Assembly (NCBI GenBank): GCA_030525795.1
Contig: JAUNEB010000003.1
Coordinates: 1,179 to 65,178, forward strand
DNA length: 64,000 nt
Source of the DNA: Aerococcaceae bacterium
Lineage (GTDB): Bacteria; Bacillota; Bacilli; Lactobacillales; Aerococcaceae
Direction: 5' to 3'
Part shown: piece after piece, positions 1 to 64,000 of the stretch
How the letters are laid out: each line of letters begins with the position of its first letter
How positions within the stretch are numbered: position 1 is the first letter of the stretch
Position numbers and translations under genes: made by a program
Notes under the pieces: model-generated
What the model was told of the DNA's origin: nothing
Database searches by the model: none
The model's input: the letters and a program-made list of their open reading frames with translations, nothing else

Positions 1-62
1 AAAAGAAAGTATTCCTTTTGTTCCGGCGCTCGCAATCAGTACCACTTTGTTGCTAATTCACT

Positions 63-90
63 AAAAAAGCCTCCTAATAAAAGGAGACTC
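63..90 (-). terminator. Probable intrinsic terminator after tag
   Basis: AAAAAAGCCTCCT-aataa-AAGGAGACT hairpin with a U-tract on the minus strand directly after the stop. Confidence 0.6.
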
Positions 91-92
91 GT

Positions 93-638
93 TTAACGAA
101 AATTGCATGACAATGCGTGGTCATTGATAATCCCGATTGCTTGTAAATAAGAATACACGGTGACACTGCCTAAAAATTTGAACCCGCGTTTTTTCAAATC
201 TTTAGTCACTTGATCGCTTAAAGGAGAACGCGTTAAAAACTGGTCATCCTCGTTAATGATGGTTTTGCCGTTCGTAAATGACCAAATGTACGTATCAAAA
301 CTGCCGAATTCTTGTTGGACTTGTAAAAATGCACGAGCGTTTTGGATAGTTGCTTCAATTTTGCCGCGATGTCGAATAATTCCTGCATCTTGTACGAGCT
401 GCTCAATTTTTTCGGCGTTGTAATGCGCGATTCGATGATAATCAAACGCGTCAAAAGCATGGTCAAACGCTGCTTGCTTAGACAAAATCAATTGCCACGA
501 TAATCCCACATGGAAACTTTCGAGTACGAGCCACCGAAACAAAGCTCGGTCGTCATGCTCAGGTTTACCCCAGACGGTGTCGTGATAATGCAAATAGTAG
601 TCCGGCTTGCCTTCTACCCACGCACAGCGCTTAGTCAC
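93..638 (-). CDS. tag: DNA-3-methyladenine glycosylase I
   Basis: RCAW, YHDTVWG, LESFHVGLSW and NDHALSC motifs; start placed at GTG 638, overlapping the stop of the upstream small ORF. Confidence 0.93.
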   Translation of the reverse strand: MTKRCAWVEGKPDYYLHYHDTVWGKPEHDDRALFRWLVLESFHVGLSWQLILSKQAAFDHAFDAFDYHRIAHYNAEKIEQLVQDAGIIRHRGKIEATIQNARAFLQVQQEFGSFDTYIWSFTNGKTIINEDDQFLTRSPLSDQVTKDLKKRGFKFLGSVTVYSYLQAIGIINDHALSCNFR

Positions 639-795
639 GCGCACCCTCTTCTTCCTCTTCCACAAGCAAAAATTGTGCCATCGGATCTTCCCACTCAGTT
701 TCCTCGCCCGTCACTAATTCGACACCCAAATCGCGCATGCGTTCGTCGATATTTTTTTCTTGTTTGGATAAAAAATCTTTATCTTTAATTGCCAT
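631..795 (-). CDS. Small acidic hypothetical protein (54 aa, MAIKDKDFLSKQEKNIDERMRDLGVELV...), absent from the ORF track
   Basis: ATG with GGAGGG RBS; fills the gap between the DUF218 gene and tag exactly, stop overlaps the tag start. Confidence 0.7.
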   Translation of the reverse strand: MAIKDKDFLSKQEKNIDERMRDLGVELVTGEETEWEDPMAQFLLVEEEEEGARD

Positions 796-810
796 TCTTT
801 TTTCCCTCCG

Positions 811-1827
811 TTATGTCAAAACTTGCAAAATGCCTTGTATAATAATGACGCTGAGCAGTCCGTAATTGATGTCGCGCGTCAACACTAAAAATGCCAAATA
901 TTCGCGTACAACGCAATACGGCCACAAATACCACGCCGTCGTTGAGCCTTTGAACACTGCTTGAAAATGCGTTACTTTTGCTAAATGCGCCGCGCGCACT
1001 AAGTGAAATTTGCTTGTAATGATTAGCGCCTGATTGGATAAATGATAGTTCCGTTTGATAATTGCTGAATAAATAAAATTTTCGTAAGTATTGCGCGACA
1101 ACATTTCGCATAAAATTTGTTGTTCCGGAATACCTTTTTGTGTGAGGTAACGTTTCATCTGCTCCGCCTCGCTCACGTCCGCTTTGACCACGCCGCCCGA
1201 TACGATGAACGTCATTTGGTGTTGAGTTCCCAACGGCTGGCGCTTATAATAATGCCACGCCGCGTCTAATCGCCGCTTGAGCGTGTCGAGCACTTCGCCT
1301 TCTTCGCCAATTTCCGTTCCTAAAACGACGATCGTTTGATAATGCTTTTTTTGGGGAAAAAAATGAATTATCGGAATCAACACGAGAAAACTCAAAAAAA
1401 TCGCACTAAAATAAATCGCAATCATCATGTAAATACTAATGAATCGCGCGTAAGCAAACGGCGCGCGGCGCGTTAGTCCCCACAAAGTGAACAACACGAA
1501 ACCGATACACAAAATGCTCGTCGCTAAAGATAACGGTTGTTTCCACAAGGGCTTCGTTAAACCTTTTGCCGAGCGCATGACAGTAATCGCCACCAACACT
1601 ACCAACAAAAACGGCACGCCAACCATCATAAAAATACTCACAATGTATAAAAAGTAACGAAACAACGAAATCGGTGTCCAACTACTATTTTGAAAAAGGA
1701 GCAATACCACACCTGTTAATCCATAAACGCTCCACACAATCGGATACATGACAAAACGGCGTCCTTGAATGGACTTGGCAATTAGTAGACCAATCAGTGT
1801 TAAGACACTCACAACATTAAAATACAT
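811..1827 (-). CDS. Membrane-anchored YdcF/DUF218 family protein
   Basis: N-terminal TM helices, then IVVLG...RLD...SGG...SEA...E..SRNTYEN...ITSKFHLVRA. Confidence 0.85.
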   Translation of the reverse strand: MYFNVVSVLTLIGLLIAKSIQGRRFVMYPIVWSVYGLTGVVLLLFQNSSWTPISLFRYFLYIVSIFMMVGVPFLLVVLVAITVMRSAKGLTKPLWKQPLSLATSILCIGFVLFTLWGLTRRAPFAYARFISIYMMIAIYFSAIFLSFLVLIPIIHFFPQKKHYQTIVVLGTEIGEEGEVLDTLKRRLDAAWHYYKRQPLGTQHQMTFIVSGGVVKADVSEAEQMKRYLTQKGIPEQQILCEMLSRNTYENFIYSAIIKRNYHLSNQALIITSKFHLVRAAHLAKVTHFQAVFKGSTTAWYLWPYCVVREYLAFLVLTRDINYGLLSVIIIQGILQVLT

Positions 1828-1841
1828 GGCGCACCTCCTTT

Positions 1842-2717
1842 TTACCTCTGTTCGTGATAAATTTTATACACCTCTTGTTTTTTGAGTTGACGTAATTTAG
1901 CGACGTGTTTAATGGCATCTTTGCTCGACATGCCTTCTTTTTCTATGCAGTGCGCCAAATGTGTTTCGATGGACCATTCGAGCCAATCCTCTGTTTGTTG
2001 CGATTCAAAAATAGCTTCTCCGTCAATCAAAAGAACGCACTCACCTTTAATGTCGACCTCTTCTAAAAACGCGAGCACTTCGCCAACTGTTCCACGCCAA
2101 TAGGTTTCGTAACGTTTCGTTAATTCGCGCGCCACTGCCACTCGCACTTGTTCGCCACCTTGTTTTTGAATGGCGGACAATGTTTTTTTCAAACGATAGG
2201 GTGATTCATAAAAAATCGCCGTTTCATTTCGCGAAAAAACTTGTTGTAATAACGACACCTGCTCCTTAGACTGTCTTGGAAAAAAACCGTAATAAGTAAA
2301 TTGCTGACAATTGAGTCCCGACGCAATGAGCGCCGTTAAAGCAGCATTCGCACCAGGTAGCGCCACGACTGCAATTTGTTGTTTCAGCGCTTCTTGAACA
2401 ACGGGGTGTCCAGGATCGTTAATTAACGGCATTCCCGCATCTGATACGAGCGCCAAATATTCGCCATTAAGTAGCCGATCAATAATACTTGTCACTTGTT
2501 GCGGTGTACTATGTTCATGAAAACTTTGCATTGGCGTCGCAATTTCAAAATGATTCAACAACTTAATCGTCGTGCGCGTATCTTCCGCTAAAATTCCTTG
2601 CACTTCATTCAAAATACGCACGGCACGAAAGGTCATATCTTCTAAATTGCCAATCGGCGTCGGCACTAAATACAAAATACCGCGCGGATTATGTGGTTGA
2701 AAACTTTGTTGTTCCAT
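1842..2717 (-). CDS. rsmI: 16S rRNA (cytidine(1402)-2'-O)-methyltransferase
   Basis: [49 protein letters not shown]. Confidence 0.95.
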
Positions 2718-3039
2718 TGCCGTCCTCCTGAATGTGTGTGCGTTTATCTACTAAAATAACATGTGATGGCATCAAATGGTGTAAGCCATTTTGGTGAAGG
2801 TAGTGCTCCTTTTGCGTTCGCGTTAATTGCTTAAATCGCGCTTCGGCGCGCATTGCTAGCGACTTAGTATCCCATTGTTCCGCGTAAATCAATCGTGCGG
2901 GGCGTCTTTTGGTAGGTTGCGTATATTTAGCGCCTTTTCCGGCGTTGTGCGTAGCTAATCGTTTTTCCAAATCGGTCGTGTAACCGGCGTATAGCGTTCC
3001 GTCTTTACAATGCAACACGTAAAAAAAATAATTATCCAT
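2689..3039 (-). CDS. GIY-YIG nuclease family protein (YazA-like)
   Basis: [35 protein letters not shown]; conserved position before rsmI; start at MDNY. Confidence 0.9.
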
Positions 3040-3775
3040 AATAAATTGCTCGCATTTGTTCAGTATACGTATTGTCGTCATTATAAATAATAATTGGCGG
3101 CTCAATTTTGACACCCGCTCTGCCGCCTTGATAAATGGCTTCGACAAGGACTACTTTGGCTGTTTGGTTTGCTTTAGCATAGGCAAACTGGATACGATGC
3201 ACGCCAAATCCTTGCGACAACAACATTTCCATCAAATCGTCCAAACGATCAGGACGGTACACGCAATATAACTTGCCTTTTTCCTTCAAAAAAAGTGCGG
3301 CTTTTTTGACCCATTGAGCCAACGTTAAACAAATTTCGTGCCTTGCAATCGCATGGCTCGTCAAATGATGTTGCGTCTGCTGCTTATCCAAAGAAAAATA
3401 TGGCGGATTGCACGTGACCACATCGTATAGTTGGTCAGGTCGAGAAAGTTCGTTCAAATCGGCTTGGCGTACGACAATTTGTTCACTCAAACCATTCAAA
3501 GCTACGCTACGCTGCGCCATTTCTACTAGCGGGGCTTGCAATTCAACCGTATCAATAACTGCTTGCGTTTTGGCGCTCAATAAAAGGGCTACTGCGCCAT
3601 TTCCGCTACAAAAATCAATGATTCGCGCACTTGCACGACGCGGCACGCGCGCGAATTCTGCTAATAATACCGCATCTACCGAATACGCAAAATAATGACT
3701 GCTTTGAATAATGTGTAATTTTTCGCGGACAAAAATATCCAGTCGTTCACCTTCTCGCAATGTCACTTCCATCAT
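3032..3775 (-). CDS. tRNA1(Val) (adenine(37)-N6)-methyltransferase (YabB-like)
   Basis: [26 protein letters not shown]; synteny with yabA. Confidence 0.9.
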
Positions 3776-4113
3776 TACGACTCCCTCAACTCGTCAATAA
3801 TGCCTTGACAAAATAGACATTCTTCATCCGCCAAACGTCTTGAACCAAACGAAGTGTGACAAATATGAATTCCCTCTTGATAAAATGACAACAAACGCTC
3901 CTTGCCAGATGCGTTTTCGGGTGTGGGATTTTGAGAAGGATTCGATGGCATCGTCGGCAAAACGGTTTGGGCACTTGAAGTCAACATGCGTAAACGGTTA
4001 TTTTCTTCCACGACGACACTTAATGCGGTTTTCAACTGGGTAATCGTTTGAGTTAAAGTCATAAATTGCACGTCAATTTGTTCAAAAAGTTGTTGAATTT
4101 CTGCTTGCTCCAT
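3775..4113 (-). CDS. yabA: Initiation control protein YabA
   Basis: Coiled coil EENNRLR plus C-terminal YQEGIHIC...CLFC zinc motif. Confidence 0.9.
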   Translation of the reverse strand: MEQAEIQQLFEQIDVQFMTLTQTITQLKTALSVVVEENNRLRMLTSSAQTVLPTMPSNPSQNPTPENASGKERLLSFYQEGIHICHTSFGSRRLADEECLFCQGIIDELRES

Positions 4114-4125
4114 CGCAAAACCTCC

Positions 4126-5082
4126 TTACCATTTGCTCAATACAATGGCTAATTTTTCCAAAATGAGTTGCCCGCTCACATTGGCAAGCAAATCGCGTTT
4201 TGCACCTAAAAGTGCTTGGTGCAACTTCAATAATTGTGCTAATGTTGGACGCGCTTCGGCACATAATTCCGTCAACCAATAGGAATGTAATATTGGCTCA
4301 AACGAAGCAGATTGTACCAAATGCATCAATTGGTGCGTCAATACGCTGTAATAATCTAGCGCCGCCAAAACGTGTTGTATTGACAACGTCGTTTTCAAAT
4401 GCGTTTGCACCGCCACGAAAGCCATTGAATCTTGTTTGACTAACAAACGAAATACGTGCTGCAAGCCTTTTTGCCATTGTGAAAAATCTTGGCTGTCATA
4501 ATTAGCGACGAACGATTCAGCGATTTCTGCTGTCAAACATGCGAGCAACTGTGCGTGTTCACTTTGCACACCTTGCGCTTCCCATTGTTGTTGCCGAATT
4601 TTTACACCACCCATTTTGAAATGGAATTGTTGCACGCGCGACAAAATGGTCGGCAACATCGCCGTCGTATCATTCGCATATAAAATAACGTACACATTAT
4701 TGACGGGCTCTTCCAAAAACGTTAGCAACGCATTTGCAGCAGACGGCGTCATCCACTCTGCTCGCTCAATAACTGCCACTTTAAAATCCTCTTCCATCGG
4801 ACTACTTAGCAACCATTCTTTTAACTCGCGAATTTGCTCCACTTTCAGCGTATTCGTTTCAGGCGTTACTACACAAAAATCCGCAAATTGTCCTTGCAAA
4901 ATCCGCTCGCACATAGCGCATTGTTGGCACGCTTTTCCTTGTTCGGTATGTGCACACGCTAATCCTTGCACGATGGATTGCGTGAGTTGCTTTTTGTGCG
5001 CGACATCATCGCCGACAAACAAATACGCATGCGCGAGTTTTCCTTCATGAATAGCGCGATAAAATTGTTCTTGTAATACCAT
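4126..5082 (-). CDS. holB: DNA polymerase III delta' subunit
   Basis: HAYLF, Cys zinc cluster, ANALLTFLEEP, LPTILSR. Confidence 0.92.
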   Translation of the reverse strand: MVLQEQFYRAIHEGKLAHAYLFVGDDVAHKKQLTQSIVQGLACAHTEQGKACQQCAMCERILQGQFADFCVVTPETNTLKVEQIRELKEWLLSSPMEEDFKVAVIERAEWMTPSAANALLTFLEEPVNNVYVILYANDTTAMLPTILSRVQQFHFKMGGVKIRQQQWEAQGVQSEHAQLLACLTAEIAESFVANYDSQDFSQWQKGLQHVFRLLVKQDSMAFVAVQTHLKTTLSIQHVLAALDYYSVLTHQLMHLVQSASFEPILHSYWLTELCAEARPTLAQLLKLHQALLGAKRDLLANVSGQLILEKLAIVLSKW

Positions 5083-5085
5083 CGC

Positions 5086-5421
5086 TTAAAATTGGTGGAA
5101 ACTATCCATCGGTAAGACGAACACCGTCGCGCCGCCGACTGCGATTTTAACAGGAAACGCTGCTGAATTGTCTAAGTTGACATCTAAGTTAATGGGTGAC
5201 GTCACGTATTGCTCACGCGTTTGTGAACTTGCTTGAATTAACTTCAATACTTCCTCAACACGTTCTTCTTCAATCCCGATAATGAATGTCGTATTTCCCG
5301 CGCGCAAAAATCCGCCCGTTGAACTCAATTTAGTGGCACGAATTCCCGCATCATAAAACGCATTGCTCAATACGTATTGGTCTTGGTCTTGCACAATGGC
5401 TACTACTAATTTCATGGTCAT
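5086..5421 (-). CDS. darA: Cyclic-di-AMP receptor (PII-like DarA/PstA)
   Basis: MKLVVAIVQDQD, TKLSSTGGFLRAGNTT, VGGATVFV. Confidence 0.92.
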   Translation of the reverse strand: MTMKLVVAIVQDQDQYVLSNAFYDAGIRATKLSSTGGFLRAGNTTFIIGIEEERVEEVLKLIQASSQTREQYVTSPINLDVNLDNSAAFPVKIAVGGATVFVLPMDSFHQF

Positions 5422-5433
5422 AAAGTTTCCTCC

Positions 5434-6069
5434 TTAAATAATGTGTTTTGCTTTTAATTGTTCAATGCACGCCGCAACGACTTCTGGCAATGACAACGTG
5501 CCGTCCACACGCACGATGCGGTCTTGTGTTTTTTCCATTTGCAAAAAGGCATCGCGGACGGTTTGATGGAACGCCAAATCTTCTTGATCCAAGCGGTCAA
5601 ATTGACGCTCGCCACGCGCGGCATGAATACGTGCTAAGCCAACTTCTGCTGGCACATCAATCAACAAGGTCAAATCAGGCAAATAGCCTTCGATGGCGAA
5701 TTGATTAATTTGCCAAATTAAGTCGGTATCAATGCCGCGGGCGATTCCTTGATACGCCAACGAACTATCTACAAAACGATCACATAATACAAATTGACCT
5801 GCTTCTAGCGCGGGTAACACTTTTTGGACGAGGTGCTGTCTACGAGCCGCGGCGTAAAGCAATGCTTCGGTACGCGAATCCATCTCGACATTGTCCACAT
5901 CCAAAATTACGTTGCGTATTTGTTCTGCAATGCGGTTGCCACCTGGTTCACGCGTTGTGAGCACTTCGTAGCCGTATGTGTGGCGCAATTGTTCTGCAAG
6001 TTGCTGGATAACGCTACTTTTTCCGGCGCCATCGGGCCCTTCAATTGAAATGAATGTTCCTTTTTTCAT
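5434..6069 (-). CDS. tmk: Thymidylate kinase
   Basis: EGPDGAGKS, TREPGG, CDRFVDSSLAYQG. Confidence 0.96.
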   Translation of the reverse strand: MKKGTFISIEGPDGAGKSSVIQQLAEQLRHTYGYEVLTTREPGGNRIAEQIRNVILDVDNVEMDSRTEALLYAAARRQHLVQKVLPALEAGQFVLCDRFVDSSLAYQGIARGIDTDLIWQINQFAIEGYLPDLTLLIDVPAEVGLARIHAARGERQFDRLDQEDLAFHQTVRDAFLQMEKTQDRIVRVDGTLSLPEVVAACIEQLKAKHII

Positions 6070-6070
6070 A

Positions 6071-6667
6071 TTATAACTCCCTACGTCCTTGAATGGCGCG
6101 ATATAAAGTCACTTCGTCGGCATATTCAATATCGCTTCCGACAGCCAATCCGTGCGCCAATCGCGTTACTTTAATACCTGCTGGCTTTAAAAGGCGTGAA
6201 ATATACATCGCCGTTGCTTCGCCTTCAGCAGTCGCATTCGTCGCAATAATGACTTCTTGAATCGTATCTTCTTGCAGCCGTTGCAACAAAGCGGTTATGT
6301 TCAAATCTTCCGGCCCAGTTCCTTCCATCGGTGACAATACGCCATGCAAAACATGATACAAACCGCGATATTCTTGCATACGCTCCAACGACATCACATC
6401 TCGCGCATCTTCAACGACAAGCACAACCGTTTTGTCACGAGAATCGTCTTCACAAATCGTACACGGATCACTTTCAGTAATGTTGCCGCATACGCTACAA
6501 TATTTTAAGTCGCGTTGAACACTAATTAACGCCTGTGCAAAATGCGCCACATCCGCATCATTCATTTCTAGCACATGAAACGCCAATCGCGCAGCGGTTT
6601 TGGAGCCGATACCCGGCAATTGCGTAAAGCTATGAATTAATTTGGCAATCGGAGCTGGATATTGCAT
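6071..6667 (-). CDS. recR: Recombination mediator RecR
   Basis: [14 protein letters not shown]4 zinc finger, YHVLHG toprim region, EGEATA. Confidence 0.97.
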
Positions 6668-6690
6668 AGAATCCTCCTACAGTGTCTTTC

Positions 6691-7014
6691 TTAAAATGGC
6701 AAATTCAATCCTTTAGTGTATTTGCCTAGTCGTGTTTCGGTTGCTTCGTCTACTTGTTTGAGCGCCATGTTGACTGTTGCGATGACTAAATCTTGTAACA
6801 TGTCAACATCATCTGGATCAACGAGTTGTTCACTCAAATTTAATTCGACGAGTTCTTTTTTGCCGTTGACTTTAGCAGTGACTAATTGTTGCGCGTCGCT
6901 CGCTTCAAAAATCGTCGCTTCAATCGCGGCTTGCTCTTTCGCCATTTCTTTTTGCATTTTTTGTACTTTTTGCATCATGCCTTGCATGTTGCCCATATTT
7001 CCCATTCCTCGCAT
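6691..7014 (-). CDS. YbaB/EbfC nucleoid-associated protein
   Basis: MMQKVQKMQ...VDPDDVDMLQDLV; upstream of recR. Confidence 0.93.
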   Translation of the reverse strand: MRGMGNMGNMQGMMQKVQKMQKEMAKEQAAIEATIFEASDAQQLVTAKVNGKKELVELNLSEQLVDPDDVDMLQDLVIATVNMALKQVDEATETRLGKYTKGLNLPF

Positions 7015-7017
7015 GGC

Positions 7018-7521
7018 TCATTCTCCTTTTTTGTGGTTATTTTTGTATTTCATCATCAAATCCCAAGGGATATGACATAGTGTATAGTCTTCTGGATGGC
7101 GCGCTAAATGATGTTGGTGTTCTGGCGCGCTTTTGACGTAATTGGTTAAAGGCAATACTTCTACTCGAATTTGGTCGCGGTCTTCTCGCGCATTGATGTA
7201 GGCGCGAGCCATTTCCAAATGATGCGGCTGTTCACTGTAAACGCCTGTGCGATATTTCAATCCAATGTCATTCCCTTGCTGATTCACACTATACGGGTCA
7301 ATGATTTCAAATAAGTAATCCATCAGTTGCGTGACGGTGATTTTTGTCGAGTCAAAATCAATTTTGACACATTCAGCGTAACCGTCGTAGGCCGTGTCAA
7401 GCGATTGCGTCGAGCCATTCGCGCGTCCAGCTTCGGTTTCAACAATACCTGTCAAGCCGTCCATAAAATATTGCACGCCCCACAAACAGCCACCCGCTAA
7501 ATAAATGGTTTCCATCTGCAT
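7018..7521 (-). CDS. msrA: Peptide-methionine (S)-S-oxide reductase
   Basis: AGGCLWG active site, DPYSVNQQGNDIGLKYRTGVY, APEHQHHL. Confidence 0.9.
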   Translation of the reverse strand: MQMETIYLAGGCLWGVQYFMDGLTGIVETEAGRANGSTQSLDTAYDGYAECVKIDFDSTKITVTQLMDYLFEIIDPYSVNQQGNDIGLKYRTGVYSEQPHHLEMARAYINAREDRDQIRVEVLPLTNYVKSAPEHQHHLARHPEDYTLCHIPWDLMMKYKNNHKKGE

Positions 7522-7545
7522 ATTCTCCCACTCGCTTATCTTGCA

Positions 7546-9387
7546 TTAATGATCGTAGTCAATCGTAATATTTTCCATGCCGAACAAATCAATTGCCTTC
7601 GTGACATTCAGCGGTTGCTCTTGGCTTTCCTCATCAAAAAGCGGCGCGTCTTCTATCGGTATATCAATCGAACGACGGCTTGCAGATTCAAACAGTTCGC
7701 TAATGGACTGCTCAACTTCAATAGCAGGTTCGTCCATAATCGGCGTGTTTTCTGCGGGCAGGTCCGAACTTTCTTCTAAAGGTGACACTGGGATTGGATT
7801 GCCGTTATTTTGTTGGCGTAATACTTTGTAAGTGTTTCGCACATTATGCCAATCTCTTTCCAAAATAAAGGTACAGCGACGGCTACCCAACTGCTGTAAC
7901 GCCGTATCTTGTTGTACCATCCCGCAAAAAGCCTCGTTACTAAAACTTATGAGCGCCAACGACGCGCCCGCTGCTAAAGGCGTTGTGCCAACAAATTTTG
8001 CGCGTTGTTGCGGCGCCAAATCTGCTAACACTTGTTGCCATTGTTGCTTCAACTGCTCAATATCAACTCGCGTCGCATCATTTAATACGCGATACACATC
8101 ATCTGTATTCAATTGATACCCCGCTGTAAAATGTTTCGGTTTTTCTCGCGGAATATTCGGTTCCTCAGGCGTTGGCGCTTCTGAGGAGACAATGGCTACG
8201 TGACGAGGTGTGTTCGCTTGTTGTAGCGCTTGAATTTGACGTTCAAGTTGTGCAACTTGTTGCTGTAAGATCTCAATTTTTGAGGCAAAAGTAGCATCCG
8301 GTGTGTGTGGTGCTGTCACTTCTTGCGCAAGTTCTAGCGTCGCCACTTCCAAATACAAATCGGTTTGGTTAGATAATCGCATGGATTGTTGCGCTTTAGT
8401 TAAACTTTCAATCAAACGATAATAGTACGCAGACGGCACAAGTTCTAATAACGGCTGCAATTCTTCGTCATTTAGGAGCGTTTGGTTCATCTTTGTATGT
8501 AATGTCAGCAACACATCGCGACTGAACAAAATCAACTCTTCAATAAAACGATTGGCTTGTTTGCCCGAAGCTAATTCTTTTGCTACCCATTCTAGTGCTA
8601 CGGCGCCGTTTTTTTCAAAAAGAGCTTGAATATACGCCACATATACTTGTTGCGCCAAACTGCCTGATACTTGAAGTGCCGTTTCAATCGACAAATGCGT
8701 CCGATCGACAGCGAGCGCTTGGTCTAGCAAACTTAAACTGTCACGCATTCCACCGTTGGCTGCCCGCGCAATAATCGCCAATGCTTCTTCATCAAACGCA
8801 ATGCCGTCATGCGTCAAAATATGCGCCATTCGCGCAATCAAGTCAGCTGGCTGAATCCGCTGAAAATCAAATCGTTGTGTTCTCGAAATAATCGTCGCAG
8901 GAATTTTGTGCGGCTCTGTCGTCGCCAAAATAAATAACACTTGCGCCGGCGGCTCTTCCAATGTTTTGAGTAAGGCATTAAAAGCGCCTGTCGTCAACAT
9001 ATGTACTTCGTCGATAATATATACTTTGTACGTCGCTTGGCTCGGCGCATAACGCACTTTGTCGCGCAAATCACGAATTTCTTCCACGCCATTATTACTT
9101 GCCGCGTCAATTTCAACGACATCACTCAATTGGCCGCTCGTAATCCATTCGCACAATTCGCAATCATTGCACGGATTGCCATCTACTTGATGCGGACAAT
9201 TGACGGCCTTTGCCAAAATTTTCGCCGCGCTCGTTTTTCCTGTTCCGCGGGGCCCCGTGAATAAATACGCATGACTTAATTGTTGATGTTTGACCGCATT
9301 TTTGAGTGTTGTGGCAATCATCTCTTGCCCAACCAATTCATCGAACGACTGCGGACGCCACACCCGATACAATGCTTGATAACTCAT
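7546..9387 (-). CDS. dnaX: DNA polymerase III subunit gamma/tau
   Basis: MSYQALYRVWRPQ, GPRGTGKT, EIDAASN, DEVHML; start at ATG 9387 behind a GGGG RBS. Confidence 0.96.
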   Translation of the reverse strand: MSYQALYRVWRPQSFDELVGQEMIATTLKNAVKHQQLSHAYLFTGPRGTGKTSAAKILAKAVNCPHQVDGNPCNDCELCEWITSGQLSDVVEIDAASNNGVEEIRDLRDKVRYAPSQATYKVYIIDEVHMLTTGAFNALLKTLEEPPAQVLFILATTEPHKIPATIISRTQRFDFQRIQPADLIARMAHILTHDGIAFDEEALAIIARAANGGMRDSLSLLDQALAVDRTHLSIETALQVSGSLAQQVYVAYIQALFEKNGAVALEWVAKELASGKQANRFIEELILFSRDVLLTLHTKMNQTLLNDEELQPLLELVPSAYYYRLIESLTKAQQSMRLSNQTDLYLEVATLELAQEVTAPHTPDATFASKIEILQQQVAQLERQIQALQQANTPRHVAIVSSEAPTPEEPNIPREKPKHFTAGYQLNTDDVYRVLNDATRVDIEQLKQQWQQVLADLAPQQRAKFVGTTPLAAGASLALISFSNEAFCGMVQQDTALQQLGSRRCTFILERDWHNVRNTYKVLRQQNNGNPIPVSPLEESSDLPAENTPIMDEPAIEVEQSISELFESASRRSIDIPIEDAPLFDEESQEQPLNVTKAIDLFGMENITIDYDH

Positions 9388-9574
9388 TTCACTTCCCCCT
9401 CGCAAAAAATACTCCTTTTCATTATAGCACAACTTCTCAAAAAAAACTGCCCTGACATACACAAAAGCGAATCTGCATCTATTTTTCAGTCGATTTTAAT
9501 TTTGGCATATAATCTATTTGTCGTAATAGCGAATGGGTGGTACAATATTACATATCACACAAAAGGAGCAGATT

Positions 9575-10691
9575 ATGGAATTATACGAATTAAAGCAACT
9601 GATTGCTACCGCAACCACACAATTAACAAGTTTTAGGGGGAGTCTTTGACTTAGATGCCCTCGAAGCCGACATTGCAGACTACGAACACCAAATGTCTGA
9701 CCCAACTTTTTGGGATGATAATGACGCCGCTCAAAAAATTATTCAACGCATGAATGAAGCTAAGTCAACTTACCAAACCATTCACGATTTGGAAAATCAG
9801 CTGGACGACATCCAAATGGGATTAGAATTATATGAAGAAACACAAGACAACGACTTGTACCAAGAAGCTGTCCAACAAGCGCAACTTCTCAAACAAGCTT
9901 TATCTAGCTATGAATTGAAATTATTGTTGTCAGGACCGCATGATGCCAATAGCGCTATTTTGGAAATCCATCCCGGCGCAGGCGGCACAGAATCGCAAGA
10001 TTGGGGCAGTATGCTATTGCGTATGTATCAACGTTGGGCGGACAAAAACAACTTCAAAGTTTCCGTCATCGACTATCAAGACGGCGAAGAAGCCGGCATC
10101 AAAAGCGTCACCCTCGAAATCGAAGGCCATAACGCTTACGGATACCTCAAATCCGAAAAAGGTGTCCATCGCTTAGTGCGCATTTCGCCTTTTGATTCGA
10201 ATAGCAGACGCCACACCTCTTTTGCTTCGGTAGAAGTAACGCCTCTGTTAGACGATACGATCGAAATCGACATCAATCCCGATGATTTGCGCATCGACAC
10301 CTATCGTGCAAGCGGCGCCGGCGGACAACACATCAACAAAACCTCTTCCGCCATCCGTATTACGCACTTGCCAACCGGAATTGTCACCCAAAGCCAGTCG
10401 CAACGCTCACAATTTCAAAACCGCGATTTAGCCATGGCCATGTTAAAAGCAAAATTATACCAACTCGAAGAAGAAAACAAAGCCAAAGAACTCGCCAGCA
10501 TCAAAGGCGAACAAAAAGAGATTGCCTGGGGCTCACAAATTCGCTCGTACGTTTTCCACCCATACTCCATGGTCAAAGACCACCGCACGACTTACGAAGT
10601 CGGCAACACCCAAGCCGTCATGGATGGCGACTTGAACGGTTTTATTGACGCCTATCTCAAATGGCTCATACAAGATGACACACAATCTTAA
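9575..10691 (+). CDS. prfB: Peptide chain release factor 2, programmed +1 frameshift at CTT-TGA-C (9644-9650)
   Basis: ATG 9575 frame ends at CTT TGA after an internal SD (AGGGGG); the +1 frame carries the SPF and GGQ motifs. Confidence 0.96.
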
Positions 10692-10745
10692 TCTCACTGA
10701 GACAGAACTATGTTAAGATAACGCTACTCAAAGGAAGGTGAACAC

Positions 10746-11432
10746 ATGATTATTTTGAAAAATGTCACAAAACAATACGACAACGGCATTATTGCTGTCA
10801 AAAACGTGTCATTGCGCATCGAGCAAGGCGAATTCGCCTACTTAATCGGCCCGAGCGGCTCTGGCAAATCTACTTTGATGAAATTATTGTATCGCGAAGA
10901 AATCGCCACTCAAGGCACTATCAAAGTCGGCAAATTTGATGTTGAACGCATTAAACAACGCCAAATCCCGTTTTTAAGACGAAGTGTTGGCGTCGTATTC
11001 CAAGACTTCAAACTTTTGCCAAAATTAAACGTCTATGAAAATGTCGCGTACGCGCTCGAAGTAACAGGAAAAAGCGGCAAAGAAATTAAAAAACGCGTCC
11101 TAGAAGTGCTTGACCTCGTCGGCTTACGCCACAAAATTCATCAATATCCGCACGAACTATCTGGCGGCGAGCAACAACGCATTGCAATCGCACGCGCCAT
11201 TGCCAATCGCCCAAGCGTTTTGATTACGGACGAGCCAACAGGAAACTTAGACCCTGAAACTGCGCTGGAAATCCATCGCGTCATCGAGCAAATTAACCAA
11301 AGCGGCACAACGGTTTTAATGGGGACGCACAACGACACTTTAGTCAACCAATTCAAACATCGCGTCATCCGCTTAGAAAAAGGCTCCATTATTTCCGACG
11401 ACGATAAGGGGGGATACCGTGAAACTTATTAG
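10746..11432 (+). CDS. ftsE: Cell division ATP-binding protein FtsE
   Basis: GPSGSGKST, VVFQDFKLL, LSGGEQQR, DEPTGNLD; follows prfB. Confidence 0.95.
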   Translation: MIILKNVTKQYDNGIIAVKNVSLRIEQGEFAYLIGPSGSGKSTLMKLLYREEIATQGTIKVGKFDVERIKQRQIPFLRRSVGVVFQDFKLLPKLNVYENVAYALEVTGKSGKEIKKRVLEVLDLVGLRHKIHQYPHELSGGEQQRIAIARAIANRPSVLITDEPTGNLDPETALEIHRVIEQINQSGTTVLMGTHNDTLVNQFKHRVIRLEKGSIISDDDKGGYRETY

Positions 11433-12306
11433 AAACTTTTTCCGTCACATTCGCGACGGTTTCCGCAATCTTTTTCGTAATGGATTGATGACAGTGGCGT
11501 CCATTTTCACAATGGCACTGACGTTATTCATGGTTGGCAGTCTTATCGCACTGTTTGCAAACGTTGAAAAAATTACCACTGACGTAGAAGATACCATTCA
11601 AGTGCGCGCTTATATTGATCTTGCAGCCAACACACAAGACGAAGTACTAACCCAAAACAAAATTAAACAAATTCCACACGTCACAAAAATTACGTATCGT
11701 ACTAAAGCCGAAGAACTGAAATCCATCGCTTCTACATTTGGTAGCGAATTTGAATGGACCGAAAGCACGAATCCATATCATAACGTGTTCGTCATTGATG
11801 TCGACAGCACGGAAAATTTGGAATCGGTCGCTAAAGCCGTTGAGGAATTGACATATATTTCAAACATCAACTATGGTGGCTCTGACGCACAAAATTTAAT
11901 TCAAACCATTGACTTAATTCGCTATGTAATGGCAATTATCGCCGCTGTATTTGTTGTTGTTGCTATTTTGCTCATTTCAAATACGATTCGTCTGACGATT
12001 TTTGCTCGTCAAACCGAAATCGAAATTATGCGTCTCGTTGGCGCGACAAATCGATTCATTCGTGCGCCGTTTAGTTTGGAAGGTGCGTTCATCGGTATAA
12101 TCGGCGCTGCCATCGCCTTCGGATTACTCTTAAGCGCTTATATCGCTCTACAAAAAGCACCCGAAGCAACACTCGGCTTAGCTAATTTAACGCTGTTGCC
12201 ATTGTATCCACTCATGCCCGTCATCGCGGTGTTACTTGGGGTACTCGGCATTGGTCTAGGAATTTTCGGCGCACGTCGTTCAACAAAACGCTTCTTAAAA
12301 ATTTAA
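11419..12306 (+). CDS. ftsX: Cell division permease FtsX
   Basis: Four TM helices, NTIRLTIFARQTEIEIMRLVGAT. Confidence 0.95.
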   Translation: MKLIRNFFRHIRDGFRNLFRNGLMTVASIFTMALTLFMVGSLIALFANVEKITTDVEDTIQVRAYIDLAANTQDEVLTQNKIKQIPHVTKITYRTKAEELKSIASTFGSEFEWTESTNPYHNVFVIDVDSTENLESVAKAVEELTYISNINYGGSDAQNLIQTIDLIRYVMAIIAAVFVVVAILLISNTIRLTIFARQTEIEIMRLVGATNRFIRAPFSLEGAFIGIIGAAIAFGLLLSAYIALQKAPEATLGLANLTLLPLYPLMPVIAVLLGVLGIGLGIFGARRSTKRFLKI

Positions 12307-12317
12307 GCTTTTTGCAT

Positions 12318-12357
12318 AAAAACATCGTTCCCTTCTCAAGAGGAAACGATGTTTTTT
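12318..12357. terminator. Bidirectional terminator between convergent ftsX and the downstream gene
   Basis: AAAAACATCGTT.CC...GGAAACGATGTTTTT inverted repeat. Confidence 0.75.
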
Positions 12358-12662
12358 TATAGACCTAATTTTTCTAAATACGGAAGCAACTGGTCTTTAT
12401 CACGCGCTTGTTGCGCACTCGAAATATTCGTCGGACTCAATTCGTAACGAAACGCAATATTTTCCGCTGATGCGTAAGCGACAATCGTTTCGCCTGTTTG
12501 CGCATCTTGCACGCGTTCGACACGCGCATAACGTTCTTCCAATAAAGCCATCATTTCTTGCGCCACTACTTCACGCAACAAGCGATACATTTCTGCCATG
12601 GGTCGTGGCAACAAATAAATATCCACTTGGACAAGATCTTGTTCAGGTTGTTTTTTTGCCAT
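12357..12662 (-). CDS. Hypothetical protein
   Basis: Intact ORF directly following the Cof hydrolase, ending at the terminator. Confidence 0.7.
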   Translation of the reverse strand: MAKKQPEQDLVQVDIYLLPRPMAEMYRLLREVVAQEMMALLEERYARVERVQDAQTGETIVAYASAENIAFRYELSPTNISSAQQARDKDQLLPYLEKLGL

Positions 12663-12671
12663 TTATTCATG

Positions 12672-13517
12672 TTACCTTTCTATGCGATATGCGTCCAAAA
12701 ACGCTAATGTTTCATCTTCAAGTAGCTGCTCCAAAACCGTCAACACCGCCTGTTCATTATTGGTGCCAATTTGGTAAGCTGCCATAGGCAAAATATCTGG
12801 GTCTGAATTGCCCATCGCGATACTATATTTGGCGGTTTTGAGCATGGTTTCGTCGTTTAAGCTATCACCGAACGCCATTACTTCTTCCGTCAAAATACCG
12901 AATTGTACTTTTAACGCATCAAGCGCCGCACCTTTTCCGCCTGAAATATGATAAATATCCAGCCATATATCGCCACTCGTCACTGCTCGCACTGTCGGAA
13001 ACAACGCATTGATCCGCTGCACCATTTGCTTCGTTTCAGGTAACGAATGTTCACTGGCAACCGCAATTTTGATGGGCGGCGTTGAAAAATCTGCCACATC
13101 AAACCGCTCAACCACTTGAACATCAGGATTGTATTGCCTAATGGACGCTTGAATCCGCTCAGGCAAACCACTTTGCATATACAAACGGTCGCACGTGCTT
13201 ACGGCGCAATGGTATCCTTTTTGTTCCGCCAAAAATGCCGTTACTGCCATAAATTCCTGCGCATCAATCGCAGTCACTTTCAATTCTTGACCCTTGTGCG
13301 ACAAGTAATTGCCGTTATCACTCGCAAAATACAACTTCTGTTGATCTTCTTCATCAAAATACTCGCCTAATTTGGCTAAGTTATTGCCCGTCGCAATACA
13401 AACGAACATACCTTTTGCAATCAGTTGTTGTAACACCCGCTTGAATCGCGCAATGTCATACGTTTTATCATCTCGCAACAACGTCGCGTCCATGTCAATG
13501 GCTATTAGTTTTATCAT
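12672..13517 (-). CDS. Cof-type HAD-IIB hydrolase
   Basis: IAIDMDATLL, ATG, K motif, AFGDSLND. Confidence 0.92.
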   Translation of the reverse strand: MIKLIAIDMDATLLRDDKTYDIARFKRVLQQLIAKGMFVCIATGNNLAKLGEYFDEEDQQKLYFASDNGNYLSHKGQELKVTAIDAQEFMAVTAFLAEQKGYHCAVSTCDRLYMQSGLPERIQASIRQYNPDVQVVERFDVADFSTPPIKIAVASEHSLPETKQMVQRINALFPTVRAVTSGDIWLDIYHISGGKGAALDALKVQFGILTEEVMAFGDSLNDETMLKTAKYSIAMGNSDPDILPMAAYQIGTNNEQAVLTVLEQLLEDETLAFLDAYRIER

Positions 13518-13713
13518 ATAATTTGCCTTTCTGCCAATTTAGGAGCCAAAAGAAAACAAATCCACTTTGGCACCACCATTCTGTTCTCCTGTTTATACTA
13601 CCAAAAAAATGAAATTTATTCCATAATCTAAGAACGATTGACTGAAACAAAAACTCGAATAGCTTTCACTACCCGAGTTAGCACTTTATCCGTCCCTTAC
13701 TTACTATCCACAA

Positions 13714-14745
13714 CTAAACTAATATGCCATCTTGCCAATAAAGTTCTGTTTTTCTAAAATAGTTTGCCGACATTTCATCATTAACAGTACATAACTTTTG
13801 AGCAATTTTAACTACCATTTTCATCGCTTGCTCATTTTCAGGTGAACACATTATTAAGTAGCCTGTTCCTAAATTCTCACTTGGTACGGTTAAACCTACT
13901 AAGCCGCACATATTTACAACTTTTAAAAAACCTTTATTGGATTTCATCTGGATTTCCCTTGTAGTACTATCAAAATGCCCCAATATACTATCTCCAATAC
14001 CTACGAGATCAATTGGACCTTCTTTTGAAATAACAATGTCAAAATGCCCTAGCATTTCTTTCAGATTACTAATCAATTCCTCTCTGCTAGACGTATATTT
14101 ATAAGACAAATCAATCTTAGCAGTTTCTACTTTTAATTCATTTAAATCTATTTGACAGTCTGACCCGATTTTTAATGGGTTCATTAATTCAAATTCTTCA
14201 AAATCGTGAATTAAGTCAAATATTGAGAAGATTTCTTCTAGTATCGTTAACTTTTTTGTCATGAAGCCAATTGTGGGTACAAATGAAATATTATCTGTTG
14301 ACTGCTTCACGACTTCTTTTGAAAACCGATTAAACCCAGGATGAATAATCCCAATCAGGTTCAAAGCCATAGCAGGTCCCAATACCGAACCGCCGCCGTC
14401 CGTTCCCACACCAATATCATTTATCTCTAAAAAAACATTAATGGCCGTTCCGCTTGACGATCCTGTCATTGGCCTTCCTGTAATCGGATTTTGCAAATCA
14501 AAATCAATTGCTCGGCCTCCTAAGCTCGCTTTATCTACCGTATGTAGTAAATAACCCTTCCTTTCCATAAATTGAATAAACTCATCAGATATATACGGCA
14601 CATTTTTTACTCCCATATAACCTTTTGATTCAGAAGAAATGTTTTCAAAAGCTTGAGGATGAACTTTAATGACTGATTTAAATAAATTGCGTAGTGCCAT
14701 CATTGTTTTTAATCCATACTGTTTTATTTTTTGTTCGTCATTCAA
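13714..14745 (-). CDS. Amidase-signature family protein
   Basis: GVKN, MTGSSSGTA, GTDGGGSV (Lys-Ser-Ser triad pattern). Confidence 0.8.
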   Translation of the reverse strand: MNDEQKIKQYGLKTMMALRNLFKSVIKVHPQAFENISSESKGYMGVKNVPYISDEFIQFMERKGYLLHTVDKASLGGRAIDFDLQNPITGRPMTGSSSGTAINVFLEINDIGVGTDGGGSVLGPAMALNLIGIIHPGFNRFSKEVVKQSTDNISFVPTIGFMTKKLTILEEIFSIFDLIHDFEEFELMNPLKIGSDCQIDLNELKVETAKIDLSYKYTSSREELISNLKEMLGHFDIVISKEGPIDLVGIGDSILGHFDSTTREIQMKSNKGFLKVVNMCGLVGLTVPSENLGTGYLIMCSPENEQAMKMVVKIAQKLCTVNDEMSANYFRKTELYWQDGILV

Positions 14746-14759
14746 AGGATTTACCTACT

Positions 14760-15968
14760 TTATTTTAATAAAGACCAGAATGATTCTCCATTTTGAGGAT
14801 GTGAAACACCAAAATAATCTGCTACTGTAGCCGCAATATCCGCCATTGTATGACGGTGTCCTAGTCTTATGCCTTCTGTTCCTTTTCGATACAAAAGTAT
14901 TGGAACACACTCACGCGTATGGTTACTATGTCCAATAGTAGGATCATTTCCATGATCAGCCGTAACAATTAAAATATCTTCTTCGTTCAATAATGGAATT
15001 ATTTCTTCAATACGTCGATTGCTTAACTCAAGTCGGTTGGCGTATCGTTCGACATCTTGAGCATGACCCGCTAAGTCTGTCTCTTGAATATTTAACGCAA
15101 TAAATCCATGCTCGATTGCCTCGATTTCTTTTTTCAAACAGTCAAATAAATATTCTGAATCCACGCCAGGAAATAGACGCTTACTATCTGTTTGGATGAT
15201 ATCCGCTACTTTCCCCAAAAAAGAGACTGCAATGCCTGCTTTATCTAAAATCGTAGGAATTTGATAATTTTTGTCAATTCCGTATCCTAAATGAACTACT
15301 TGATAATCATGTAAATAAACACCCGATTCCGGTGCGTCAACACCTGCAATCTCATTGTTTTTCACCTTATAAGCATTCAATAAATTATTAAGCGTAATTT
15401 GACGTCCTCCAAATGTAATTACGCGCGATACATGTACAACGCTCCTTACGATTTCACCTATTTTCCTTAAATCTTCGAATGAAATATAATCTAAGCAAGA
15501 TGAAACATTGTAAACTTGACCATAATCTGTTTCCAAATTATCTCCCACCGTAGCAACTTCATTAACAATTAATATCTGCGTTCCAGGATTACCATAGCGT
15601 CTTACAAAATATCCTGAATCTATCAAAGCTTTTTCTACATCATCTATCTTATGATTAAAGGCTTCAATTAGAGGTATCTTAGGCGTAGTTCCCATGATTT
15701 CTTGATGTCCCAAAAAAGAATCCGCGCCATAATGACTCAAATCACTTTTCCCAAAATTTGCTTTTGAACTAAATCGATGATGGCTGACTTCCTCGCCTAT
15801 CGTGTTCATCAATCCCATTTTTTCTAAGCGGGATAAGTCAATCGAGTTTTTTTGCTGAATAATATGCAAAGCTGTATTGCTACCAATATCCCTTGGTCGT
15901 ACTTCTGGCACATCTTTCATTGCCCCAACGCCAAAACTGTCTAAGATAACTAAAACAAACTTACCCAA
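14760..15968 (-). CDS. Phosphopentomutase-like protein (YhfW)
   Basis: ILDSFGVG, GHQEIMG, ETDLAGH, TADHGNDP, HTRECVP; start placed at TTG behind GGAG. Confidence 0.85.
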   Translation of the reverse strand: MGKFVLVILDSFGVGAMKDVPEVRPRDIGSNTALHIIQQKNSIDLSRLEKMGLMNTIGEEVSHHRFSSKANFGKSDLSHYGADSFLGHQEIMGTTPKIPLIEAFNHKIDDVEKALIDSGYFVRRYGNPGTQILIVNEVATVGDNLETDYGQVYNVSSCLDYISFEDLRKIGEIVRSVVHVSRVITFGGRQITLNNLLNAYKVKNNEIAGVDAPESGVYLHDYQVVHLGYGIDKNYQIPTILDKAGIAVSFLGKVADIIQTDSKRLFPGVDSEYLFDCLKKEIEAIEHGFIALNIQETDLAGHAQDVERYANRLELSNRRIEEIIPLLNEEDILIVTADHGNDPTIGHSNHTRECVPILLYRKGTEGIRLGHRHTMADIAATVADYFGVSHPQNGESFWSLLK

Positions 15969-17127
15969 GACGATCATCTCCAATTCTGTTTCCCAAACTA
16001 TCATAAATTCCCACAAGACGCGGCGCACCATTGTGTAAACCTTCTACAATGGCTACATCACTTCTGGTGACAAATATTTGGGTCCGAAAGGCACCAATAA
16101 CTGTTGAGCCTACAGGATGATTTTTATTTAATTCAATATAATAATCAATACTCTCAGGAGATAGTGAATTGATTCTATCGTCCTCAATCATGCCATTTTG
16201 AAAAACTTTTACATTTTCAAAATGTCCCCGTCTATAGTAGCCACCACCAAAAATATAACTTTTGTCTTTCATGTTATGTGATATTTCACTCACATATACC
16301 ATAGCGGGTATTTCAGCTAATTCGCGGACGGCATGCATTGGAGTAGTCCCCGTTAATGCATGCCCAGGTTCGCCTTGCGTACCTCCAAATTCACTTATCG
16401 CCGAGATTGTCCAAGCACAAGTTGCAGAGGGCATATTCATTTCAATATCAGACAAGCCTTCCTCTTCAAGAATTTTTTTTGCTGCAAGGAGTGTTCTTAA
16501 ATTATGCGTTGAAGAAAGTTCTTGATTATCATCAATTAAAAAACATGGAAAAGAAGTAATTCCTGCAATTTTAACCGACGATTCATTTTTCAGAAGTGCT
16601 ACTACATCGTGTAATTCCGATAGTCGAAACCCTCCGTTTTGTCCTTCGTATATCCAGTCCGATGGCTCTACAACTTTCAACAATAACTTTTGAACAATAT
16701 TTTCCTGTTTGGCGATTTCAATAATTTGTTTAATTTTATCCATTGAAAAAACGGTTAAATAATCAGCACCGTATGTCATAATCTGTTTGAGTAGTTGACT
16801 TGGGATTTGGACAAGATGTCCTACATTGCCTAAAGGAATATTCGCATTCATCATGACTAGCGCCTCTTTATAATCAACAACTACTGCTTTTTCAATCGCT
16901 TGTTCACTTATTTTTTTAGCGATGAGAGGATTTCGACCAATTTGTTTTGCCATAAAAAATAATTCAATATTTTTTTCTAAAGCTACTTCAGAAATTTTTT
17001 TTGCATTTCCAATAATTGAATCTAAATCCAATACAAATGTATCGGGCAATATTTTCCCTTCTTGATGAAGTTGTACTGCAAAATCGATAAGCTTCGGATT
17101 TCTATGTTCGGTAGCTTTCAAAAACAT
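15961..17127 (-). CDS. YhfX family PLP-dependent enzyme (alanine-racemase fold)
   Basis: ILPDTFVLDLD, MAKQIGRNP, GNVGHLVQIP, GEPGHALTGTTP. Confidence 0.85.
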   Translation of the reverse strand: MFLKATEHRNPKLIDFAVQLHQEGKILPDTFVLDLDSIIGNAKKISEVALEKNIELFFMAKQIGRNPLIAKKISEQAIEKAVVVDYKEALVMMNANIPLGNVGHLVQIPSQLLKQIMTYGADYLTVFSMDKIKQIIEIAKQENIVQKLLLKVVEPSDWIYEGQNGGFRLSELHDVVALLKNESSVKIAGITSFPCFLIDDNQELSSTHNLRTLLAAKKILEEEGLSDIEMNMPSATCAWTISAISEFGGTQGEPGHALTGTTPMHAVRELAEIPAMVYVSEISHNMKDKSYIFGGGYYRRGHFENVKVFQNGMIEDDRINSLSPESIDYYIELNKNHPVGSTVIGAFRTQIFVTRSDVAIVEGLHNGAPRLVGIYDSLGNRIGDDRLG

Positions 17128-17131
17128 AACA

Positions 17132-17488
17132 TCACTCCTTATTTAACAAATTAGTCAGATGAAGATAAATATAATGTTTCTCATTGTCTGAAAAATTGTC
17201 TCTCGTATATTTTTTTGAGATACTCTCCCAGATTTCCTTGCTCTGCATATAATGTTCGTTCTTCTCCACTTCATCTAAAATAAATTTGTCCATTTCGCCT
17301 ATAGAATAGTCATTTAATTTCCGACGAGAATCGGCCATGGCTAAATGGGTTAAAAAAACATCTGCCTCATTATCTGCTTGAATCAATTCTAGTTCTTTAA
17401 AATTCGCCAATACATTCAATGCAAATTGATAAGTATCTTCATCAATAACCTTTGAGTCTTGCAAAATTTTTAATTTTTCTAAAATCAA
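17132..17488 (-). CDS. PRD-domain protein (YhfY-like)
   Basis: FLTHLAMADSR and YIYLHL PRD histidine motifs; cluster context. Confidence 0.75.
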   Translation of the reverse strand: MILEKLKILQDSKVIDEDTYQFALNVLANFKELELIQADNEADVFLTHLAMADSRRKLNDYSIGEMDKFILDEVEKNEHYMQSKEIWESISKKYTRDNFSDNEKHYIYLHLTNLLNKE

Positions 17489-17499
17489 ATAATTACCTC

Positions 17500-18426
17500 C
17501 TAGTATTGTGGTAATACGGTTCCTTCAACAACTAATTGTTGAATCTTTAAGATGGTTTCTTTATCTATTCTTGTATTAAATATCGCCCGAATCACATCAT
17601 CATCTTTGTGGCTTATAATCACACTCGTATCCATTGAAGGATCGTGGTGTTCATCGGGTAATTTTATCCAATGAATATCATTGTATCCCTTATCTTTTAT
17701 TTCATCTATATTCCAAATGCCTGCATCTATCCATCCGTTTCGCAAGGCATTTATGATTTGACTGCCATTAATTTCAACAAACTGGACCTCTAGTCCTTGT
17801 GTCAGTTTTTCTGTTAATTTATATTGATCGATTGAATCGTAGTCAATCCCGATTTTCATTTTATTTCGGATGGCTATTTCATTAGCATCCCGCAATAGTA
17901 ACACGTGTTCGCTCAAATACGTTTTGTCTTTAAACTCTACAATCATCTCAATCGGTTCTCCTTTTCGGATGGCTTCTTGAGCTGCAAATTTAGATACAAC
18001 CGCAAATTTATACATGCGCGTAACAACTGATTTGATTCTTTCTTTCGCTCCACGAATATACGCAATATTCACCGGGATATTCGCTTCTTGAAATACGGTA
18101 TAAATACCTGTTGCAAATCCCTCATAAAGTTTTGAATAAGGCAGCGTCATCGTCCCGATAATCGTTTCAGATAATGCATATTCCTGTAGCACCGAGTAAT
18201 TAATTTCTTTGATATATGACCCCAGTCTTCCTTTTGATTCCACTTCAAAACCGCCTACGGCCTTCAAAAACTCAATTGCATTCTGAACAGTTCCTCTAGA
18301 AACATTAAATTCTTCCTGAAATTCGGAAATACTCGGCAATCGATCATCCACTTTCAACTTCATTAAGGATGAAGAAAGCTTTCTAACTACCTGTCCTTTC
18401 TTCATTAAAAAACTTTCTGTCATCAT
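17500..18426 (-). CDS. GntR-family regulator YhfZ
   Basis: N-terminal wHTH RLPSISE...VSRGTVQNA; TLPYSKLYEGFATG. Confidence 0.85.
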   Translation of the reverse strand: MMTESFLMKKGQVVRKLSSSLMKLKVDDRLPSISEFQEEFNVSRGTVQNAIEFLKAVGGFEVESKGRLGSYIKEINYSVLQEYALSETIIGTMTLPYSKLYEGFATGIYTVFQEANIPVNIAYIRGAKERIKSVVTRMYKFAVVSKFAAQEAIRKGEPIEMIVEFKDKTYLSEHVLLLRDANEIAIRNKMKIGIDYDSIDQYKLTEKLTQGLEVQFVEINGSQIINALRNGWIDAGIWNIDEIKDKGYNDIHWIKLPDEHHDPSMDTSVIISHKDDDVIRAIFNTRIDKETILKIQQLVVEGTVLPQY

Positions 18427-18435
18427 ATCATCCCT

Positions 18436-19542
18436 TTAAACTTTATTTATTTTAAAATCATTAATAGACTTTGACAATATATTCATAATTGTATCTGCCC
18501 CAGCTCTGTTAGGATTTATTCGTATCATAAAATCTTCTGCTTCATTATCTGTTTCTCTAAATGTTCCAGATACTCTATAGATAAGTGGGCAAAATTCATA
18601 CTTAGATTCTGCTCCTACAGGATTTGGTAAAGCGCCATACTGACTTGAGCGTTGAATTATTTCTTTTGCGATAGGCTCGTTCATTTTCAATACTACCACT
18701 TTAGATTGCGCATTTACAATAACAGCCTCTTTAATTTCAGGTATCTCTCCATTATTAATTCTATTCATGACTTCCTCGCAAACAGTCGCTGAGATTGCTT
18801 GAGATACCGGAACATAAATCATTCCTTTTAACACATCGAGTGCTTCATGGCCTTGGACTTGGCCGCCACCAGAATAGTTTTCTTGTTTTAAACGCGTAAT
18901 CCATTTGCGCTTGCCAACAATACATCCTATCCCTTCTGGCCCCAATAATTTAAATGTCGAAAAGCAAGATAAATCCGCTCCAAACTCGCAACCAATCCCT
19001 GCCGTTTTAAGAACCGCGTAATTATCGTCCGTGATAATAGGTAGTTCTGGATAATTAGATTTAAAGAAATGTATCAACTCGTTTAAATCATAAGAATCCG
19101 TTAATTTTTGACGCGTTGTTTGAATAAGCACACCGTCTACATCTTGGGAATCTAGCACCCTCATAATTTTTTGATAATCATTGTAATCAGCTGTTACACT
19201 TTCTATCCCTAGCATTTCTAATGAAACTTTAGTAGTTGGATACATTGGTGCGTCATGAATCAATAGTGTTTGATTCTTTTTTAATATTGAGTGCATCGCT
19301 AATCGAATCGCATTCGTTCCAGATCCTCTAACTAGCATGGCAGCTTCTGCATTAAAAAACTCTGCTATCACTTTTTCGACTTTGTCCGTAGTAATAGGAC
19401 GATTTAGTTTAGGAGTAATGCCTAAATCTCCTCTAGTTAGTATTTCGTTGCCTGAAAAATGATGTGTAATGCACTCAATCAACTTAAATTGTAACTTTTG
19501 AGCCTCAATAATCGATAAACTTTTTAGTGGATAAGCCTCCAT
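18436..19542 (-). CDS. Class V-fold PLP-dependent enzyme (YhfS-like)
   Basis: YPLKSLS, RGSGTNAIR, TDDNYAV, FSTFKLLGPEG. Confidence 0.85.
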   Translation of the reverse strand: MEAYPLKSLSIIEAQKLQFKLIECITHHFSGNEILTRGDLGITPKLNRPITTDKVEKVIAEFFNAEAAMLVRGSGTNAIRLAMHSILKKNQTLLIHDAPMYPTTKVSLEMLGIESVTADYNDYQKIMRVLDSQDVDGVLIQTTRQKLTDSYDLNELIHFFKSNYPELPIITDDNYAVLKTAGIGCEFGADLSCFSTFKLLGPEGIGCIVGKRKWITRLKQENYSGGGQVQGHEALDVLKGMIYVPVSQAISATVCEEVMNRINNGEIPEIKEAVIVNAQSKVVVLKMNEPIAKEIIQRSSQYGALPNPVGAESKYEFCPLIYRVSGTFRETDNEAEDFMIRINPNRAGADTIMNILSKSINDFKINKV

Positions 19543-20426
19543 TAGTGCACCCCTTTGAAGAACTGTTTAGGATTTTCAATTAACATTTTATCTATAAATT
19601 TTTTAGACACGCCTTCATCAAGTGCTCTAGGTACAAATTCATCCAACAGGTAAGAATACCCTATTCCACCTAGATAATTTAAATTTGATTTTCTCGTAAT
19701 ATCCATAGATAAAAATACCTTGTCAATAAAACCTCTTTTTTCAATTTCTTTTAGCATATTAATTCTCAACAAGTCAGGCTGATAATTTTCTTTTCCGACA
19801 GTATCCAACTCTACGTATACACCTTGATCCAGCATTCTTAAAACGTAGTCTGCATCCCCCGTCAAATCAACATGACCAATCACTACCTTATTCAAATCAA
19901 TCGCATTTTTTTTGAAATAAGCAACTTGCTCGTGACCGTATGTTCCTAATGTTGTATGTGTTGAAATCGGAATTCCTGTTTCTTTATGCACAATCACAGA
20001 AGCGTCAAAAACTTTTCTTTCGTTTGGGGTCATTATATTTTTACTGGTTGCAATTTCTCCAATAATTTTTGCTTGAATAGTCGTATCGGCTATCCCTGTC
20101 GTTATTTCTTTTAACATGAGTTGACTCAGATCATCGACGGTGGCCTCATTAACAAAGTTTGGCAAAAACTTTTCTTGGTAAAAACCCGTTGCTTGAATAA
20201 TATTTATCCCTGAAGCTTCTGCTACTTTTTGAACATATTCTGGATTGCGGCGCATGTCTAAGTTCGTTACATCAACAATATTTCGGACACCTTTACTGTA
20301 AAGCTGTTGAAACTCTTTTATTGTTTCATCGAAACAATCTAAGTTAGTATCTTGATCGCCTTTTAGTCTCGATAAATCAATGGTTGTGTGTTCGTGCATG
20401 TAAGTTATTCCGTCTAAAAGAACCAT
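19542..20426 (-). CDS. php: Phosphotriesterase-homology protein
   Basis: HEH metal motif, IGEI, THTT, IGHVD, SMDITR. Confidence 0.88.
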   Translation of the reverse strand: MVLLDGITYMHEHTTIDLSRLKGDQDTNLDCFDETIKEFQQLYSKGVRNIVDVTNLDMRRNPEYVQKVAEASGINIIQATGFYQEKFLPNFVNEATVDDLSQLMLKEITTGIADTTIQAKIIGEIATSKNIMTPNERKVFDASVIVHKETGIPISTHTTLGTYGHEQVAYFKKNAIDLNKVVIGHVDLTGDADYVLRMLDQGVYVELDTVGKENYQPDLLRINMLKEIEKRGFIDKVFLSMDITRKSNLNYLGGIGYSYLLDEFVPRALDEGVSKKFIDKMLIENPKQFFKGVH

Positions 20427-20436
20427 CCTTTGTCTC

Positions 20437-21753
20437 CTATCCAGCTACTACGGGTGTGAATAATCCCAATAAGTACAAAATATTGACAATAATTCCTAAT
20501 GAAATGGCTGCGATTGGCCCCACTGCTAACTCAACCACAGGTTTATTTGCTTTTCTATTTAATAACAACAAGCCTACTACCCAGAAATAACCGATGCCAG
20601 GAGCAATTTGTTCTGATGCAGCTGCCCCACCAATTAACAAGGCGATTTCCAACACTTTATTCATTGCAGTACGAATATGTTCACCCATATCTCGAATTCC
20701 AGGGAACTTATCCAATGTTTTGGCCATTAATGAGAGTAATCGAATTTCAACAAACATAACGGCAGCGCCCGCAATAAATGCTACAAGTGGATTTCCTTTT
20801 AATAACATTCCTACTACAAACACAAACGTTGTCCCCGCTGGGCTGTAAACACCTGTAACAATCGCGGTTGAGAAGACCAATGGAATAAATCCAATTCCTC
20901 GCGCAAAAGCGGCTAAAGCGGCTTCTGCTACTTTACCTTCAGATAGTAACTTTAATGAGATAGGATCTCCCGCTACTAGCATCAAACTCGTTGAAGCTGC
21001 AACTAAACCACCTGTGATGGTTAACCACATCCAGTTTCCCTTAATACGATTTACCCGTTCCAAAAAGACACTCATCAACATTTCATTTGAATTATTACCA
21101 TCACCTTTAACTTGGATAGCAAATACAATCATGAAAATCATACCTACTAATAACGACGTACCTTCTGCACTGAGTTTAATAGACGTTGCTTCATTTAATT
21201 GGAATACACCAAATTGTTTTACTGTAAATAAGGTTAACAAAGTTGCTACAAAAGCAATAGCCGCTTTTTTAAAGCCGTGTTGACTCGCAATGGCTACTGC
21301 AGGAAAAATACTAAATGCCACAACAATTGGGGCTCCAACCGCAGATAGTGACGGCATAAAGTTGACGGGAAGTTTCGCAAAAAGATCAACAACGGCTTGT
21401 AAACCTAGCACTAATCCCACACCATACAATGCCCCAATAACACCTGAAATTATCCAACCATTCTTACCTTCTGGAGCCCATGATCCGATAATATCTGTCA
21501 TTAACAAAATACTATGAATTAAAATGATTGTTGCGCCAATAGAAACCGGAATCCCAAATCCAATAACTAAACCAAAACTTAATGCAAAACTCGTCGCCGC
21601 TAATTCTTTCTTACCGATTTTTCCCTCCAAGAACTCTGGCATAATAGGTCTTAGTCCGTCATTAAAAACTGCAATTCCTTTATTTGAGAGTATTGAAGCC
21701 AATCCACCCAATAAAGCAACGGCGATTAATTCTAATACTTTTCCTTCTAACAT
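20437..21753 (-). CDS. YhfT family membrane transporter
   Basis: Multi-TM; AVFNDGLRPIMPE signature. Confidence 0.85.
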   Translation of the reverse strand: MLEGKVLELIAVALLGGLASILSNKGIAVFNDGLRPIMPEFLEGKIGKKELAATSFALSFGLVIGFGIPVSIGATIILIHSILLMTDIIGSWAPEGKNGWIISGVIGALYGVGLVLGLQAVVDLFAKLPVNFMPSLSAVGAPIVVAFSIFPAVAIASQHGFKKAAIAFVATLLTLFTVKQFGVFQLNEATSIKLSAEGTSLLVGMIFMIVFAIQVKGDGNNSNEMLMSVFLERVNRIKGNWMWLTITGGLVAASTSLMLVAGDPISLKLLSEGKVAEAALAAFARGIGFIPLVFSTAIVTGVYSPAGTTFVFVVGMLLKGNPLVAFIAGAAVMFVEIRLLSLMAKTLDKFPGIRDMGEHIRTAMNKVLEIALLIGGAAASEQIAPGIGYFWVVGLLLLNRKANKPVVELAVGPIAAISLGIIVNILYLLGLFTPVVAG

Positions 21754-21774
21754 ACTAATTCTCCTTCCGTTTCG

Positions 21775-22137
21775 TTAATTATTTTTTAATTCATCAATTA
21801 CTATAGGAACAATAAATTCTTTATGCTGAGCGGTAAATCCAAATGCTTTTTTTCCACTTCTGACATTTTCTCGAATTTCTTCTTCACTCATAACACTACC
21901 TGGCATCGATAATGTGACCGTGTTCTCTCTTCCTAGCAATGCTATCGCCATCGCTAACGCTCCGCCTCCACCCGTATTGCATGCTCCTATGTAAAAGTCA
22001 GCTTGTCCATTTTTGACGGCCATAGCAGCTTCTAGGTCACTTTTTACCGACACCTCGAATTCTCCTTGACTATATGCTTCCACTAATTTTTTTACTTCAT
22101 CTTTGTCAATTTGTCCACCAACTACAATTTTTTTCAT
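21775..22137 (-). CDS. YhfU/DUF2620 family protein
   Basis: YIGACNTGGGGALAMAIALLG, KKAFGFT. Confidence 0.88.
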   Translation of the reverse strand: MKKIVVGGQIDKDEVKKLVEAYSQGEFEVSVKSDLEAAMAVKNGQADFYIGACNTGGGGALAMAIALLGRENTVTLSMPGSVMSEEEIRENVRSGKKAFGFTAQHKEFIVPIVIDELKNN

Positions 22138-22456
22138 GTATGGTTCAGCTCCTATCCATTCATTTTTTTAGCAAATACACGGCCATTTACATTGGCTCTC
22201 TATCAATCCATAATCTAATTTATCCACCAATAAAACTGCAAGAAGATTATTTTTGGGTGTAAAATTGCACATCTACACGAGTTCTATCGCTATTGATTAA
22301 ATACTATTTTACAAAGATAAATATACGTTTTTTTGTACTTTTATCTATAAAAACATATCCCGCTACAAATCAATACCACCTATTGCAAACACATCCTCTC
22401 TTGAATGTACATTTTTTTGTACTTTTGCACCCCCTAAAAAAACTTGCTTTGAACTT

Positions 22457-22493
22457 ATTATATACCCCCTTCTCCAAAATGTAAACCCTTTTA
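22457..22493 (-). promoter_or_regulatory. Putative sigma-A promoter of the yhf operon with a cre-like site over the -35
   Basis: Minus strand TTTACA-17 bp-TATAAT; TGTAAACCCTTTTA resembles the CcpA cre consensus. Confidence 0.5.
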
Positions 22494-22658
22494 TGAAAAA
22501 TATTCTTTTACTGTTCTTAGTCTATTTTACATTGCTATCTTCCCCATTCCACGAGTTTTTCTATAGAAAAAACTCCAATAAACAACTAAGTTTACTAGAG
22601 TTTTATCGTTACTTATGAAATATGGGCAGAACAGCACCGATACGGCTCTGTTATCTTT

Positions 22659-23576
22659 CTAAGGCAACACATTGCCTGCGCTGCGGTAAATTTCGTACCA
22701 TTCTTCGCGCGTCAATGAAATTTGCGCGCCGGCACACATTGCTTGAATACGCTCAAGGTTCATGCTGCCGATAATTGGTTGCATTGCTGCAGGATGACGC
22801 AACAACCATGCGATGACCATTCCTTCTACTGTCGCAACTTTTTCTTGTGCAAAACGAGCCAACGTTTCCGTCAATGTTTGGTAATCGGGATGATCTTTGA
22901 ACAATCCTTGACTTAAATCCACTTGGAACGGCGACCAAGGTTGCACGGTAATATTTTCTAAGCGACAAAAATCTAACACACCTTCGTCGCGAACGATGCC
23001 TGCTTCATTTTTCATGTTGACATTGAGGCCCGCATCAATCATTGGCGTATGCGCAGGGCCAAATTGTAATTGATTTGCCACAATCGGCACATCCAAATGG
23101 CGTTGCAACAACTGAATTTGGTAAGGATTATGGTTGCTTACCCCAAAATAGCGCACTTTGCCTGATTGGTGTAGTGAATGAAAAGCTTCCGCAACTTCCT
23201 CTGGTTCCATCAGCGCATCTGGACGATGCAACAGCAAGAAGTCCAAATAATCTGTTTGCAAGCGGCTTAAAATGCCTTCAACCGAATGGATAATATGTTC
23301 TTTTGAGAAATCGAAAAATCCTTTACGAATGCCGCATTTTGATTGTAAATAAATGGCATCGCGTGAAATATTCGCGTGTTGTAATCCTTTCGCGAAGACG
23401 ATTTCTGATTGGCCTGCACCGTAAATATCCGCATGGTCAAAAAAGTTCACACCACAATCAATAGAGGTACTCAATACGCGCGCAACTTCTTCCGTTGACA
23501 AAGTTGCCATCCGCATACATCCTAATACAACTTGACTTGCTTGGACATCTGCTTGTCCGATTTTCATTGTTTTCAT
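22659..23576 (-). CDS. Aldo/keto reductase
   Basis: LGCMRM, FDHADIYG, LLLHRPD, GVSN. Confidence 0.93.
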   Translation of the reverse strand: MKTMKIGQADVQASQVVLGCMRMATLSTEEVARVLSTSIDCGVNFFDHADIYGAGQSEIVFAKGLQHANISRDAIYLQSKCGIRKGFFDFSKEHIIHSVEGILSRLQTDYLDFLLLHRPDALMEPEEVAEAFHSLHQSGKVRYFGVSNHNPYQIQLLQRHLDVPIVANQLQFGPAHTPMIDAGLNVNMKNEAGIVRDEGVLDFCRLENITVQPWSPFQVDLSQGLFKDHPDYQTLTETLARFAQEKVATVEGMVIAWLLRHPAAMQPIIGSMNLERIQAMCAGAQISLTREEWYEIYRSAGNVLP

Positions 23577-23578
23577 GA

Positions 23579-25093
23579 TTATTTTCCTTTCAGCATTCCG
23601 GTAATGCCACGCGTCAATACTCGACCGACTTCGCGTCCGACTTGGCTCATCATATTTTTGGTAAAGCGGTCAAACACGCTATCTGTTCTACGCGTGCGGG
23701 ACGTTTCGCGTTCTGCTTCACGTTCTTGGCGTGCTTGTTCTTTTTCGGCTGCTTGCTGACGTTTTTCGATTTCTACCGCTTCTTGTTCTGCTTGCGCTTC
23801 TTCGATAAGGGCTTGTTCTTTTTCTTGGGTCATGGCCAAAATTTGTTCGTGCGCACTTTCGCGGTCAACAGCTTCAGCATATTTTTCCACTAAAGACGAG
23901 TTGTTGACAATCGACAATACGGTTGCGGGATCAATGGTGCCCAACTGGCTTTGCGGTGGATAAATCATCACTGTATCGGCTAAGCTTGGCGTACCGTCTT
24001 CTTGCAACGTTGAAACGACGGCTTGTCCGACTTGCAATTCTTGGATGACTTTCGCCAAATCAGCGCCCGCTTCTTGACGGAAAGTTTCCGCAACGGTCGA
24101 CACGGTTTTTAATTCTTTTGGCGTAAATGCACGCAATCCATGTTGAATGCGATTGCCTAGCTGGCTTGCGATACTATCGGGAATATCGGTTGGATTTTGT
24201 GTGACAAAAAAGACGCCAACACCTTTAGAGCGAATCAAACGGACAATTAGTTCGATTTTTTCAAGTAACACTTTTGGTGCATCTTTGAATAACACGTGTG
24301 CTTCATCGAAGAAGAAGACTAATTTTGGTTGCGTGACGTCGCCGACTTCTGGCAACATTTCGTATAATTCGGACAACAACGCCAATAACACGGTTGAGTA
24401 AAGTGTTGGCTGATTGAATAATTGTGTCGCATCTAATACGTTGATGACGCCTTTTCCAGACGCGTCAACGCGCATCAAGTCCGCAATGTCTAAACTTGGC
24501 TCGCTGAAAAAGAACTTGCCTCCTTGCTGTTCGATAACCACTAAACTTCGCAAAATGGCACCTACTGAACGCGCAGGAATATTGCCGTAATATTTGCTTA
24601 ATTCTTCCGCATTTTCGGCTACATAATTCAACATCGCGCGCAAATCCATTAAGTCAATCAATAATAATCCGCGTTCATCTGCCACGCTGAACACAATATT
24701 CAAAATACTTTCTTGTGTTTCATTTAAGCCCAATAATCGCGTCAACAACACGGGTCCCATTTCTGAAATCGTCATGCGAATCGGCGTGCCTTTTTCGCCC
24801 AAAACATCCCACAATTCTACGGGAAAGGCTTGTGGTTCATACGCTTCGTAGTGCGTTTGCGCCAAGCGCTCTGCGTCAATTTCTTGCGTGTTTGCTTGTG
24901 CTAAGCTCGTCAAATCACCTTTAATATCCGATAGAAAAACAGGAATTCCTGCCGAACTTAATTGTTCCGCCAACACTTTGAGCGTGACTGTTTTGCCTGT
25001 TCCTGTTGCGCCTGCGATGATGCCGTGGCGATTCAACTTGCTAAGCGGAATCGTCGCTTCTTTTGTACCGTACCCAAATTTCAACATTGACAT
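23579..25093 (-). CDS. HerA-like ATPase (DUF853/YjgR family)
   Basis: NRHGIIAGATGTGKT, FFFDEAH, IRSKGVGVFFVTQNP; start at MSMLK behind GGAGG. Confidence 0.9.
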   Translation of the reverse strand: MSMLKFGYGTKEATIPLSKLNRHGIIAGATGTGKTVTLKVLAEQLSSAGIPVFLSDIKGDLTSLAQANTQEIDAERLAQTHYEAYEPQAFPVELWDVLGEKGTPIRMTISEMGPVLLTRLLGLNETQESILNIVFSVADERGLLLIDLMDLRAMLNYVAENAEELSKYYGNIPARSVGAILRSLVVIEQQGGKFFFSEPSLDIADLMRVDASGKGVINVLDATQLFNQPTLYSTVLLALLSELYEMLPEVGDVTQPKLVFFFDEAHVLFKDAPKVLLEKIELIVRLIRSKGVGVFFVTQNPTDIPDSIASQLGNRIQHGLRAFTPKELKTVSTVAETFRQEAGADLAKVIQELQVGQAVVSTLQEDGTPSLADTVMIYPPQSQLGTIDPATVLSIVNNSSLVEKYAEAVDRESAHEQILAMTQEKEQALIEEAQAEQEAVEIEKRQQAAEKEQARQEREAERETSRTRRTDSVFDRFTKNMMSQVGREVGRVLTRGITGMLKGK

Positions 25094-25184
25094 TGTGATG
25101 TCCTCCTTGTATGATATTAGTTTTATTTTATCATATCTTTTCCAAATAAAAAACACTTACATCGCGTAAGTGTTTCGGATTATT

Positions 25185-26021
25185 TTAACTGAGGCGACGC
25201 AAAGGCGTGGCGATATCGGGGTCTGTCATATGCAGTTTGAAGTCCCGATTGACGCCCAAATCATGTTCCGTCAAAATGCGTTCCATCGCTTCCATCGCTA
25301 ATTCTTTCGTATTATTTTCGCGACTTAAATGCCCTAAATAAACATGTTTCGTTTGATTCCCGATGAGATCAACCATCGCTAACGCGCCATCTTCGTTGCT
25401 TAAATGCCCTTTGTCGCCTAAAATGCGTTGTTTGACCGACCAAGGATAGTTGCCGTAGCGTAACATTTCGATTTCGTGGTTACTTTCGATTAAGTAAGCG
25501 GTCGCGTTTTTGAGTTGGCTTCGCAAGCGGTCGCTCACGTAACCCGTGTCTGTTAACATCACGAATTGTGCCGAACCTTTTTGGAAAGCGTAAAATTGTG
25601 GTTGCGCGGCATCGTGGCTCACATTGTAACTTACGATGTCCAAATCGCCCAAAGTAAGCAACTGCTCTGGCTCGATATAACGGCGATTTTCAGACGGAAT
25701 CTCGCCAATCATCGATTCCATCGCGCGCCACGTATTCGCATTCGCATACACAGGCACATTGTATTTGCGTGACAAAACGCCAACGCCGTGAATGTGGTCT
25801 TTATGCTCGTGCGTCACAAAAATTGCATCTAACTGATTCATATCGCGATCAATTTGCGTCAATAATTGTTCTAATTTTCTGCCACTTAATCCTGCGTCGA
25901 TAAGAACGCGTTGTTTCGGCGTTTCCACATACGTACAGTTTCCGCTACTTCCGCTCGCCAAAATAGAAAACTGCAACGCATCGGTAGCATTTTTTACAGA
26001 TTGTATAAAAGGATTGTGCAT
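25185..26021 (-). CDS. walJ: MBL-fold metallo-hydrolase, WalJ/YycJ-like
   Basis: LASGSSGN, THEHKDH, SHDAA, ESNH, GHLSN, HLSRENN. Confidence 0.85.
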   Translation of the reverse strand: MHNPFIQSVKNATDALQFSILASGSSGNCTYVETPKQRVLIDAGLSGRKLEQLLTQIDRDMNQLDAIFVTHEHKDHIHGVGVLSRKYNVPVYANANTWRAMESMIGEIPSENRRYIEPEQLLTLGDLDIVSYNVSHDAAQPQFYAFQKGSAQFVMLTDTGYVSDRLRSQLKNATAYLIESNHEIEMLRYGNYPWSVKQRILGDKGHLSNEDGALAMVDLIGNQTKHVYLGHLSRENNTKELAMEAMERILTEHDLGVNRDFKLHMTDPDIATPLRRLS

Positions 26022-26047
26022 ACTATTCTACTTTCTATTTGATTTTT

Positions 26048-27931
26048 TTAGAAGCCGCCTGACCCTGAGCCGCCGCCTGATGAACCAGACGAACCACCAG
26101 AAAAGCCGCCACCAAAACCACCACGATTATTCCCTGAATAGTCAACTTTAGGCATGCTTGCACTCAATGAGGAGGCAACCGAATGATTCATCGTATGCGT
26201 ATAAAAATTCGGGCTATAGTAATAATGGCGTCCTTGCGCCCACGCATCTAATTCGCCTTGTGTAAATTGTACATTCATCGCTTCAATAACTTTATCCGCG
26301 ACGCCTAGCGAAATAGCATACACTAAATACTCATCCCACAGCTCCAACGAGCCAATTTCTCGCATATTCAACTGCCCAATATCACGCAACATATTAGCAA
26401 AACCAAGCCATTCTTGACGCAATTCGTATTCTTTTGCAGATACAATCGGTTTAAATATGGATAATAAGAATACAACTAACAAAACAATCTGGATGACTAC
26501 AGCTAAGCCGACAACCCCGTTAATTGCCCAATTTAAGCCACTCATCTTCAAAAAGACAAGCGCAAACAACGTCAATACAATATTAATAAAGAACGCCGCT
26601 CCCAATAACACTCTTGAAAAAATACGTGTGTAAAATGCTGGCTGACTCAACTGTTCGCCTTTAAGTGACGCGTTGTTTTCAAACTTTTCCCACAAAATTT
26701 CTTGGCGGCGAGCAATGGTGCTATCTTCTTGCGCTCTTTCTGTCAATGTTTCCAAAGTAATCGGCGTGTCAAATGTCACATACTCCCAAACCGCATACTC
26801 ATGCTTTTGCAATTCTGATAGGTTCGGCTTTGAGTCCGGCACTTTAATCAACACCGTTTTGCCATTACTTTGCCCAAAAAAGCCGCGTTTTTCTTTGAAA
26901 ACTTCTTCTAATTCTAAGTAACCTTTTCGCGCTAAGTCGACAATTGTCGCCGAAAAGTCAGCTGCATTCGGTTTGTGACGCAACGCCGCACACGCCATCA
27001 CAGCTGGCGTAATATCTGCGGGCAATGAATAAATATGGTGCGGATATTGTTTTGGATTCGGATTTAATTTGCGTCTTTGTGTGAAATAATAAGCAATCGC
27101 ACCGAAAGGCATCAACAATAGTAACAGCACACTGCCTAAACCTTGTAACTGATAACGTTGTTGCTTTTGCGCGAGGCGTTTGGCATCTTCTTCGACAATG
27201 CCTGCTTCTCGTTCAATCATGGCGTCCTTGTGCATTTCAGCCACAACATTCGGATTGTTCGGCGTCATACTCGTCGGAAAAAGCATATGCACCGCAACGG
27301 ATTGATGTGGCGGATTGTTCGGCGCAGTTAATTGTACAACGCTTTTGCCATTTTCGACAAGCAACGTAACTTCCCCTTGCGGCACGCCATATCCCCAAGC
27401 ACGCAAATCTTCTTGAACGACCACTTCACCAGGCAAAATAACTTTAGCTTCTACATCAAAAAAATCATTCGTTGCTTCACCCACTAATTTCCGTTCAAAA
27501 ACAGCCGTGTCTTGATAATTGATGACCATTCCTTGCAACGTATATTCGTAAACAAAGGTTACATATTCTTCCTCACTCGGATAATACACTTTGAACGTCG
27601 TCTGTTCCCCTTGCGTATTTACTTGAAAGGTACGCGCACTTCCGTCATACGCTTCCGTCAAATAATCAACAGCGCCAGTCGTTTCATTCACAATGCCCAC
27701 ACGATAACTTTGGAGTTCGTATCCGCGATGATCTAGCTTAAAAAATGCCCCATTCATAAACGTTACATCATAAAATTGTTTATCTGTAAACTTAACATTC
27801 CCGCTCGCTTGAATTTCAGTAACGACTTCTTGACGCGTAATATCAAACTCAACTTCTTGCGCCATAACCGTATAAGGTAACAACAACCACAACAAGCTCA
27901 TAACGGTACATAATCGCTTCATATATTTCAT
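26048..27931 (-). CDS. DUF2207 domain membrane protein
   Basis: Signal peptide, ATIVDLARKGYL, YLVYAISLGV, Gly-rich C-terminus. Confidence 0.85.
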   Translation of the reverse strand: MKYMKRLCTVMSLLWLLLPYTVMAQEVEFDITRQEVVTEIQASGNVKFTDKQFYDVTFMNGAFFKLDHRGYELQSYRVGIVNETTGAVDYLTEAYDGSARTFQVNTQGEQTTFKVYYPSEEEYVTFVYEYTLQGMVINYQDTAVFERKLVGEATNDFFDVEAKVILPGEVVVQEDLRAWGYGVPQGEVTLLVENGKSVVQLTAPNNPPHQSVAVHMLFPTSMTPNNPNVVAEMHKDAMIEREAGIVEEDAKRLAQKQQRYQLQGLGSVLLLLLMPFGAIAYYFTQRRKLNPNPKQYPHHIYSLPADITPAVMACAALRHKPNAADFSATIVDLARKGYLELEEVFKEKRGFFGQSNGKTVLIKVPDSKPNLSELQKHEYAVWEYVTFDTPITLETLTERAQEDSTIARRQEILWEKFENNASLKGEQLSQPAFYTRIFSRVLLGAAFFINIVLTLFALVFLKMSGLNWAINGVVGLAVVIQIVLLVVFLLSIFKPIVSAKEYELRQEWLGFANMLRDIGQLNMREIGSLELWDEYLVYAISLGVADKVIEAMNVQFTQGELDAWAQGRHYYYSPNFYTHTMNHSVASSLSASMPKVDYSGNNRGGFGGGFSGGSSGSSGGGSGSGGF

Positions 27932-28062
27932 CCCGCAGCCCCCTTTTCACTTCTGTCCTTTCTATTGTAACAGCAATGGCGCATTAAATACACTCTAAAT
28001 CCTTATTTTTTGTAAAAAAAATTTTTTAATATAAAAAAACTGTCTGCTTTTGAGCAAACAGT

Positions 28063-29457
28063 TTAATACACAATAACGGGCATGCCGTAATACACTAAAT
28101 CGAATACTTCTCCCATCAACGCCGGTGGCGTATTCACGCAACCAAGCGAACCATTTTCCAAATAGGCAGTTCCCCCAAAATAAGGTTGCCACTTCGCATC
28201 ATGAATACCTTGCCCTGTATCATCAAACGCAATCCAATAATCTACAGGCTGCTCGTAATCTCGATTATGGACATGATCATATCCCGTCAAAATCGACGGC
28301 GATTCTTTATTCCATACTTGATACGCACCAGGAACAGTAGGCGCTCCTGATTGCCCTGTCACCACAGCTGTTTGGAAGACTAATTCACCATCCAAATAAA
28401 TGAACATGGTTTGGTTCGTAATGTCCACTTCAACATAGCTGCTCCCAATATCTTGCGCTAGCCCGTAGCCCGTACCGCCGATACTTGGCTCACGTGTTGC
28501 GTTGCGCTGCGCTACCAAGTCTTCTTTAATCGCACTAGCTTCATCTTTCGTATTGATATACCACCCGTAAGTCCCGGGTTCGACGGTCACTAAGCCTTGA
28601 TATGTACTTTGAAACTCACGACGCCGAAAAACACTCGCATATTCACGATTGACACCTGACAAATATTCTTGAATAAGCGTTTCATCGACACTAATTTCTC
28701 CCGAATCAGAAACGACAATCCAACTTGCAATGGCACTTTTTGGGAGAGTGAGCGTCTGCCCATCAAATGTTAGCGTAATTTGCGTTTGTTGGATTTTTTC
28801 GATTGCATTGAATTGATCGAGTAGCGTCTTGTCTGTGGCTATTTGCTTTGGTTGAATGTATGCTTGTTTCAAATCAAAAACACGTTCTTGATTAAAAAAG
28901 GCTCGCGCAAGTGCTGCCGATAACGATTGATTATCCACTTGTTGTCCGTACACTTCGGGTTGAATGAAGTAGCCTTTTGCTTCATCGCGCACCAATGTTG
29001 CCGGGACGGCTTCTTGACGTTTTTGATTATCAATGCCAAGTGCTTGTTGCAATCCTCCCAACATTGCTTCATCAAAAGTCAGCCGTTTTTCTAAATCGGC
29101 AGAACTCGAAAACGTACCGAACAGCGCCAACGGCCACGAAAAAGCGGACTGCTCATTCAACAGGCGTTCCAATTCCGTCTTCAACTCAACTTTCGCATTC
29201 AAATCGTTCAACTGAAGGACACCGTAAGACTTTTCTGACTCTACTAATTCGATTTGATACGACGCAAGCTGTTTTTCTAGATGCTCATTGGCAGACGCCA
29301 CCGACATTCCGCCGATGCGTTGCTGGTTGAGTGCACGATTCGGCAAAAAATGTGACTGAAAATAAAGCACGCCAATCAAATAAATGCCAATTAACGCCAA
29401 TAAACTTGCTATACTGTACCGAACTCTCGGCATTCCTAACCATTTTTTCATTGACAA
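28063..29457 (-). CDS. L,D-transpeptidase (Ldtfm-like, YkuD domain)
   Basis: N-terminal anchor, YVEVDITNQ, VVTG, HDAKWQ...GSLGCVNTPP. Confidence 0.88.
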   Translation of the reverse strand: MSMKKWLGMPRVRYSIASLLALIGIYLIGVLYFQSHFLPNRALNQQRIGGMSVASANEHLEKQLASYQIELVESEKSYGVLQLNDLNAKVELKTELERLLNEQSAFSWPLALFGTFSSSADLEKRLTFDEAMLGGLQQALGIDNQKRQEAVPATLVRDEAKGYFIQPEVYGQQVDNQSLSAALARAFFNQERVFDLKQAYIQPKQIATDKTLLDQFNAIEKIQQTQITLTFDGQTLTLPKSAIASWIVVSDSGEISVDETLIQEYLSGVNREYASVFRRREFQSTYQGLVTVEPGTYGWYINTKDEASAIKEDLVAQRNATREPSIGGTGYGLAQDIGSSYVEVDITNQTMFIYLDGELVFQTAVVTGQSGAPTVPGAYQVWNKESPSILTGYDHVHNRDYEQPVDYWIAFDDTGQGIHDAKWQPYFGGTAYLENGSLGCVNTPPALMGEVFDLVYYGMPVIVY

Positions 29458-29466
29458 TCGCTCCCT

Positions 29467-29916
29467 TTAATTATTGAAAAACAATTGTTGCACAAATTTT
29501 TGCTCTGCTTCAATCGAATCAGGACAGTTCCCATAATTCACATGTTCGCCTAGGGTATTCCAGCCGCACATAAAGCGTTGCCCCGCCTCGCCGTATTCCA
29601 CCGTAAAATACGCCTGCTGCGAACAAGCTTGATTGAACACCATATAAATCCGAAAACATTGCGGGACCTCTGACGGCTGAGGCATCGTCACACATATCGC
29701 GTAATAATCCTCTCGAATTTGCAACAACTCAACTGTATAATCTGATGACTGATACGCATATTCCACCTCTAACTCTTGGCACACATCTCGCATCATCAGT
29801 GCCAATAACGTTGCTTGCTGTTGCATTAGCGCTCCCAAAAATTCTTGCTTATCTTGAAAAAAATAGTGCGGCAACACTTTATGTTCAAATATATATCGCG
29901 CTCTATCTAAAATCAT
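29467..29916 (-). CDS. Hypothetical protein
   Basis: Intact 149-aa ORF with RBS, upstream of the Ldt gene. Confidence 0.7.
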   Translation of the reverse strand: MILDRARYIFEHKVLPHYFFQDKQEFLGALMQQQATLLALMMRDVCQELEVEYAYQSSDYTVELLQIREDYYAICVTMPQPSEVPQCFRIYMVFNQACSQQAYFTVEYGEAGQRFMCGWNTLGEHVNYGNCPDSIEAEQKFVQQLFFNN

Positions 29917-29984
29917 AAATTATTCCACCCTTCACTTTATAGTTTACAAGGCTTCGCATCCAAAGTCAACTGTCCCATACAATA

Positions 29985-30012
29985 AAAAAAGCTAGAACAC
30001 TTGTCCTAGCTT
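29985..30012 (-). terminator. Terminator after rplT
   Basis: AAAAAAAGCTAG...CTAGCTT hairpin. Confidence 0.7.
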
Positions 30013-30021
30013 ATCCATCCA

Positions 30022-30378
30022 TTATGCTAATGCTTTTTTAGCTTGTTCTGCTAATGCAGTAAATGCTGCTGCATCGTGAACTGCTAAATCTGCTAACATT
30101 TTACGGTTTACTTCGATGCCTGCTTTTTTCAAGCCGTTCATCAATACTGAGTAGCTCAATCCGTTCATACGAGCTGCTGCGTTAATACGTGTAATCCATA
30201 AACGACGGAAATCACGTTTTTTCTGACGACGGTCACGGTAAGCATACATGTAAGATTTCATTACAGCTTGTTTTGCTGTTTTGAATAATGTATGTTTTGA
30301 ACCGTAGTAACCTTTTGCTAATTTTAATGTACGTTTACGACGTTGACGTGTAACGTATCCACCTTTAACACGTGGCAT
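30022..30378 (-). CDS. rplT: 50S ribosomal protein L20
   Basis: MPRVKGG...[21 protein letters not shown]. Confidence 0.98.
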
Positions 30379-30404
30379 AATAATTCCTCCTTAAAAAATA
30401 TCGA

Positions 30405-30602
30405 TTATAACGCTGCTAATTGTTGTTTAATACGTTTTTGGTCGGTTGCGTGTACTAAACCAGCTTTACGCAAGTGACGTTTTTGTTTAGTGGTTTTTCC
30501 TGGCGCTAAATGGCTACGGTATGCTTTCGCACGTTTTAATTTACCTGAAGCTGTTTTCTTAACGCGTTTTGCTAATCCACGGTGAGTTTTTTGTTTTGGC
30601 AT
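30405..30602 (-). CDS. rpmI: 50S ribosomal protein L35
   Basis: [17 protein letters not shown]. Confidence 0.98.
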
Positions 30603-30620
30603 GATAGTTCCTCCTATATG

Positions 30621-31145
30621 TTAGTCTTTTTGGTTAGACGGTAGCGGCGCCAATAAGATAAACATGCTACGTCCTTCCATTTTTGGTTTTGCTTCAACGG
30701 TGGATACTTCTTTAGTATCTTCAATGAAGTCTTCCAAAACGTCTTGCCCTAACTCTTTGTGCGTAATGGCACGGCCTCTAAAGCGAATGGTCGCTTTGAC
30801 TTTGTCACCACTTTCCAAAAATTTAATCGCATGACGTAATTTAGTTTGATAATCATGGTCTTCGATTCCCGGACTTAAACGCACTTCTTTAACAGTGACA
30901 ATCTTTTGATTTTTACGCTGTTCTTTTTCTTTCTTTTGCATTTCGTAACGGTACTTGCCGTAGTCCATAATTTTTGCAACGGGTGGCTTGGCTTGTGGTG
31001 ATACTAATACTAAGTCCAATCCGAAAGATTCCGCGATGGTCAATGCGTCGTTGAGTGATTTAACACCTAATTGTTCGCCATTGTCGCCAATGACACGAAG
31101 TTCTTTTGCTCGGATGTCCTCGTTAATCATCATTTCTTTAACGAT
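30621..31145 (-). CDS. infC: Translation initiation factor IF-3 (non-canonical ATC start likely)
   Basis: [28 protein letters not shown]; GGAGGT RBS is correctly spaced to ATC at 31145. Confidence 0.96.
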
Positions 31146-31177
31146 GGGTTCCACCTCCTGGTTGATGTGCAAGATAA

Positions 31178-31305
31178 CAAAATAAAAAGCGTGTTTATGA
31201 CATAAACGCGCCGTTTGAATACAGAATGCTCCGACTAGAAGCTCTCTCTATTGGCCAATGTACTCGTGTACTTGGCGAGAAACGGCAGTTTCTACTTGTT
31301 TTCTC
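31178..31305 (-). ncRNA. L20 leader (ribosomal protein autoregulatory RNA with terminator)
   Basis: Minus strand AAGTAGAAACTGCCGTTTCTCGCC... followed by a GCGTTTATG/CATAAACACGC hairpin and U-tract upstream of infC. Confidence 0.75.
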
Positions 31306-31316
31306 AACTAAACTCT

Positions 31317-31345
31317 ATCATACACTATATGGCAGACAAAAGCAA
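31317..31345 (-). promoter_or_regulatory. infC operon sigma-A promoter
   Basis: TTGCTT-17 bp-TATGAT just upstream of the L20 leader. Confidence 0.65.
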
Positions 31346-31458
31346 GAAAAATCTTTGCCTAGTGTGTGTCTGAAATTTAGTTAGGTATAAATACCCCCGT
31401 CAGATAATGGAAAAATCATGCGTATTTAAGGTGTAAATTTAACTCATTTGATATAAAT

Positions 31459-31487
31459 ATTATATCAAATTTATATCTTTTTTGCAA
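31459..31487 (-). promoter_or_regulatory. Outward-facing promoter at the element end, overlapped by a palindrome
   Basis: TTGCAA-17 bp-(TGa)TATAAT; palindrome ATTTGATATAA-ata-TTATATCAAAT at 31446-31470. Confidence 0.6.
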
Positions 31488-31556
31488 GTCAAATAGCCCT
31501 TAAAAACATAAAAAATTTTAAGGGTTTATGCTGGAAAATCGAGTAATTTCAAGGAT

Positions 31557-32843
31557 CTATCTAGGAGGTTTAACCCATACCTTTACTTGCTTGATCGGTG
31601 GCGATGATTCGGGTGTTTTCAATAAATACGCTGCCGCTCCTCCTGCAAGTTGATCGTGTTTTGCACATTCATGCCAATTACCAAAAAATAAATGTTTAAT
31701 TCTACCTTCAGCGTCATCGATAATCAAACGCGCAATTGTCTCTGCCCCTTGCTTTGACCAATACATACCGTTACGTTTCATGCGATTCGCTAACTTACAA
31801 TGTTGTGACTCTATAATCCCAATACCATCTTTTAAGTTCACAGGTCTTGGCTTGGTATATTCAAAATATCTCATCAACATTCTCTTTAACTGCTCGAAAA
31901 CTACCATCTTATGGCTTCCAACTACTAATGATTCGGTTGTATCCAAAATCTCACGTGCGCGTTGTTTATTACGTTTCATAATACTTGCCAATAACTTTTG
32001 TTTCAAATCGTTATTCTGGAATCGGTAAACTTCGTCTATTTGCTTCAACAAATGATACTTATCCCAATAGTGCTGATGACGGCAACCAATCCCTTTCGCA
32101 AGCTCCTTAAACACATAAGGACTATACCCCTTTCCCATATCAGCATTTGTCACCAACAACATATTTGGATGTGTTTTGTAATGACTAAGGACATACTCTA
32201 ATACCTTCTCACGTGCCTCTAAATTGCTGATCGATACAATCTCATGTTTATTTATCAAACGTTTACGTTTCTTCCCATATTCATACTCGCATCCTTCATG
32301 TATCACATAATGCGCGAGTTCTGTACGGCTTTCTTGGTGTGTGCGAGTTTTGACGCTAATCCCATCTCCCTCGATATATAAACAATCCACTTGGCGTTGA
32401 TGTTCGGGTTCTTCTATCAAATATAGATCTTGTTGCTTATACAACTCTCCTGCAAGTTTAACGGCTTTCAATACCGCATCTTTCGTGATAATCGTACCGG
32501 TCATATTTTCAACAACTTTTACCACTTTACGATATGGAATCTTAATGGCTAGTTCAGATAGCTGCATCAAAAAATAAGGTGAATGACGATTATATTTTTC
32601 AAGCCCTAATACCTCATCTAATGGATAACAATATTGGTTACCTTTCTGATAACATTTGCGGCTGAATCGCACCTCACCTAATGCAAATATGACAGTACGC
32701 TCTGCTGTTTTTACATACTTCCATCCTGCAAGTTCCCACTTACCCTTCACTTCATTTTCTAACTGCTTTAACTTTTGGATAAAGTGAGTAATGGATTGTT
32801 GTTGACATTCTTTCGTCCAACTAGATTCGTCATACTTCATCAA
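31557..32843 (-). CDS. ISLre2-family (UPF0236, Mutator-like DDE) transposase
   Basis: ERTVIFALGEVRFSR, LYIEGDG, NADMGKGY, WDKYHL, GIGIIESQH, RMKRNGMYWSKQGAE. Confidence 0.9.
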   Translation of the reverse strand: MMKYDESSWTKECQQQSITHFIQKLKQLENEVKGKWELAGWKYVKTAERTVIFALGEVRFSRKCYQKGNQYCYPLDEVLGLEKYNRHSPYFLMQLSELAIKIPYRKVVKVVENMTGTIITKDAVLKAVKLAGELYKQQDLYLIEEPEHQRQVDCLYIEGDGISVKTRTHQESRTELAHYVIHEGCEYEYGKKRKRLINKHEIVSISNLEAREKVLEYVLSHYKTHPNMLLVTNADMGKGYSPYVFKELAKGIGCRHQHYWDKYHLLKQIDEVYRFQNNDLKQKLLASIMKRNKQRAREILDTTESLVVGSHKMVVFEQLKRMLMRYFEYTKPRPVNLKDGIGIIESQHCKLANRMKRNGMYWSKQGAETIARLIIDDAEGRIKHLFFGNWHECAKHDQLAGGAAAYLLKTPESSPPIKQVKVWVKPPR

Positions 32844-32909
32844 GTGTCACCCCTTCTACCCCTTTAGTATAACAACTCCTTCACAACTTTCAAATGGAGT
32901 TATCAGTAA

Positions 32910-32930
32910 TTTTTGCCATGCTGGCAAAAA
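32910..32930. repeat. 21-bp element palindrome, copy 1 of 15
   Basis: TTTTTGCCATGCTGGCAAAAA. Confidence 0.95.
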
Positions 32931-32965
32931 TTCATTGTCTCAATCAAACAAAGGGGTGTACACAG

Positions 32966-32994
32966 TTGACAAACTACGCAATGCGTGGTATTGT
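32966..32994 (+). promoter_or_regulatory. Promoter with palindromic operator (C(T/C)ACGC-N3-GCGTGG) in the spacer
   Basis: TTGACA-AACTACGCAATGCGTGG-TATTGT; near-identical spacer at 35550-35578. Confidence 0.7.
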
Positions 32995-33137
32995 GTAGTT
33001 GTAAAATAAAACAGTAACTTGCTGTTTAGGAGGTGAGCGAGTGCTCGATAAAAAAATTGAAATTGGTGGTCGAGTATATAGATCGCTAAACGATGTTTCG
33101 AACCGCAATTTTATCTAAGGAAGGAAAGAAATGAAAG

Positions 33138-33638
33138 ATGAGACCGATAGACTATTATCATAATGATAAAAATATCATAGGGCATCAGTTTGGGCGATTG
33201 ACTCCTTTAAAAAGGATTAGTGAAAAAGGTAAAGCGGTCTACCTCTGTCGGTGTCTGTGCGGAACAGAATTAGCAGTTAAAGGTGGGTATTTGGTTTCAA
33301 AAACCACGAGGTCTTGTGGGTGTCTAAAAACAGAAAACTCACGAAAGCTGATGCAAAATATCCAAGATAAAGGTCACAACGAACTGAGAAAACATGCGAT
33401 TGAGGGGACGAACACCATTTCCTTTAACCAAAAAGTATCCAAAAATAGCAAGACTGGGATAAAAGGTGTCAGCAAATATAAGTCTGGGCAATACAGAGCT
33501 TATTTAACTATAAAGCGTAAACAAATTCATCTTGGAATTTTTGAAACAATGGAAGAAGCAGCTGCAGCGCGATTAGAGGCTGAGAAAATTTATTATAAAC
33601 CGTATTTAGAGATAAGGGGAGACAAAAATGAAATTTGA
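33138..33638 (+). CDS. AP2-domain DNA-binding protein (phage-like, Cys-rich N-terminus)
   Basis: GHQFGRLT, YLCRCLCG, TRSCGC, then NSKTGIKGVS...YRAYL...IHLGIFETMEEAAAARLEAE. Confidence 0.85.
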   Translation: MRPIDYYHNDKNIIGHQFGRLTPLKRISEKGKAVYLCRCLCGTELAVKGGYLVSKTTRSCGCLKTENSRKLMQNIQDKGHNELRKHAIEGTNTISFNQKVSKNSKTGIKGVSKYKSGQYRAYLTIKRKQIHLGIFETMEEAAAARLEAEKIYYKPYLEIRGDKNEI

Positions 33639-33936
33639 ACTGTTTAAGCAACTATACGCCGAAGCCTTGGAAGAATCCGATTTAGAATACTACATCGCTG
33701 AACGAGGCTGGCAAGAATGGATGGAAAACTACACGGCTCAAGAGATAGCAGATATATTGAATCGTGTACACACTTTAGCCAATAATCCCTTAAAAGATAC
33801 CCGCCAGAACTCTAGGGCAGAATTTTGTAGAGAGTACAACATTCCTTTGCGTACGGTGGAGGACTGGGATTCTGGAAATCGCACCCCGCCATCCTACATA
33901 AAACTTTTAATCGATTTTGCGCAGTTTAATCGCTAA
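33628..33936 (+). CDS. Helix-turn-helix protein (Xre-like C-terminal HTH)
   Basis: SRAEFCREYNIPLRTVEDWDSGNRTPP. Confidence 0.8.
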   Translation: MKFELFKQLYAEALEESDLEYYIAERGWQEWMENYTAQEIADILNRVHTLANNPLKDTRQNSRAEFCREYNIPLRTVEDWDSGNRTPPSYIKLLIDFAQFNR

Positions 33937-33962
33937 TCTCTGATTAGAATCACATACCTCTA

Positions 33963-34083
33963 TGGCGAACCCTGTTCGCCGTTGAAGCAAGTAATTTCAA
34001 AGTACATACAACACTACAAAATTTCACTTCTACAACCCTCTCCCTAAAATGAATAGCGTTATTTTTTGCCATGCTGGCAAAAA
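33963..34083 (+). repeat. 121-bp module B (GGCGAAC/GTTCGCC hairpin to palindrome copy 2), repeated at 37404-37524
   Basis: Near-identical direct repeat by inspection. Confidence 0.9.
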
Positions 34084-34159
34084 TATGAATTGATATAATT
34101 ATTAACCCCACCTCCTGCGCGGAAGTGGGGATCTTTTTACTCTTATACAGCTGTTTTTT

Positions 34160-34537
34160 CTAAACTCGATCTAAGCAATTGAATCTCATAGACGGGTGTA
34201 TCTTTTTTGTAAAACCTCGCTCACCGTAAACGGTAAAATAAGCAAATTCTTTTTGACTGTTCGCCAAGTAAAGATTGATGAATTGATAGTTTCTCTTCAT
34301 CTTAACAATTTGAGGGGATGTGTTGAATTTAATTTCCCCATCATAGTCTATATATCCAATCCCGACAAGACCAACTTCTCGTGTCATCAACCCTGCTTCA
34401 TCTAGCGGGTCAGCGCAAACCCACTCTAAAGCCTCCAAAAATTCTTCCTGTGTAACTTTTCCGAATTTTTCCCACTGCTTAAACAATTTGCTATTGCCAG
34501 ATAAAACAATTTTCTTTTTAGTTTCAAAGTTATTCAT
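34160..34537 (-). CDS. Hypothetical cargo protein
   Basis: Intact ORF with overlapping start/stop to the upstream gene; hairpin at 34104-34131 downstream. Confidence 0.7.
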   Translation of the reverse strand: MNNFETKKKIVLSGNSKLFKQWEKFGKVTQEEFLEALEWVCADPLDEAGLMTREVGLVGIGYIDYDGEIKFNTSPQIVKMKRNYQFINLYLANSQKEFAYFTVYGERGFTKKIHPSMRFNCLDRV

Positions 34538-35027
34538 TCACTATCCCGCCTTTAGATTTTTTTAAGATACCTACATACTTCCCTGGTAGCTCTACTCTTT
34601 CGTAAGTAGCTACGCCATGATTTTCATCATCTATTTCTGCGTAATCCGTAAAGGTTGGAGGTTCGTTTAGGTCCTGTAAGCGCGGGTTTGATGTATAACG
34701 CTTAAAAATAACATGAGGTGTTTTGTTGTAATAATAATGGTCCGAAAAAATCGCGATGTATTCGTCGTATTTATCGAGGTTACTAAAAAAATTCATGCCG
34801 TAAGATTTGTGACTCAAGATTTGAGATATAATCCCCATAAGCAAGCGAGCGATCTCTTCATCTTTTTTAGGAGCTTGCGGTAGAGGTGGTCCAAAAAAAT
34901 CTTTTGCCTCTTCGCTCATACCCTCATAGTCTTCAAAATATTCTTTTCCGTCAAAGCCGTTAGTTAGCTCTACTTCAAATCCTAATATTTTTAATTGCTC
35001 TTTTAAGTTGTCAATTAATTTTTTCAT
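34530..35027 (-). CDS. Hypothetical acidic cargo protein
   Basis: AGAGGTAATC RBS module shared with three other genes. Confidence 0.75.
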   Translation of the reverse strand: MKKLIDNLKEQLKILGFEVELTNGFDGKEYFEDYEGMSEEAKDFFGPPLPQAPKKDEEIARLLMGIISQILSHKSYGMNFFSNLDKYDEYIAIFSDHYYYNKTPHVIFKRYTSNPRLQDLNEPPTFTDYAEIDDENHGVATYERVELPGKYVGILKKSKGGIVNE

Positions 35028-35128
35028 TTTGATTACCTCTTTCTGTTTTTGTATCTTCTACCTGTCTTTATTACAACATAAGGTTTGCACAAATTTTGCT
35101 TGTCCCATATTTTTATCCTTCTAAAAAT

Positions 35129-35506
35129 CTATTTTTTCCAACGAACCTTAGTTCCAGCTTCTTCTTGCATTTTTGCGGCATTCAACCATTTCTCAAAATT
35201 GAGATTTTCTTCGTCAGAACCTACAAATTCCTCGTGGTTGCCCCATTCCTTAACCACCCAATAATTTTTGTCCAATATTACTTCGTTCCCGTAATAATTT
35301 ATTGATACTTGCCAATCTTTAACAAAAACAACCTGTGTTTCGCTTAAAATCAACGCATAACCATACTTAGTTTTTAATAAGTGGTCATCGCCAACTCTCA
35401 CAACAATTTTTGTTTTATCTTCCGAAACCCGCTTCATTGTTAAATATTGGTTGCTGTCCTCTTTTACGTCTAGTCCCGCAAATCTAAAATCGTTGAATTT
35501 TGTCAT
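35129..35506 (-). CDS. Hypothetical cargo protein
   Basis: Same RBS module; strong promoter at 35550-35578. Confidence 0.8.
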   Translation of the reverse strand: MTKFNDFRFAGLDVKEDSNQYLTMKRVSEDKTKIVVRVGDDHLLKTKYGYALILSETQVVFVKDWQVSINYYGNEVILDKNYWVVKEWGNHEEFVGSDEENLNFEKWLNAAKMQEEAGTKVRWKK

Positions 35507-35549
35507 TTTGATTACCTCTTTCTGTTTTTATTATCAACCTTACAATTAT

Positions 35550-35578
35550 ATTGTACCACGCGTTGCGTGGTTTGTCAA
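35550..35578 (-). promoter_or_regulatory. Consensus promoter with CCACGC-N3-GCGTGG operator
   Basis: TTGACA-AACCACGCAACGCGTGG-TACAAT. Confidence 0.75.
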
Positions 35579-35643
35579 CACTTTTATTTATTTTTTTATT
35601 TTTTTTACACAACAAATATCTAGATAAAACTTAAAACTAAATC

Positions 35644-35802
35644 TTATTCCAAAGGATCATTCATGGATTGTAATTCATTCATTACAGATTCATAAAATTC
35701 CAACGCTGTCAAAGCCCCTACTGGAACTGCTTCTTCTTCTAAATAATAATCAACAATAATATTTTTATTAAACAATTCATTGCATTCTCGTCCTACAAGC
35801 AC
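35644..35802 (-). CDS. Possible small acidic protein (52 aa, MLVGRECNELFNKNIIVDYYLEEEAV...)
   Basis: Open frame from GTG with AGAGGA upstream; not in the ORF track. Confidence 0.35.
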   Translation of the reverse strand: MLVGRECNELFNKNIIVDYYLEEEAVPVGALTALEFYESVMNELQSMNDPLE

Positions 35803-35894
35803 CAAACCATCCTCTTATATCGTAGGTTTAACACTACGTCAAGTTAAACCTACGTTTTAGTGAGGTAAATCTCCTAATAATGAGCTTACGCTTA

Positions 35895-36199
35895 TTTTTG
35901 CCATGCTGGCAAAAATCTCCTCCAATCGCTCGCCAAGTCTTCGATGCTTTGAAACCGTAACTGATATTGACTCGTCAAATCACGGTTTCTAAACCCTCGT
36001 GCGACTTGTCAGCGATTGGCGGCGGTCACGTTACCTAAAGGTAACGTCCCTTTCGACGTCTAACACAATTCGCCCCGTTTCGCAAGGGTAAACATGCAGT
36101 GCTGCCTAAGCTCCTATGTCGCTAAGGCGCACTAGCCCTTGTCTAAACGTGGCGAACCGCGTTCGCCGTTGAAGTAAGCCAGCCGCGATGCGTCTGGAA
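35895..36199 (+). repeat. 305-bp structured repeat A, copy 1 (starts with palindrome copy 3)
   Basis: Near-identical to 37149-37428, 39349-39653 and 40392-40696; nested inverted repeats. Confidence 0.95.
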
Positions 36200-36289
36200 C
36201 TTTATCAAAAGGAGTGATAACAATGAACACCTCATAGACTGAAATCGAAAAGCATAGCCAACTAACATAAACATAAAGGAGTAACTAAC

Positions 36290-36652
36290 ATGGGATTAGA
36301 CCAATACATTTTTACTAGAAACAATAAAGAAGATGACCCTACTGTGTGGCAATCGTTTAGAAAGGTCAATTGCTTACAAGGATATTTTGAAAATAACTTC
36401 AATATAGAAAATTGCGTACCGTTTTCGATTGAAAAACACATGGTAGAAGAAGTGATTGACCTCACCAATCAAGTGCTTGAAAATCCAACACTTGGAAAAG
36501 ATTTATTTCCGATACAGCTTGGCTTTTTCTACGGGAACTATGAATACAATGATTGGTATTTAGAAGATGTCACAAAAACCAATACAGCCTTTAAGCGATT
36601 ATTGGAAGTTTTTGATACATTCGCAACAGTTGAATATTATTGTTGGTGGTAA
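36290..36652 (+). CDS. Conserved phage/ICE hypothetical protein (MGLD...RKVN...GFFYG...YYCWW type)
   Basis: AAAGGAG RBS; motif pattern recurrent in mobile-element proteins. Confidence 0.8.
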   Translation: MGLDQYIFTRNNKEDDPTVWQSFRKVNCLQGYFENNFNIENCVPFSIEKHMVEEVIDLTNQVLENPTLGKDLFPIQLGFFYGNYEYNDWYLEDVTKTNTAFKRLLEVFDTFATVEYYCWW

Positions 36653-36706
36653 ATAAATACACTCCCCCTTAATTAAGGGGGAGCATTAAAGAAAGGAACT
36701 CAACAC

Positions 36707-37105
36707 ATGACAAAAAAATATTATGACGAATTTAGCCGATTGACCGTCGAAAAAATGGCTCAAAGCATCTCTGAAATGACCTATGCACACAATCAAACAC
36801 AAGTGCCAACCTCTCATTACAAAAAATTACTACAAGCAAATGTCATTGAACTATTAGCACAAGATAACGTAGTACAGTCTTTATTATTAAACGCGATTTT
36901 GAGCCAACTTCATGCCCTACAAAAAGAAAGTCCAGAACTATTTTTCAAAGCACTTGTCTGTTTTGATATGGGTGTTAAGTCCGATAAAATCAATCAACAG
37001 GTATTAGATAACTTGGAACGCGCATGGCAAGTACACAAGTCAACAAAACAACTATTGACTGATAGTATCCGAGCAACCTACGAAACTCGAATTATTCCTA
37101 AGTGA
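36707..37105 (+). CDS. Hypothetical ICE protein
   Basis: AAAGGA RBS; followed by a terminator at 37113-37150. Confidence 0.8.
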   Translation: MTKKYYDEFSRLTVEKMAQSISEMTYAHNQTQVPTSHYKKLLQANVIELLAQDNVVQSLLLNAILSQLHALQKESPELFFKALVCFDMGVKSDKINQQVLDNLERAWQVHKSTKQLLTDSIRATYETRIIPK

Positions 37106-37148
37106 TATGACAACACAACCGCTTGAATGCCCACAGCGGTTGTGTTAT

Positions 37149-37428
37149 TTTTTGCCATGCTGGCAAAAATCTCCCCCAATCGCTTGCCAAGTCTTCGATG
37201 CTTTGAAACCGTAACTGATATTGACTCGTCAAATCACGGTTTCTAAACCCTCGTGCGACTTGTCAGCGATTGGCGGCGGTCACGTTACCTAAAGGTAACG
37301 TCCCTTTCGACGTCTAACACAATTCGCCCCGTTTCGCAAGGGTAAACATGCAGTGCTGCCTAAGCTCCTATGTCGCTAAGGCGCACTAGCCCTTGTCTAA
37401 ACGTGGCGAACCGTGTTCGCCGTTGAAG
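37149..37428 (+). repeat. Repeat A copy 2 (280 bp, no downstream gene; runs into module B)
   Basis: Direct sequence identity with the other copies. Confidence 0.95.
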
Positions 37429-37524
37429 CAAGTAATTTCAAAGTACATATAACACTACAAAATATTACTTCTACAACCCTCTCCCTAAAATGAATAGCAT
37501 TATTTTTTGCCATGCTGGCAAAAA
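37404..37524 (+). repeat. Module B copy 2, ending in palindrome copy 5
   Basis: Matches 33963-34083. Confidence 0.9.
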
Positions 37525-37586
37525 TATATGAATTTAGACATTCGTAACCCCTACCTCCTGCTGTGCATGGAAGTAGGGGTTATGAG

Positions 37587-38024
37587 TTATAGTTGGGTAT
37601 ATCTGCTTTCTAAAGCCTCCGTTATAATCATGCGTATCGGTTTGCCTGTCTCGGACTTTTCCTTCTCCACTTTATCCGCAAGCACCGTCGGAATCTGCAA
37701 ATGAATATTTGTCATCCCGTCTTCATCGCTGCTGCCGAATTCCTTCTCGCACTCAACGACTTTCAGCTTTTCTTCCGCCCATTTTCTTGCCTCATCAAAA
37801 GTCAAGGGCATAATCTTCTCGCCTGGACCGCGCATATCGTTGTAAGTTCCTGCATACTTAGATAACCCGCCACCCTTACCGTGGATAAAGTATTCACCCG
37901 TGCGTTTTTTGTATAGCGTTTCGGTGTAAAACGCAAAAGCATTCACGGGATAATCGGCTTTGTAAGTGCCAATTTCTTTTGCGGTAGTCGTGTCATAAAC
38001 TTTGTTTTGAATAATTTTTTTCAT
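37587..38024 (-). CDS. Mobile-element protein with probable C-terminal ribbon-helix-helix
   Basis: MKKIIQNKVYDTTTAKEIG...ETLYKKRTGEYF; C-terminal TNIHLQIPTVLADKVEKE...IITEALE. Confidence 0.75.
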   Translation of the reverse strand: MKKIIQNKVYDTTTAKEIGTYKADYPVNAFAFYTETLYKKRTGEYFIHGKGGGLSKYAGTYNDMRGPGEKIMPLTFDEARKWAEEKLKVVECEKEFGSSDEDGMTNIHLQIPTVLADKVEKEKSETGKPIRMIITEALESRYTQL

Positions 38025-38049
38025 AGTTAATTTTCTCCTTTTACATTTT

Positions 38050-38496
38050 TCAACTGTATCTTTTCTCTTCAATCCAATACTTAGCGCTCGTGTTTTGAAA
38101 CTCTTTTTCCCACTTATCTTGTACCCAGTCGATAAGAGCTTTTTCTTTCAATTTTCTGTACGCTACATATACTTCTTTGTTAGCACGACGAAACTCGCGT
38201 GCCGTATCCTTATCTTCCGGTGTTCTCCCCAAATGAAAATCGGAATTATTTCTCTCTAATTCTTCGTTCCAAACAACTGCATAGATTTCTTCATATTTTT
38301 CTTTCTCATCATCTCTAACGATAAACCATCTAGCGTTGCTTAAAGTGTTGATCTCTTCTAACGTTAACTTTTCTCCACTTAGTTTTTTTTCAGATAAAGC
38401 TACGAACACTTCTAGCTTCTTAACATACGTGTTTCTAATATCTTGCGCCCATTTGACTTGTTTTTCGCTTCCTTGCAACTCTACTAAATTCATCAT
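38050..38496 (-). CDS. Hypothetical cargo protein (LQGSEKQVKWAQDIR...SAKYWIE type)
   Basis: Shared promoter/RBS module. Confidence 0.8.
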   Translation of the reverse strand: MMNLVELQGSEKQVKWAQDIRNTYVKKLEVFVALSEKKLSGEKLTLEEINTLSNARWFIVRDDEKEKYEEIYAVVWNEELERNNSDFHLGRTPEDKDTAREFRRANKEVYVAYRKLKEKALIDWVQDKWEKEFQNTSAKYWIEEKRYS

Positions 38497-38538
38497 GTTG
38501 ATTACCTCTTTGTTTTTTATTATCTCTTAACTGTCTTA

Positions 38539-38567
38539 ATTTTATCATAGAGTTTGTACAAAGTCAA
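38539..38567 (-). promoter_or_regulatory. Promoter with TTTGTACAAA operator
   Basis: TTGACT-17 bp-(TGa)TAAAAT. Confidence 0.7.
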
Positions 38568-38664
38568 GTTTTTTGCAAAAAAAGTTGCTCTCTTTATAAA
38601 ATAATTTTTTCTCTCCCCCTTACGTCCTTATGAAACAAAAAAAGCAACCTCGCGGCTGCTTAAA

Positions 38665-39201
38665 TCATTCGTTAGGCAAGTAGTATGCGACCATGCGGTT
38701 GAAAAAGTCCTCTCTTTTTTGTTTAAGTTCGTCAATAGCTTCTGTAATGCTGACATATCCTTTTTTAAGCGATTCATCTTTACAAGATTCAAAATATTGA
38801 TTCAAGATTTCTTCTGCGCTATGGCGAGCATAAAATTCCAAATTGCTCTCTGTCTCTGATAAAGCGTTGTATTTTTTTTGCATGCTCTTGTCAAAGTAGT
38901 CATATACAACGTCTAAAATTTTATCAAAGCAATATTCGTAGTGGTCCAAATTTTTAACGGTCAACACTTCGTTAAAATACTTGATGTTTCCATCGCATCT
39001 GCGATCAATTACGAGACTGTAGCTATTGTAACGCCATAGGGTTAAGTTAACCCCGTAAAAATTTAGAAAGTTATCTAAAACAAAGTCAATCTTAAAATGT
39101 TTCTTGATATATTCGTAGGTTAGTAATGTATCAACGTCCGCAATTGCTTCAATCTCACCTAAAATGCTTAAAATGATTTGGATAGTTTGTTGATGTATCA
39201 T
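38665..39201 (-). CDS. Hypothetical cargo protein
   Basis: Shared promoter/RBS module; own terminator at 38636-38661. Confidence 0.75.
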   Translation of the reverse strand: MIHQQTIQIILSILGEIEAIADVDTLLTYEYIKKHFKIDFVLDNFLNFYGVNLTLWRYNSYSLVIDRRCDGNIKYFNEVLTVKNLDHYEYCFDKILDVVYDYFDKSMQKKYNALSETESNLEFYARHSAEEILNQYFESCKDESLKKGYVSITEAIDELKQKREDFFNRMVAYYLPNE

Positions 39202-39243
39202 GCTGATTACCTCTTTCTTTTTTATTATCTCTTAACTGTCTTT

Positions 39244-39272
39244 ATTATAGCATAGAGTTTGTACAAAATCAA
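39244..39272 (-). promoter_or_regulatory. Promoter with TTTGTACAAA operator
   Basis: TTGATT-17 bp-(TGc)TATAAT. Confidence 0.7.
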
Positions 39273-39348
39273 GTGTTTTCTTATTTTTTTTTTGCCTTTT
39301 CAGTGAAGAACATAATTAAACCAATCTCCACCTCATAGATGTGTTTCT

Positions 39349-39653
39349 TTTTTGCCATGCTGGCAAAAATCTCCCCCAATCGCTGGCCAAGTCTTCGATG
39401 CTTTGAAACCGTAAACGATATTGACTCGTCAAATCACGGTTTCTAAACCCTCGCGCGACTTGTCAGCGATTGGAGGCGGTCACGTTACCTAAAGGTAACG
39501 CCCCTTTCGACGTCTAACACAATTCGCCCCGTTTCGCAAGGGTAAACATGCAGTGCTGCCTAAGCTCCTATGTCGCTAAGGCGCACTAGCCCTTGTCTAA
39601 ACGTGACGAACCGCGTTCGCCGTTGAAGTAAGCCAGCCGCGATGCGACTGGAA
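39349..39653 (+). repeat. Repeat A copy 3
   Basis: Direct identity with a few substitutions. Confidence 0.95.
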
Positions 39654-39678
39654 AATAAATAGAAAAGAGGAACTCACT

Positions 39679-40110
39679 ATGAAAAATATCAAACAAATTA
39701 CTAACGCACTTTATTTTGTTGAACCAACTAAACTCACACGAGAATATGCAATTAAAGTATTAATCGAAACTTTTGAAGACTACGACGGGCGTATTTGCGA
39801 CCTACACATTGACATATTCGACTATACCCGTAAATTCATCTTCTACGCTGAAGCAGAAGCAGAACTTTACGCGTATAACGTTTTTGACGCGATTGCCGAC
39901 ATCCAAGAATATGAAGAAGAACACTACGGAAAAATCTGCACCGATTTATCCAACTCTTGCGACATCGCAAACATGATTTTCTACATCATCTTCTACAAAC
40001 TCATCGGGGAACTTAACAGCATTCAAAATAACTGGGACAAAAAAATAACCGACGAAATACGACAAGAGGTTTTGACCGAATTATACGATTTACAAGAATT
40101 AGTAGCATAA
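39679..40110 (+). CDS. Acidic phage-like hypothetical protein
   Basis: AAAGAGG RBS right after repeat A; D/E-rich. Confidence 0.8.
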   Translation: MKNIKQITNALYFVEPTKLTREYAIKVLIETFEDYDGRICDLHIDIFDYTRKFIFYAEAEAELYAYNVFDAIADIQEYEEEHYGKICTDLSNSCDIANMIFYIIFYKLIGELNSIQNNWDKKITDEIRQEVLTELYDLQELVA

Positions 40111-40129
40111 AGAAAGTGAGTGAATCCCC

Positions 40130-40357
40130 TTGAAACAACAAAACATCTACGTTATTTATACATGCGACGCTTGGAAGTCCTACGACTCCATGCGCCTACA
40201 CGCAATCGCTCGCAACGAAAAAACATTAATGCGTATTATTAAGCAGATGCTCCGTGACGGCTGTGTTAAATTTCAAAATTCGTTAGATAATCTAAACATG
40301 GACACCATTCATACATTGGACTATTGCGCTGTTCATCAAGAATTGTTATATGGATAA
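40130..40357 (+). CDS. Small hypothetical protein (YTCDAWKS motif)
   Basis: TTG start; followed by a terminator at 40367-40396. Confidence 0.65.
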   Translation: MKQQNIYVIYTCDAWKSYDSMRLHAIARNEKTLMRIIKQMLRDGCVKFQNSLDNLNMDTIHTLDYCAVHQELLYG

Positions 40358-40391
40358 TATACCTTGACACCCTTTATCACGGGTGTTTTAT

Positions 40392-40696
40392 TTTTTGCCA
40401 TGCTGGCAAAAATCTGCCCCAATCGCTCGCCAAGTCTTCGATGCTTTGAAACCGTAACTGATATTGACTCGTCAAATCACGGTTTCTAAACCCTCGTGCG
40501 ACTTGTCAGCGATTGGCGGCGGTCACGTTACCTAAAGGTAACGTCCCTTTCGACGTCTAACACAATTCGCCCCGTTTCGCAAGGGTAAACATGCAGTGCT
40601 GCCTAAGCTCCTATGTCGCTAAGGCGCACTAGCCCTTGTCTAAACGTGGCGAACCGCGTTCGCCGTTGAAGTAAGCCAGCCGCGATGCGTCTGGAA
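40392..40696 (+). repeat. Repeat A copy 4
   Basis: Direct identity with copy 1. Confidence 0.95.
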
Positions 40697-40724
40697 AATA
40701 AATCCTATGAAAGAGGTTATCAAA

Positions 40725-41003
40725 ATGAATTACTACACATTGAATGCTGCGATAGAATACGCCCAAAGCTCAACCCCCGAAATCGTGAAATCCTTCAAAA
40801 TCACAAACATCATCCCCTTGGACTTTAACCACATGGAAGGTCAAAACTATCAAATCAACTTGAAAGTCATCACAACCCCTAAATACAAAAATAAAATCGT
40901 TAAAATTCTTACAAATTCCACCTATTTAGACGACTATTCAGATGAGACTCAGTTTTTACCAACTCAGTTAGAAGAACACTTAAATTATTTGCTGTGTAAT
41001 TAA
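40725..41003 (+). CDS. Hypothetical cargo protein
   Basis: AAAGAGGT RBS before ATG 40725. Confidence 0.7.
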   Translation: MNYYTLNAAIEYAQSSTPEIVKSFKITNIIPLDFNHMEGQNYQINLKVITTPKYKNKIVKILTNSTYLDDYSDETQFLPTQLEEHLNYLLCN

Positions 41004-41021
41004 ATTAAAAAGAAAGAAGGA

Positions 41022-41258
41022 ATGAATATGACAATTCAACAACTCACTCAAAGCCCACTACTAACCGAAATTAGCCAACAACTCACCGTAGGTGACCGAT
41101 TGTATCTAGTTGCTGAAGGGAATGCGTTACGCTTAGAAATCAACGCGAAACCCGCTTCCAATGCACTCGAAATTTTATTCCTAACCATTACCCAAACACC
41201 TGAAATCATTCAGCACTTACTCAAACAAGCGCTATACGTCGCGGAACTTACCTTATAA
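41022..41258 (+). CDS. Hypothetical cargo protein
   Basis: AGAAGGA RBS; ends at the terminator. Confidence 0.65.
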   Translation: MNMTIQQLTQSPLLTEISQQLTVGDRLYLVAEGNALRLEINAKPASNALEILFLTITQTPEIIQHLLKQALYVAELTL

Positions 41259-41263
41259 ACACA

Positions 41264-41306
41264 AAACAGGCAATCGACTCCATCGAATCGATTGCCTGTG
41301 TTATTT
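41264..41306. terminator. Bidirectional terminator separating cargo and transfer regions
   Basis: ACAGGCAATCGA...TCGATTGCCTGT inverted repeat. Confidence 0.8.
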
Positions 41307-41307
41307 G

Positions 41308-43272
41308 TCATAAAGTAGCGCTATGCTCCAAATGTAATGAGGGCTTAGCGCGTTGTTGCTTTAACTGAGTTAATTGTTGTTGATAGTGCTGATACTCTCT
41401 AAATCCTGCCAATTCCTCTAACCAGGTTGCACGTTGAGGGGTATAAGTTTGAGTCACAACTTGCTTAGTTGCCAATGCGTCCCCCAACTCTGCTCGATGC
41501 ACACCGTCTGTTTGACAATTGACGACGCGCTCAATCGAATGACGCTGTAAATAAGCATCAATTTTGGCGGTCAACTGCGGCGTTTCCATGTCTGGTGAGC
41601 GACTGATCACCACCGCATCTTTTAACCCTCGATGTAAACTTAAAAATGCTAGAGCGGATTGCGGGTTATCGACGACATAAACAGACTTTGGTTGTCCAAT
41701 CGTAAAAATAAACCCTTCTTGTCGGTTGCTACCTGGTATCGATTGGTTTGTCCCTTCCTTCGATACCGTTTCTGCCCCAACAGCTTGCCCCTGCTTCGAC
41801 CAGACAAACATTAAATCTTCAGACGATTCAACCTGGCGTAACCACCCTTTTTTCGCAAATAACGCGACCACTTCTGGATCATATCCGTATTGCTTGCTGA
41901 CGGTGGAAATTGATTCAGGAGTCAAACGCTGACTGCTCGATTGAATCGTTGATTCAATCGTTGGTGTCGTCATTGCCTGTTCTTGCCAATGCAAGCGCTC
42001 CAATGCAACAGGTTGCTTCAACAAATCATTCCAATCCTTATGGACGACTTCGCCCACAAATACCCCTTCAGCCAAACTCCGTTTCACGTGCTTCATTTCC
42101 CACGCGGAATAATCCAAGTCACGTAATAATCGATTAAACTCTTGCCCTGGCGTATCGCGTAATTGTTGTGCCAAACGCGCAACACCTAACTCAATCCCCT
42201 CGTAAAACAAGCGATCCTGATGTTTAGCGTTACCAATATAAGGACGCTCGACTAAATACACTGCCGCTGCTTGGTGAAACGGAACGTCATAGGTGGTGGA
42301 ATATTCCTTCAGTTGCGCCACTGCTTCAGGTGTCAACACGTTTTGATGTGGAATATTCGGCTGAATTTGAATTGGGGAGTTTTCCGCCGTTTCAAAAAAG
42401 TGTTCTAAAAATTGGATTCCCGCATGATCGTTATCCGTACACAAGTACAAGGTGACGTCGCGCGTGCCACGCTCACTCTCTTGACTCAACACGTTATAGG
42501 CGGTTTGAGGTTTGACCCCTTCTAGCGAGAGCAGCCGACAGTTATTTAACGTGTCCTTATGTAACGTCCAATAACTCAATAAATCGATCGCTGCTTCAAA
42601 CGCATAAATCGCCTCGACGCGTTCCCCCAATCGAACACTAAAGCCGTGATCTTTTTTCGATGCCGTTTTGATGTGCTTCGATGACTGCCCTACTTTAGGC
42701 GGCTTCGTCAATTGTTGTGTTGCGCCAACGATGTCTTGAATTTGGTTAGGCGGTCTGCCGTCTTCCGTCCAATTAAAGATTACGTTGTAATGACGATCCT
42801 GGATAATGTATTTGTCGTCAAATAATCGCCGAACAATTCCCTTATCAATCCCGCGTGTTTCTGTTAAATACTTGTAGGCGGTTGTATTGTATTTAGCTTC
42901 CTGGTAATCATACACGAATGCTTTTTCTTCTACAACGGTTTGTTGCGGCTGGTAGTCTTCCCCCGCAAATTCCAAAATCATTTGAACCGCTTCTTGGAAT
43001 TTGACGCCTTCGATGTATTGGATAAAGTTAATCAAATTGCCATGCGCATTCGGATTGCTGCCTAAATAAGCATTATGATAAAACGTGTTTTGCTTACGGT
43101 TAATGATCAGCGAGTCATGCCCGTCGTAACGCAATTTTGGGTAATTACTATCAGGCTGTAACAGCGTCCCAATCCCTTTAGCTTGGATATAATCAATGAT
43201 TGATACCTGACTAGCTAAATCAATTTGTTGTTGCGTAAATCGCTTACCTGTTGGTTTTTCAGTCACCGCCAT
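41308..43272 (-). CDS. DUF3991/toprim domain primase-like protein of conjugative elements
   Basis: HDSLII, GNLINFIQ, YLTETRGID, FEAAIDLLSY, LCTDNDHAG, KDWNDLL. Confidence 0.8.
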   Translation of the reverse strand: MAVTEKPTGKRFTQQQIDLASQVSIIDYIQAKGIGTLLQPDSNYPKLRYDGHDSLIINRKQNTFYHNAYLGSNPNAHGNLINFIQYIEGVKFQEAVQMILEFAGEDYQPQQTVVEEKAFVYDYQEAKYNTTAYKYLTETRGIDKGIVRRLFDDKYIIQDRHYNVIFNWTEDGRPPNQIQDIVGATQQLTKPPKVGQSSKHIKTASKKDHGFSVRLGERVEAIYAFEAAIDLLSYWTLHKDTLNNCRLLSLEGVKPQTAYNVLSQESERGTRDVTLYLCTDNDHAGIQFLEHFFETAENSPIQIQPNIPHQNVLTPEAVAQLKEYSTTYDVPFHQAAAVYLVERPYIGNAKHQDRLFYEGIELGVARLAQQLRDTPGQEFNRLLRDLDYSAWEMKHVKRSLAEGVFVGEVVHKDWNDLLKQPVALERLHWQEQAMTTPTIESTIQSSSQRLTPESISTVSKQYGYDPEVVALFAKKGWLRQVESSEDLMFVWSKQGQAVGAETVSKEGTNQSIPGSNRQEGFIFTIGQPKSVYVVDNPQSALAFLSLHRGLKDAVVISRSPDMETPQLTAKIDAYLQRHSIERVVNCQTDGVHRAELGDALATKQVVTQTYTPQRATWLEELAGFREYQHYQQQLTQLKQQRAKPSLHLEHSATL

Positions 43273-43294
43273 ACGTCACGCTCCTTTCCATACA

Positions 43295-43322
43295 AAAAAT
43301 CCCCCTTGAGGCATTCAAGGGG
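43295..43322 (-). terminator. Hairpin with U-tract between the relaxase and toprim genes
   Basis: AAAAAATCCCCCTTGA...TCAAGGGG. Confidence 0.55.
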
Positions 43323-44603
43323 TTAGTGTTCTAACTGTAAATTCTGTTGATACTCACGCTGCACATTCATCCGTTCATGCGCAAATTCATTCAAATACTG
43401 TTGCTTGGTTTTTCTCAAATTAAACTTCATTTTTTCCAAAGTCGCAACCGTCATCTGTGTGACTTTTTCCGACGTACTCCTGGTGTGACGTGAGGGCTGC
43501 CATTCCTTCAACGGATGACGCTCATTGCGAGAGTGCCTGCTGCCTCCTGTTTTTTCGAATTGTTTTAATTGTCGCAACAATTCATTGCCTAAAGCAGCAC
43601 GTAACTCCGTCAACTTGTTGTCGTAATAATGATTTTGAGGTTTGCCGTAAACGTTAGAATACGTATCATGGCTGTCACGTAACACGCGCTTATAATCTTC
43701 ATACGGTTGTTGCGCATGATCGTAGACTAAGCGCAACGTGATTGAGTCAATCCGATCGCGAAAAGGCTGCATCGCATTGTTGTTGTACCGCCATAATTTG
43801 CGATTACCAGGTAAGTCGTGTAACAACTGTTCTAAATCCCGCAACAAATACTTTTCCTTAAAAACGTCTAATCCCTTCAGCGACGCATTCAACACTTCAC
43901 GCTGCAATTCACTTTGACGTGCAAGTTCTGCATCACGGTTCAATAGATGATTGATAAATTTACTTTTCATCCGTGTTAAATGTTTGAATTTTGCTTTGGC
44001 TTTGCGTTGTCCACGATATTTGCCTGTCTCAATGATTGGGCGGCTTGACTCTCGTTCAGCCATCGCCACGTGAACGTGAATGTTATCCGTATTGTAATGG
44101 ATGGCTGCCGTCCAAATGAACGTGTCATTAAACCCCATTTGCTGCTTAAAATCCGCAACGGCTTTTTGCGTCGCTTCTTTAATCGGTGCTGCATTCAACG
44201 TCCCTTCAGGCGACAAGAACCCTTTATCTTTCAAAAATTGGTTATCAAAACTAAACACTTGCCGCCACATCGGCGAGCCATTTGCTTGTGCCTGGTTAAA
44301 CGCTTGTTTCAGTTGGTTAATGTCTTGAGTGGTGAGGGTATGCGTTTTGTCGTTAAATACATTGTCCGTCTTCAAACGACTGCCAATATAATTCAACGTG
44401 CGCTCCCCACTCTCATAACGGGCTTTATTTTCTTCCAACCCGACGTCTAATGCGCGGTCAACTTTCGCATCCTCACGTTCCATATAATTCACATAATCCG
44501 AATACTGAACGGGACGCTGATGCCCGTTATGCGTCAGTGTATCGTTCCATAACTTAAAGTCCGTCATCAAGACAATGTGCGGCGTACTAGAAGGCTTCGT
44601 CAT
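43323..44603 (-). CDS. Relaxase, MOBL/MobP2 type
   Basis: DYVNYMER, MWRQVFSFDNQFL, WTAAIHYNTDNIHVHVA (HUH motif). Confidence 0.88.
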   Translation of the reverse strand: MTKPSSTPHIVLMTDFKLWNDTLTHNGHQRPVQYSDYVNYMEREDAKVDRALDVGLEENKARYESGERTLNYIGSRLKTDNVFNDKTHTLTTQDINQLKQAFNQAQANGSPMWRQVFSFDNQFLKDKGFLSPEGTLNAAPIKEATQKAVADFKQQMGFNDTFIWTAAIHYNTDNIHVHVAMAERESSRPIIETGKYRGQRKAKAKFKHLTRMKSKFINHLLNRDAELARQSELQREVLNASLKGLDVFKEKYLLRDLEQLLHDLPGNRKLWRYNNNAMQPFRDRIDSITLRLVYDHAQQPYEDYKRVLRDSHDTYSNVYGKPQNHYYDNKLTELRAALGNELLRQLKQFEKTGGSRHSRNERHPLKEWQPSRHTRSTSEKVTQMTVATLEKMKFNLRKTKQQYLNEFAHERMNVQREYQQNLQLEH

Positions 44604-45033
44604 CGCTCACGTCACCCTTTATCGCTTTGTTTTTTGAGTTTTCTTTGTAACGACGGATTGATTCATCAAATTGGCGCAACGCATCTTTATATAAGTTGGA
44701 CGGCAAGTCCTCGATGCCTTGAATGTGTGCCGTCGGGGGAATATCCCATCCTTGATTGATGATTAAATGATTCATCAACGCTAACAACAATTTCGTATGC
44801 TTATCCGTGTACCCTGTGCGAATGCGCAAGACATCATAAAATGGAATAAGAGATTCCTTCAACACTTCTGCCGTTAATTGTGCTTGTGTCATTGCGCTCA
44901 TGGATTCCGTGTAATTATTTACCAAAAAGGAAACCACGTCCCCATAGGATGCAAGTTGGTGACGTTCTTTAATGCCTTCCAAAACGTCCCACTGTGCTTC
45001 ACTCATATAAATATTTTTGCGCTGCGTTGTCAA
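44587..45033 (-). CDS. Relaxosome accessory protein (RHH, Aux2-like)
   Basis: RKNIYMSEAQWDVL RHH-type N-terminus, directly upstream of the relaxase. Confidence 0.65.
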   Translation of the reverse strand: MTTQRKNIYMSEAQWDVLEGIKERHQLASYGDVVSFLVNNYTESMSAMTQAQLTAEVLKESLIPFYDVLRIRTGYTDKHTKLLLALMNHLIINQGWDIPPTAHIQGIEDLPSNLYKDALRQFDESIRRYKENSKNKAIKGDVSDDEAF

Positions 45034-45296
45034 GTCGTTTCCTCTCCTTCCTTGTTCGACGTAAAGCGATCAAGTACCAACTCCATAACCGTCGTATTTC
45101 GGTCAAGCACTTCCACTAATGTACGTTCCGCTTCAACAGATTGCCCTTTTACTTCGTCCACAACTTCTTGCGAAAAATATTGTTCGAGTATCCATAAAAT
45201 GGTGTGCTTTTTCGATGAAAATTGTTTTTTCTGCTTTAATGCTAGAATTTTCGCATTGAATTCTTCAGGAAAATCTTTTATCAAAAAATCGCTCAT
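45030..45296 (-). CDS. Relaxosome accessory protein (RHH-like)
   Basis: FLIKDFPEE N-terminus; LDRNTTVME C-terminus resembling the neighbour. Confidence 0.6.
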   Translation of the reverse strand: MSDFLIKDFPEEFNAKILALKQKKQFSSKKHTILWILEQYFSQEVVDEVKGQSVEAERTLVEVLDRNTTVMELVLDRFTSNKEGEETT

Positions 45297-45544
45297 ATCG
45301 TACCCCCTTTCAAATAGTCTAAAACTTCCAATAACACTTCTGTATTGCGCTCAATTTGTTGCGCCAAGAGTGCGTGTTGTTCCTTCCGCATGACTTCATA
45401 AGCGGTCAATCCATCGTGTGCGACTAAGCGCTCTAACTCATGCAACAAGTACGCATTCAATGACGGAAATCCAGAGGCTCTTGCCATAGATTCTAGCTGT
45501 GTCTTCATCGCAAGAGGCACACCTCTAATATATAACACGCTCAT
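45293..45544 (-). CDS. Relaxosome accessory protein (RHH, Aux1/SmpO-like)
   Basis: LYIRGVP...LESMARASGFPSLNAYL; first gene after oriT. Confidence 0.65.
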   Translation of the reverse strand: MSVLYIRGVPLAMKTQLESMARASGFPSLNAYLLHELERLVAHDGLTAYEVMRKEQHALLAQQIERNTEVLLEVLDYLKGGTI

Positions 45545-45559
45545 TTTTGCCCTCCGTTT

Positions 45560-45870
45560 CTTCCGCCCTTTTGGGCGGTGTTTCTTTGAACGATTTCCGC
45601 CGACGGCGGAAATTTCACAAACTTACCCATTTTTGGGTAAGTTTGAAGCAAGAGCATAAGGGGAACTGCTAGCACGTACCGTTCTAGTCCTTGCAGTGCA
45701 AGGAGTTCCCGATATATACAAATCTTTGTGATAGTGCCACTTTTAGCACTCTGATTGATTGGTATTTTTATACATGGTGCTAGTTTTAGCACCGTCTTTT
45801 TTGCCTATTTGTCTTCCCAAAACAAACATGGTGCTGTTTTTGGCACTAATAGTGCTAAATCTAGCACCTA
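45560..45870. other. Putative origin of transfer (oriT)
   Basis: Intergenic region upstream of aux-relaxase; three hairpins, minus-strand CCCCTTATGCTCTT core (45650-45663), four 18-bp RGTGCY-N6-RGCACY palindromes. Confidence 0.7.
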
Positions 45871-46773
45871 TCATTCCAAATGAATGGCGTCTTCTGTTAA
45901 ACCAAATTGTGTCCGATAGGACGCTAATTTTTGTTGAAGTAATTGTTGTTTTTCAGTTGCTTCTTGAAGACGTGAGGCTTCAAATTGAATCTGTTGTTCG
46001 ACCCGTTGCATGGACTGATAAACAGTTCGCTGCATATCCAATGTGTCTTCTTTTTCCTTCGATGTTTGATAGGTTTTGTGTTGTTCCAGTTCGGCTAAAC
46101 GTGTTTGAAAATCTTGAATTTCTTGTTGATAGCTGGCAATCGTTTCAGGAATCGTTGTCTCAATCAATGCTTGTTGAACCGATAAATCATACTCAATTGA
46201 ACGCAACGTCGCCGCTTCTTGTGTGAATAATGCGTTCGGGTTTAATGCTAAAAAAGGTGCGTTGGACGACTGTCGATGCAAGGTAAATTCTGCCGCTCTG
46301 GCACGACTCCCTGCCGTAATGTGTAACCGCAAACTCGACCAAGAAGGTGGGAGTTGTTGAAGAACAATCTCATAATAATCATGTTCTCCTTGATACACTT
46401 GAACGTCTACTTGGTCTTTGGTTGCACCTAAAAAAGTAGGACGAATGGATAACGTAACGGACTGTTCTGCAGGCAACGTACGCTCGTCTAACAACAATCG
46501 CAAGTACACCGTATCTTCTGTTTCGTTCATCCGTTTTGAATCAATCCACAACGATACACCGCCACTGGTTAGCACGTTTGACAACACATATTCTTCTGCG
46601 GTAGCACTCGGACGTAACAGCCCACCTACCAAAAAGAGACTAAGAATCATGCCTAAAAATACCGAAGACACAACATAATACCGCCGAATAATCGGATATT
46701 TTTCAGGACGTTTCTCGCTTAATGTCGTTGATTTTTTGTGTCGGCGTTGACGTAAATGTTCCAAAAAAATCAT
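45871..46773 (-). CDS. Conjugation-region membrane protein with C-terminal coiled coil
   Basis: Single N-terminal TM helix; lies within the tra operon. Confidence 0.65.
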   Translation of the reverse strand: MIFLEHLRQRRHKKSTTLSEKRPEKYPIIRRYYVVSSVFLGMILSLFLVGGLLRPSATAEEYVLSNVLTSGGVSLWIDSKRMNETEDTVYLRLLLDERTLPAEQSVTLSIRPTFLGATKDQVDVQVYQGEHDYYEIVLQQLPPSWSSLRLHITAGSRARAAEFTLHRQSSNAPFLALNPNALFTQEAATLRSIEYDLSVQQALIETTIPETIASYQQEIQDFQTRLAELEQHKTYQTSKEKEDTLDMQRTVYQSMQRVEQQIQFEASRLQEATEKQQLLQQKLASYRTQFGLTEDAIHLE

Positions 46774-46788
46774 CGCTTTCCCCCTCTC

Positions 46789-48027
46789 TTATTTTTGTTG
46801 AGACTTCAAATGCGCGACGTCGGGACGTACCGCAAAATCAAATCCACGCATCGGATGAATGTCAATCGGATTACCTGGTGTACTCGATTCAATCAGTTGG
46901 TTATTGCCAATATACATGGCAACATGATACGTTGACCCTCGATTCCCCCAGAACAATAAATCGCCGACTTTCAAATCCGATTTCTCCACTAAATGACCGC
47001 TACTTTCTTGAGGGACACTCCAATCCCCAATATCCACTTTATAGGCTTGCCAGTAAATGTACTGCATAAAACCACTACAATCAAAGCCGACAATATTGCT
47101 TGCGTCTTGAACGGCTGGGTCATTAATTCCTGTACTTGGACCTTCTTTACCACCACCGCCCCATGAGTAAGGTAAGCCAATTTGACTTTTCGCAATCGCC
47201 ACTAAATCCCCATTGGGGATCGCTTCGTTTTCAAATTTGTTGAATAAAAAGCGTGTCGTTTTGCTGCTGGAACTGCTGAGTAAATCGCTGCTCCCCGCTT
47301 TCGCAATCGTTTGAATTTCGTCTAAGTCATACCCTAAATACCATAAAAACATCGGCACATAATGAAAGTTACCACCGTTCCAATACGCATACGGCATGTT
47401 GTAACTGGTGGATACTTCGTTGACGTAAGGATACTGTTTGCCTGTGGTATTGCCCAAACTCGGCGCGACCACTTCTTTAGAATAGGCTTCCGCAATCTCG
47501 ATTGTCCAATCCTTATCTTCTTTGTTTAAGTAGTCTAAAAAGGCATGCCCATAGTTATAACCCGCAACGGCTGCCAAGACGCTTTTGTTATGTTTTTGAG
47601 CCTTCTCCAGCGTGTTCTTAAAATGCTCAACGCCCACTTCAATCGACATCAATTCGCTCGTCATACGCGAATCATTCATACTCCAGCCGCGTGATTCAGA
47701 TGCTTGAAAAATATCCGTTACACCACCGCCGCCTGATTCATTTTGTAGAATCCCTAACAATACAATCAGGTATTCTTCAGGCACATTTTGCTTCACCATC
47801 TCCGCTTTAATTTCATCCGCCCAACTCAACGTTAAAGCAGATAAACGTGTTTGAGATAAGTCAATCCCTACTAAATCAATCGTTGGACGATAAGCATCGT
47901 ACGTTTGTGGTTCATTCGTTGATAAGCCAATCACAACCACAATTAAAATGAAAAACTGGACAAAGAATGTGCCAAACATCAAGGCTAAGAGCATATTACA
48001 TAACCATCGAATGACCTGCTTACTCAT
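46789..48027 (-). CDS. Bifunctional lysozyme-like/NlpC-P60 cell-wall hydrolase (VirB1/CwlT-like)
   Basis: QNESGG, DIFQASES, YNYG; PYSWGG, FDCSG, YHVAMYIG. Confidence 0.9.
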   Translation of the reverse strand: MSKQVIRWLCNMLLALMFGTFFVQFFILIVVVIGLSTNEPQTYDAYRPTIDLVGIDLSQTRLSALTLSWADEIKAEMVKQNVPEEYLIVLLGILQNESGGGGVTDIFQASESRGWSMNDSRMTSELMSIEVGVEHFKNTLEKAQKHNKSVLAAVAGYNYGHAFLDYLNKEDKDWTIEIAEAYSKEVVAPSLGNTTGKQYPYVNEVSTSYNMPYAYWNGGNFHYVPMFLWYLGYDLDEIQTIAKAGSSDLLSSSSSKTTRFLFNKFENEAIPNGDLVAIAKSQIGLPYSWGGGGKEGPSTGINDPAVQDASNIVGFDCSGFMQYIYWQAYKVDIGDWSVPQESSGHLVEKSDLKVGDLLFWGNRGSTYHVAMYIGNNQLIESSTPGNPIDIHPMRGFDFAVRPDVAHLKSQQK

Positions 48028-48644
48028 GGTGTTGGACTCACTTGGATAAAGGAAGTAATGGATGCTGTTCCAGGATCAAACACCAAATCATACATCACTT
48101 CTTCCAAAACGTCGTTCATTTTCCCCGTCACCGTATAACGAACTTGTAACGGAGATTCTTGGAGTATTTCGTAAGTCGTGAGCGTTTCAATACGTTTCGT
48201 CGGTTGAGGTAAGGTTTGTAATTGTTGCACCAAAGCTTCCGCTATCGTCTCATTCACGTACGGTAAAAAGGTTGCCTTTGTAGGCATTGTCTGGTCAATC
48301 GTATAGTAATGTTGGACTAATGCCATTCCCTTTTTGATGAGCGGTTCGTGTTGATATGCTAATTGAATTTGAGAAGAAAACGATTCACTTGGGGTATTCA
48401 CACCACTTCGACTAGATGAACTTTCCGCCTTCGATGCAACCTCCGCTTCAGACAATGACACTACTCCTTCAGACGATGACACCACCGATTCCATGCTGAT
48501 TGAAGGCAAAGAATAAGACGTATCAACTACAACCGTATCTGGAGAAACACGAGGTGGTGTCAACCACCAATCTTTGAAGAAAAACACCGTCGTAACGATG
48601 AATAACAAGAGAATGTGCCATCCCTTCAGTTTAGTCTTCCGCAT
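48024..48644 (-). CDS. Conjugation membrane protein (possible VirB8-like)
   Basis: N-terminal TM, Ser-rich linker, small C-terminal domain; between VirB4 and VirB1. Confidence 0.5.
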   Translation of the reverse strand: MRKTKLKGWHILLLFIVTTVFFFKDWWLTPPRVSPDTVVVDTSYSLPSISMESVVSSSEGVVSLSEAEVASKAESSSSRSGVNTPSESFSSQIQLAYQHEPLIKKGMALVQHYYTIDQTMPTKATFLPYVNETIAEALVQQLQTLPQPTKRIETLTTYEILQESPLQVRYTVTGKMNDVLEEVMYDLVFDPGTASITSFIQVSPTP

Positions 48645-50538
48645 TACGTCCACCCCCTTCAAACAACTCTAATTCGCGGTTACTTGCCGATACATCTAAC
48701 TCAAAGGACTGCGCACCTGTAATGCTGAATAAGCACCTTCCTTGCGGATAAGTCGCAATCCGTGACAACTGATTATCCGTAATATCAAATTGCGTGAGAC
48801 GCCTTAAATGCTCAATTTTAGAACTGTCAATTTGGAAGAAAAACTTGTATTGAGAAAAGGCGTAAATATCACGCAAAATCTCAGCAACATCTTGTTCTAA
48901 AACTTCAGGTGCAATACTCGTAATCGATTGCGTCGCCAACAAGACACCCACAAACAATTTACGTCCTTCACGTTGCATCGTGTTCACAAATTTACTTGCA
49001 CGTTTATTATCTTTATTAATGATATTGTGACATTCATCAATATACAGCATCGAGCGTAACAGCTCATCGAAACGAATCTCACGCTTGCGATAACGTCTGC
49101 TTTGTTCTTTGCCGTGATTGATTAAAGACGCCCAAAATAAGTTGAGCGCATTGAATAACTGCGCATCGATAATCACTTGGCTTTCTAATGCTAACAAACC
49201 ATCAATATTGAAAAACAAAATCTGTTCTGTTAAGACGTTCTCAACTGTCGTGTAACCGTCAAATAATTGTCCATAACTATTTTTGAGCTTTTCCATCGTC
49301 CACAAAATCTTTTCAATATATTGACGTTTAGCAGCTGTATAAGAAGCGTTATGAAATTCCTTCGATAACAATTCTACAAAGTCCGATAACGTCGGATAAG
49401 CGTCATTTGAACGGTTCGTAAAGTTACTTTGGCTACCTTGCCAGATAAAGTTAAATTGCTCATATAACAACGTCACCATCGATTCAAAAATATCCAATTC
49501 GCTATCGTCAACCTTTGGTTTCAAAATCGAATACCAGGAAGCCAACTTTCCTTTTTGTTGCGCCAAACACGTCTGTTCATCCACTTGAAGTGTATGTGAA
49601 TGAATAGCAGTAGGAAAAATTTGAAAGATATTGATTTTCCCTTCTGAACCATCTAATGACACGTAGGAAGCGCCTAGATAATCCAATACGCTTCGATACT
49701 CTCCTGACTTATCAAACCCACGTAACACATACCCACGAGCCGCTTGATTGACTAAAATCTTTTTAATCAACGTTGACTTACCGCCCCCTGGTTCGCCAAA
49801 TACTAAAATATTGTATTGTTTACGTGCAACACCATCGAGTTCAAATACATCAACGCATACATTACCGCCCGTCAAAGAGTAACCCAAGTGCATCCCACGT
49901 GGATCCATCAAGGATACATGGTTCGCAGGAAACGTCCACTTAACTTGTGAGGAAGGGACATCCCGTCCAATGCGTTTATTCGGTAAATACGTTTGTGCGT
50001 TATGGTCTAAAAAGAGACTTTGGTATTCGTATTCTTGTTCAAGCAATAACACCGTTGACCCAAATTCGTTTTTCTCCAATTGTTTGCGTATATCTGCCAC
50101 ACGTTTTTCTAAATCCAACAACGTATCCGCATAAACCACCACGCGCGATGCCATGAACTTCATCACTTCTTGATTTTTACGCAGCAACGTCGCAATCGTG
50201 TTCAACTCAATAAATTCTTCTTTGGCAATCTGACGCTCATACGCTTCACGCTCTTGTTGCCATCGACCAAATTGTTCTCGGATTGCTAAACGCAACTTCT
50301 TTAACGCAACGCCCGATTCCTGATAAGCAATATCGGTGATGACAAACGTTCCTGGTAAATTATGGAGTTCTTTTTGCCATAAGCCATGCGTCTCGCTAGG
50401 GTATTGCCAAATATACAACGTCGTAAAATAGCCGTTTCCTATTTGAGTCGCATTATCTAAAAACTGTAAATTCCCCACAGGTTGCGTACTCAGCAACAAA
50501 TCTAAATCTTTTGCTTTTTGAGCATCTGTTTTTTCCAT
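48631..50538 (-). CDS. VirB4-like conjugation ATPase (TrsE-like)
   Basis: GEPGGGKST Walker A, YIDECH Walker B, REGRK, LATQS. Confidence 0.9.
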   Translation of the reverse strand: MEKTDAQKAKDLDLLLSTQPVGNLQFLDNATQIGNGYFTTLYIWQYPSETHGLWQKELHNLPGTFVITDIAYQESGVALKKLRLAIREQFGRWQQEREAYERQIAKEEFIELNTIATLLRKNQEVMKFMASRVVVYADTLLDLEKRVADIRKQLEKNEFGSTVLLLEQEYEYQSLFLDHNAQTYLPNKRIGRDVPSSQVKWTFPANHVSLMDPRGMHLGYSLTGGNVCVDVFELDGVARKQYNILVFGEPGGGKSTLIKKILVNQAARGYVLRGFDKSGEYRSVLDYLGASYVSLDGSEGKINIFQIFPTAIHSHTLQVDEQTCLAQQKGKLASWYSILKPKVDDSELDIFESMVTLLYEQFNFIWQGSQSNFTNRSNDAYPTLSDFVELLSKEFHNASYTAAKRQYIEKILWTMEKLKNSYGQLFDGYTTVENVLTEQILFFNIDGLLALESQVIIDAQLFNALNLFWASLINHGKEQSRRYRKREIRFDELLRSMLYIDECHNIINKDNKRASKFVNTMQREGRKLFVGVLLATQSITSIAPEVLEQDVAEILRDIYAFSQYKFFFQIDSSKIEHLRRLTQFDITDNQLSRIATYPQGRCLFSITGAQSFELDVSASNRELELFEGGGRNAED

Positions 50539-50551
50539 GTAGTCCTCCTTT

Positions 50552-51190
50552 CTAATCTTCTAATAACACTTTCAGCATCGGATTATTTAACTTAAATAAC
50601 ACCGCTTTTTTCTTACGATACGGAATAGATAGTATTTTAAGCACTCCTGAATAGCGTAAAAAGTCCTCTCGGCATTCTCGGATTTCTTCCAACGTATCGG
50701 CATAAATAAAAATAAAGAACTCTTTGTTAAGTTCATGTTCTGAAAAGTATTTCATTTCATAGTAGCTCGTCATCAATTCCTTTTTATACAAAGGATTGTC
50801 CGTTTGTTGCGCTAAATTCAAATAATAGCGCTGTTGCGCCATTGTATCTAATGGCGTATAAATCGTGACGACTTTGAACGGATACACGTACAATCGATTC
50901 AGTTCATCGTACGCATGTAAGACACGTTCTAAGTGATCGCCCATTGCATCCAGGTTATACCCTTGAAGTTGGAAAATTTCCATGAATCGCCCTTTAGATA
51001 CGATAAAATTTTCTGTTCCAATGACCCCTGTATAAGGCAATAGATCAAAGGTTGTCTTTTTAACCGACGTGGGACGTTTTAATTTGTTTTTCAACCGTTC
51101 TCGTAACGTCAAACGAATTTCGTCGTCACTGTCTAATAACCGCTGTTTTTTGAGGGCTTGTTCTTGTTTATTTGTATCTAAATATCCCAC
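50552..51190 (-). CDS. TrsD/TraD-like conjugal transfer protein
   Basis: Position before VirB4; KEFFIFIYAD and LFKLNNP patterns. Confidence 0.65.
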   Translation of the reverse strand: MGYLDTNKQEQALKKQRLLDSDDEIRLTLRERLKNKLKRPTSVKKTTFDLLPYTGVIGTENFIVSKGRFMEIFQLQGYNLDAMGDHLERVLHAYDELNRLYVYPFKVVTIYTPLDTMAQQRYYLNLAQQTDNPLYKKELMTSYYEMKYFSEHELNKEFFIFIYADTLEEIRECREDFLRYSGVLKILSIPYRKKKAVLFKLNNPMLKVLLED

Positions 51191-51203
51191 ATGATTCCCT
51201 CCT

Positions 51204-51572
51204 TTATGGCATGTCTAAATCCGCAGTATCTAGGAAGTCTTCTGCTGCTACTGCGTGTAAATCATCGGATTGTAAATAGTTCAATTCGCCTTTGGTTACC
51301 ATTCGATACAATTCCTTATCGCGCTTAAAGGCAAACCATAACACAATCACATTCCGCTTAAATGGGTTACTTTTAGGACGGTAAATCGCAATCAATGCCA
51401 CAAGCGGAACGGTAATCGCATACGTCCATTTTAAGAATGGTTGCCTAAAGTAATCCATCGTAGAAGTAATTAAAAACCACAAGGCAAGAATTACTCCTGC
51501 ATCAAACAACGTCAAAAAACGGTAGAGTTTGGCTTCGGGTGATAAGGTAGAAATTAAACGACGACTATACAT
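51204..51572 (-). CDS. Two-TM conjugation protein (TrsC/VirB3-like)
   Basis: Two TM helices, PKSNPFKRN; position in the operon. Confidence 0.6.
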   Translation of the reverse strand: MYSRRLISTLSPEAKLYRFLTLFDAGVILALWFLITSTMDYFRQPFLKWTYAITVPLVALIAIYRPKSNPFKRNVIVLWFAFKRDKELYRMVTKGELNYLQSDDLHAVAAEDFLDTADLDMP

Positions 51573-52029
51573 GCTTGGCTCCTTTCACAAATACAATCCA
51601 TCTAGTTGCCCCACGTTGGTCACCAAAAAGCGGGCGATACTTAATCCTGGCCAACACATCTGTAACTTTTATCTGAATATCTGACCACTTAAAAATAAGT
51701 GTCCCTGTCGGCTTCAAAACACGCATACATTCATCAAATCCTTTACTAATATCTTCTGGCCAGCTATTTTTATCCAATCTTCCATACTGCGCTTTCATAA
51801 CCGAATTAGGACCTGCCCATATCAAATGTGGGGGATCGAATACAACTAAATCAAATGTATTATCTTCAAACGGCATGTATCTAAAATCTGCAACAACATC
51901 TGGTTGCACGTCGATTTTCTTGCCGTGAATTTTAAACTGTTCTTGTCGAATATCCATAAACGTTGTATAAGGATTATTTTTGTCATACCAAAACAATTTG
52001 CTACCACAGCACGCATCAAGTATCTTCAT
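51565..52029 (-). CDS. Phage-type class I SAM-dependent (probable DNA amino-) methyltransferase
   Basis: ILDACCGS motif I, VFDPPH motif IV, RVLKPTG. Confidence 0.85.
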   Translation of the reverse strand: MKILDACCGSKLFWYDKNNPYTTFMDIRQEQFKIHGKKIDVQPDVVADFRYMPFEDNTFDLVVFDPPHLIWAGPNSVMKAQYGRLDKNSWPEDISKGFDECMRVLKPTGTLIFKWSDIQIKVTDVLARIKYRPLFGDQRGATRWIVFVKGAKHV

Positions 52030-52059
52030 TATGTTCTCCTCTCTGAAAAAATCTGTTTA

Positions 52060-52080
52060 TTTTTGCCAGCATGGCAAAAA
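52060..52080. repeat. Palindrome copy 8 (reverse core orientation)
   Basis: TTTTTGCCAGCATGGCAAAAA. Confidence 0.95.
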
Positions 52081-52095
52081 TTGCCATTATCTAGC

Positions 52096-53916
52096 TTACT
52101 TAGACTGAAGCTCATCCAAATCAGGGAGTTTATCTGCTTTAGGCTGTGTCGCCCCGCCTGGATTTGCCTCATCTCTTGGAGAATGCGGTCGTTGACTTCG
52201 AGGCGACGATACATCTGCTGATGACGCTGCACTTGAACCAGGTGTCGACGATACAGAACTTGAAGAAGAATGGCTGCCGCTTTCCTTGAATGCCTCCGCC
52301 ACACGTTCCGCATGGTCACGTGCAGTCATATTGTCTCGATGAGTAGCCGAGTCCGTTGAAGTAGATGAATGACTAGATTCGGCTGAAGCTGAGTCGGTTT
52401 GAGAACCGCTCGTTGGTGACGCATTCGATCCAGATTGCTCTGACATTCCTTGTTTTTTCAATTCATTTTGCACATATTGGTCTCGTTCGTTTGCTTTAGC
52501 ACTGCCGCCTCCTGAAGTTGAAGAACTGCCACCTGCACCGCCTTGTCCGCTGAAGGCTTTCCAATCGTTCCACATTCCTTTGCCCTTTTCAGCCATTTTG
52601 CCGATGCCTTCTTTGATACTACTTGCACCGCCTTTTGCTCGGTCAACTAAATTACCAACACCTTGCGCCGCTTGTGTGCTTGCAATGAGTGTTCCTAACA
52701 TCCCTTGTGTCATGGAACGTAACCCTGCATCCACACCCGTCAATGTTTGCGCAATGTTTGGTCCGTCAACTGCTGCTAATGCGAGTCCAAATTGTACAAT
52801 CGCAGAAGTAAATCCACTCATGTCAGTCTCCGCAAGTGCTAATTGAATCGCGGTATAACTCCCTAAAACTAATCCACCAAAGACAATGGATATAGCTGCA
52901 TTTTTGATATTTTCAATAATTTTAAGGAGCTTTTGTGCACGTGTTAAATCACTGAACGCATACAGCGGCAAGATTGTTTGAGAATAGACAATTTCAAACA
53001 ACAACTTGACAAATTTAATCGAACTAATGGCATAGACCAAGAACAGTGTTGCTAAATAGGCAATGACCGCAAAACTATTCATTTTGTAACGATAATAATG
53101 ACGTGGAATATGTAGCCACGACACTTGTTGAATCGGAATCAACAACAAATCATTATTCAACCCCATCGTCACCGTGTATTCAAATAAAGTAGGCGGAACG
53201 TTCCCTTTTGCAGCTTCTAACTCCGCAATGGTACTACTAATGTCAATCGATAGCCCACCCGAAATCGCAGCCCATTCCTGATTGTTCCTTATAGCGTCAT
53301 ATTCTTCATCTTCACTATGATCAACCACTCGATTTGTTTGATCGATTTTAGTAATCGTTTCCGCATAATCAAAAAACGTGAGATTCCCTTTATTCAAATG
53401 GGTATGCCCTTTTTCTGGATCAAAGTCATTATCCAATAGTTTATACAAGTCATACGTATTTTGATTGATGACCGAATATAAATAGCTTTGATCCTGAGAC
53501 GTTCCTGTGTATAATTCTTTGGCGATATTGACGCTAGTTGTCATAATTTGGATCACTAAACTTGCACTCAATGCCATGACACCTGCCCCTAGCGCCAAGT
53601 TCTCCATTAAGGCATAGCCATCACCTTTTTTATCCACCATTCGACGGATTGCATAAAACGTTAAACTCAATACCCCAATGCCATACGCAACGCCATTGAA
53701 CGTATTCATAAATTTGATGACTTCTGCATTCTCCAATAAAATGCGTAAATCCAGCACTTCTAGAATAACCGTCTGGATACCTTCAACCGCCCATATCAAT
53801 AGTTCAATTATTGTTTGAACCGCCCATCTCCAAGGCGTAAAGAAAATATTGTCCAATTGAAAATAGTCTTTATGACGAATCAAGGTGTCATAAATGAGTT
53901 GTTGTGCTTCATCCAT
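52096..53916 (-). CDS. VirB6-like polytopic conjugation protein (pLS20 p028-like)
   Basis: Multiple TM helices, DGPNIAQTLTGVDAGL motif, Ser/Gly-rich tail. Confidence 0.8.
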   Translation of the reverse strand: MDEAQQLIYDTLIRHKDYFQLDNIFFTPWRWAVQTIIELLIWAVEGIQTVILEVLDLRILLENAEVIKFMNTFNGVAYGIGVLSLTFYAIRRMVDKKGDGYALMENLALGAGVMALSASLVIQIMTTSVNIAKELYTGTSQDQSYLYSVINQNTYDLYKLLDNDFDPEKGHTHLNKGNLTFFDYAETITKIDQTNRVVDHSEDEEYDAIRNNQEWAAISGGLSIDISSTIAELEAAKGNVPPTLFEYTVTMGLNNDLLLIPIQQVSWLHIPRHYYRYKMNSFAVIAYLATLFLVYAISSIKFVKLLFEIVYSQTILPLYAFSDLTRAQKLLKIIENIKNAAISIVFGGLVLGSYTAIQLALAETDMSGFTSAIVQFGLALAAVDGPNIAQTLTGVDAGLRSMTQGMLGTLIASTQAAQGVGNLVDRAKGGASSIKEGIGKMAEKGKGMWNDWKAFSGQGGAGGSSSTSGGGSAKANERDQYVQNELKKQGMSEQSGSNASPTSGSQTDSASAESSHSSTSTDSATHRDNMTARDHAERVAEAFKESGSHSSSSSVSSTPGSSAASSADVSSPRSQRPHSPRDEANPGGATQPKADKLPDLDELQSK

Positions 53917-56089
53917 CCGCTTCCCCCTTTACTTGTAACGTCGCAAATTGTTGCGGATACCGTGCGATAAACGCCTGAAGCGTTGGTTCACTGTCAATCG
54001 TTTCAAATTCTTCAACCAATTCGTTGAAGTAGTAATGCACCCGTTGGGATACCGTTTGATAGAGTGGCAAGTCCTCTAACGATACGGTATCGAGTTGTTG
54101 ATCACTAAATTGTGTTTCATCAAGTAACGGCATATCGGTTGCATAACGCGCAAATGCGTGTAATCCTTCTGCCTGCATGGTTGTTTCCACCTCCTGTATG
54201 GATTGTTCAATGCTATTTGCTCCATGTGCTTGTTGCGCTTGTTTGACGCGCCGTTGAATCACACGTTGAAAATAGCTTAATTGTTCCGTACTCCAATTTT
54301 GGTTGTGATGTTTTCGGATATTGAGTTTATCGTGATGAACGCGTTGAAACACGTCATCCAAATAAGTATATGCCGTCAAAATACGACTGTTTCCATGATT
54401 GAAAATAGGATACGGAATTTGATCTTCCCGTTGTTCGTTTTTACGTTTCGTTCGATAAATCACCCACTCCCCTTCGAGGAGATTCGCTAATTCATTAGGA
54501 AACATGAGCGGGCGTGTTTCGACTTGTTCACTAATCGATTTGTTGAACCCCCACCAATGCCCCGAACGGCTCTTTTGAGTCACTTCACGATTTCCCAACT
54601 TTTTAGACATCCATTCTTGCGTATCCTGGTTGGAAGACGTAATAAAGATGACATTCATCATCTGGCTTTCGAGGAAGGTTGCTAAATCAGCGCCGTAAGT
54701 AATTTTGAGTTGGACTAAATCTTGAACGTAAAAATCAAATAACATCCCACGTCCCCCACCAACTGAAACCATTGACCCCATACTATTAAAAGCAGGTAAA
54801 TTCCCAAACTCATTCAAAATAAATCGAATCCGTTTAGGCAGTCGATCTCCATGTTGGCTCGCATGTTTGGATAAGTAGTAATAACACTGCTCAATCCATG
54901 TTGTCGCAATGTTGTAGTTTGTTTTCGTATAGTCTGGCAGCAAAATGAATACCGCGTAAGGTTGTTCTGACTGTACTAAATTCTCAAAATCGAAGGTAGT
55001 ATGATTCATCATGCGGACAACTTTAGGCGCGACAAACTTTTGAAGTCGTGATAAGGTTGTTCCCAACACAGACGAACGCATTTGTCCCGTTGTAACCCCA
55101 ATCGTCGCATATTCTTGTCTGGCTGGATTATCTAGCGGCAACGTATTGAAGTAATCATCCAATAACGTCCGTGTTTCAGACTTCGTTTGATACGTTCCTG
55201 ATAATTCAATCAGCATCGAGATAACAGAACCTAATGTAATGAGTTCTGTCTTTTGTTCATGTTCTTTGTCAGAGGATAAAAACTCATGGCATAACGCCAA
55301 AATACACGCATTAACCATCGCCATCGATAAATTGTTCCAAATAGGGTCTTTCACGTTAATCACGTCATATAAGGGCTGTGTAAACGTCTTACACAATTCA
55401 ACCGCTTCATCAATATCACCTGCCGCATAGGCTTTCGATATTAAATCTAACGGACTGTATCCGAAAGAACAATCTAAATCAACTAAGTTCAGCACTTCAA
55501 CAATATACCCTCGTAATTCTAGTTCTTGTTTCGTTTTCTCCAACGTGTCATATTTAACCGTCGAATAAATGATATGTGGTTGTTCTTCACTACGTGAAAT
55601 CAGCTCTAATTCAGGTAAGGCTTTCGTCTCATCCTTTCCGCTTCGTGTACGCCCAATCGTCAAGGAATGCACGTCGTCCGTATCAACAAATGCGGTATCA
55701 TCTTGTTTAGAAATAAACGCCCCTGATAAACCAGGATAGCACTCAACTTCACCGTCTGCATTGTATAACGGATAATACGGAACTGCTTTATACGTCTGTC
55801 TCACTTCTGCATCCGTAGAAAAGCGACTCGTTGCCTTATTGCCTGCTTGTAGCGAACCAAATTGCGCTTCAAATTGATAATAAGCACGTACTACAATCAT
55901 CCCAACAAACCCAAACAATAATAGATAACCTGGTACATACTGATTGGAAGGCGTCATCAATAGCGCCCACAAACCCGTACTCCCTTGTCGCAAAGTTAAA
56001 TAGCGCCAAGAGTTGAACAATAGATTCGTAATCAAGTACGTTAAAACGGTTGTCCCCAATAGTAGCGCTTTCCAATGTTTCACCGACAT
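53909..56089 (-). CDS. VirD4-like type IV coupling protein
   Basis: Two N-terminal TM helices, GRTRSGK, FILNEFGNLP, VQDLVQL, RPLMFPNEL. Confidence 0.9.
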   Translation of the reverse strand: MSVKHWKALLLGTTVLTYLITNLLFNSWRYLTLRQGSTGLWALLMTPSNQYVPGYLLLFGFVGMIVVRAYYQFEAQFGSLQAGNKATSRFSTDAEVRQTYKAVPYYPLYNADGEVECYPGLSGAFISKQDDTAFVDTDDVHSLTIGRTRSGKDETKALPELELISRSEEQPHIIYSTVKYDTLEKTKQELELRGYIVEVLNLVDLDCSFGYSPLDLISKAYAAGDIDEAVELCKTFTQPLYDVINVKDPIWNNLSMAMVNACILALCHEFLSSDKEHEQKTELITLGSVISMLIELSGTYQTKSETRTLLDDYFNTLPLDNPARQEYATIGVTTGQMRSSVLGTTLSRLQKFVAPKVVRMMNHTTFDFENLVQSEQPYAVFILLPDYTKTNYNIATTWIEQCYYYLSKHASQHGDRLPKRIRFILNEFGNLPAFNSMGSMVSVGGGRGMLFDFYVQDLVQLKITYGADLATFLESQMMNVIFITSSNQDTQEWMSKKLGNREVTQKSRSGHWWGFNKSISEQVETRPLMFPNELANLLEGEWVIYRTKRKNEQREDQIPYPIFNHGNSRILTAYTYLDDVFQRVHHDKLNIRKHHNQNWSTEQLSYFQRVIQRRVKQAQQAHGANSIEQSIQEVETTMQAEGLHAFARYATDMPLLDETQFSDQQLDTVSLEDLPLYQTVSQRVHYYFNELVEEFETIDSEPTLQAFIARYPQQFATLQVKGEADG

Positions 56090-56128
56090 CCTCCTTTCTC
56101 GCTTACCAGCATGGCAAACCCCTCTCTT

Positions 56129-56437
56129 TTACAACGTCAATTCGGCTTCGATTGTTTGTTGCGGTTGCTTTCTTTGTTCCTGTTTTAAGGATTGTGTTTC
56201 CTGCTGCATCAAATAATGATCTACACCTGTTGTAATATCCATACACGTCTGCAAGGTACTCTCCAACAACTCTAACCGTTCTTCAGGTGACATCTTGCTC
56301 GAATATGCTTGTAAGTAATTCAAACTATAATCGTTCGGCGATTGTCCATAATACTGCAATACAATCGTCGCAACCCCTTGCGCTTGAATTTCTTGAAGTT
56401 GCGCTTGTTTTTCTTCAATTGTTTTTTTCTGGTACAT
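56129..56437 (-). pseudogene. Internally deleted ArdC/LtrC-like protein remnant
   Basis: N-terminal KKTIEEKQAQL fused directly to a C-terminal-type EIQAQGVATIVLQYYG...DYSLNYL motif. Confidence 0.45.
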
Positions 56438-56678
56438 ACTCCGTCACCTCGTCGCAAAGAATCGCTTGTGTTGTATCGGTTAATGAAAAACACAATGTCG
56501 TAGTGCTTAATGCCAAAAATAACAAACGTTCCGTATCACAAATCTCTTGAAGTAAGGTGCGTTCTTGAGGGTTTTGAGAAAAGAAAGTTTGCATCGATGC
56601 ACGATACTGTTTGTCTGAAGCAACCAAATGCAGATCATCGTTAATCACTTCATGAACATAAACTGGAATAAGTGTCAT
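56415..56678 (-). CDS. Hypothetical protein
   Basis: AAGGGGA RBS before MTLIPV; palindrome copy just upstream. Confidence 0.6.
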   Translation of the reverse strand: MTLIPVYVHEVINDDLHLVASDKQYRASMQTFFSQNPQERTLLQEICDTERLLFLALSTTTLCFSLTDTTQAILCDEVTEYVPEKNN

Positions 56679-56757
56679 CTTAATCATCCCCTTTTTCATT
56701 TGCCATGCTGGCAAAAAATACGCCCAAGTAATCACTTACTTGGGCAATTGTTATTAA

Positions 56758-58398
56758 TTAGTGTGACGTTGATGCTTTTTCATAAACATGTGCATCGCCT
56801 TCCGTTCCCTTATAAACATATCCATTTTCAAGTAATTGTAAATGTTCTTCAGGAAGCGGCACTGTTGGCTCAACTTCTGTTGTTGGGCTTGCTTCAGCTA
56901 CTTCAACCGTGTCTTGTGGTTGAGGCTCACTTCCAACCTCCGCTGCGTCCACAGGTACTTCCGCTTCTAATGCAGCAACGGAAGCTACTTCATCCACAGT
57001 AGCTTCCGTTACAGAGGCTGTACTGTCGACTACTTCTGAGGTCACAACTTCCTCAGCTACTACTGGCTCGATAGCGGGTTGAACTGCCGCAAACGTTACA
57101 TCAAAATGTGTCCGTCCTTGTTCATCCACTTTCTCAGCGACTTCAAACGTTACTGCTTTACCTTCAGCATAACGTGTTGCGAATGTTGTTGCAGATGCTT
57201 CGTCCAAGAAGAAAGGCACTTCTTCTAATGTTTGATCCTGGAATGAAACCTCTGTATCGGCTTCATCAGGATTCGTTCCTAAGCTCGCTTCAACACCGTT
57301 CGTATAACCGTCTGCGTCATTATCTGCCAAAACATCGTATGTAGACGTCGTTGCCGCTTCAACCTGTTCAACAGGTTCAGTTGCAACAGCAACCGTCTCC
57401 TCAACGCTTGTTGTTTCGACGGGAGCTTCAACAACACCAACGGGTTCAACCTCTGGCGACGTTTCTGCAGCTACAACAACCGTTTCCGTTGTTTCATCTT
57501 GTGTCGATGCAACGGCTGCAATAGGCTCAGTTGTTGAAGCAGATTCTGCTGAAGTGGTTGTTGCGACTTCAGTTGCCGCTTCTTTAGATAGTTCGATTGC
57601 TGCAGGTGACGCTTGCGTCGATGCAACGACTGCAGCGGTTGTATCGATCACAACATCGCTTGGAGTTTCGGTTGAAGCAACTTCCGTTGATTCATGAGGT
57701 GTACTAGCTACCACTAATTCAACCGTTTCTTGATCGACTAACGCCACTACCTCGTTCAATGAGGCTACTTCTTGAACTGCTACCGTCTCCGCTCGCGCAA
57801 CCACTGCTTCTAATGTTTCGACAGGGGTTGTAGTAGGAGCTTCAACGCGTCCTACAATCTGTTCTAACTTATCTTGTTGAACAACAGCTTGTTCTTGGGA
57901 TAGCTGTGCTTCCGATTTTTGATACACTAATGCAAATTCATTCGTCTTATCCGTTGTAAACGTAATTGCTTGTTGTGACGCATTAAATGGAATTGTGCGA
58001 TACTCTGCATCAGGAGATAAAAATAAAATCTTTTCTAAGTTACCACGTAACTGTTCAGATTCCAATTTAATCTCTGTCGGCACATGCGTAACAGGATTGC
58101 CTGCTTCATCTACCAATCGGATTAACAATAAATCAAACGACGATTGATCCAATGTTTTAGGCAAGCGTCCCAATACCTCTTGAATGGTACGCGAATCCTT
58201 CACAACTTCAATATTCGCTTGATAGACGGCTGACGAGTGTTCAGATGACACTTTCACCGTGACCCCAAATTCGGTATTTTCAAACAACGAATATTGTTTC
58301 ATCGGTTGAACAATAGAGGCTGCTTCTGCAAGTACAACTTGTTGAAGCGGCACATTCCCTAACGCAATAACAGCGAGCGTTATGAGTTGTTTTTTCAT
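56758..58398 (-). CDS. Secreted acidic Ala/Thr/Glu/Val-rich protein with a DNDADG Ca-binding-like motif
   Basis: Signal peptide MKKQLITLAVIALG; low-complexity stalk; DNDADGYTNGVEASLGTNP. Confidence 0.75.
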   Translation of the reverse strand: MKKQLITLAVIALGNVPLQQVVLAEAASIVQPMKQYSLFENTEFGVTVKVSSEHSSAVYQANIEVVKDSRTIQEVLGRLPKTLDQSSFDLLLIRLVDEAGNPVTHVPTEIKLESEQLRGNLEKILFLSPDAEYRTIPFNASQQAITFTTDKTNEFALVYQKSEAQLSQEQAVVQQDKLEQIVGRVEAPTTTPVETLEAVVARAETVAVQEVASLNEVVALVDQETVELVVASTPHESTEVASTETPSDVVIDTTAAVVASTQASPAAIELSKEAATEVATTTSAESASTTEPIAAVASTQDETTETVVVAAETSPEVEPVGVVEAPVETTSVEETVAVATEPVEQVEAATTSTYDVLADNDADGYTNGVEASLGTNPDEADTEVSFQDQTLEEVPFFLDEASATTFATRYAEGKAVTFEVAEKVDEQGRTHFDVTFAAVQPAIEPVVAEEVVTSEVVDSTASVTEATVDEVASVAALEAEVPVDAAEVGSEPQPQDTVEVAEASPTTEVEPTVPLPEEHLQLLENGYVYKGTEGDAHVYEKASTSH

Positions 58399-58444
58399 AC
58401 ATTTTCCTTCTTTCTCGTTTGCCAGCATGGCAAACGTTATTTTA

Positions 58445-59650
58445 TTACTGCAAGTTATCAATGATGACTTGACGTTGTTCGTATAATTGAACCTTTTGCG
58501 CTTCAAGCGCTGTTTTTTCTTCTGGCTTTAATTCAGGAGCTGCTAATTTTTGATTCACTTGTGCAATCGCACTATCTGCCACACCTAAGTCTGCCAAAAA
58601 CTGTTGGAGCTTTGGACTTTGGATTTGTGCTTGTATCGCGTTCGCATCCGCCCACAAGGCTTGTTTGTATAGTTGTACCGCTTGCGCTTCTTTGGCTTGC
58701 CAAATAAGCTGACTAATCGATTCCACATTGAGTGTCGCATTCAAAACTTCCGCTTCTGCAATATACCCCTGCTTAACATACGCAACCGCTAATTGTACCA
58801 AGCGCTCATCCGTATCTGCTTCTGCCTTTAACTCGATGACTTTATTAAAATCTTTTTTCAAGTAAGCTAAATCAAAGTGTCCCTTTTGGTAGTCTGGTTT
58901 CAACTTTAGAAACTCCTCCAGGTAAGGAATCGCATTAGTTTCCGTATAGAAAATGGTTCGTTCAATATACGGAAATTCTTGCGGGTAAAACTCTAATGCT
59001 TGCGCAAACTTTTTCTCAGCCAATAATGTCTCTAAATCAGGTTGTTCTGTTTTAGAAGAATGTTGTTCGGTTGAATCAGATTCCGTTTGCGATACAATTA
59101 CCGTTGCTTCCGACGTCGGATGAGCGGGTGGTTGAAGTAATGCTACAACTGTTACAATGCCTAAGAAAGCTGCAACCCCACTTCCTATCCATAACTGGCG
59201 TTTCGTTAGTGGTAATTGGGCAGGTAATTGAGGTAATTTCCATTTCTTCAACCACTGCTTCAACTTATTTTCTGGTTGAACGTACTGTAACTTAATTGGA
59301 TTCTGACGGTAGCTTTCATAATCTGCCGCATACAAGTCTCCCATCTCACTTAACAATTGTTGATATTCTTTCGGAATGACACCATTTGTTTCAGGATAGA
59401 GTTTCTTCAAGCGGTTCTCTAAATAGACTAAGTATTGCGTCCCTTCACCATAACCAAGCGTTAAATCGTCTTTCAACTGCTTTAGATTTTCTTTGAAGAT
59501 AATGACAGTTAAAACAGCCTTGTGTTGCATTTTGGAACATTTTTGTTCCAATTGATCGATTAAATCAACGGCTTCAACGACGCTATATTTTTTTCGTGTG
59601 CTGATTAAGCCTTTAAGTTGTGAGTCTCCCGTATGTAGTTTAATAAACAT
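58445..59650 (-). CDS. Conjugation-region membrane protein with helical C-terminus
   Basis: GGGAGGAGG RBS; central TM helix. Confidence 0.7.
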   Translation of the reverse strand: MFIKLHTGDSQLKGLISTRKKYSVVEAVDLIDQLEQKCSKMQHKAVLTVIIFKENLKQLKDDLTLGYGEGTQYLVYLENRLKKLYPETNGVIPKEYQQLLSEMGDLYAADYESYRQNPIKLQYVQPENKLKQWLKKWKLPQLPAQLPLTKRQLWIGSGVAAFLGIVTVVALLQPPAHPTSEATVIVSQTESDSTEQHSSKTEQPDLETLLAEKKFAQALEFYPQEFPYIERTIFYTETNAIPYLEEFLKLKPDYQKGHFDLAYLKKDFNKVIELKAEADTDERLVQLAVAYVKQGYIAEAEVLNATLNVESISQLIWQAKEAQAVQLYKQALWADANAIQAQIQSPKLQQFLADLGVADSAIAQVNQKLAAPELKPEEKTALEAQKVQLYEQRQVIIDNLQ

Positions 59651-59665
59651 ATACAGCCTCCTCCC

Positions 59666-60031
59666 TTACTGATAACCGCCTCCAGTGATTGCAGATTGGA
59701 CAAAGTGAACAATTGTTGCAGCACTCATGCCAACGGCGTAATAAATACCAATTTTCACATAGTTATCCTTCGTTTTTGACCCCGCGTCTGATCCCATTAC
59801 TAACCCGTAAAGAGAGTTAATCAGCACCATTAAAATCGCAACGCCTGTTAAAGCCATGCGTAAATCACTCGTAAATGAGGATACTAAACTATTGATAAGG
59901 CTACCGATACCTGGAGAAGCAGCTTCTTCTGCCGCTGCATCTTGCGCAAATACAACGGCGTGATGCCACATACTAGACAGCGTTACTGCCAATGATGACG
60001 TGATTAGTTGTTGTTTTAGACTTTTTTTCAT
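59666..60031 (-). CDS. VirB2/TrbC-like pilin-type membrane protein
   Basis: Signal peptide (VFA) plus two hydrophobic helices; near the start of the T4SS genes. Confidence 0.55.
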   Translation of the reverse strand: MKKSLKQQLITSSLAVTLSSMWHHAVVFAQDAAAEEAASPGIGSLINSLVSSFTSDLRMALTGVAILMVLINSLYGLVMGSDAGSKTKDNYVKIGIYYAVGMSAATIVHFVQSAITGGGYQ

Positions 60032-60047
60032 TCGTCCTCTATCCTTT

Positions 60048-60215
60048 CTATTCTTTTTCTGTTGTAAATAATTTGGTATTATCCATCACAAGACGTAAAT
60101 TTTGTTCATAGCGATGTTGTTCGGGATCAATCCCACGTTGCTTGAGGATATGGTTTGCCATTTCCTCCATCGCTTTCATGTCTGCTTTATTGACTTCTAC
60201 TTGGATTTTTGCCAT
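60048..60215 (-). CDS. Small protein (55 aa, MAKIQVEVNKADMKAMEEMANHILKQRGID...), absent from the ORF track
   Basis: AAAGGGGGA RBS, ATG, fills the gap before the pilin-like gene. Confidence 0.7.
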   Translation of the reverse strand: MAKIQVEVNKADMKAMEEMANHILKQRGIDPEQHRYEQNLRLVMDNTKLFTTEKE

Positions 60216-60235
60216 AAAATCCCCCTTTCTTAAAT

Positions 60236-60267
60236 AAAAACAGAAGGCTCTACATAAGAACCTTCTG
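60236..60267 (-). terminator. Intrinsic terminator inside the transfer region
   Basis: AAAAACAGAAGG...CCTTCTG. Confidence 0.65.
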
Positions 60268-60296
60268 AGGTAATTTTTGCCAGCATGGCAAAAACT

Positions 60297-60593
60297 CTAT
60301 TCCGATTGTTTCAATGTGGCTGCTTCCTTTTCAAATTGGTACTGGGTAATCGTTTGTAAAGTCTTCAAATAACCTAAACTGCACCTTAGCCAAGAGCCTC
60401 CCAACACCACCCATAAGATGGTTAAGAAGATAGCTCGCGGATCTACATACGCACATACTGCAGCCATTAGCCAAGAACCCCACATACAATGTAAAGAACT
60501 GCGACAACTTTTATAGAGAAAGATCGCATACTCCTCTAACTTTTCCAATGAAAAGGAGTGTAAATAAGTGTAATCCTTCGATCTGAGTTTCAT
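60297..60593 (-). CDS. Small two-TM membrane protein, paralog of 60967-61263
   Basis: MKLRSKDYTYLHSFSLE...QFEKEAATLKQSE; AAGGAGG RBS. Confidence 0.75.
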   Translation of the reverse strand: MKLRSKDYTYLHSFSLEKLEEYAIFLYKSCRSSLHCMWGSWLMAAVCAYVDPRAIFLTILWVVLGGSWLRCSLGYLKTLQTITQYQFEKEAATLKQSE

Positions 60594-60672
60594 TGTTTCC
60601 CTCCTTCTTGATAAAATAGAGTTGTTCCCTAATAAACAATAGGAACAAATAATGAAAGAAAGGAGTCTATTC

Positions 60673-60870
60673 ATGTTTGATACAATCTTGTGGATCATTT
60701 TGATAATACCTATATTATTTTTGGCGAATATCCTTTTCCAAAAAGTAAAGTTCCAATATCGCTACAATCGCCGTGTGAATCCAGTTGTGCTTTCCATACT
60801 GATTGCTTCAATTCTCGCGATAATGTGGTCCATCTATCAACTGTTAGTACCCCATAACCCTTATCAATAA
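60673..60870 (+). CDS. Small two-TM membrane protein on the opposite strand
   Basis: AAAGGAG RBS before MFDTILW. Confidence 0.65.
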   Translation: MFDTILWIILIIPILFLANILFQKVKFQYRYNRRVNPVVLSILIASILAIMWSIYQLLVPHNPYQ

Positions 60871-60966
60871 TGGGGTATCCCAATCCTCCTATGCCAGTAG
60901 GAGGATTATTTGATTCCCAAAAAGATTTATCAAACGACTTCATTTTTTGCCAGCATGGCAAAAACT

Positions 60967-61263
60967 CTATTCGGATTGTTTCAATGTGGCTGCTTCCTTT
61001 TCGAATTGATAGTTGATAATCGCTCGTAAAGTCTTCAAATCATCTAAACTACAACTTAACAAACCCCCTCCCAATACAACCAATAGGGTGATAAAAAAAA
61101 TATCTCGTGGATATACGTACGCACATATTGCCGCCATTAGCCAAAATACCCACATATAATGTAAAAAGCAGCGACAATCTTTATATAATCTTGTCGCATA
61201 GTCCTTTAACTCTTCTAATGAAAAGGATTCTAGATAGGTGTAATCCTTCAATCTGCGTTTCAT
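60967..61263 (-). CDS. Small two-TM membrane protein, paralog of 60297-60593
   Basis: MKRRLKDYTYLESFSLE...QFEKEAATLKQSE. Confidence 0.75.
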   Translation of the reverse strand: MKRRLKDYTYLESFSLEELKDYATRLYKDCRCFLHYMWVFWLMAAICAYVYPRDIFFITLLVVLGGGLLSCSLDDLKTLRAIINYQFEKEAATLKQSE

Positions 61264-61316
61264 CCCGTTCACTCCTTTCTGAATTTTTGCCAGCATGGCA
61301 AAAATTAGAGAATTAT

Positions 61317-61610
61317 TTATACTTCTTTAGCACGTTCATTCTGTTTATCGTAAAGTTTTCTTAAACCGTCTAACTCTATGAGGTGTTTCAAATAGTCATA
61401 GATTGTAGAAAATTGGAGTACGCTTATCGAAATAGATAGAAAGGCAAGTAATCCTCCTATCATTAAGCGTTCAAGATTGCTCCCTTTGAATAGCCAACAA
61501 TCTACCAAAACAGTTCCTACTGCCAAAAGAGAAAGTCCAGTGAGTACATAGAATAGTCGCACATTGTATCTGAGTTGTTGATGAAATTCATCAAAAGTTG
61601 ATCGTTTCAT
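61317..61610 (-). CDS. Small two-TM membrane protein
   Basis: Same palindrome-RBS-ATGAAACG leader as the 61263 gene. Confidence 0.7.
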   Translation of the reverse strand: MKRSTFDEFHQQLRYNVRLFYVLTGLSLLAVGTVLVDCWLFKGSNLERLMIGGLLAFLSISISVLQFSTIYDYLKHLIELDGLRKLYDKQNERAKEV

Positions 61611-61657
61611 CCCGTTCACTCCTTTCTTAATTTTTGCCAGCATGGCAAAAACTATCT

Positions 61658-64000
61658 CTACGCGTCTTCGCGTTTTTTAGCTAAGTAAATTGCTGCCATA
61701 AAGCTCAATGCAGCTACCAATACGGTGACGATATTTTCTGCCTCACCTGTGTTTGGCAATGTTGGAATATTTGGTGTTGGATTTGGACGTTTAACTACCT
61801 CAAACTGTTGATTTTTATCTTCATAGTTGCGGTGTTCAATAACCGTTTCTTTAGGTGCTTTTTCCAAATCTTCACGGGTTGGATTTTCTTTCTTCGTCAA
61901 CACACGGTTAAAGTCTTCTAAAACGACTAATTTACCATTCAAGTTGTCGGTGTTTTCCAAGAAGACAGGCACAATTTTGTCGCCATTTTCTTCTTTTGCC
62001 TGGAAGTAAAGTGTCTGTGTTGGTACTTTACCGTTAATCAATAATTCTTCACGTTTCGTAACGTCACCAATTGTCGCAACGATTTCATACCATGCACCAG
62101 GTGTCACGTCATAATACTTGAATAAATCTTCAACGGTGTATGGTTGTCCTGCAAACACAACTTTTTGACCGTTGACGTTCGCAAACGTTTCACCTCTTGG
62201 ATTACGAATACGTACGGTTTGCGGTGGGTTGTCAATTTTTGCTTCAACCGCCACAGTTCTGCCATTCGTTGACAACGTTTCAAACGCAACAACGTGTTGT
62301 CCGCGTAATTCACGTGCATCAAATACAAAGGATAATTTTACTTCAAAATCAGTAGCTGTTGCTTGAACGCGTGTAGATGCGGTAACTGGTTTACCTTGAT
62401 ACATTAAATCTTCTTTCGTTTCAACAACTTTCAATAAGCCATCGATGTCGTACCATTTACCGATGATTGCACCCGTAATTTTAACGGTATCAATTAATGT
62501 TGTGACAGATAATGGATCAACTGCTTTTTCGCCATTTTCACCTGTTAAAGTAGTGCCAATTTTTGGATTTTCTTCAATGTTAGAAATGGTTTTCGCAACT
62601 TCTACAATCGCTGTTAATTGATCTTTATACGCTAAATCGAATGTGTAACGAATCGGTGTGACAATATAGCCTTTTGGTGCTTTGATTTCTTCAGCACCAT
62701 ATACAGCTAACGGTAATAATTTAGACCATGCTTCACCGTTTTTATCGGTGACAACCGTATCCACGACTTGGCGGTTTTCATCTAAGATGTTGAAGACTGC
62801 ACCTTCCAATCGACGATCGATTTCATGATCTTTTTTAACGATTTTAATGCGTCCTAATACTTCATCATTTTTGACAATCACTTTTTTCGTGAAGACTGCA
62901 TCGGTTTGATTTTCAGAAGAAAGCGTCACAACGTACACATTATCTGTTTTTAAGAAGCCTTGTGGTGCTTTATGTTCCTTAACCAAATACTCTAATAATG
63001 CCAAGTTATCTAACACGCCATAACCGTTGATGTCTGTAATAATTGTGCCAACAAGGTTATTTTGGTGATAAACGCCAAATTCTGCTTTATCTAATGCGTA
63101 GTTGCTGTTCAACAAGTTTGTACCATGTTGGCGGCTTTGTTTGAATAATTCAATACGTCCTTTTTGAGCAACGTTAGTAAACTCAACATACGTTACTTTA
63201 CCTGCCGTTACCGCAACCGTTTTAGGCTCAGTTGATAACACGTAGCCTTTTGGTGCATTTTTCTCACGAACGATATACGCATTGTTTTCATTCAAGTCAA
63301 CAAAACGTAACTTACCGTCTAAACCAGTTTTTTGAGTCGCAATGATGACATTGTTCAATAACAATTCATACTCCGCATTAGCCAAGACACCACCTTCAGA
63401 AGATAACTTGGTTAATTCGATTGACCCAAGATTTGGAGCAACGTTGATATTTAATAACCCAGATACAGGATCTCTAAATGAAAGTGAACCAAATGTTTGC
63501 GCACCTGGACGCTTGTAAATTAAAGATACTGGGGCTGTAAAAGTTGATAAGTCTTGCTTGAAAGTAACTGCTCCTGAATATGCTTTACTTGCTGTAATTT
63601 TTAGTTTTGTAGCAGAAAGTTTTTCAAACGTTAACCCATTTTGAGTTTCTGGAAGTAACAGTTTTGAAAACACTCCGTTTGTGTCCTCTAAGACAACAGA
63701 TTCTCCTACTTTCAAATTAACAACTGAAGACGTCCAAGAAGGTGTATTTTTATGTGCTGCAATCGCTGCATCTACATTAACTTTCCACGCGTCGTATGCC
63801 GCACGGTTTTCATGAATGTAGCCTTCAGGCAATAAGTTCACACCCAATGTTTCCCAAACATACGCTTGTGTAAATGCAAGGTTTTGGCGTGTTGGCAACG
63901 TAGTGTAGCCAAAGTTGAAAATCTTTTCAATTTTTAGACGTGTATCACGGTTAATATTGATACGTCCCGCATCTAATCCTGGTGTATGCGTTGCGGTGTT
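61658..64000 (-). CDS. LPXTG-anchored adhesin with thioester-domain motif, SpaA/Cna-B and VaFE-like repeats (5' end outside the window)
   Basis: Frame open to the window edge; TQAYVWE, repeated E..APKGY, VVAFE, LPNTG plus TM and basic tail. Confidence 0.88.
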   Translation of the reverse strand, partial: NTATHTPGLDAGRININRDTRLKIEKIFNFGYTTLPTRQNLAFTQAYVWETLGVNLLPEGYIHENRAAYDAWKVNVDAAIAAHKNTPSWTSSVVNLKVGESVVLEDTNGVFSKLLLPETQNGLTFEKLSATKLKITASKAYSGAVTFKQDLSTFTAPVSLIYKRPGAQTFGSLSFRDPVSGLLNINVAPNLGSIELTKLSSEGGVLANAEYELLLNNVIIATQKTGLDGKLRFVDLNENNAYIVREKNAPKGYVLSTEPKTVAVTAGKVTYVEFTNVAQKGRIELFKQSRQHGTNLLNSNYALDKAEFGVYHQNNLVGTIITDINGYGVLDNLALLEYLVKEHKAPQGFLKTDNVYVVTLSSENQTDAVFTKKVIVKNDEVLGRIKIVKKDHEIDRRLEGAVFNILDENRQVVDTVVTDKNGEAWSKLLPLAVYGAEEIKAPKGYIVTPIRYTFDLAYKDQLTAIVEVAKTISNIEENPKIGTTLTGENGEKAVDPLSVTTLIDTVKITGAIIGKWYDIDGLLKVVETKEDLMYQGKPVTASTRVQATATDFEVKLSFVFDARELRGQHVVAFETLSTNGRTVAVEAKIDNPPQTVRIRNPRGETFANVNGQKVVFAGQPYTVEDLFKYYDVTPGAWYEIVATIGDVTKREELLINGKVPTQTLYFQAKEENGDKIVPVFLENTDNLNGKLVVLEDFNRVLTKKENPTREDLEKAPKETVIEHRNYEDKNQQFEVVKRPNPTPNIPTLPNTGEAENIVTVLVAALSFMAAIYLAKKREDA

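Follow-up and report, generated by a model that had tools for sequence, protein, structure and literature searches.

A palindrome dispersed over a TnGBS-like ICE of an Aerococcaceae bacterium is a probable recognition site of the element's own ParB

A palindrome with the half-site TTGCCA was found 22 times on a 41.9-kb TnGBS-like ICE of an Aerococcaceae bacterium, 15 times in the window (the whole 64,000-nucleotide stretch of DNA analysed) and seven times past its end (64909–72819). From the sites, the parAB genes, the fold and CTP-box motifs of ParB, the co-occurrence of palindrome and ParB in relatives and the co-variation of helix residue and site base, all of which were observed, we infer with high confidence that the palindrome is a parS/OB-type double-stranded DNA recognition site bound by the ParB of this ICE. 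A sequence-only reading had offered a recombination site, a KorB/parS-like binding site or an RNA hairpin; the second gained support, as parAB lay on the element and the motif travelled with one ParB clade and co-varied with its recognition helix, but the other two did not.

The element and its palindromes

The carrier of the palindrome had the following features (extended coordinates run on past the window; strand is given where assigned).

31362–64000 in the window, on to extended 73217: ICE
31353–31361 (+), left, and extended 73218–73226, right, past the window: 9-bp target-site duplication, CTTTGCCTA
31362–31387 (+): ICE terminal inverted repeat, transposase side
31557–32843 (−): DDE transposase, ISLre2 family (TnGBS-type, UPF0236; NF033529, 228.6 bits, cut-off 200)
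41308–43272 (−): Toprim/DUF3991 primase-like gene
43323–44603 (−): MobL/MobP2 relaxase
45740–45870: candidate oriT, made up of short, nested inverted repeats, upstream of the relaxase gene and of accessory genes
46789–56083 (−): conjugation genes (CwlT-like hydrolase, VirB4, VirD4 coupling protein)
extended 68477–69670 (−): repA, RepA_N
extended 70423–71277; L001:9104–9967 (−): parB, proposed binder
extended 71279–72070 (−): parA

From the element edge it was 16 bp downstream to the putative −35 of the host infC/L20-leader promoter, a weak TTGCTT upstream of the L20 leader that was read by eye; the leader was the sole Rfam match. TnGBS-type elements were recognized by an 8–9-bp duplication and insertion 15–17 bp upstream of a sigma-A −35 (PMC3942029). 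The present ICE resembled these TnGBS/ISLre2 (p-MULT 3) ICEs in its ISLre2 DDE transposase, terminal inverted repeats, 9-bp duplication, replication initiator and conjugation machinery, and in having inserted 16 bp ahead of a putative sigma-A −35, but differed in lying outside Streptococcus and in having a MobL relaxase and a ParA/ParB module. Neither ParB nor palindromes are mentioned in the TnGBS paper (PMC3942029), and a literature search found no paper on TnGBS with ParB and palindromes, nor on these site sequences.

All 15 copies listed by the sequence-only reading were present in the window, 12 of them as exact 21-mers at the starts it had given; those placed at 56699 and 56103 were real, but their 21-mers began at 56697 and 56100. 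The copies, with the first of the ~300-bp repeats, were as follows.

32910–32930: copy 1, flanked by two divergent promoter-like sites, one for the transposase (−35 at 32893), the other for an AP2-domain gene (−35 at 32966)
34063–34083: copy 2, between convergent genes, within a 159-bp block duplicated with copy 5
35895–35915: copy 3, left edge of ~300-bp repeat A
35895–36199 (−): repeat A, ~300 bp, sso/ssDNA-promoter/EGeRS-like
37149–37169: copy 4, in 37149–37432 (−) together with repeat B
37504–37524: copy 5, partner of copy 2 in the 159-bp duplication
39349–39369: copy 6, in 39349–39653 (−) together with repeat C
40392–40412: copy 7, in 40392–40696 (−) together with repeat D
52060–52080: copy 8, 30 nt 5′ of the start of a 154-aa gene; comparable position in relatives G005 and G032
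56100–56120: copy 9, degenerate, 16 nt 5′ of virD4; full site at the same junction in G005 and G032
56697–56717: copy 10, left arm with two changes
58416–58436: copy 11, reciprocal arm changes, as described earlier; junction after a 401-aa gene, site also there in G032 and G098
60274–60294: copy 12, left edge of a 320-bp gene duplication (82% identical)
60944–60964: copy 13, partner of copy 12 in this duplication
61284–61304: copy 14, 20 nt 5′ of a start codon
61631–61651: copy 15, absent with its gene (61317–61656) from one contig of a related strain
extended 64909, 66250, 67466, 67955, 70363, 72099 and 72819: seven copies past the window

The 17-bp core occurred 14 times in the window versus 0 in 100 dinucleotide shuffles, with an expected chance frequency of ~0.006 per genome. 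Equal frequency in the host chromosome, which the sequence-only reading had named as the finding that would speak against it, was not seen: a motif scan of the whole 1.3-Mb genome (78% complete) gave 0 copies beyond the ICE and a related 2.5-kb mini-element on contig C5, which carried 3 further copies. The first 31 kb of the window were free of the palindrome, as had been reported. An exact-motif scan gave only 4 isolated single matches in a genome-contig collection and 0 in viral contigs.

The 22 sites were spread end to end over the ICE, about one per 1.9 kb on average, rather than clustered at a single locus like a canonical centromere. The description of all copies as intergenic held with RBS-based starts, except for 60944, which overlapped a doubtful RBS-less 83-aa ORF; the intergenic share of the ICE was only 13%, and this placement reflects where a fixed 15–21-bp word is tolerable. 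Sites were found upstream and downstream of genes and between divergent and convergent genes, and three flanked parAB. Six copies in the window ended 16–30 nt 5′ of a start codon, in agreement with the earlier count, and element-wide nine ended 13–30 nt ahead of one. The 3-nt spacer was near-uniform (TGC/GCA in 20/22 copies). This uniformity and the regular 13–30-nt distance to start codons are left unexplained by protein binding alone.

The opposite orientations of the asymmetric core to the left and right of oriT were as described inside the window but not element-wide, where copies right of oriT divided 9 vs 6. The 7 copies to the left traced to only 3 independent duplications (Fisher p=0.21), and polarity was rejected as a product of the window edge and duplicated blocks. 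A role of the arm TTGCCA as a −35 element was also rejected, since no −10 enrichment was detected 16–18 nt downstream of 64 sites; a fair −10 occurred only at the site ahead of parA.

ParB and its co-occurrence and co-variation with the site

The advice of the sequence-only reading to look past the window for ParB-like genes was borne out by a parA-parB pair 6.4–8 kb beyond the window end. ParA was of the Walker type (AAA_31, E 5e-49), and its gene adjoined parB directly upstream. The 284-aa ParB had an N-terminal domain (PF02195, 65.5 bits) with the CTP-binding motifs GxxR and (E)NxxxR, in which G74, R77, N109 and R113 were invariant across 63 homologues and the catalytic Glu position of the GxxR box was His. 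Its central HTH (model helices 141–152 and 156–167, pLDDT 75–96) aligned with that of Noc/Spo0J, and the C-terminus of the monomer model formed two helices (246–276). Noc, Spo0J and KorB were the top Foldseek matches of the model and were also matched by sequence. The adjacent ParA, the N-domain with CTP motifs, the HTH and a palindrome on the same replicon, the last assigned by co-occurrence and co-variation, are those of a type Ia ParABS system.

A related palindrome, each with its own version, was found in 7 Aerococcaceae genomes and in 5 further contigs with the same ParB clade, often immediately ahead of parA or after parB. In the complete genome G023, 5/5 matches lay within 42 kb of parB, and among 140 family genomes clusters of at least 5 matches occurred in ParB carriers only. 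Four related ICEs without this ParB had no dispersed palindrome, several of these control loci being partial contigs. The distance from site to start codon in the relatives (16–35 nt) was similar to that in this ICE. More distant ParBs had one related 25-bp palindrome within parB itself. A ParB match in G110, which looked like a chromosomal ParB and had no site, was set aside; metagenome loci collected by relaxase were too distant (27–43%) and lacked the motif. Two relatives mixed 2-nt and 3-nt spacers, which a rigid dimer could not easily read, and this counts against binding by ParB.

Two-fold symmetric sites near promoters are typical of dimeric repressors, and the element does encode other regulators (an Xre-type 130-aa protein, a 183-aa protein upstream of parA, a small Zn-ribbon protein and a relaxosome protein), one of which might use the palindrome as its operator. 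ParA and ParB, however, were the element proteins most consistently found among palindrome carriers; ParB was in all of them but the other candidate DNA-binding proteins in only 0/5, 2/5 and 2/5, and in G125 the sites were present even though VirB4 was distant (21%). With the residue-to-base co-variation also pointing to ParB, an operator of this kind is improbable.

Among 64 ParB relatives, residue 157 in the recognition helix co-varied with site positions −3, −4 and −5 more strongly than any other of 214 columns. Arg or Lys157 went with G at −4 in 27/27 cases versus 0/37 for other residues, Asp157 with G at −3 in 9/9, and Asn157 with CCC in 19/19 (CCC also in 2 others). Tree-independent pairs agreed in 6/6 (p 0.03), 5/5 (p 0.06) and about 8/8 (p 0.008) cases. 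The ParB of this ICE followed the rule, and a distant ParB (L255) whose helix likewise starts S-S-R had an identical TTGCCA half-site. In this set the site was mostly inside parB, ~50 nt from the helix codons, and trans-acting in only 8/64 rows, so that site and helix may move together by recombination; the site also encodes amino acids. We take residue 156 to align with Caulobacter ParB R173 and Noc Q158. [quoted passage not shown]

Recombination, RNA and the ~300-bp repeats

Recognition of the palindrome by ParB was weighed against its use as a recombination or cassette-exchange site, with site-bounded units moved by a dedicated recombinase or a transferred-strand hairpin. Three internal duplications that arose independently (60274/60944, 61284/61631 and the set of four ~300-bp repeats) stopped where a site has its edge, one gene with one site was missing from one contig of a related strain, and the C5 mini-element had two genes each bracketed by sites. 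The proposal that similarity between duplicated units starts or stops at the site was thus correct for some duplications but not for others: a 1411-bp piece common to the ICE and C5 ended 120 and 51 bp from sites, and duplications in G023 and G098 had the site 160–400 bp inside or none. The ends of the related-strain indel lay 12 and 5 nt outside sites, none inside, and core orientation was mixed. Among those element proteins that were scanned, no recombinase of the tyrosine or serine type turned up, and mobility of the ICE belongs to a DDE transposase with its own inverted repeats. Tyrosine recombinases use a 6–8-bp overlap and serine recombinases a fixed 2-bp core, and the 3-nt (or mixed 2/3-nt) spacer fits neither. 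Site-specific recombination, whether of the tyrosine, serine, attC or pdif kind, is unlikely on these grounds, and the duplications ending at sites most probably arose as a by-product when identical short repeats recombined. A second site-to-site joint in sequencing reads rested on 23 letters only and was left out; DNA sequencing runs with matches shared at most 16% of words.

The four ~300-bp repeats, A–D, each began at a palindrome copy (3, 4, 6 and 7), but the ~300-bp repeat of relatives did not start at a site. As single-stranded DNA, repeat A folded strongly (z −11.4 for the minus and −9.5 for the plus strand). The repeats presumably resemble CS-6, on which a literature search found nothing. 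They may be compared with EGeRS1 of pLS20 and Frpo-type single-strand promoters (PMC8708921, PMC11541004), which likewise come as multiple blocks, almost identical and strongly structured, ahead of small uncharacterized genes in a MobL-type element; the present repeats are shorter (300 vs 420–750 bp) and each has a candidate ParB site fused to it.

An RNA hairpin acting in processing, stability or translational control of the polycistronic transfer mRNA would agree with an 8-bp stem (−8.2 kcal/mol) and with the spacing of the sites ahead of start codons here and in relatives. Mismatches on the sense strand, however, had no wobble bias (C.A 13 vs G.T 12), the arm sequence itself was fixed beyond what pairing needs, copies also lay downstream of genes and between divergent or convergent ones, Rfam had no match to the palindrome, and an RNA role does not account for co-variation with the ParB helix. 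Such a hairpin is slightly less probable still than recombination or another operator. As the sequence-only reading had held, the palindrome is not an intrinsic terminator, the stem being followed by an A-run. A REP/BIME-like host repeat or chance has a negligible probability, with 0 copies outside mobile DNA, 0 in shuffles and the strict pattern in 1/60 related genomes, there adjoining a ParB homologue.

Likeness to known ParB systems and significance

In recognition by ParB, a dimer would insert one helix-turn-helix into each half-site, and the bound ParB would take CTP, close into a clamp and slide off the site. From 22 loading sites ~1.9 kb apart, a ParB coat could form over the 42-kb element, and may serve ParA-driven partition of the excised, RepA-replicated circle. 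KorB-like long-range transcription control by ParB is suggested by where the sites lie: on either side of parAB, between the promoters of the transposase and the AP2 gene, next to each of the four single-strand hairpin elements and in junctions of the transfer operon; no KorA-like partner was identified.

Plasmid RK2 has about 12 OB sites in 60 kb. Like KorB-OB of this IncP-1 plasmid, with IncC/ParA and KorA (PMC11790492; 8qa8, 8qa9), the present system combines a ParB-family CTP clamp beside ParA with short palindromic sites dispersed over a conjugative element, near and far from promoters. In neither protein is the catalytic position of the GxxR box a Glu (it is His here and Ala in KorB), and the structures matched with E 5e-9. 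They differ in identity (17%), site sequence, spacer (3 nt, sometimes 2) and host, here a Gram-positive integrated element with 22 sites in 42 kb, and, of the IncP-1 KorB hallmarks (OB sequence, a KorA co-repressor with OA sites, long-range repression), neither the OB sequence nor a KorA-like partner was found. The comparison, including any repression, would apply only to how the system works.

In B. subtilis, spo0J carries a site inside the gene. Distant relatives of the present ParB likewise have an in-parB site, and Noc and Spo0J were its closest solved sequences (about 27% identity), but unlike chromosomal ParB-parS and Noc-NBS (PMC7383237) the site sequence here is unrelated and confined to a mobile element, and specificity is not conserved but has changed several times between close relatives. 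BisD-bisS of ICEclc (PMC12409273) is similarly an ICE-encoded ParB-like clamp with palindromic loading sites, spreading over tens of kb and a link to transfer-gene control; BisD, however, has two loading sites and a fused activator domain and activates with BisC, whereas the present ICE has 22 sites, and its 284-aa ParB lacks such a large domain.

A joint reading can be offered tentatively, as a speculation with the odds against it. The ParB family might have a simple, fast-switching code of one helix residue per base; its Aerococcaceae branch might have lost the in-gene site with a short parB deletion and gained many copies, which would be placed at gene junctions, and homogenised there, in short patches; and loaded clamps might gate transfer and early (single-strand-promoter) genes and join sites, giving module-shuffling hot spots.

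The overall kind of system is already known, and the surprise is moderate; contributed here are the residue-to-base code, the Aerococcaceae clade and the patch-like gain and loss of single sites. The residue-to-base rule is directly testable across dozens of natural ParB-site pairs and, if confirmed, would supply a large natural series for the question of ParB/Noc specificity, make it possible to predict where elements compete for one another's sites or avoid them, and yield orthogonal ParB-parS pairs for DNA labelling. Confirmation would also provide Gram-positive transposase-based ICEs with a centromere-like site and extend to them the KorB-type design of one CTP clamp with many dispersed loading sites.

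Distribution of the palindrome over the ICE

The TnGBS-like integrative conjugative element (ICE) carrying the 21-bp palindrome (half-site TTGCCA, usual spacer TGC/GCA) was 41,856 bp long, from window position 31362 to 73217 in the same numbering extended past the window end, and sites were present from end to end. In its transposase (an ISLre2 type scoring over the NCBIfam cut-off), terminal inverted repeats (IRs), 9-bp duplication and insertion placement (with the putative -35 of the host's infC/L20-leader promoter 16 bp downstream of the edge) it was like TnGBS/ISLre2 elements, for which these features, including insertion upstream of a -35, have been described (PMC3942029). The element proteins that were scanned included no tyrosine or serine recombinase. 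The main features were:

Window part of the ICE: MobL relaxase, VirD4, VirB4 and CwlT-like hydrolase
Window 35895–36199, 37149–37432, 39349–39653 and 40392–40696: ~300-bp blocks, 96–99% identical
Extended 68477–69670: RepA_N gene
Extended 70423–71277 (L001:9104-9967, minus strand): parB
Extended 71279–72070: parA

A mismatch scan of the window recovered all 15 copies of the sequence-only reading (12 of them exact) and confirmed its reciprocal arm changes in copy 58416; copy 56697 had two changes in the left arm and copy 56100 was degenerate. The 17-bp core occurred 14 times in the window vs 0 in 100 shuffles. Seven further copies lay past the end of the window, which covers 1179–65178 of contig C32, and three on another contig, C5; the whole-genome scan that the reading had proposed (1.3 Mb, 78% complete) detected none outside the ICE and C5. 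The intergenic position of the sites held with RBS-based starts, intergenic DNA being just 13% of the element, and many sites, here and in relatives, stopped 13–35 nt upstream of a start codon. On average there was one site per 1.9 kb, and the longest gap (11.7 kb) spanned the relaxase and candidate oriT. A polarity of the core around oriT, also claimed, was rejected, because adding the right end of the element gave 9 vs 6 and the seven copies on the left traced back to only three duplications (p=0.21). The spacer was identical in 20 of the 22 copies of this element, and was AAT in relative G005 and AAA in G116; such uniformity inside most elements with differences between them suggests copying or conversion of sites inside an element. 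Two relatives mixed 2-nt and 3-nt spacers. Loci L102 and L104 (Aerococcaceae NML160702 and NML191292) had the same arms, each with four copies with a 2-nt and one with a 3-nt spacer.

The ~300-bp repeats, adjoined by four sites, carried TAGCGA, which is CS-6-like, at a terminal loop. A 60-bp core of these repeats recurred once in G032 and also in G023 and G025, where its orientation with respect to the relaxase was the same. As single-stranded DNA they folded strongly, more so on the minus strand (z about -11), and they resemble single-strand origins, ssDNA promoters or the EGeRS1 blocks of pLS20 (PMC8708921).

The candidate oriT was a series of nested inverted repeats (window 45740–45870) that precede the relaxase and accessory genes. 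An internal ~30-bp direct repeat with a small palindrome in repA (L001:7158-8402, past the window) is probably the replication origin. Two tandem LPXTG-type surface proteins (window 61658–63898, with SpaA and T-Q ester-bond domains, and the similar L001:339-3509) are probable mating or adhesion proteins. A strong promoter-like site inside the left end (window 31459–31487, minus) faced outward to infC. In the host region, window 13714–22137 contained a possibly acquired yhfSTWXZ-like operon of low GC content (35%), whose genes included phosphotriesterase and amidase-family members.

On contig C5 (15209–17680; L002:7210-9681), recU and tig, which adjoin in relative G003, were separated by a non-autonomous mini-element of 2.5 kb. 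Its ends were a 31-bp copy of the ICE right end and a different IR, and the putative -35 of tig followed 15 bp downstream. Besides three palindromes, it carried a gene with a Fic domain and a 99.9% copy of the 399-aa gene of the ICE.

Co-occurrence of ParB and the palindrome

Outside the window, where the sequence-only reading had advised looking for ParB-like genes, parB lay on the same ICE. Its 284-aa product matched Noc and Spo0J by sequence, with the closest named homologues from Aerococcaceae. The predicted structure (mean pLDDT 84.5) had a ParB N domain, a helix-turn-helix (141–167) and two C-terminal helices in a fold matching Noc, Spo0J and KorB, and the CTP-box residues G74, R77, N109 and R113 were invariant in 63 homologues.

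Among 140 family genomes, seven others carried close relatives of this ParB. An unbiased palindrome count gave an element-specific word of the same build as here, YGCC-N5-GGCR, with differing flanks, in six of them, and a directed scan revealed it in the seventh (G025); five further contigs fitted the pattern. Clusters of at least five matches occurred only in ParB carriers among the 140 genomes, and in the complete genome G023 all 5 matches lay within 42 kb of parB. Sites recurred ahead of parA and virD4, behind parB and the 401-aa gene, near the 122/154-aa genes and upstream of the transposase, in elements whose proteins were merely 30–60% identical. G125 retained parAB and sites despite a distant VirB4, and four ICEs with related transfer genes had no dispersed palindrome (the only ParB-family match being a single one elsewhere in the genome). 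Other candidate regulators were detected in 0/5, 2/5 and 2/5 palindrome carriers.

The related element of G023 (C1:1166000-1216500) looked rearranged, with large internal duplications; relaxase, Toprim and sites persisted, and the 80 kb covered contained no match to VirB4 or VirD4. Distant MobL elements (L015:3400-5400, L016:5400-7900) had a different short palindrome, TGGCTTGAAAGCCA, in three copies upstream of the relaxase.

Co-variation of the recognition helix and the half-site

More distant ParBs (about 30–35% identical; other Bacillota and viral-collection contigs) had a single related palindrome, 25 bp long, within parB, immediately ahead of the codons for the helix-turn-helix; in parB of the Aerococcaceae clade this stretch was deleted. 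In 64 non-redundant proteins, with columns encoded by the site itself left out, recognition-helix residue 157 showed the best correlation among 214 columns with site positions -3, -4 and -5, and residues 156 and 160 came next. Arg/Lys157 went with G at -4 (27/27), which was absent otherwise (37/37), Asp157 with G at -3 (9/9) and Asn157 with CCC (19/19 proteins). Tree-independent pairs, from a tree built without the co-varying columns, agreed in 6/6 (p 0.03), 5/5 (p 0.06) and about 8/8 (p 0.008). Site and helix were adjacent in one gene in 56 of the 64 rows and may recombine there as one block; this element (Arg157, TTGCCA) and seven relatives, with sites in trans, followed the residue-157 rule. 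A distant ParB, L255, had the same helix start and half-site as this element.

Residue 156 was aligned to Q158 of Noc and is presumably the position of R173 in Caulobacter ParB. R173/Q158 is the specificity residue (PMC7383237).

In the widespread family of ParBs whose gene itself contains a 25-bp palindrome, directly ahead of the helix-turn-helix (L192–L271, L075–L101), helix and site changed specificity even between close sister proteins in the tree.

Alternative readings and a proposed mode of action

That the palindrome is a site of recombination or cassette exchange is very improbable. The proposed coincidence of similarity breakpoints with sites held for three duplications, which ended on a site edge, but the single strain indel (one contig, depth 3) ended 12 and 5 nt outside sites, the piece common to the ICE and C5 ended 120 and 51 bp away, and duplications in relatives held a site internally or none. 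In G098 (C69:21400-29480, L164), five homologous ~330-bp blocks lay between the Toprim gene and an ISLre2 transposase; the palindrome was in two and absent from three with matching flanks, which indicates that single sites are gained or lost as patches. Reciprocal arm changes need not mean hairpin selection, since template switching perfects palindromes. An RNA hairpin, also proposed, is similarly improbable: the sense strand lacked a G-U bias (C.A 13, G.T 12) and no Rfam family matched. The palindrome as a -35 element was tested and rejected.

The palindrome is a real feature and very probably a loading site for the ICE's own ParB. The suggested KorB/parS-like site was supported by ParB co-occurrence and helix co-variation; the system would work like KorB-OB, yet is no KorB by strict membership. 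No description of these sites, or of ParB on TnGBS-type ICEs, was found in the literature searched. By analogy, a ParB dimer would read both half-sites, bind CTP, close and slide (PMC11790492, PMC12409273). At the average site spacing, ParB would coat the excised circle replicated by RepA, and ParA would partition it. Three sites bracketed parAB and the gene upstream (one 28 nt ahead of parA, one 39 nt past parB, one upstream of the preceding gene), one lay between promoter-like sites of the transposase and AP2 gene, and four adjoined the ~300-bp repeats; loaded clamps could, KorB-like, damp transcription too. On every testable sequence feature the predicted system is a type Ia ParABS, with sites dispersed over the ICE, not clustered.

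Follow-up and report, generated by a model that had tools for sequence, protein, structure and literature searches.

The four direct repeats of ~300 nt described here are a counterpart of the EGeRS1 element of pLS20 and form a separate sequence family of the same kind. They are best explained, at a probability of roughly 0.4, as promoter-less, GC-rich cis modules which precede an RBS within a TnGBS-like MobL ICE and would be fired by single-stranded DNA. The genes behind them form small accessory operons, probably serving establishment or anti-defence. We infer an establishment role, activation by single-stranded DNA and the polarity of the strand that is transferred.

The repeat array and its host element

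A direct-repeat search of the window (the whole 64,000-nt stretch of DNA that was analysed) and subsequent alignment yielded four direct copies with 93–97% identity, all on the plus strand, and the original prediction of four near-identical copies in the same orientation is thereby borne out. The GC content of the repeats is ~52% (0.51–0.53) compared with ~36% in the element and 0.34–0.42 in the flanks. Copy 1 (35895–36203; repeat-search match 35890–36189; 117.9 bits with the covariance model R1) is composed of a 21-nt palindrome (35895–35915), the domain-1 rod, a small hairpin, and the conserved core together with the 3' hairpin (36050–36203). Copy 2 (37149–37435; repeat-search match 37144–37443), located by repeat search and alignment, is severed at its 3' end after GTTGAAGCAAGT at ~37435; what follows is another repeat module and no gene. 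In copy 3 (39349–39657; repeat-search match 39344–39643; 125.8 bits with R1) the domain-1 rod spans ~39373–39478, the small hairpin ~39483–39500 and the core rod 39504–39636, with the 3' hairpin extending to 39657. Copy 4 occupies 40392–40700 (repeat-search match 40387–40686; 124 bits with R1). Furthermore, a fifth copy is left only as a plus-strand remnant of its 3' end at 33966–33999, consisting of the GGCGAAC/GTTCGCC hairpin and GTTGAAGCAAGT. The truncated copy 2 and this remnant share identical junctions and the cassettes have clearly been reshuffled, in keeping with the earlier picture of an expandable cassette array.

The copies had also been described as beginning at the palindrome. This is correct for its position in copy 1, but the palindrome is not exclusive to the repeats: the window contains 12 exact occurrences, where 0 are expected, and at least seven more follow along the contig beyond it, in both orientations. 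A role of the palindrome as a co-oriented RNA element was rejected because further along the contig its orientation is independent of the gene strand. The palindrome may resemble the inverted repeat at the nick site of pLS20.

The repeats reside in a TnGBS-like conjugative element that carries an ISLre2 transposase and a MobL relaxase and is inserted next to infC. The ISLre2-family DDE transposase (31557–32843, minus strand) marks the left end of the element and adjoins the chromosomal infC (30621–31172). On the other side of the array, a DUF3991-Toprim primase (41308–43272) and the MobL relaxase (43323–44603) are encoded on the minus strand, convergent to the cassettes. As had been proposed, the repeats head different small operons of a conjugative element, all on the plus strand. 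Copy 1 precedes two small genes of unknown function (36290–37105), one of which matches phrog_7971; copy 3 precedes an operon (39679–40357) whose first gene matches phrog_10208, likewise of unknown function; and copy 4 is followed by two small genes without any family match (40707–41258). Searches of the cargo genes against Pfam and NCBIfam returned no family, and the only PHROGs matched are of unknown function. The description of three copies as being followed at once by an RBS and a gene requires correction for copy 1, which is separated from its gene at 36290 by ~90 nt containing a 4-codon mini-ORF.

A covarying core and the resemblance to EGeRS1

Outside this element, conservation is confined to the 3' half of the repeat (~150 nt), and the 5' half, made up of the palindrome and domain 1, is an addition peculiar to this Aerococcaceae element that is unrelated to EGeRS1. 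One to three copies of the core are found in MobL elements of several related genera of the same family, such as Hutsoniella and Fundicoccus, and of Phocicoccus. Of 139 other family genomes searched, 6 contain it, in addition to Phocicoccus, and the core model is absent from 131 sampled genomes of eight other families of the same order. In the relatives it lies directly 5' of an RBS in every case, often with a RadC-like gene next, which is the most frequent cargo behind the core; in Hutsoniella and in the relative denoted G023 one copy is placed immediately 5' of the relaxase gene.

The core forms a long rod with an invariant CAAGGG/CCCTTG helix (P1), an asymmetric internal loop and a variable apical helix, followed by a single-stranded GAAGTAAGCC tail and a small 3' hairpin. 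Because RNAalifold recovered P1 alone from a plain MAFFT alignment, the structure was taken from per-sequence folds. Covariation, a proposed check of the stems, backs 31 of the 46 core pairs, a value reached by none of 500 shuffles and compared with 11–22 in slid controls. The view of the repeat as a repeated, highly structured cis element is thus supported.

A search of the repeats against the covariance models of Rfam 15 gave no match at the gathering score nor at E≤1, blastn against PLSDB gave none either, and exact-motif scans returned only five genome stretches, two metagenome stretches and no viral stretch. At the sequence level the family is therefore as unrecognised as originally stated. 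As a kind of element, however, it has a described precedent in EGeRS1.

The parallels with EGeRS1, for which a pLS20-like record served as comparison sequence, are numerous. EGeRS1 also belongs to an element with a MobL relaxase, occurs in 4–5 copies clustered beyond the conjugation operon, and each copy sits directly 5' of an RBS that belongs to a small, variable operon oriented against the conjugation genes (Val-Calvo et al. 2021, PMC8708921). It shares with the repeats a GC content of ~52% within an element of 36–38% GC, many inverted repeats and very stable predicted folds, a conserved portion that comprises the last ~150–330 nt, an invariant CAAGGG...CCCTTG closing helix, an excess of C over G, an antisense strand that folds better, and, for the repeats as predicted in silico, the lack of a sigma-A promoter. 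Position, copy number, GC content, skew and the predicted lack of a promoter uphold the suggested grouping with upstream elements of the pLS20 type. Nevertheless, the two are distinct families. The authors of EGeRS1 define its family by >60% nucleotide identity to the pLS20 element (PMC8708921), whereas blastn of EGeRS1 and the repeats in both directions found no match. Reciprocal covariance-model matches are marginal (15–23 bits) and fall at matching 3' ends, with 22.7 bits for R1 on EGeRS1 and 20.3 bits for the model R2 on the Hutsoniella core. In contrast to the two hairpins within the closing helix of EGeRS1, the core described here forms one rod capped by one apical helix, and its host is a chromosomal ICE with a DDE transposase from the Aerococcaceae group rather than a Bacillus plasmid.

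Folding strand, putative oriT and possible mode of activation

All stems named in the original prediction were recovered in the minimum-energy folds, and these folds depict a strand asymmetry. The plus strand of the repeat folds with -120 kcal/mol (z = -6.6 versus shuffled sequence) and the minus strand with -148 kcal/mol (z = -9.4). The template (antisense) strand is calculated to be more stable by 12–27 kcal/mol in this family and by 20–38 kcal/mol in pLS20. With DNA parameters its fold is superior in all seven cores, by z-score in five of the seven, and the G023 copies show uninterrupted stems on the template strand only. According to the per-sequence folds, the mismatches of the sense fold are mostly A-C and turn into G-U on the opposite strand; G-U and A-C counts from the model-fitted alignment were discarded as unreliable because the register is lost in distant members. 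Both families have a GC skew of -0.12, compared with values near 0 or positive in the downstream genes. A predicted preference for folding of the template strand, common to this family and EGeRS1, is a new observation.

The promoter scan detected no plus-strand sigma-70-like site in or just 5' of any copy, and strong sites of this type at the neighbouring minus-strand genes. The anticipated lack of an ordinary promoter is therefore supported; the TTGACT-17-TAAACC match noted earlier does exist but scores below the threshold of the scan. For the family members, neither our inspection of the folds nor the scan placed a conserved -35/-10 pair in the arms of the folded template strand.

A putative oriT is located at 45640–45900 on the minus strand, 5' of three small auxiliary genes, and comprises the conserved MobL core CCCTTATGCTCTT (45650–45662), a CCTTGC-act-GCAAGG hairpin (45689–45703) and GTGCTA/AGCAC repeats. 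In the window, in Hutsoniella, in the relative G005 and in pLS20, the cassettes are situated on the relaxase side of this core and are directed at it. This orientation rule, by which the cassettes always point to the conserved MobL oriT core, is likewise new, and leading-region genes with Frpo obey the same rule towards oriT (PMC11541004). Activation by single-stranded DNA is favoured because the template strand folds better and because the cassettes are directed at oriT. Accepting the class, we put this mechanism at somewhat below even odds. The cassettes would be silent on double-stranded DNA; when the element becomes single-stranded in transfer, the template strand (minus in the window) would adopt the rod, and RNA polymerase or the primase of the element could initiate there, as at Frpo of the F plasmid. 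The outcome would be a brief burst of mRNA, or of primer, starting near the GTAAGCC tail. The likeness to Frpo and ssi of F and ColIb-P9 (Masai and Arai 1997; Samuel et al. 2024, PMC11541004) is one of architecture: repeated hairpin elements of ~300 nt precede leading-region genes directed at oriT, and the folded strand is the template, free of a promoter on double-stranded DNA. Unlike these, the repeats have no recognisable -35/-10 in the stem and belong to a Gram-positive host, and the transfer of their template strand, which we infer, is contradicted by the pLS20 nick data. The nick of pLS20 is the sole experimentally mapped MobL nick, and by it the strand transferred would be the sense strand of the cassettes. 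Consequently, the authors of EGeRS1 call a single-strand promoter highly unlikely (PMC8708921), and the single-strand model is in conflict with this published nick strand.

A close rival, which we regard as possible though less probable, treats the module as the 5' UTR of each cassette, i.e. as an insulator or attenuator whose block would depend on Rho loading onto the C-rich RNA, on processing or on a conditional fold, and would be lifted by a factor available only at about the time of transfer. It agrees with the published nick strand and would fit the constant distance to the RBS, the conserved single-stranded tail, the A-rich spacer and the rut-site-like excess of C over G in the sense strand. 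EGeRS1-B of pLS20 stops read-through on double-stranded DNA in its native orientation only (PMC8708921); this block is an effect at the RNA level or of DNA orientation, for which a single-strand promoter does not account. GGCGAA can pair alternatively with the upstream TTCGCC or the downstream GTTCGCC, and the same plasmids carry known RNA attenuators built on long imperfect stems. One of these, the zipper-type cATT of the pLS20 conjugation operons (PMC13401043), shares with the repeats a long imperfect leader stem, an alternative pairing at the foot of that stem and the kind of element. In contrast to cATT, the repeats precede cargo operons instead of the conjugation operon, lack a downstream intrinsic terminator, offering only the alternative GGCGAAC/GTTCGCC hairpin, and are asymmetric in favour of the antisense strand. 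An antisense strand that folds better in every member, with A-C mismatches becoming G-U, is unexpected for an RNA selected in the sense strand. Furthermore, the scan revealed no promoter that could transcribe such a leader, no helix is followed by the U-tract of an intrinsic terminator and no hairpin plus T-run lies past the rod, and Rfam is without a match even at E≤1.

It is unlikely that the module derives from oriT, with the MobL relaxosome reading rod and tail as a pseudo-oriT for cassette exchange or for additional initiation or termination, and gene control being secondary. P1 (CCCTTG/CAAGGG) does recur as the duplex of the hairpin that adjoins the oriT core in Hutsoniella, in G005 and in the window, and the invariant minus-strand GCATGTTTACCCTTG is similar to the region of the oriT core both in the pWBG749 family and in the present element. 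An exact TTGAAGYAAG is present in each of the five copies and also next to the oriT core, in every case on the plus strand; copy 2 and the remnant both break off immediately after it, and the core copies in front of the relaxase genes of G023 and Hutsoniella would fit as well. These similarities, however, span 6–13 nt and were noticed post hoc, the complete core CCCTTATGCTCTT is missing from the repeats, the oriT hairpin of pLS20 does not match the EGeRS1 helix, Hutsoniella possesses a separate canonical oriT core, and an oriT would not be expected to be tightly coupled to an RBS.

Still less probable is a mere single-strand origin or primosome site, in which the rods would prime the complementary strand and have no part in transcription. 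Stable strand-specific hairpins, the adjoining primase gene and a minus-strand TAGCGA near the apex in four lineages, a string akin to CS-6 of ssoA, are in line with this. Priming does not need four to five RBS-tied copies, though, and membership in ssoA was rejected, as R1 reached at best 11.6 bits (E 0.4) against the ssoA plasmids pE194 and pT181. A selfish MITE-like repeat or integron-like attC array devoid of regulatory function would explain the cassette-like shuffling, the truncated copy and the remnant, but is very improbable given copies confined to the element, in a single orientation and all before genes, a covarying core kept in other genera at the same position relative to the RBS, no terminal inverted repeats or target duplications seen, and no match to a known family.

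Implications for establishment genes

The repeats bear on how Gram-positive conjugative elements express their anti-defence and establishment genes early and briefly, and EGeRS1 has so far been described rather than explained in its mechanism. A second family, unrelated to EGeRS1 in sequence and of the same architecture, now provides a covarying 150-nt core, a strand preference and an orientation rule towards oriT, which make the folding strand, the RNA start and the transferred strand directly testable. In a more far-reaching and doubtful extension of single-strand activation, the rods would be the first Gram-positive single-strand promoters or primers, MobL elements including pLS20 would transfer the relaxase-sense strand nicked at CCCTTATGCTCTT with the relaxase side leading, and modules of the EGeRS1 type would fire from the incoming strand. 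The repeat family also flags uncharacterised small genes as candidate anti-defence cargo, and the fold of the repeats hints at how establishment genes may be switched on during DNA transfer.

Four repeats and the element that carries them

The four direct copies of the repeat, each about 300 nt long and 93–97% identical, all lie on the plus strand (35890–36189, 37144–37443, 39344–39643 and 40387–40686). Repeat search and alignment within the window thus agree with the original prediction of near-identical copies in one orientation, each starting with the palindrome TTTTTGCCATGCTGGCAAAAA. Copy 2 breaks off after GTTGAAGCAAGT, at about 37435, where another repeat module follows. The same junction recurs at 33966–33999, where just the final hairpin of the repeat is left, and marks a fifth, remnant copy. 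The module that follows, a second repeat of about 120 nt (34000–34118 and 37441–37561, 95% identical) ending in the palindrome and followed by a terminator-like hairpin, stands where copy 2 and the remnant would have their gene, suggesting that cassettes were lost or exchanged. In the organism's own genome, whose assembly is 78% complete, full copies are confined to this locus.

The 21-nt palindrome is a module separate from the repeats and much more frequent, with 12 exact copies in the window versus none expected and at least seven more beyond it on the contig; both orientations occur. Its occurrences in the element, at least 19 (window 32910–61651; stretch L048, 1088–9018), are all intergenic. 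Loop polarity is plus at about 32.9–40.4 kb, minus at 52–61.6 kb and mostly plus again farther along the contig, with a switch close to oriT. It looks like an element-wide operator or replication-related site and resembles the inverted repeat of the pLS20 nick site.

Window bases 1 to about 31200, including infC (30621–31172), are chromosomal, and the remainder is the conjugative element. An ISLre2-family DDE transposase (31557–32843, family match 228 bits) is located at the element end adjoining infC, and the window ORFs that were scanned include no tyrosine or serine recombinase, which suggests a TnGBS-like ICE moving by DDE transposition. Further genes encode a MobL relaxase (43323–44603, minus strand, family match 238 bits), three small proteins upstream of it and a DUF3991-Toprim primase; the long conjugation operon runs on the minus strand. 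For the plus-strand genes behind the repeats, PHROGs of unknown function are the sole family assignments. A promoter scan gave no sigma-70-like site on the plus strand within any copy or immediately ahead of it, in keeping with the earlier view that only a weak promoter match is present. The interleaved minus-strand genes, unrelated to each other, are driven by a common strong promoter-leader-RBS module of 83 nt and TGnTATAAT type (35023–35105, 38492–38574 and 39197–39279), so the cargo of the two strands is under two different control modules.

Structure and distribution of the conserved core

Outside the window, recurrence is limited to the 3′ half of the repeat. This core is found in 6 of the 139 other genomes of the family and in none of the 131 sampled genomes from eight other families of the order. 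Copies were located in Hutsoniella sourekii (two), the relative G023 (three), Fundicoccus (one), genome G007 (one), Phocicoccus (two and one) and on two metagenome contigs. G082 and G005, the latter of the window's own genus, have weaker variants. An RBS and a start codon always lie within about 30 nt after the core, and the gene most commonly found there encodes a RadC-like JAB protein. In G023 (L045, 9691–9963) and Hutsoniella (L047, 4351–4620) the start of the MobL relaxase gene lies roughly 270 nt from a divergent RadC-like gene, and one core takes up most of this gap.

The core forms a rod. Its outer helices are variable; they are followed by an invariant CAAGGG/CCCTTG helix, by an asymmetric loop in which TAAACATGC faces AG, and by a variable apical helix. 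Beyond the rod, GAAGTAAGCC is single-stranded, and a small, variable hairpin precedes an A-rich spacer. All stems listed in the original prediction are present in the minimum-energy fold, and the covariation proposed as their check is found: 31 of the 46 pairs in the model-fitted alignment change on both sides, a number reached in 0 of 500 shuffles, with slid controls at 11–22. Covariation was also computed on a MAFFT alignment. Rfam yields no match to the repeat even at E ≤ 1, in line with the first impression of an unrecognised family. The repeat is a real, non-trivial element.

Relation to EGeRS1 and to the oriT core

Plasmid pLS20 carries five copies, 420–750 bp long, of the type 1 establishment gene regulatory sequence, EGeRS1 (Val-Calvo et al., PMC8708921). 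The copies share a conserved 3′ part of about 325 nt, have 51% GC versus 38% for the plasmid and are rich in inverted repeats; each directly precedes the RBS of an establishment operon, e.g. ardC. They lacked sigma-A promoter activity and blocked read-through in their native orientation (PMC8708921). The map of a pLS20-like record is the same as that of the window: conjugation operon, relaxase and primase share one strand, and repeat-headed operons lie beyond the conjugation genes on the other. Both families have a GC content of 0.51–0.53 and a GC skew of −0.11 to −0.15, with downstream genes near zero or positive, and both are closed by a CAAGGG...CCCTTG helix that is invariant in either alignment. 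blastn gave no match between repeats and EGeRS1 in either direction; the covariance model of the core scores 22.7 bits on EGeRS1 3′ ends, and an EGeRS1-built model 20.3 bits on the Hutsoniella core with no match on the window copies. The repeats are therefore classed with EGeRS1 by kind of element but as a separate sequence family, homology at the sequence level not being established.

Five elements share a 13-nt string, CCCTTATGCTCTT, which precedes the auxiliary and relaxase genes on the relaxase-sense strand: the window (45650–45662, minus strand), Hutsoniella, G005, a pLS20-like plasmid and a pWBG749-family staphylococcal plasmid. Its positions outside the window are L027, 27438; L056, 856; L047, 8578; and L034, 862. 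Conservation ahead of MobL relaxase genes extends across Bacillus, Staphylococcus and the Aerococcaceae group, and a hairpin precedes the string by about 25 nt. In the pWBG749-family plasmid it matches, by position, the site described for that family's conserved oriT 'core sequence'. Rod-headed cassettes are located on the relaxase side of the string and face it in four elements (window, Hutsoniella, G005 and pLS20), as is the rule for leading-region genes under the control of Frpo, the F-plasmid single-strand promoter. However, the pLS20 nick was mapped about 40 nt from the string on the opposite strand (PMC5313138), so that the transferred strand is the sense strand of the cassettes, which conflicts with a Frpo-like orientation.

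Strand asymmetry and possible modes of action

The strand antisense to the cargo folds better in both families, by 12–27 kcal/mol here and 20–38 kcal/mol in pLS20. On either strand the repeat folds far more stably than shuffled sequence, and the antisense advantage (z = −9.4 on the minus versus −6.6 on the plus strand) exceeds the composition effect. When DNA parameters are used, the antisense strand has the lower minimum energy in all seven cores and the lower z-score in five. The lower stem of the G023 copies runs as an unbroken helix of about 31 bp on the antisense strand only, because the sense mismatches are A-C. Judged from these predicted folds, the asymmetry would be expected from selection acting on the template strand or an antisense RNA, and not from selection on a sense RNA.

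Readings of the repeats as ssoA, MITE or attC are unlikely. As a third possibility they may have a relaxosome-related role: the CAAGGG/CCCTTG duplex is identical to that of the oriT hairpin in three elements and TTGAAGYAAG is found beside the oriT core, both short matches, and the breakpoints of copy 2 and the remnant come after TTGAAGYAAG. The favoured reading, a template-strand hairpin, is only a little more likely than a sense-RNA leader or insulator. The template strand, single-stranded during transfer, would form this hairpin, which would start RNA synthesis as a promoter or as a primer, and the conserved tail and 5′ hairpin would be the beginning of the mRNA. Against this stand the absent −35/−10 elements, the nick strand of pLS20 and the read-through block observed on double-stranded DNA. 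A template-strand hairpin starting RNA synthesis during transfer is favoured, as it would account for the missing double-stranded promoter, the strand asymmetry, the cassette orientation and the conserved tail with its 5′ hairpin.
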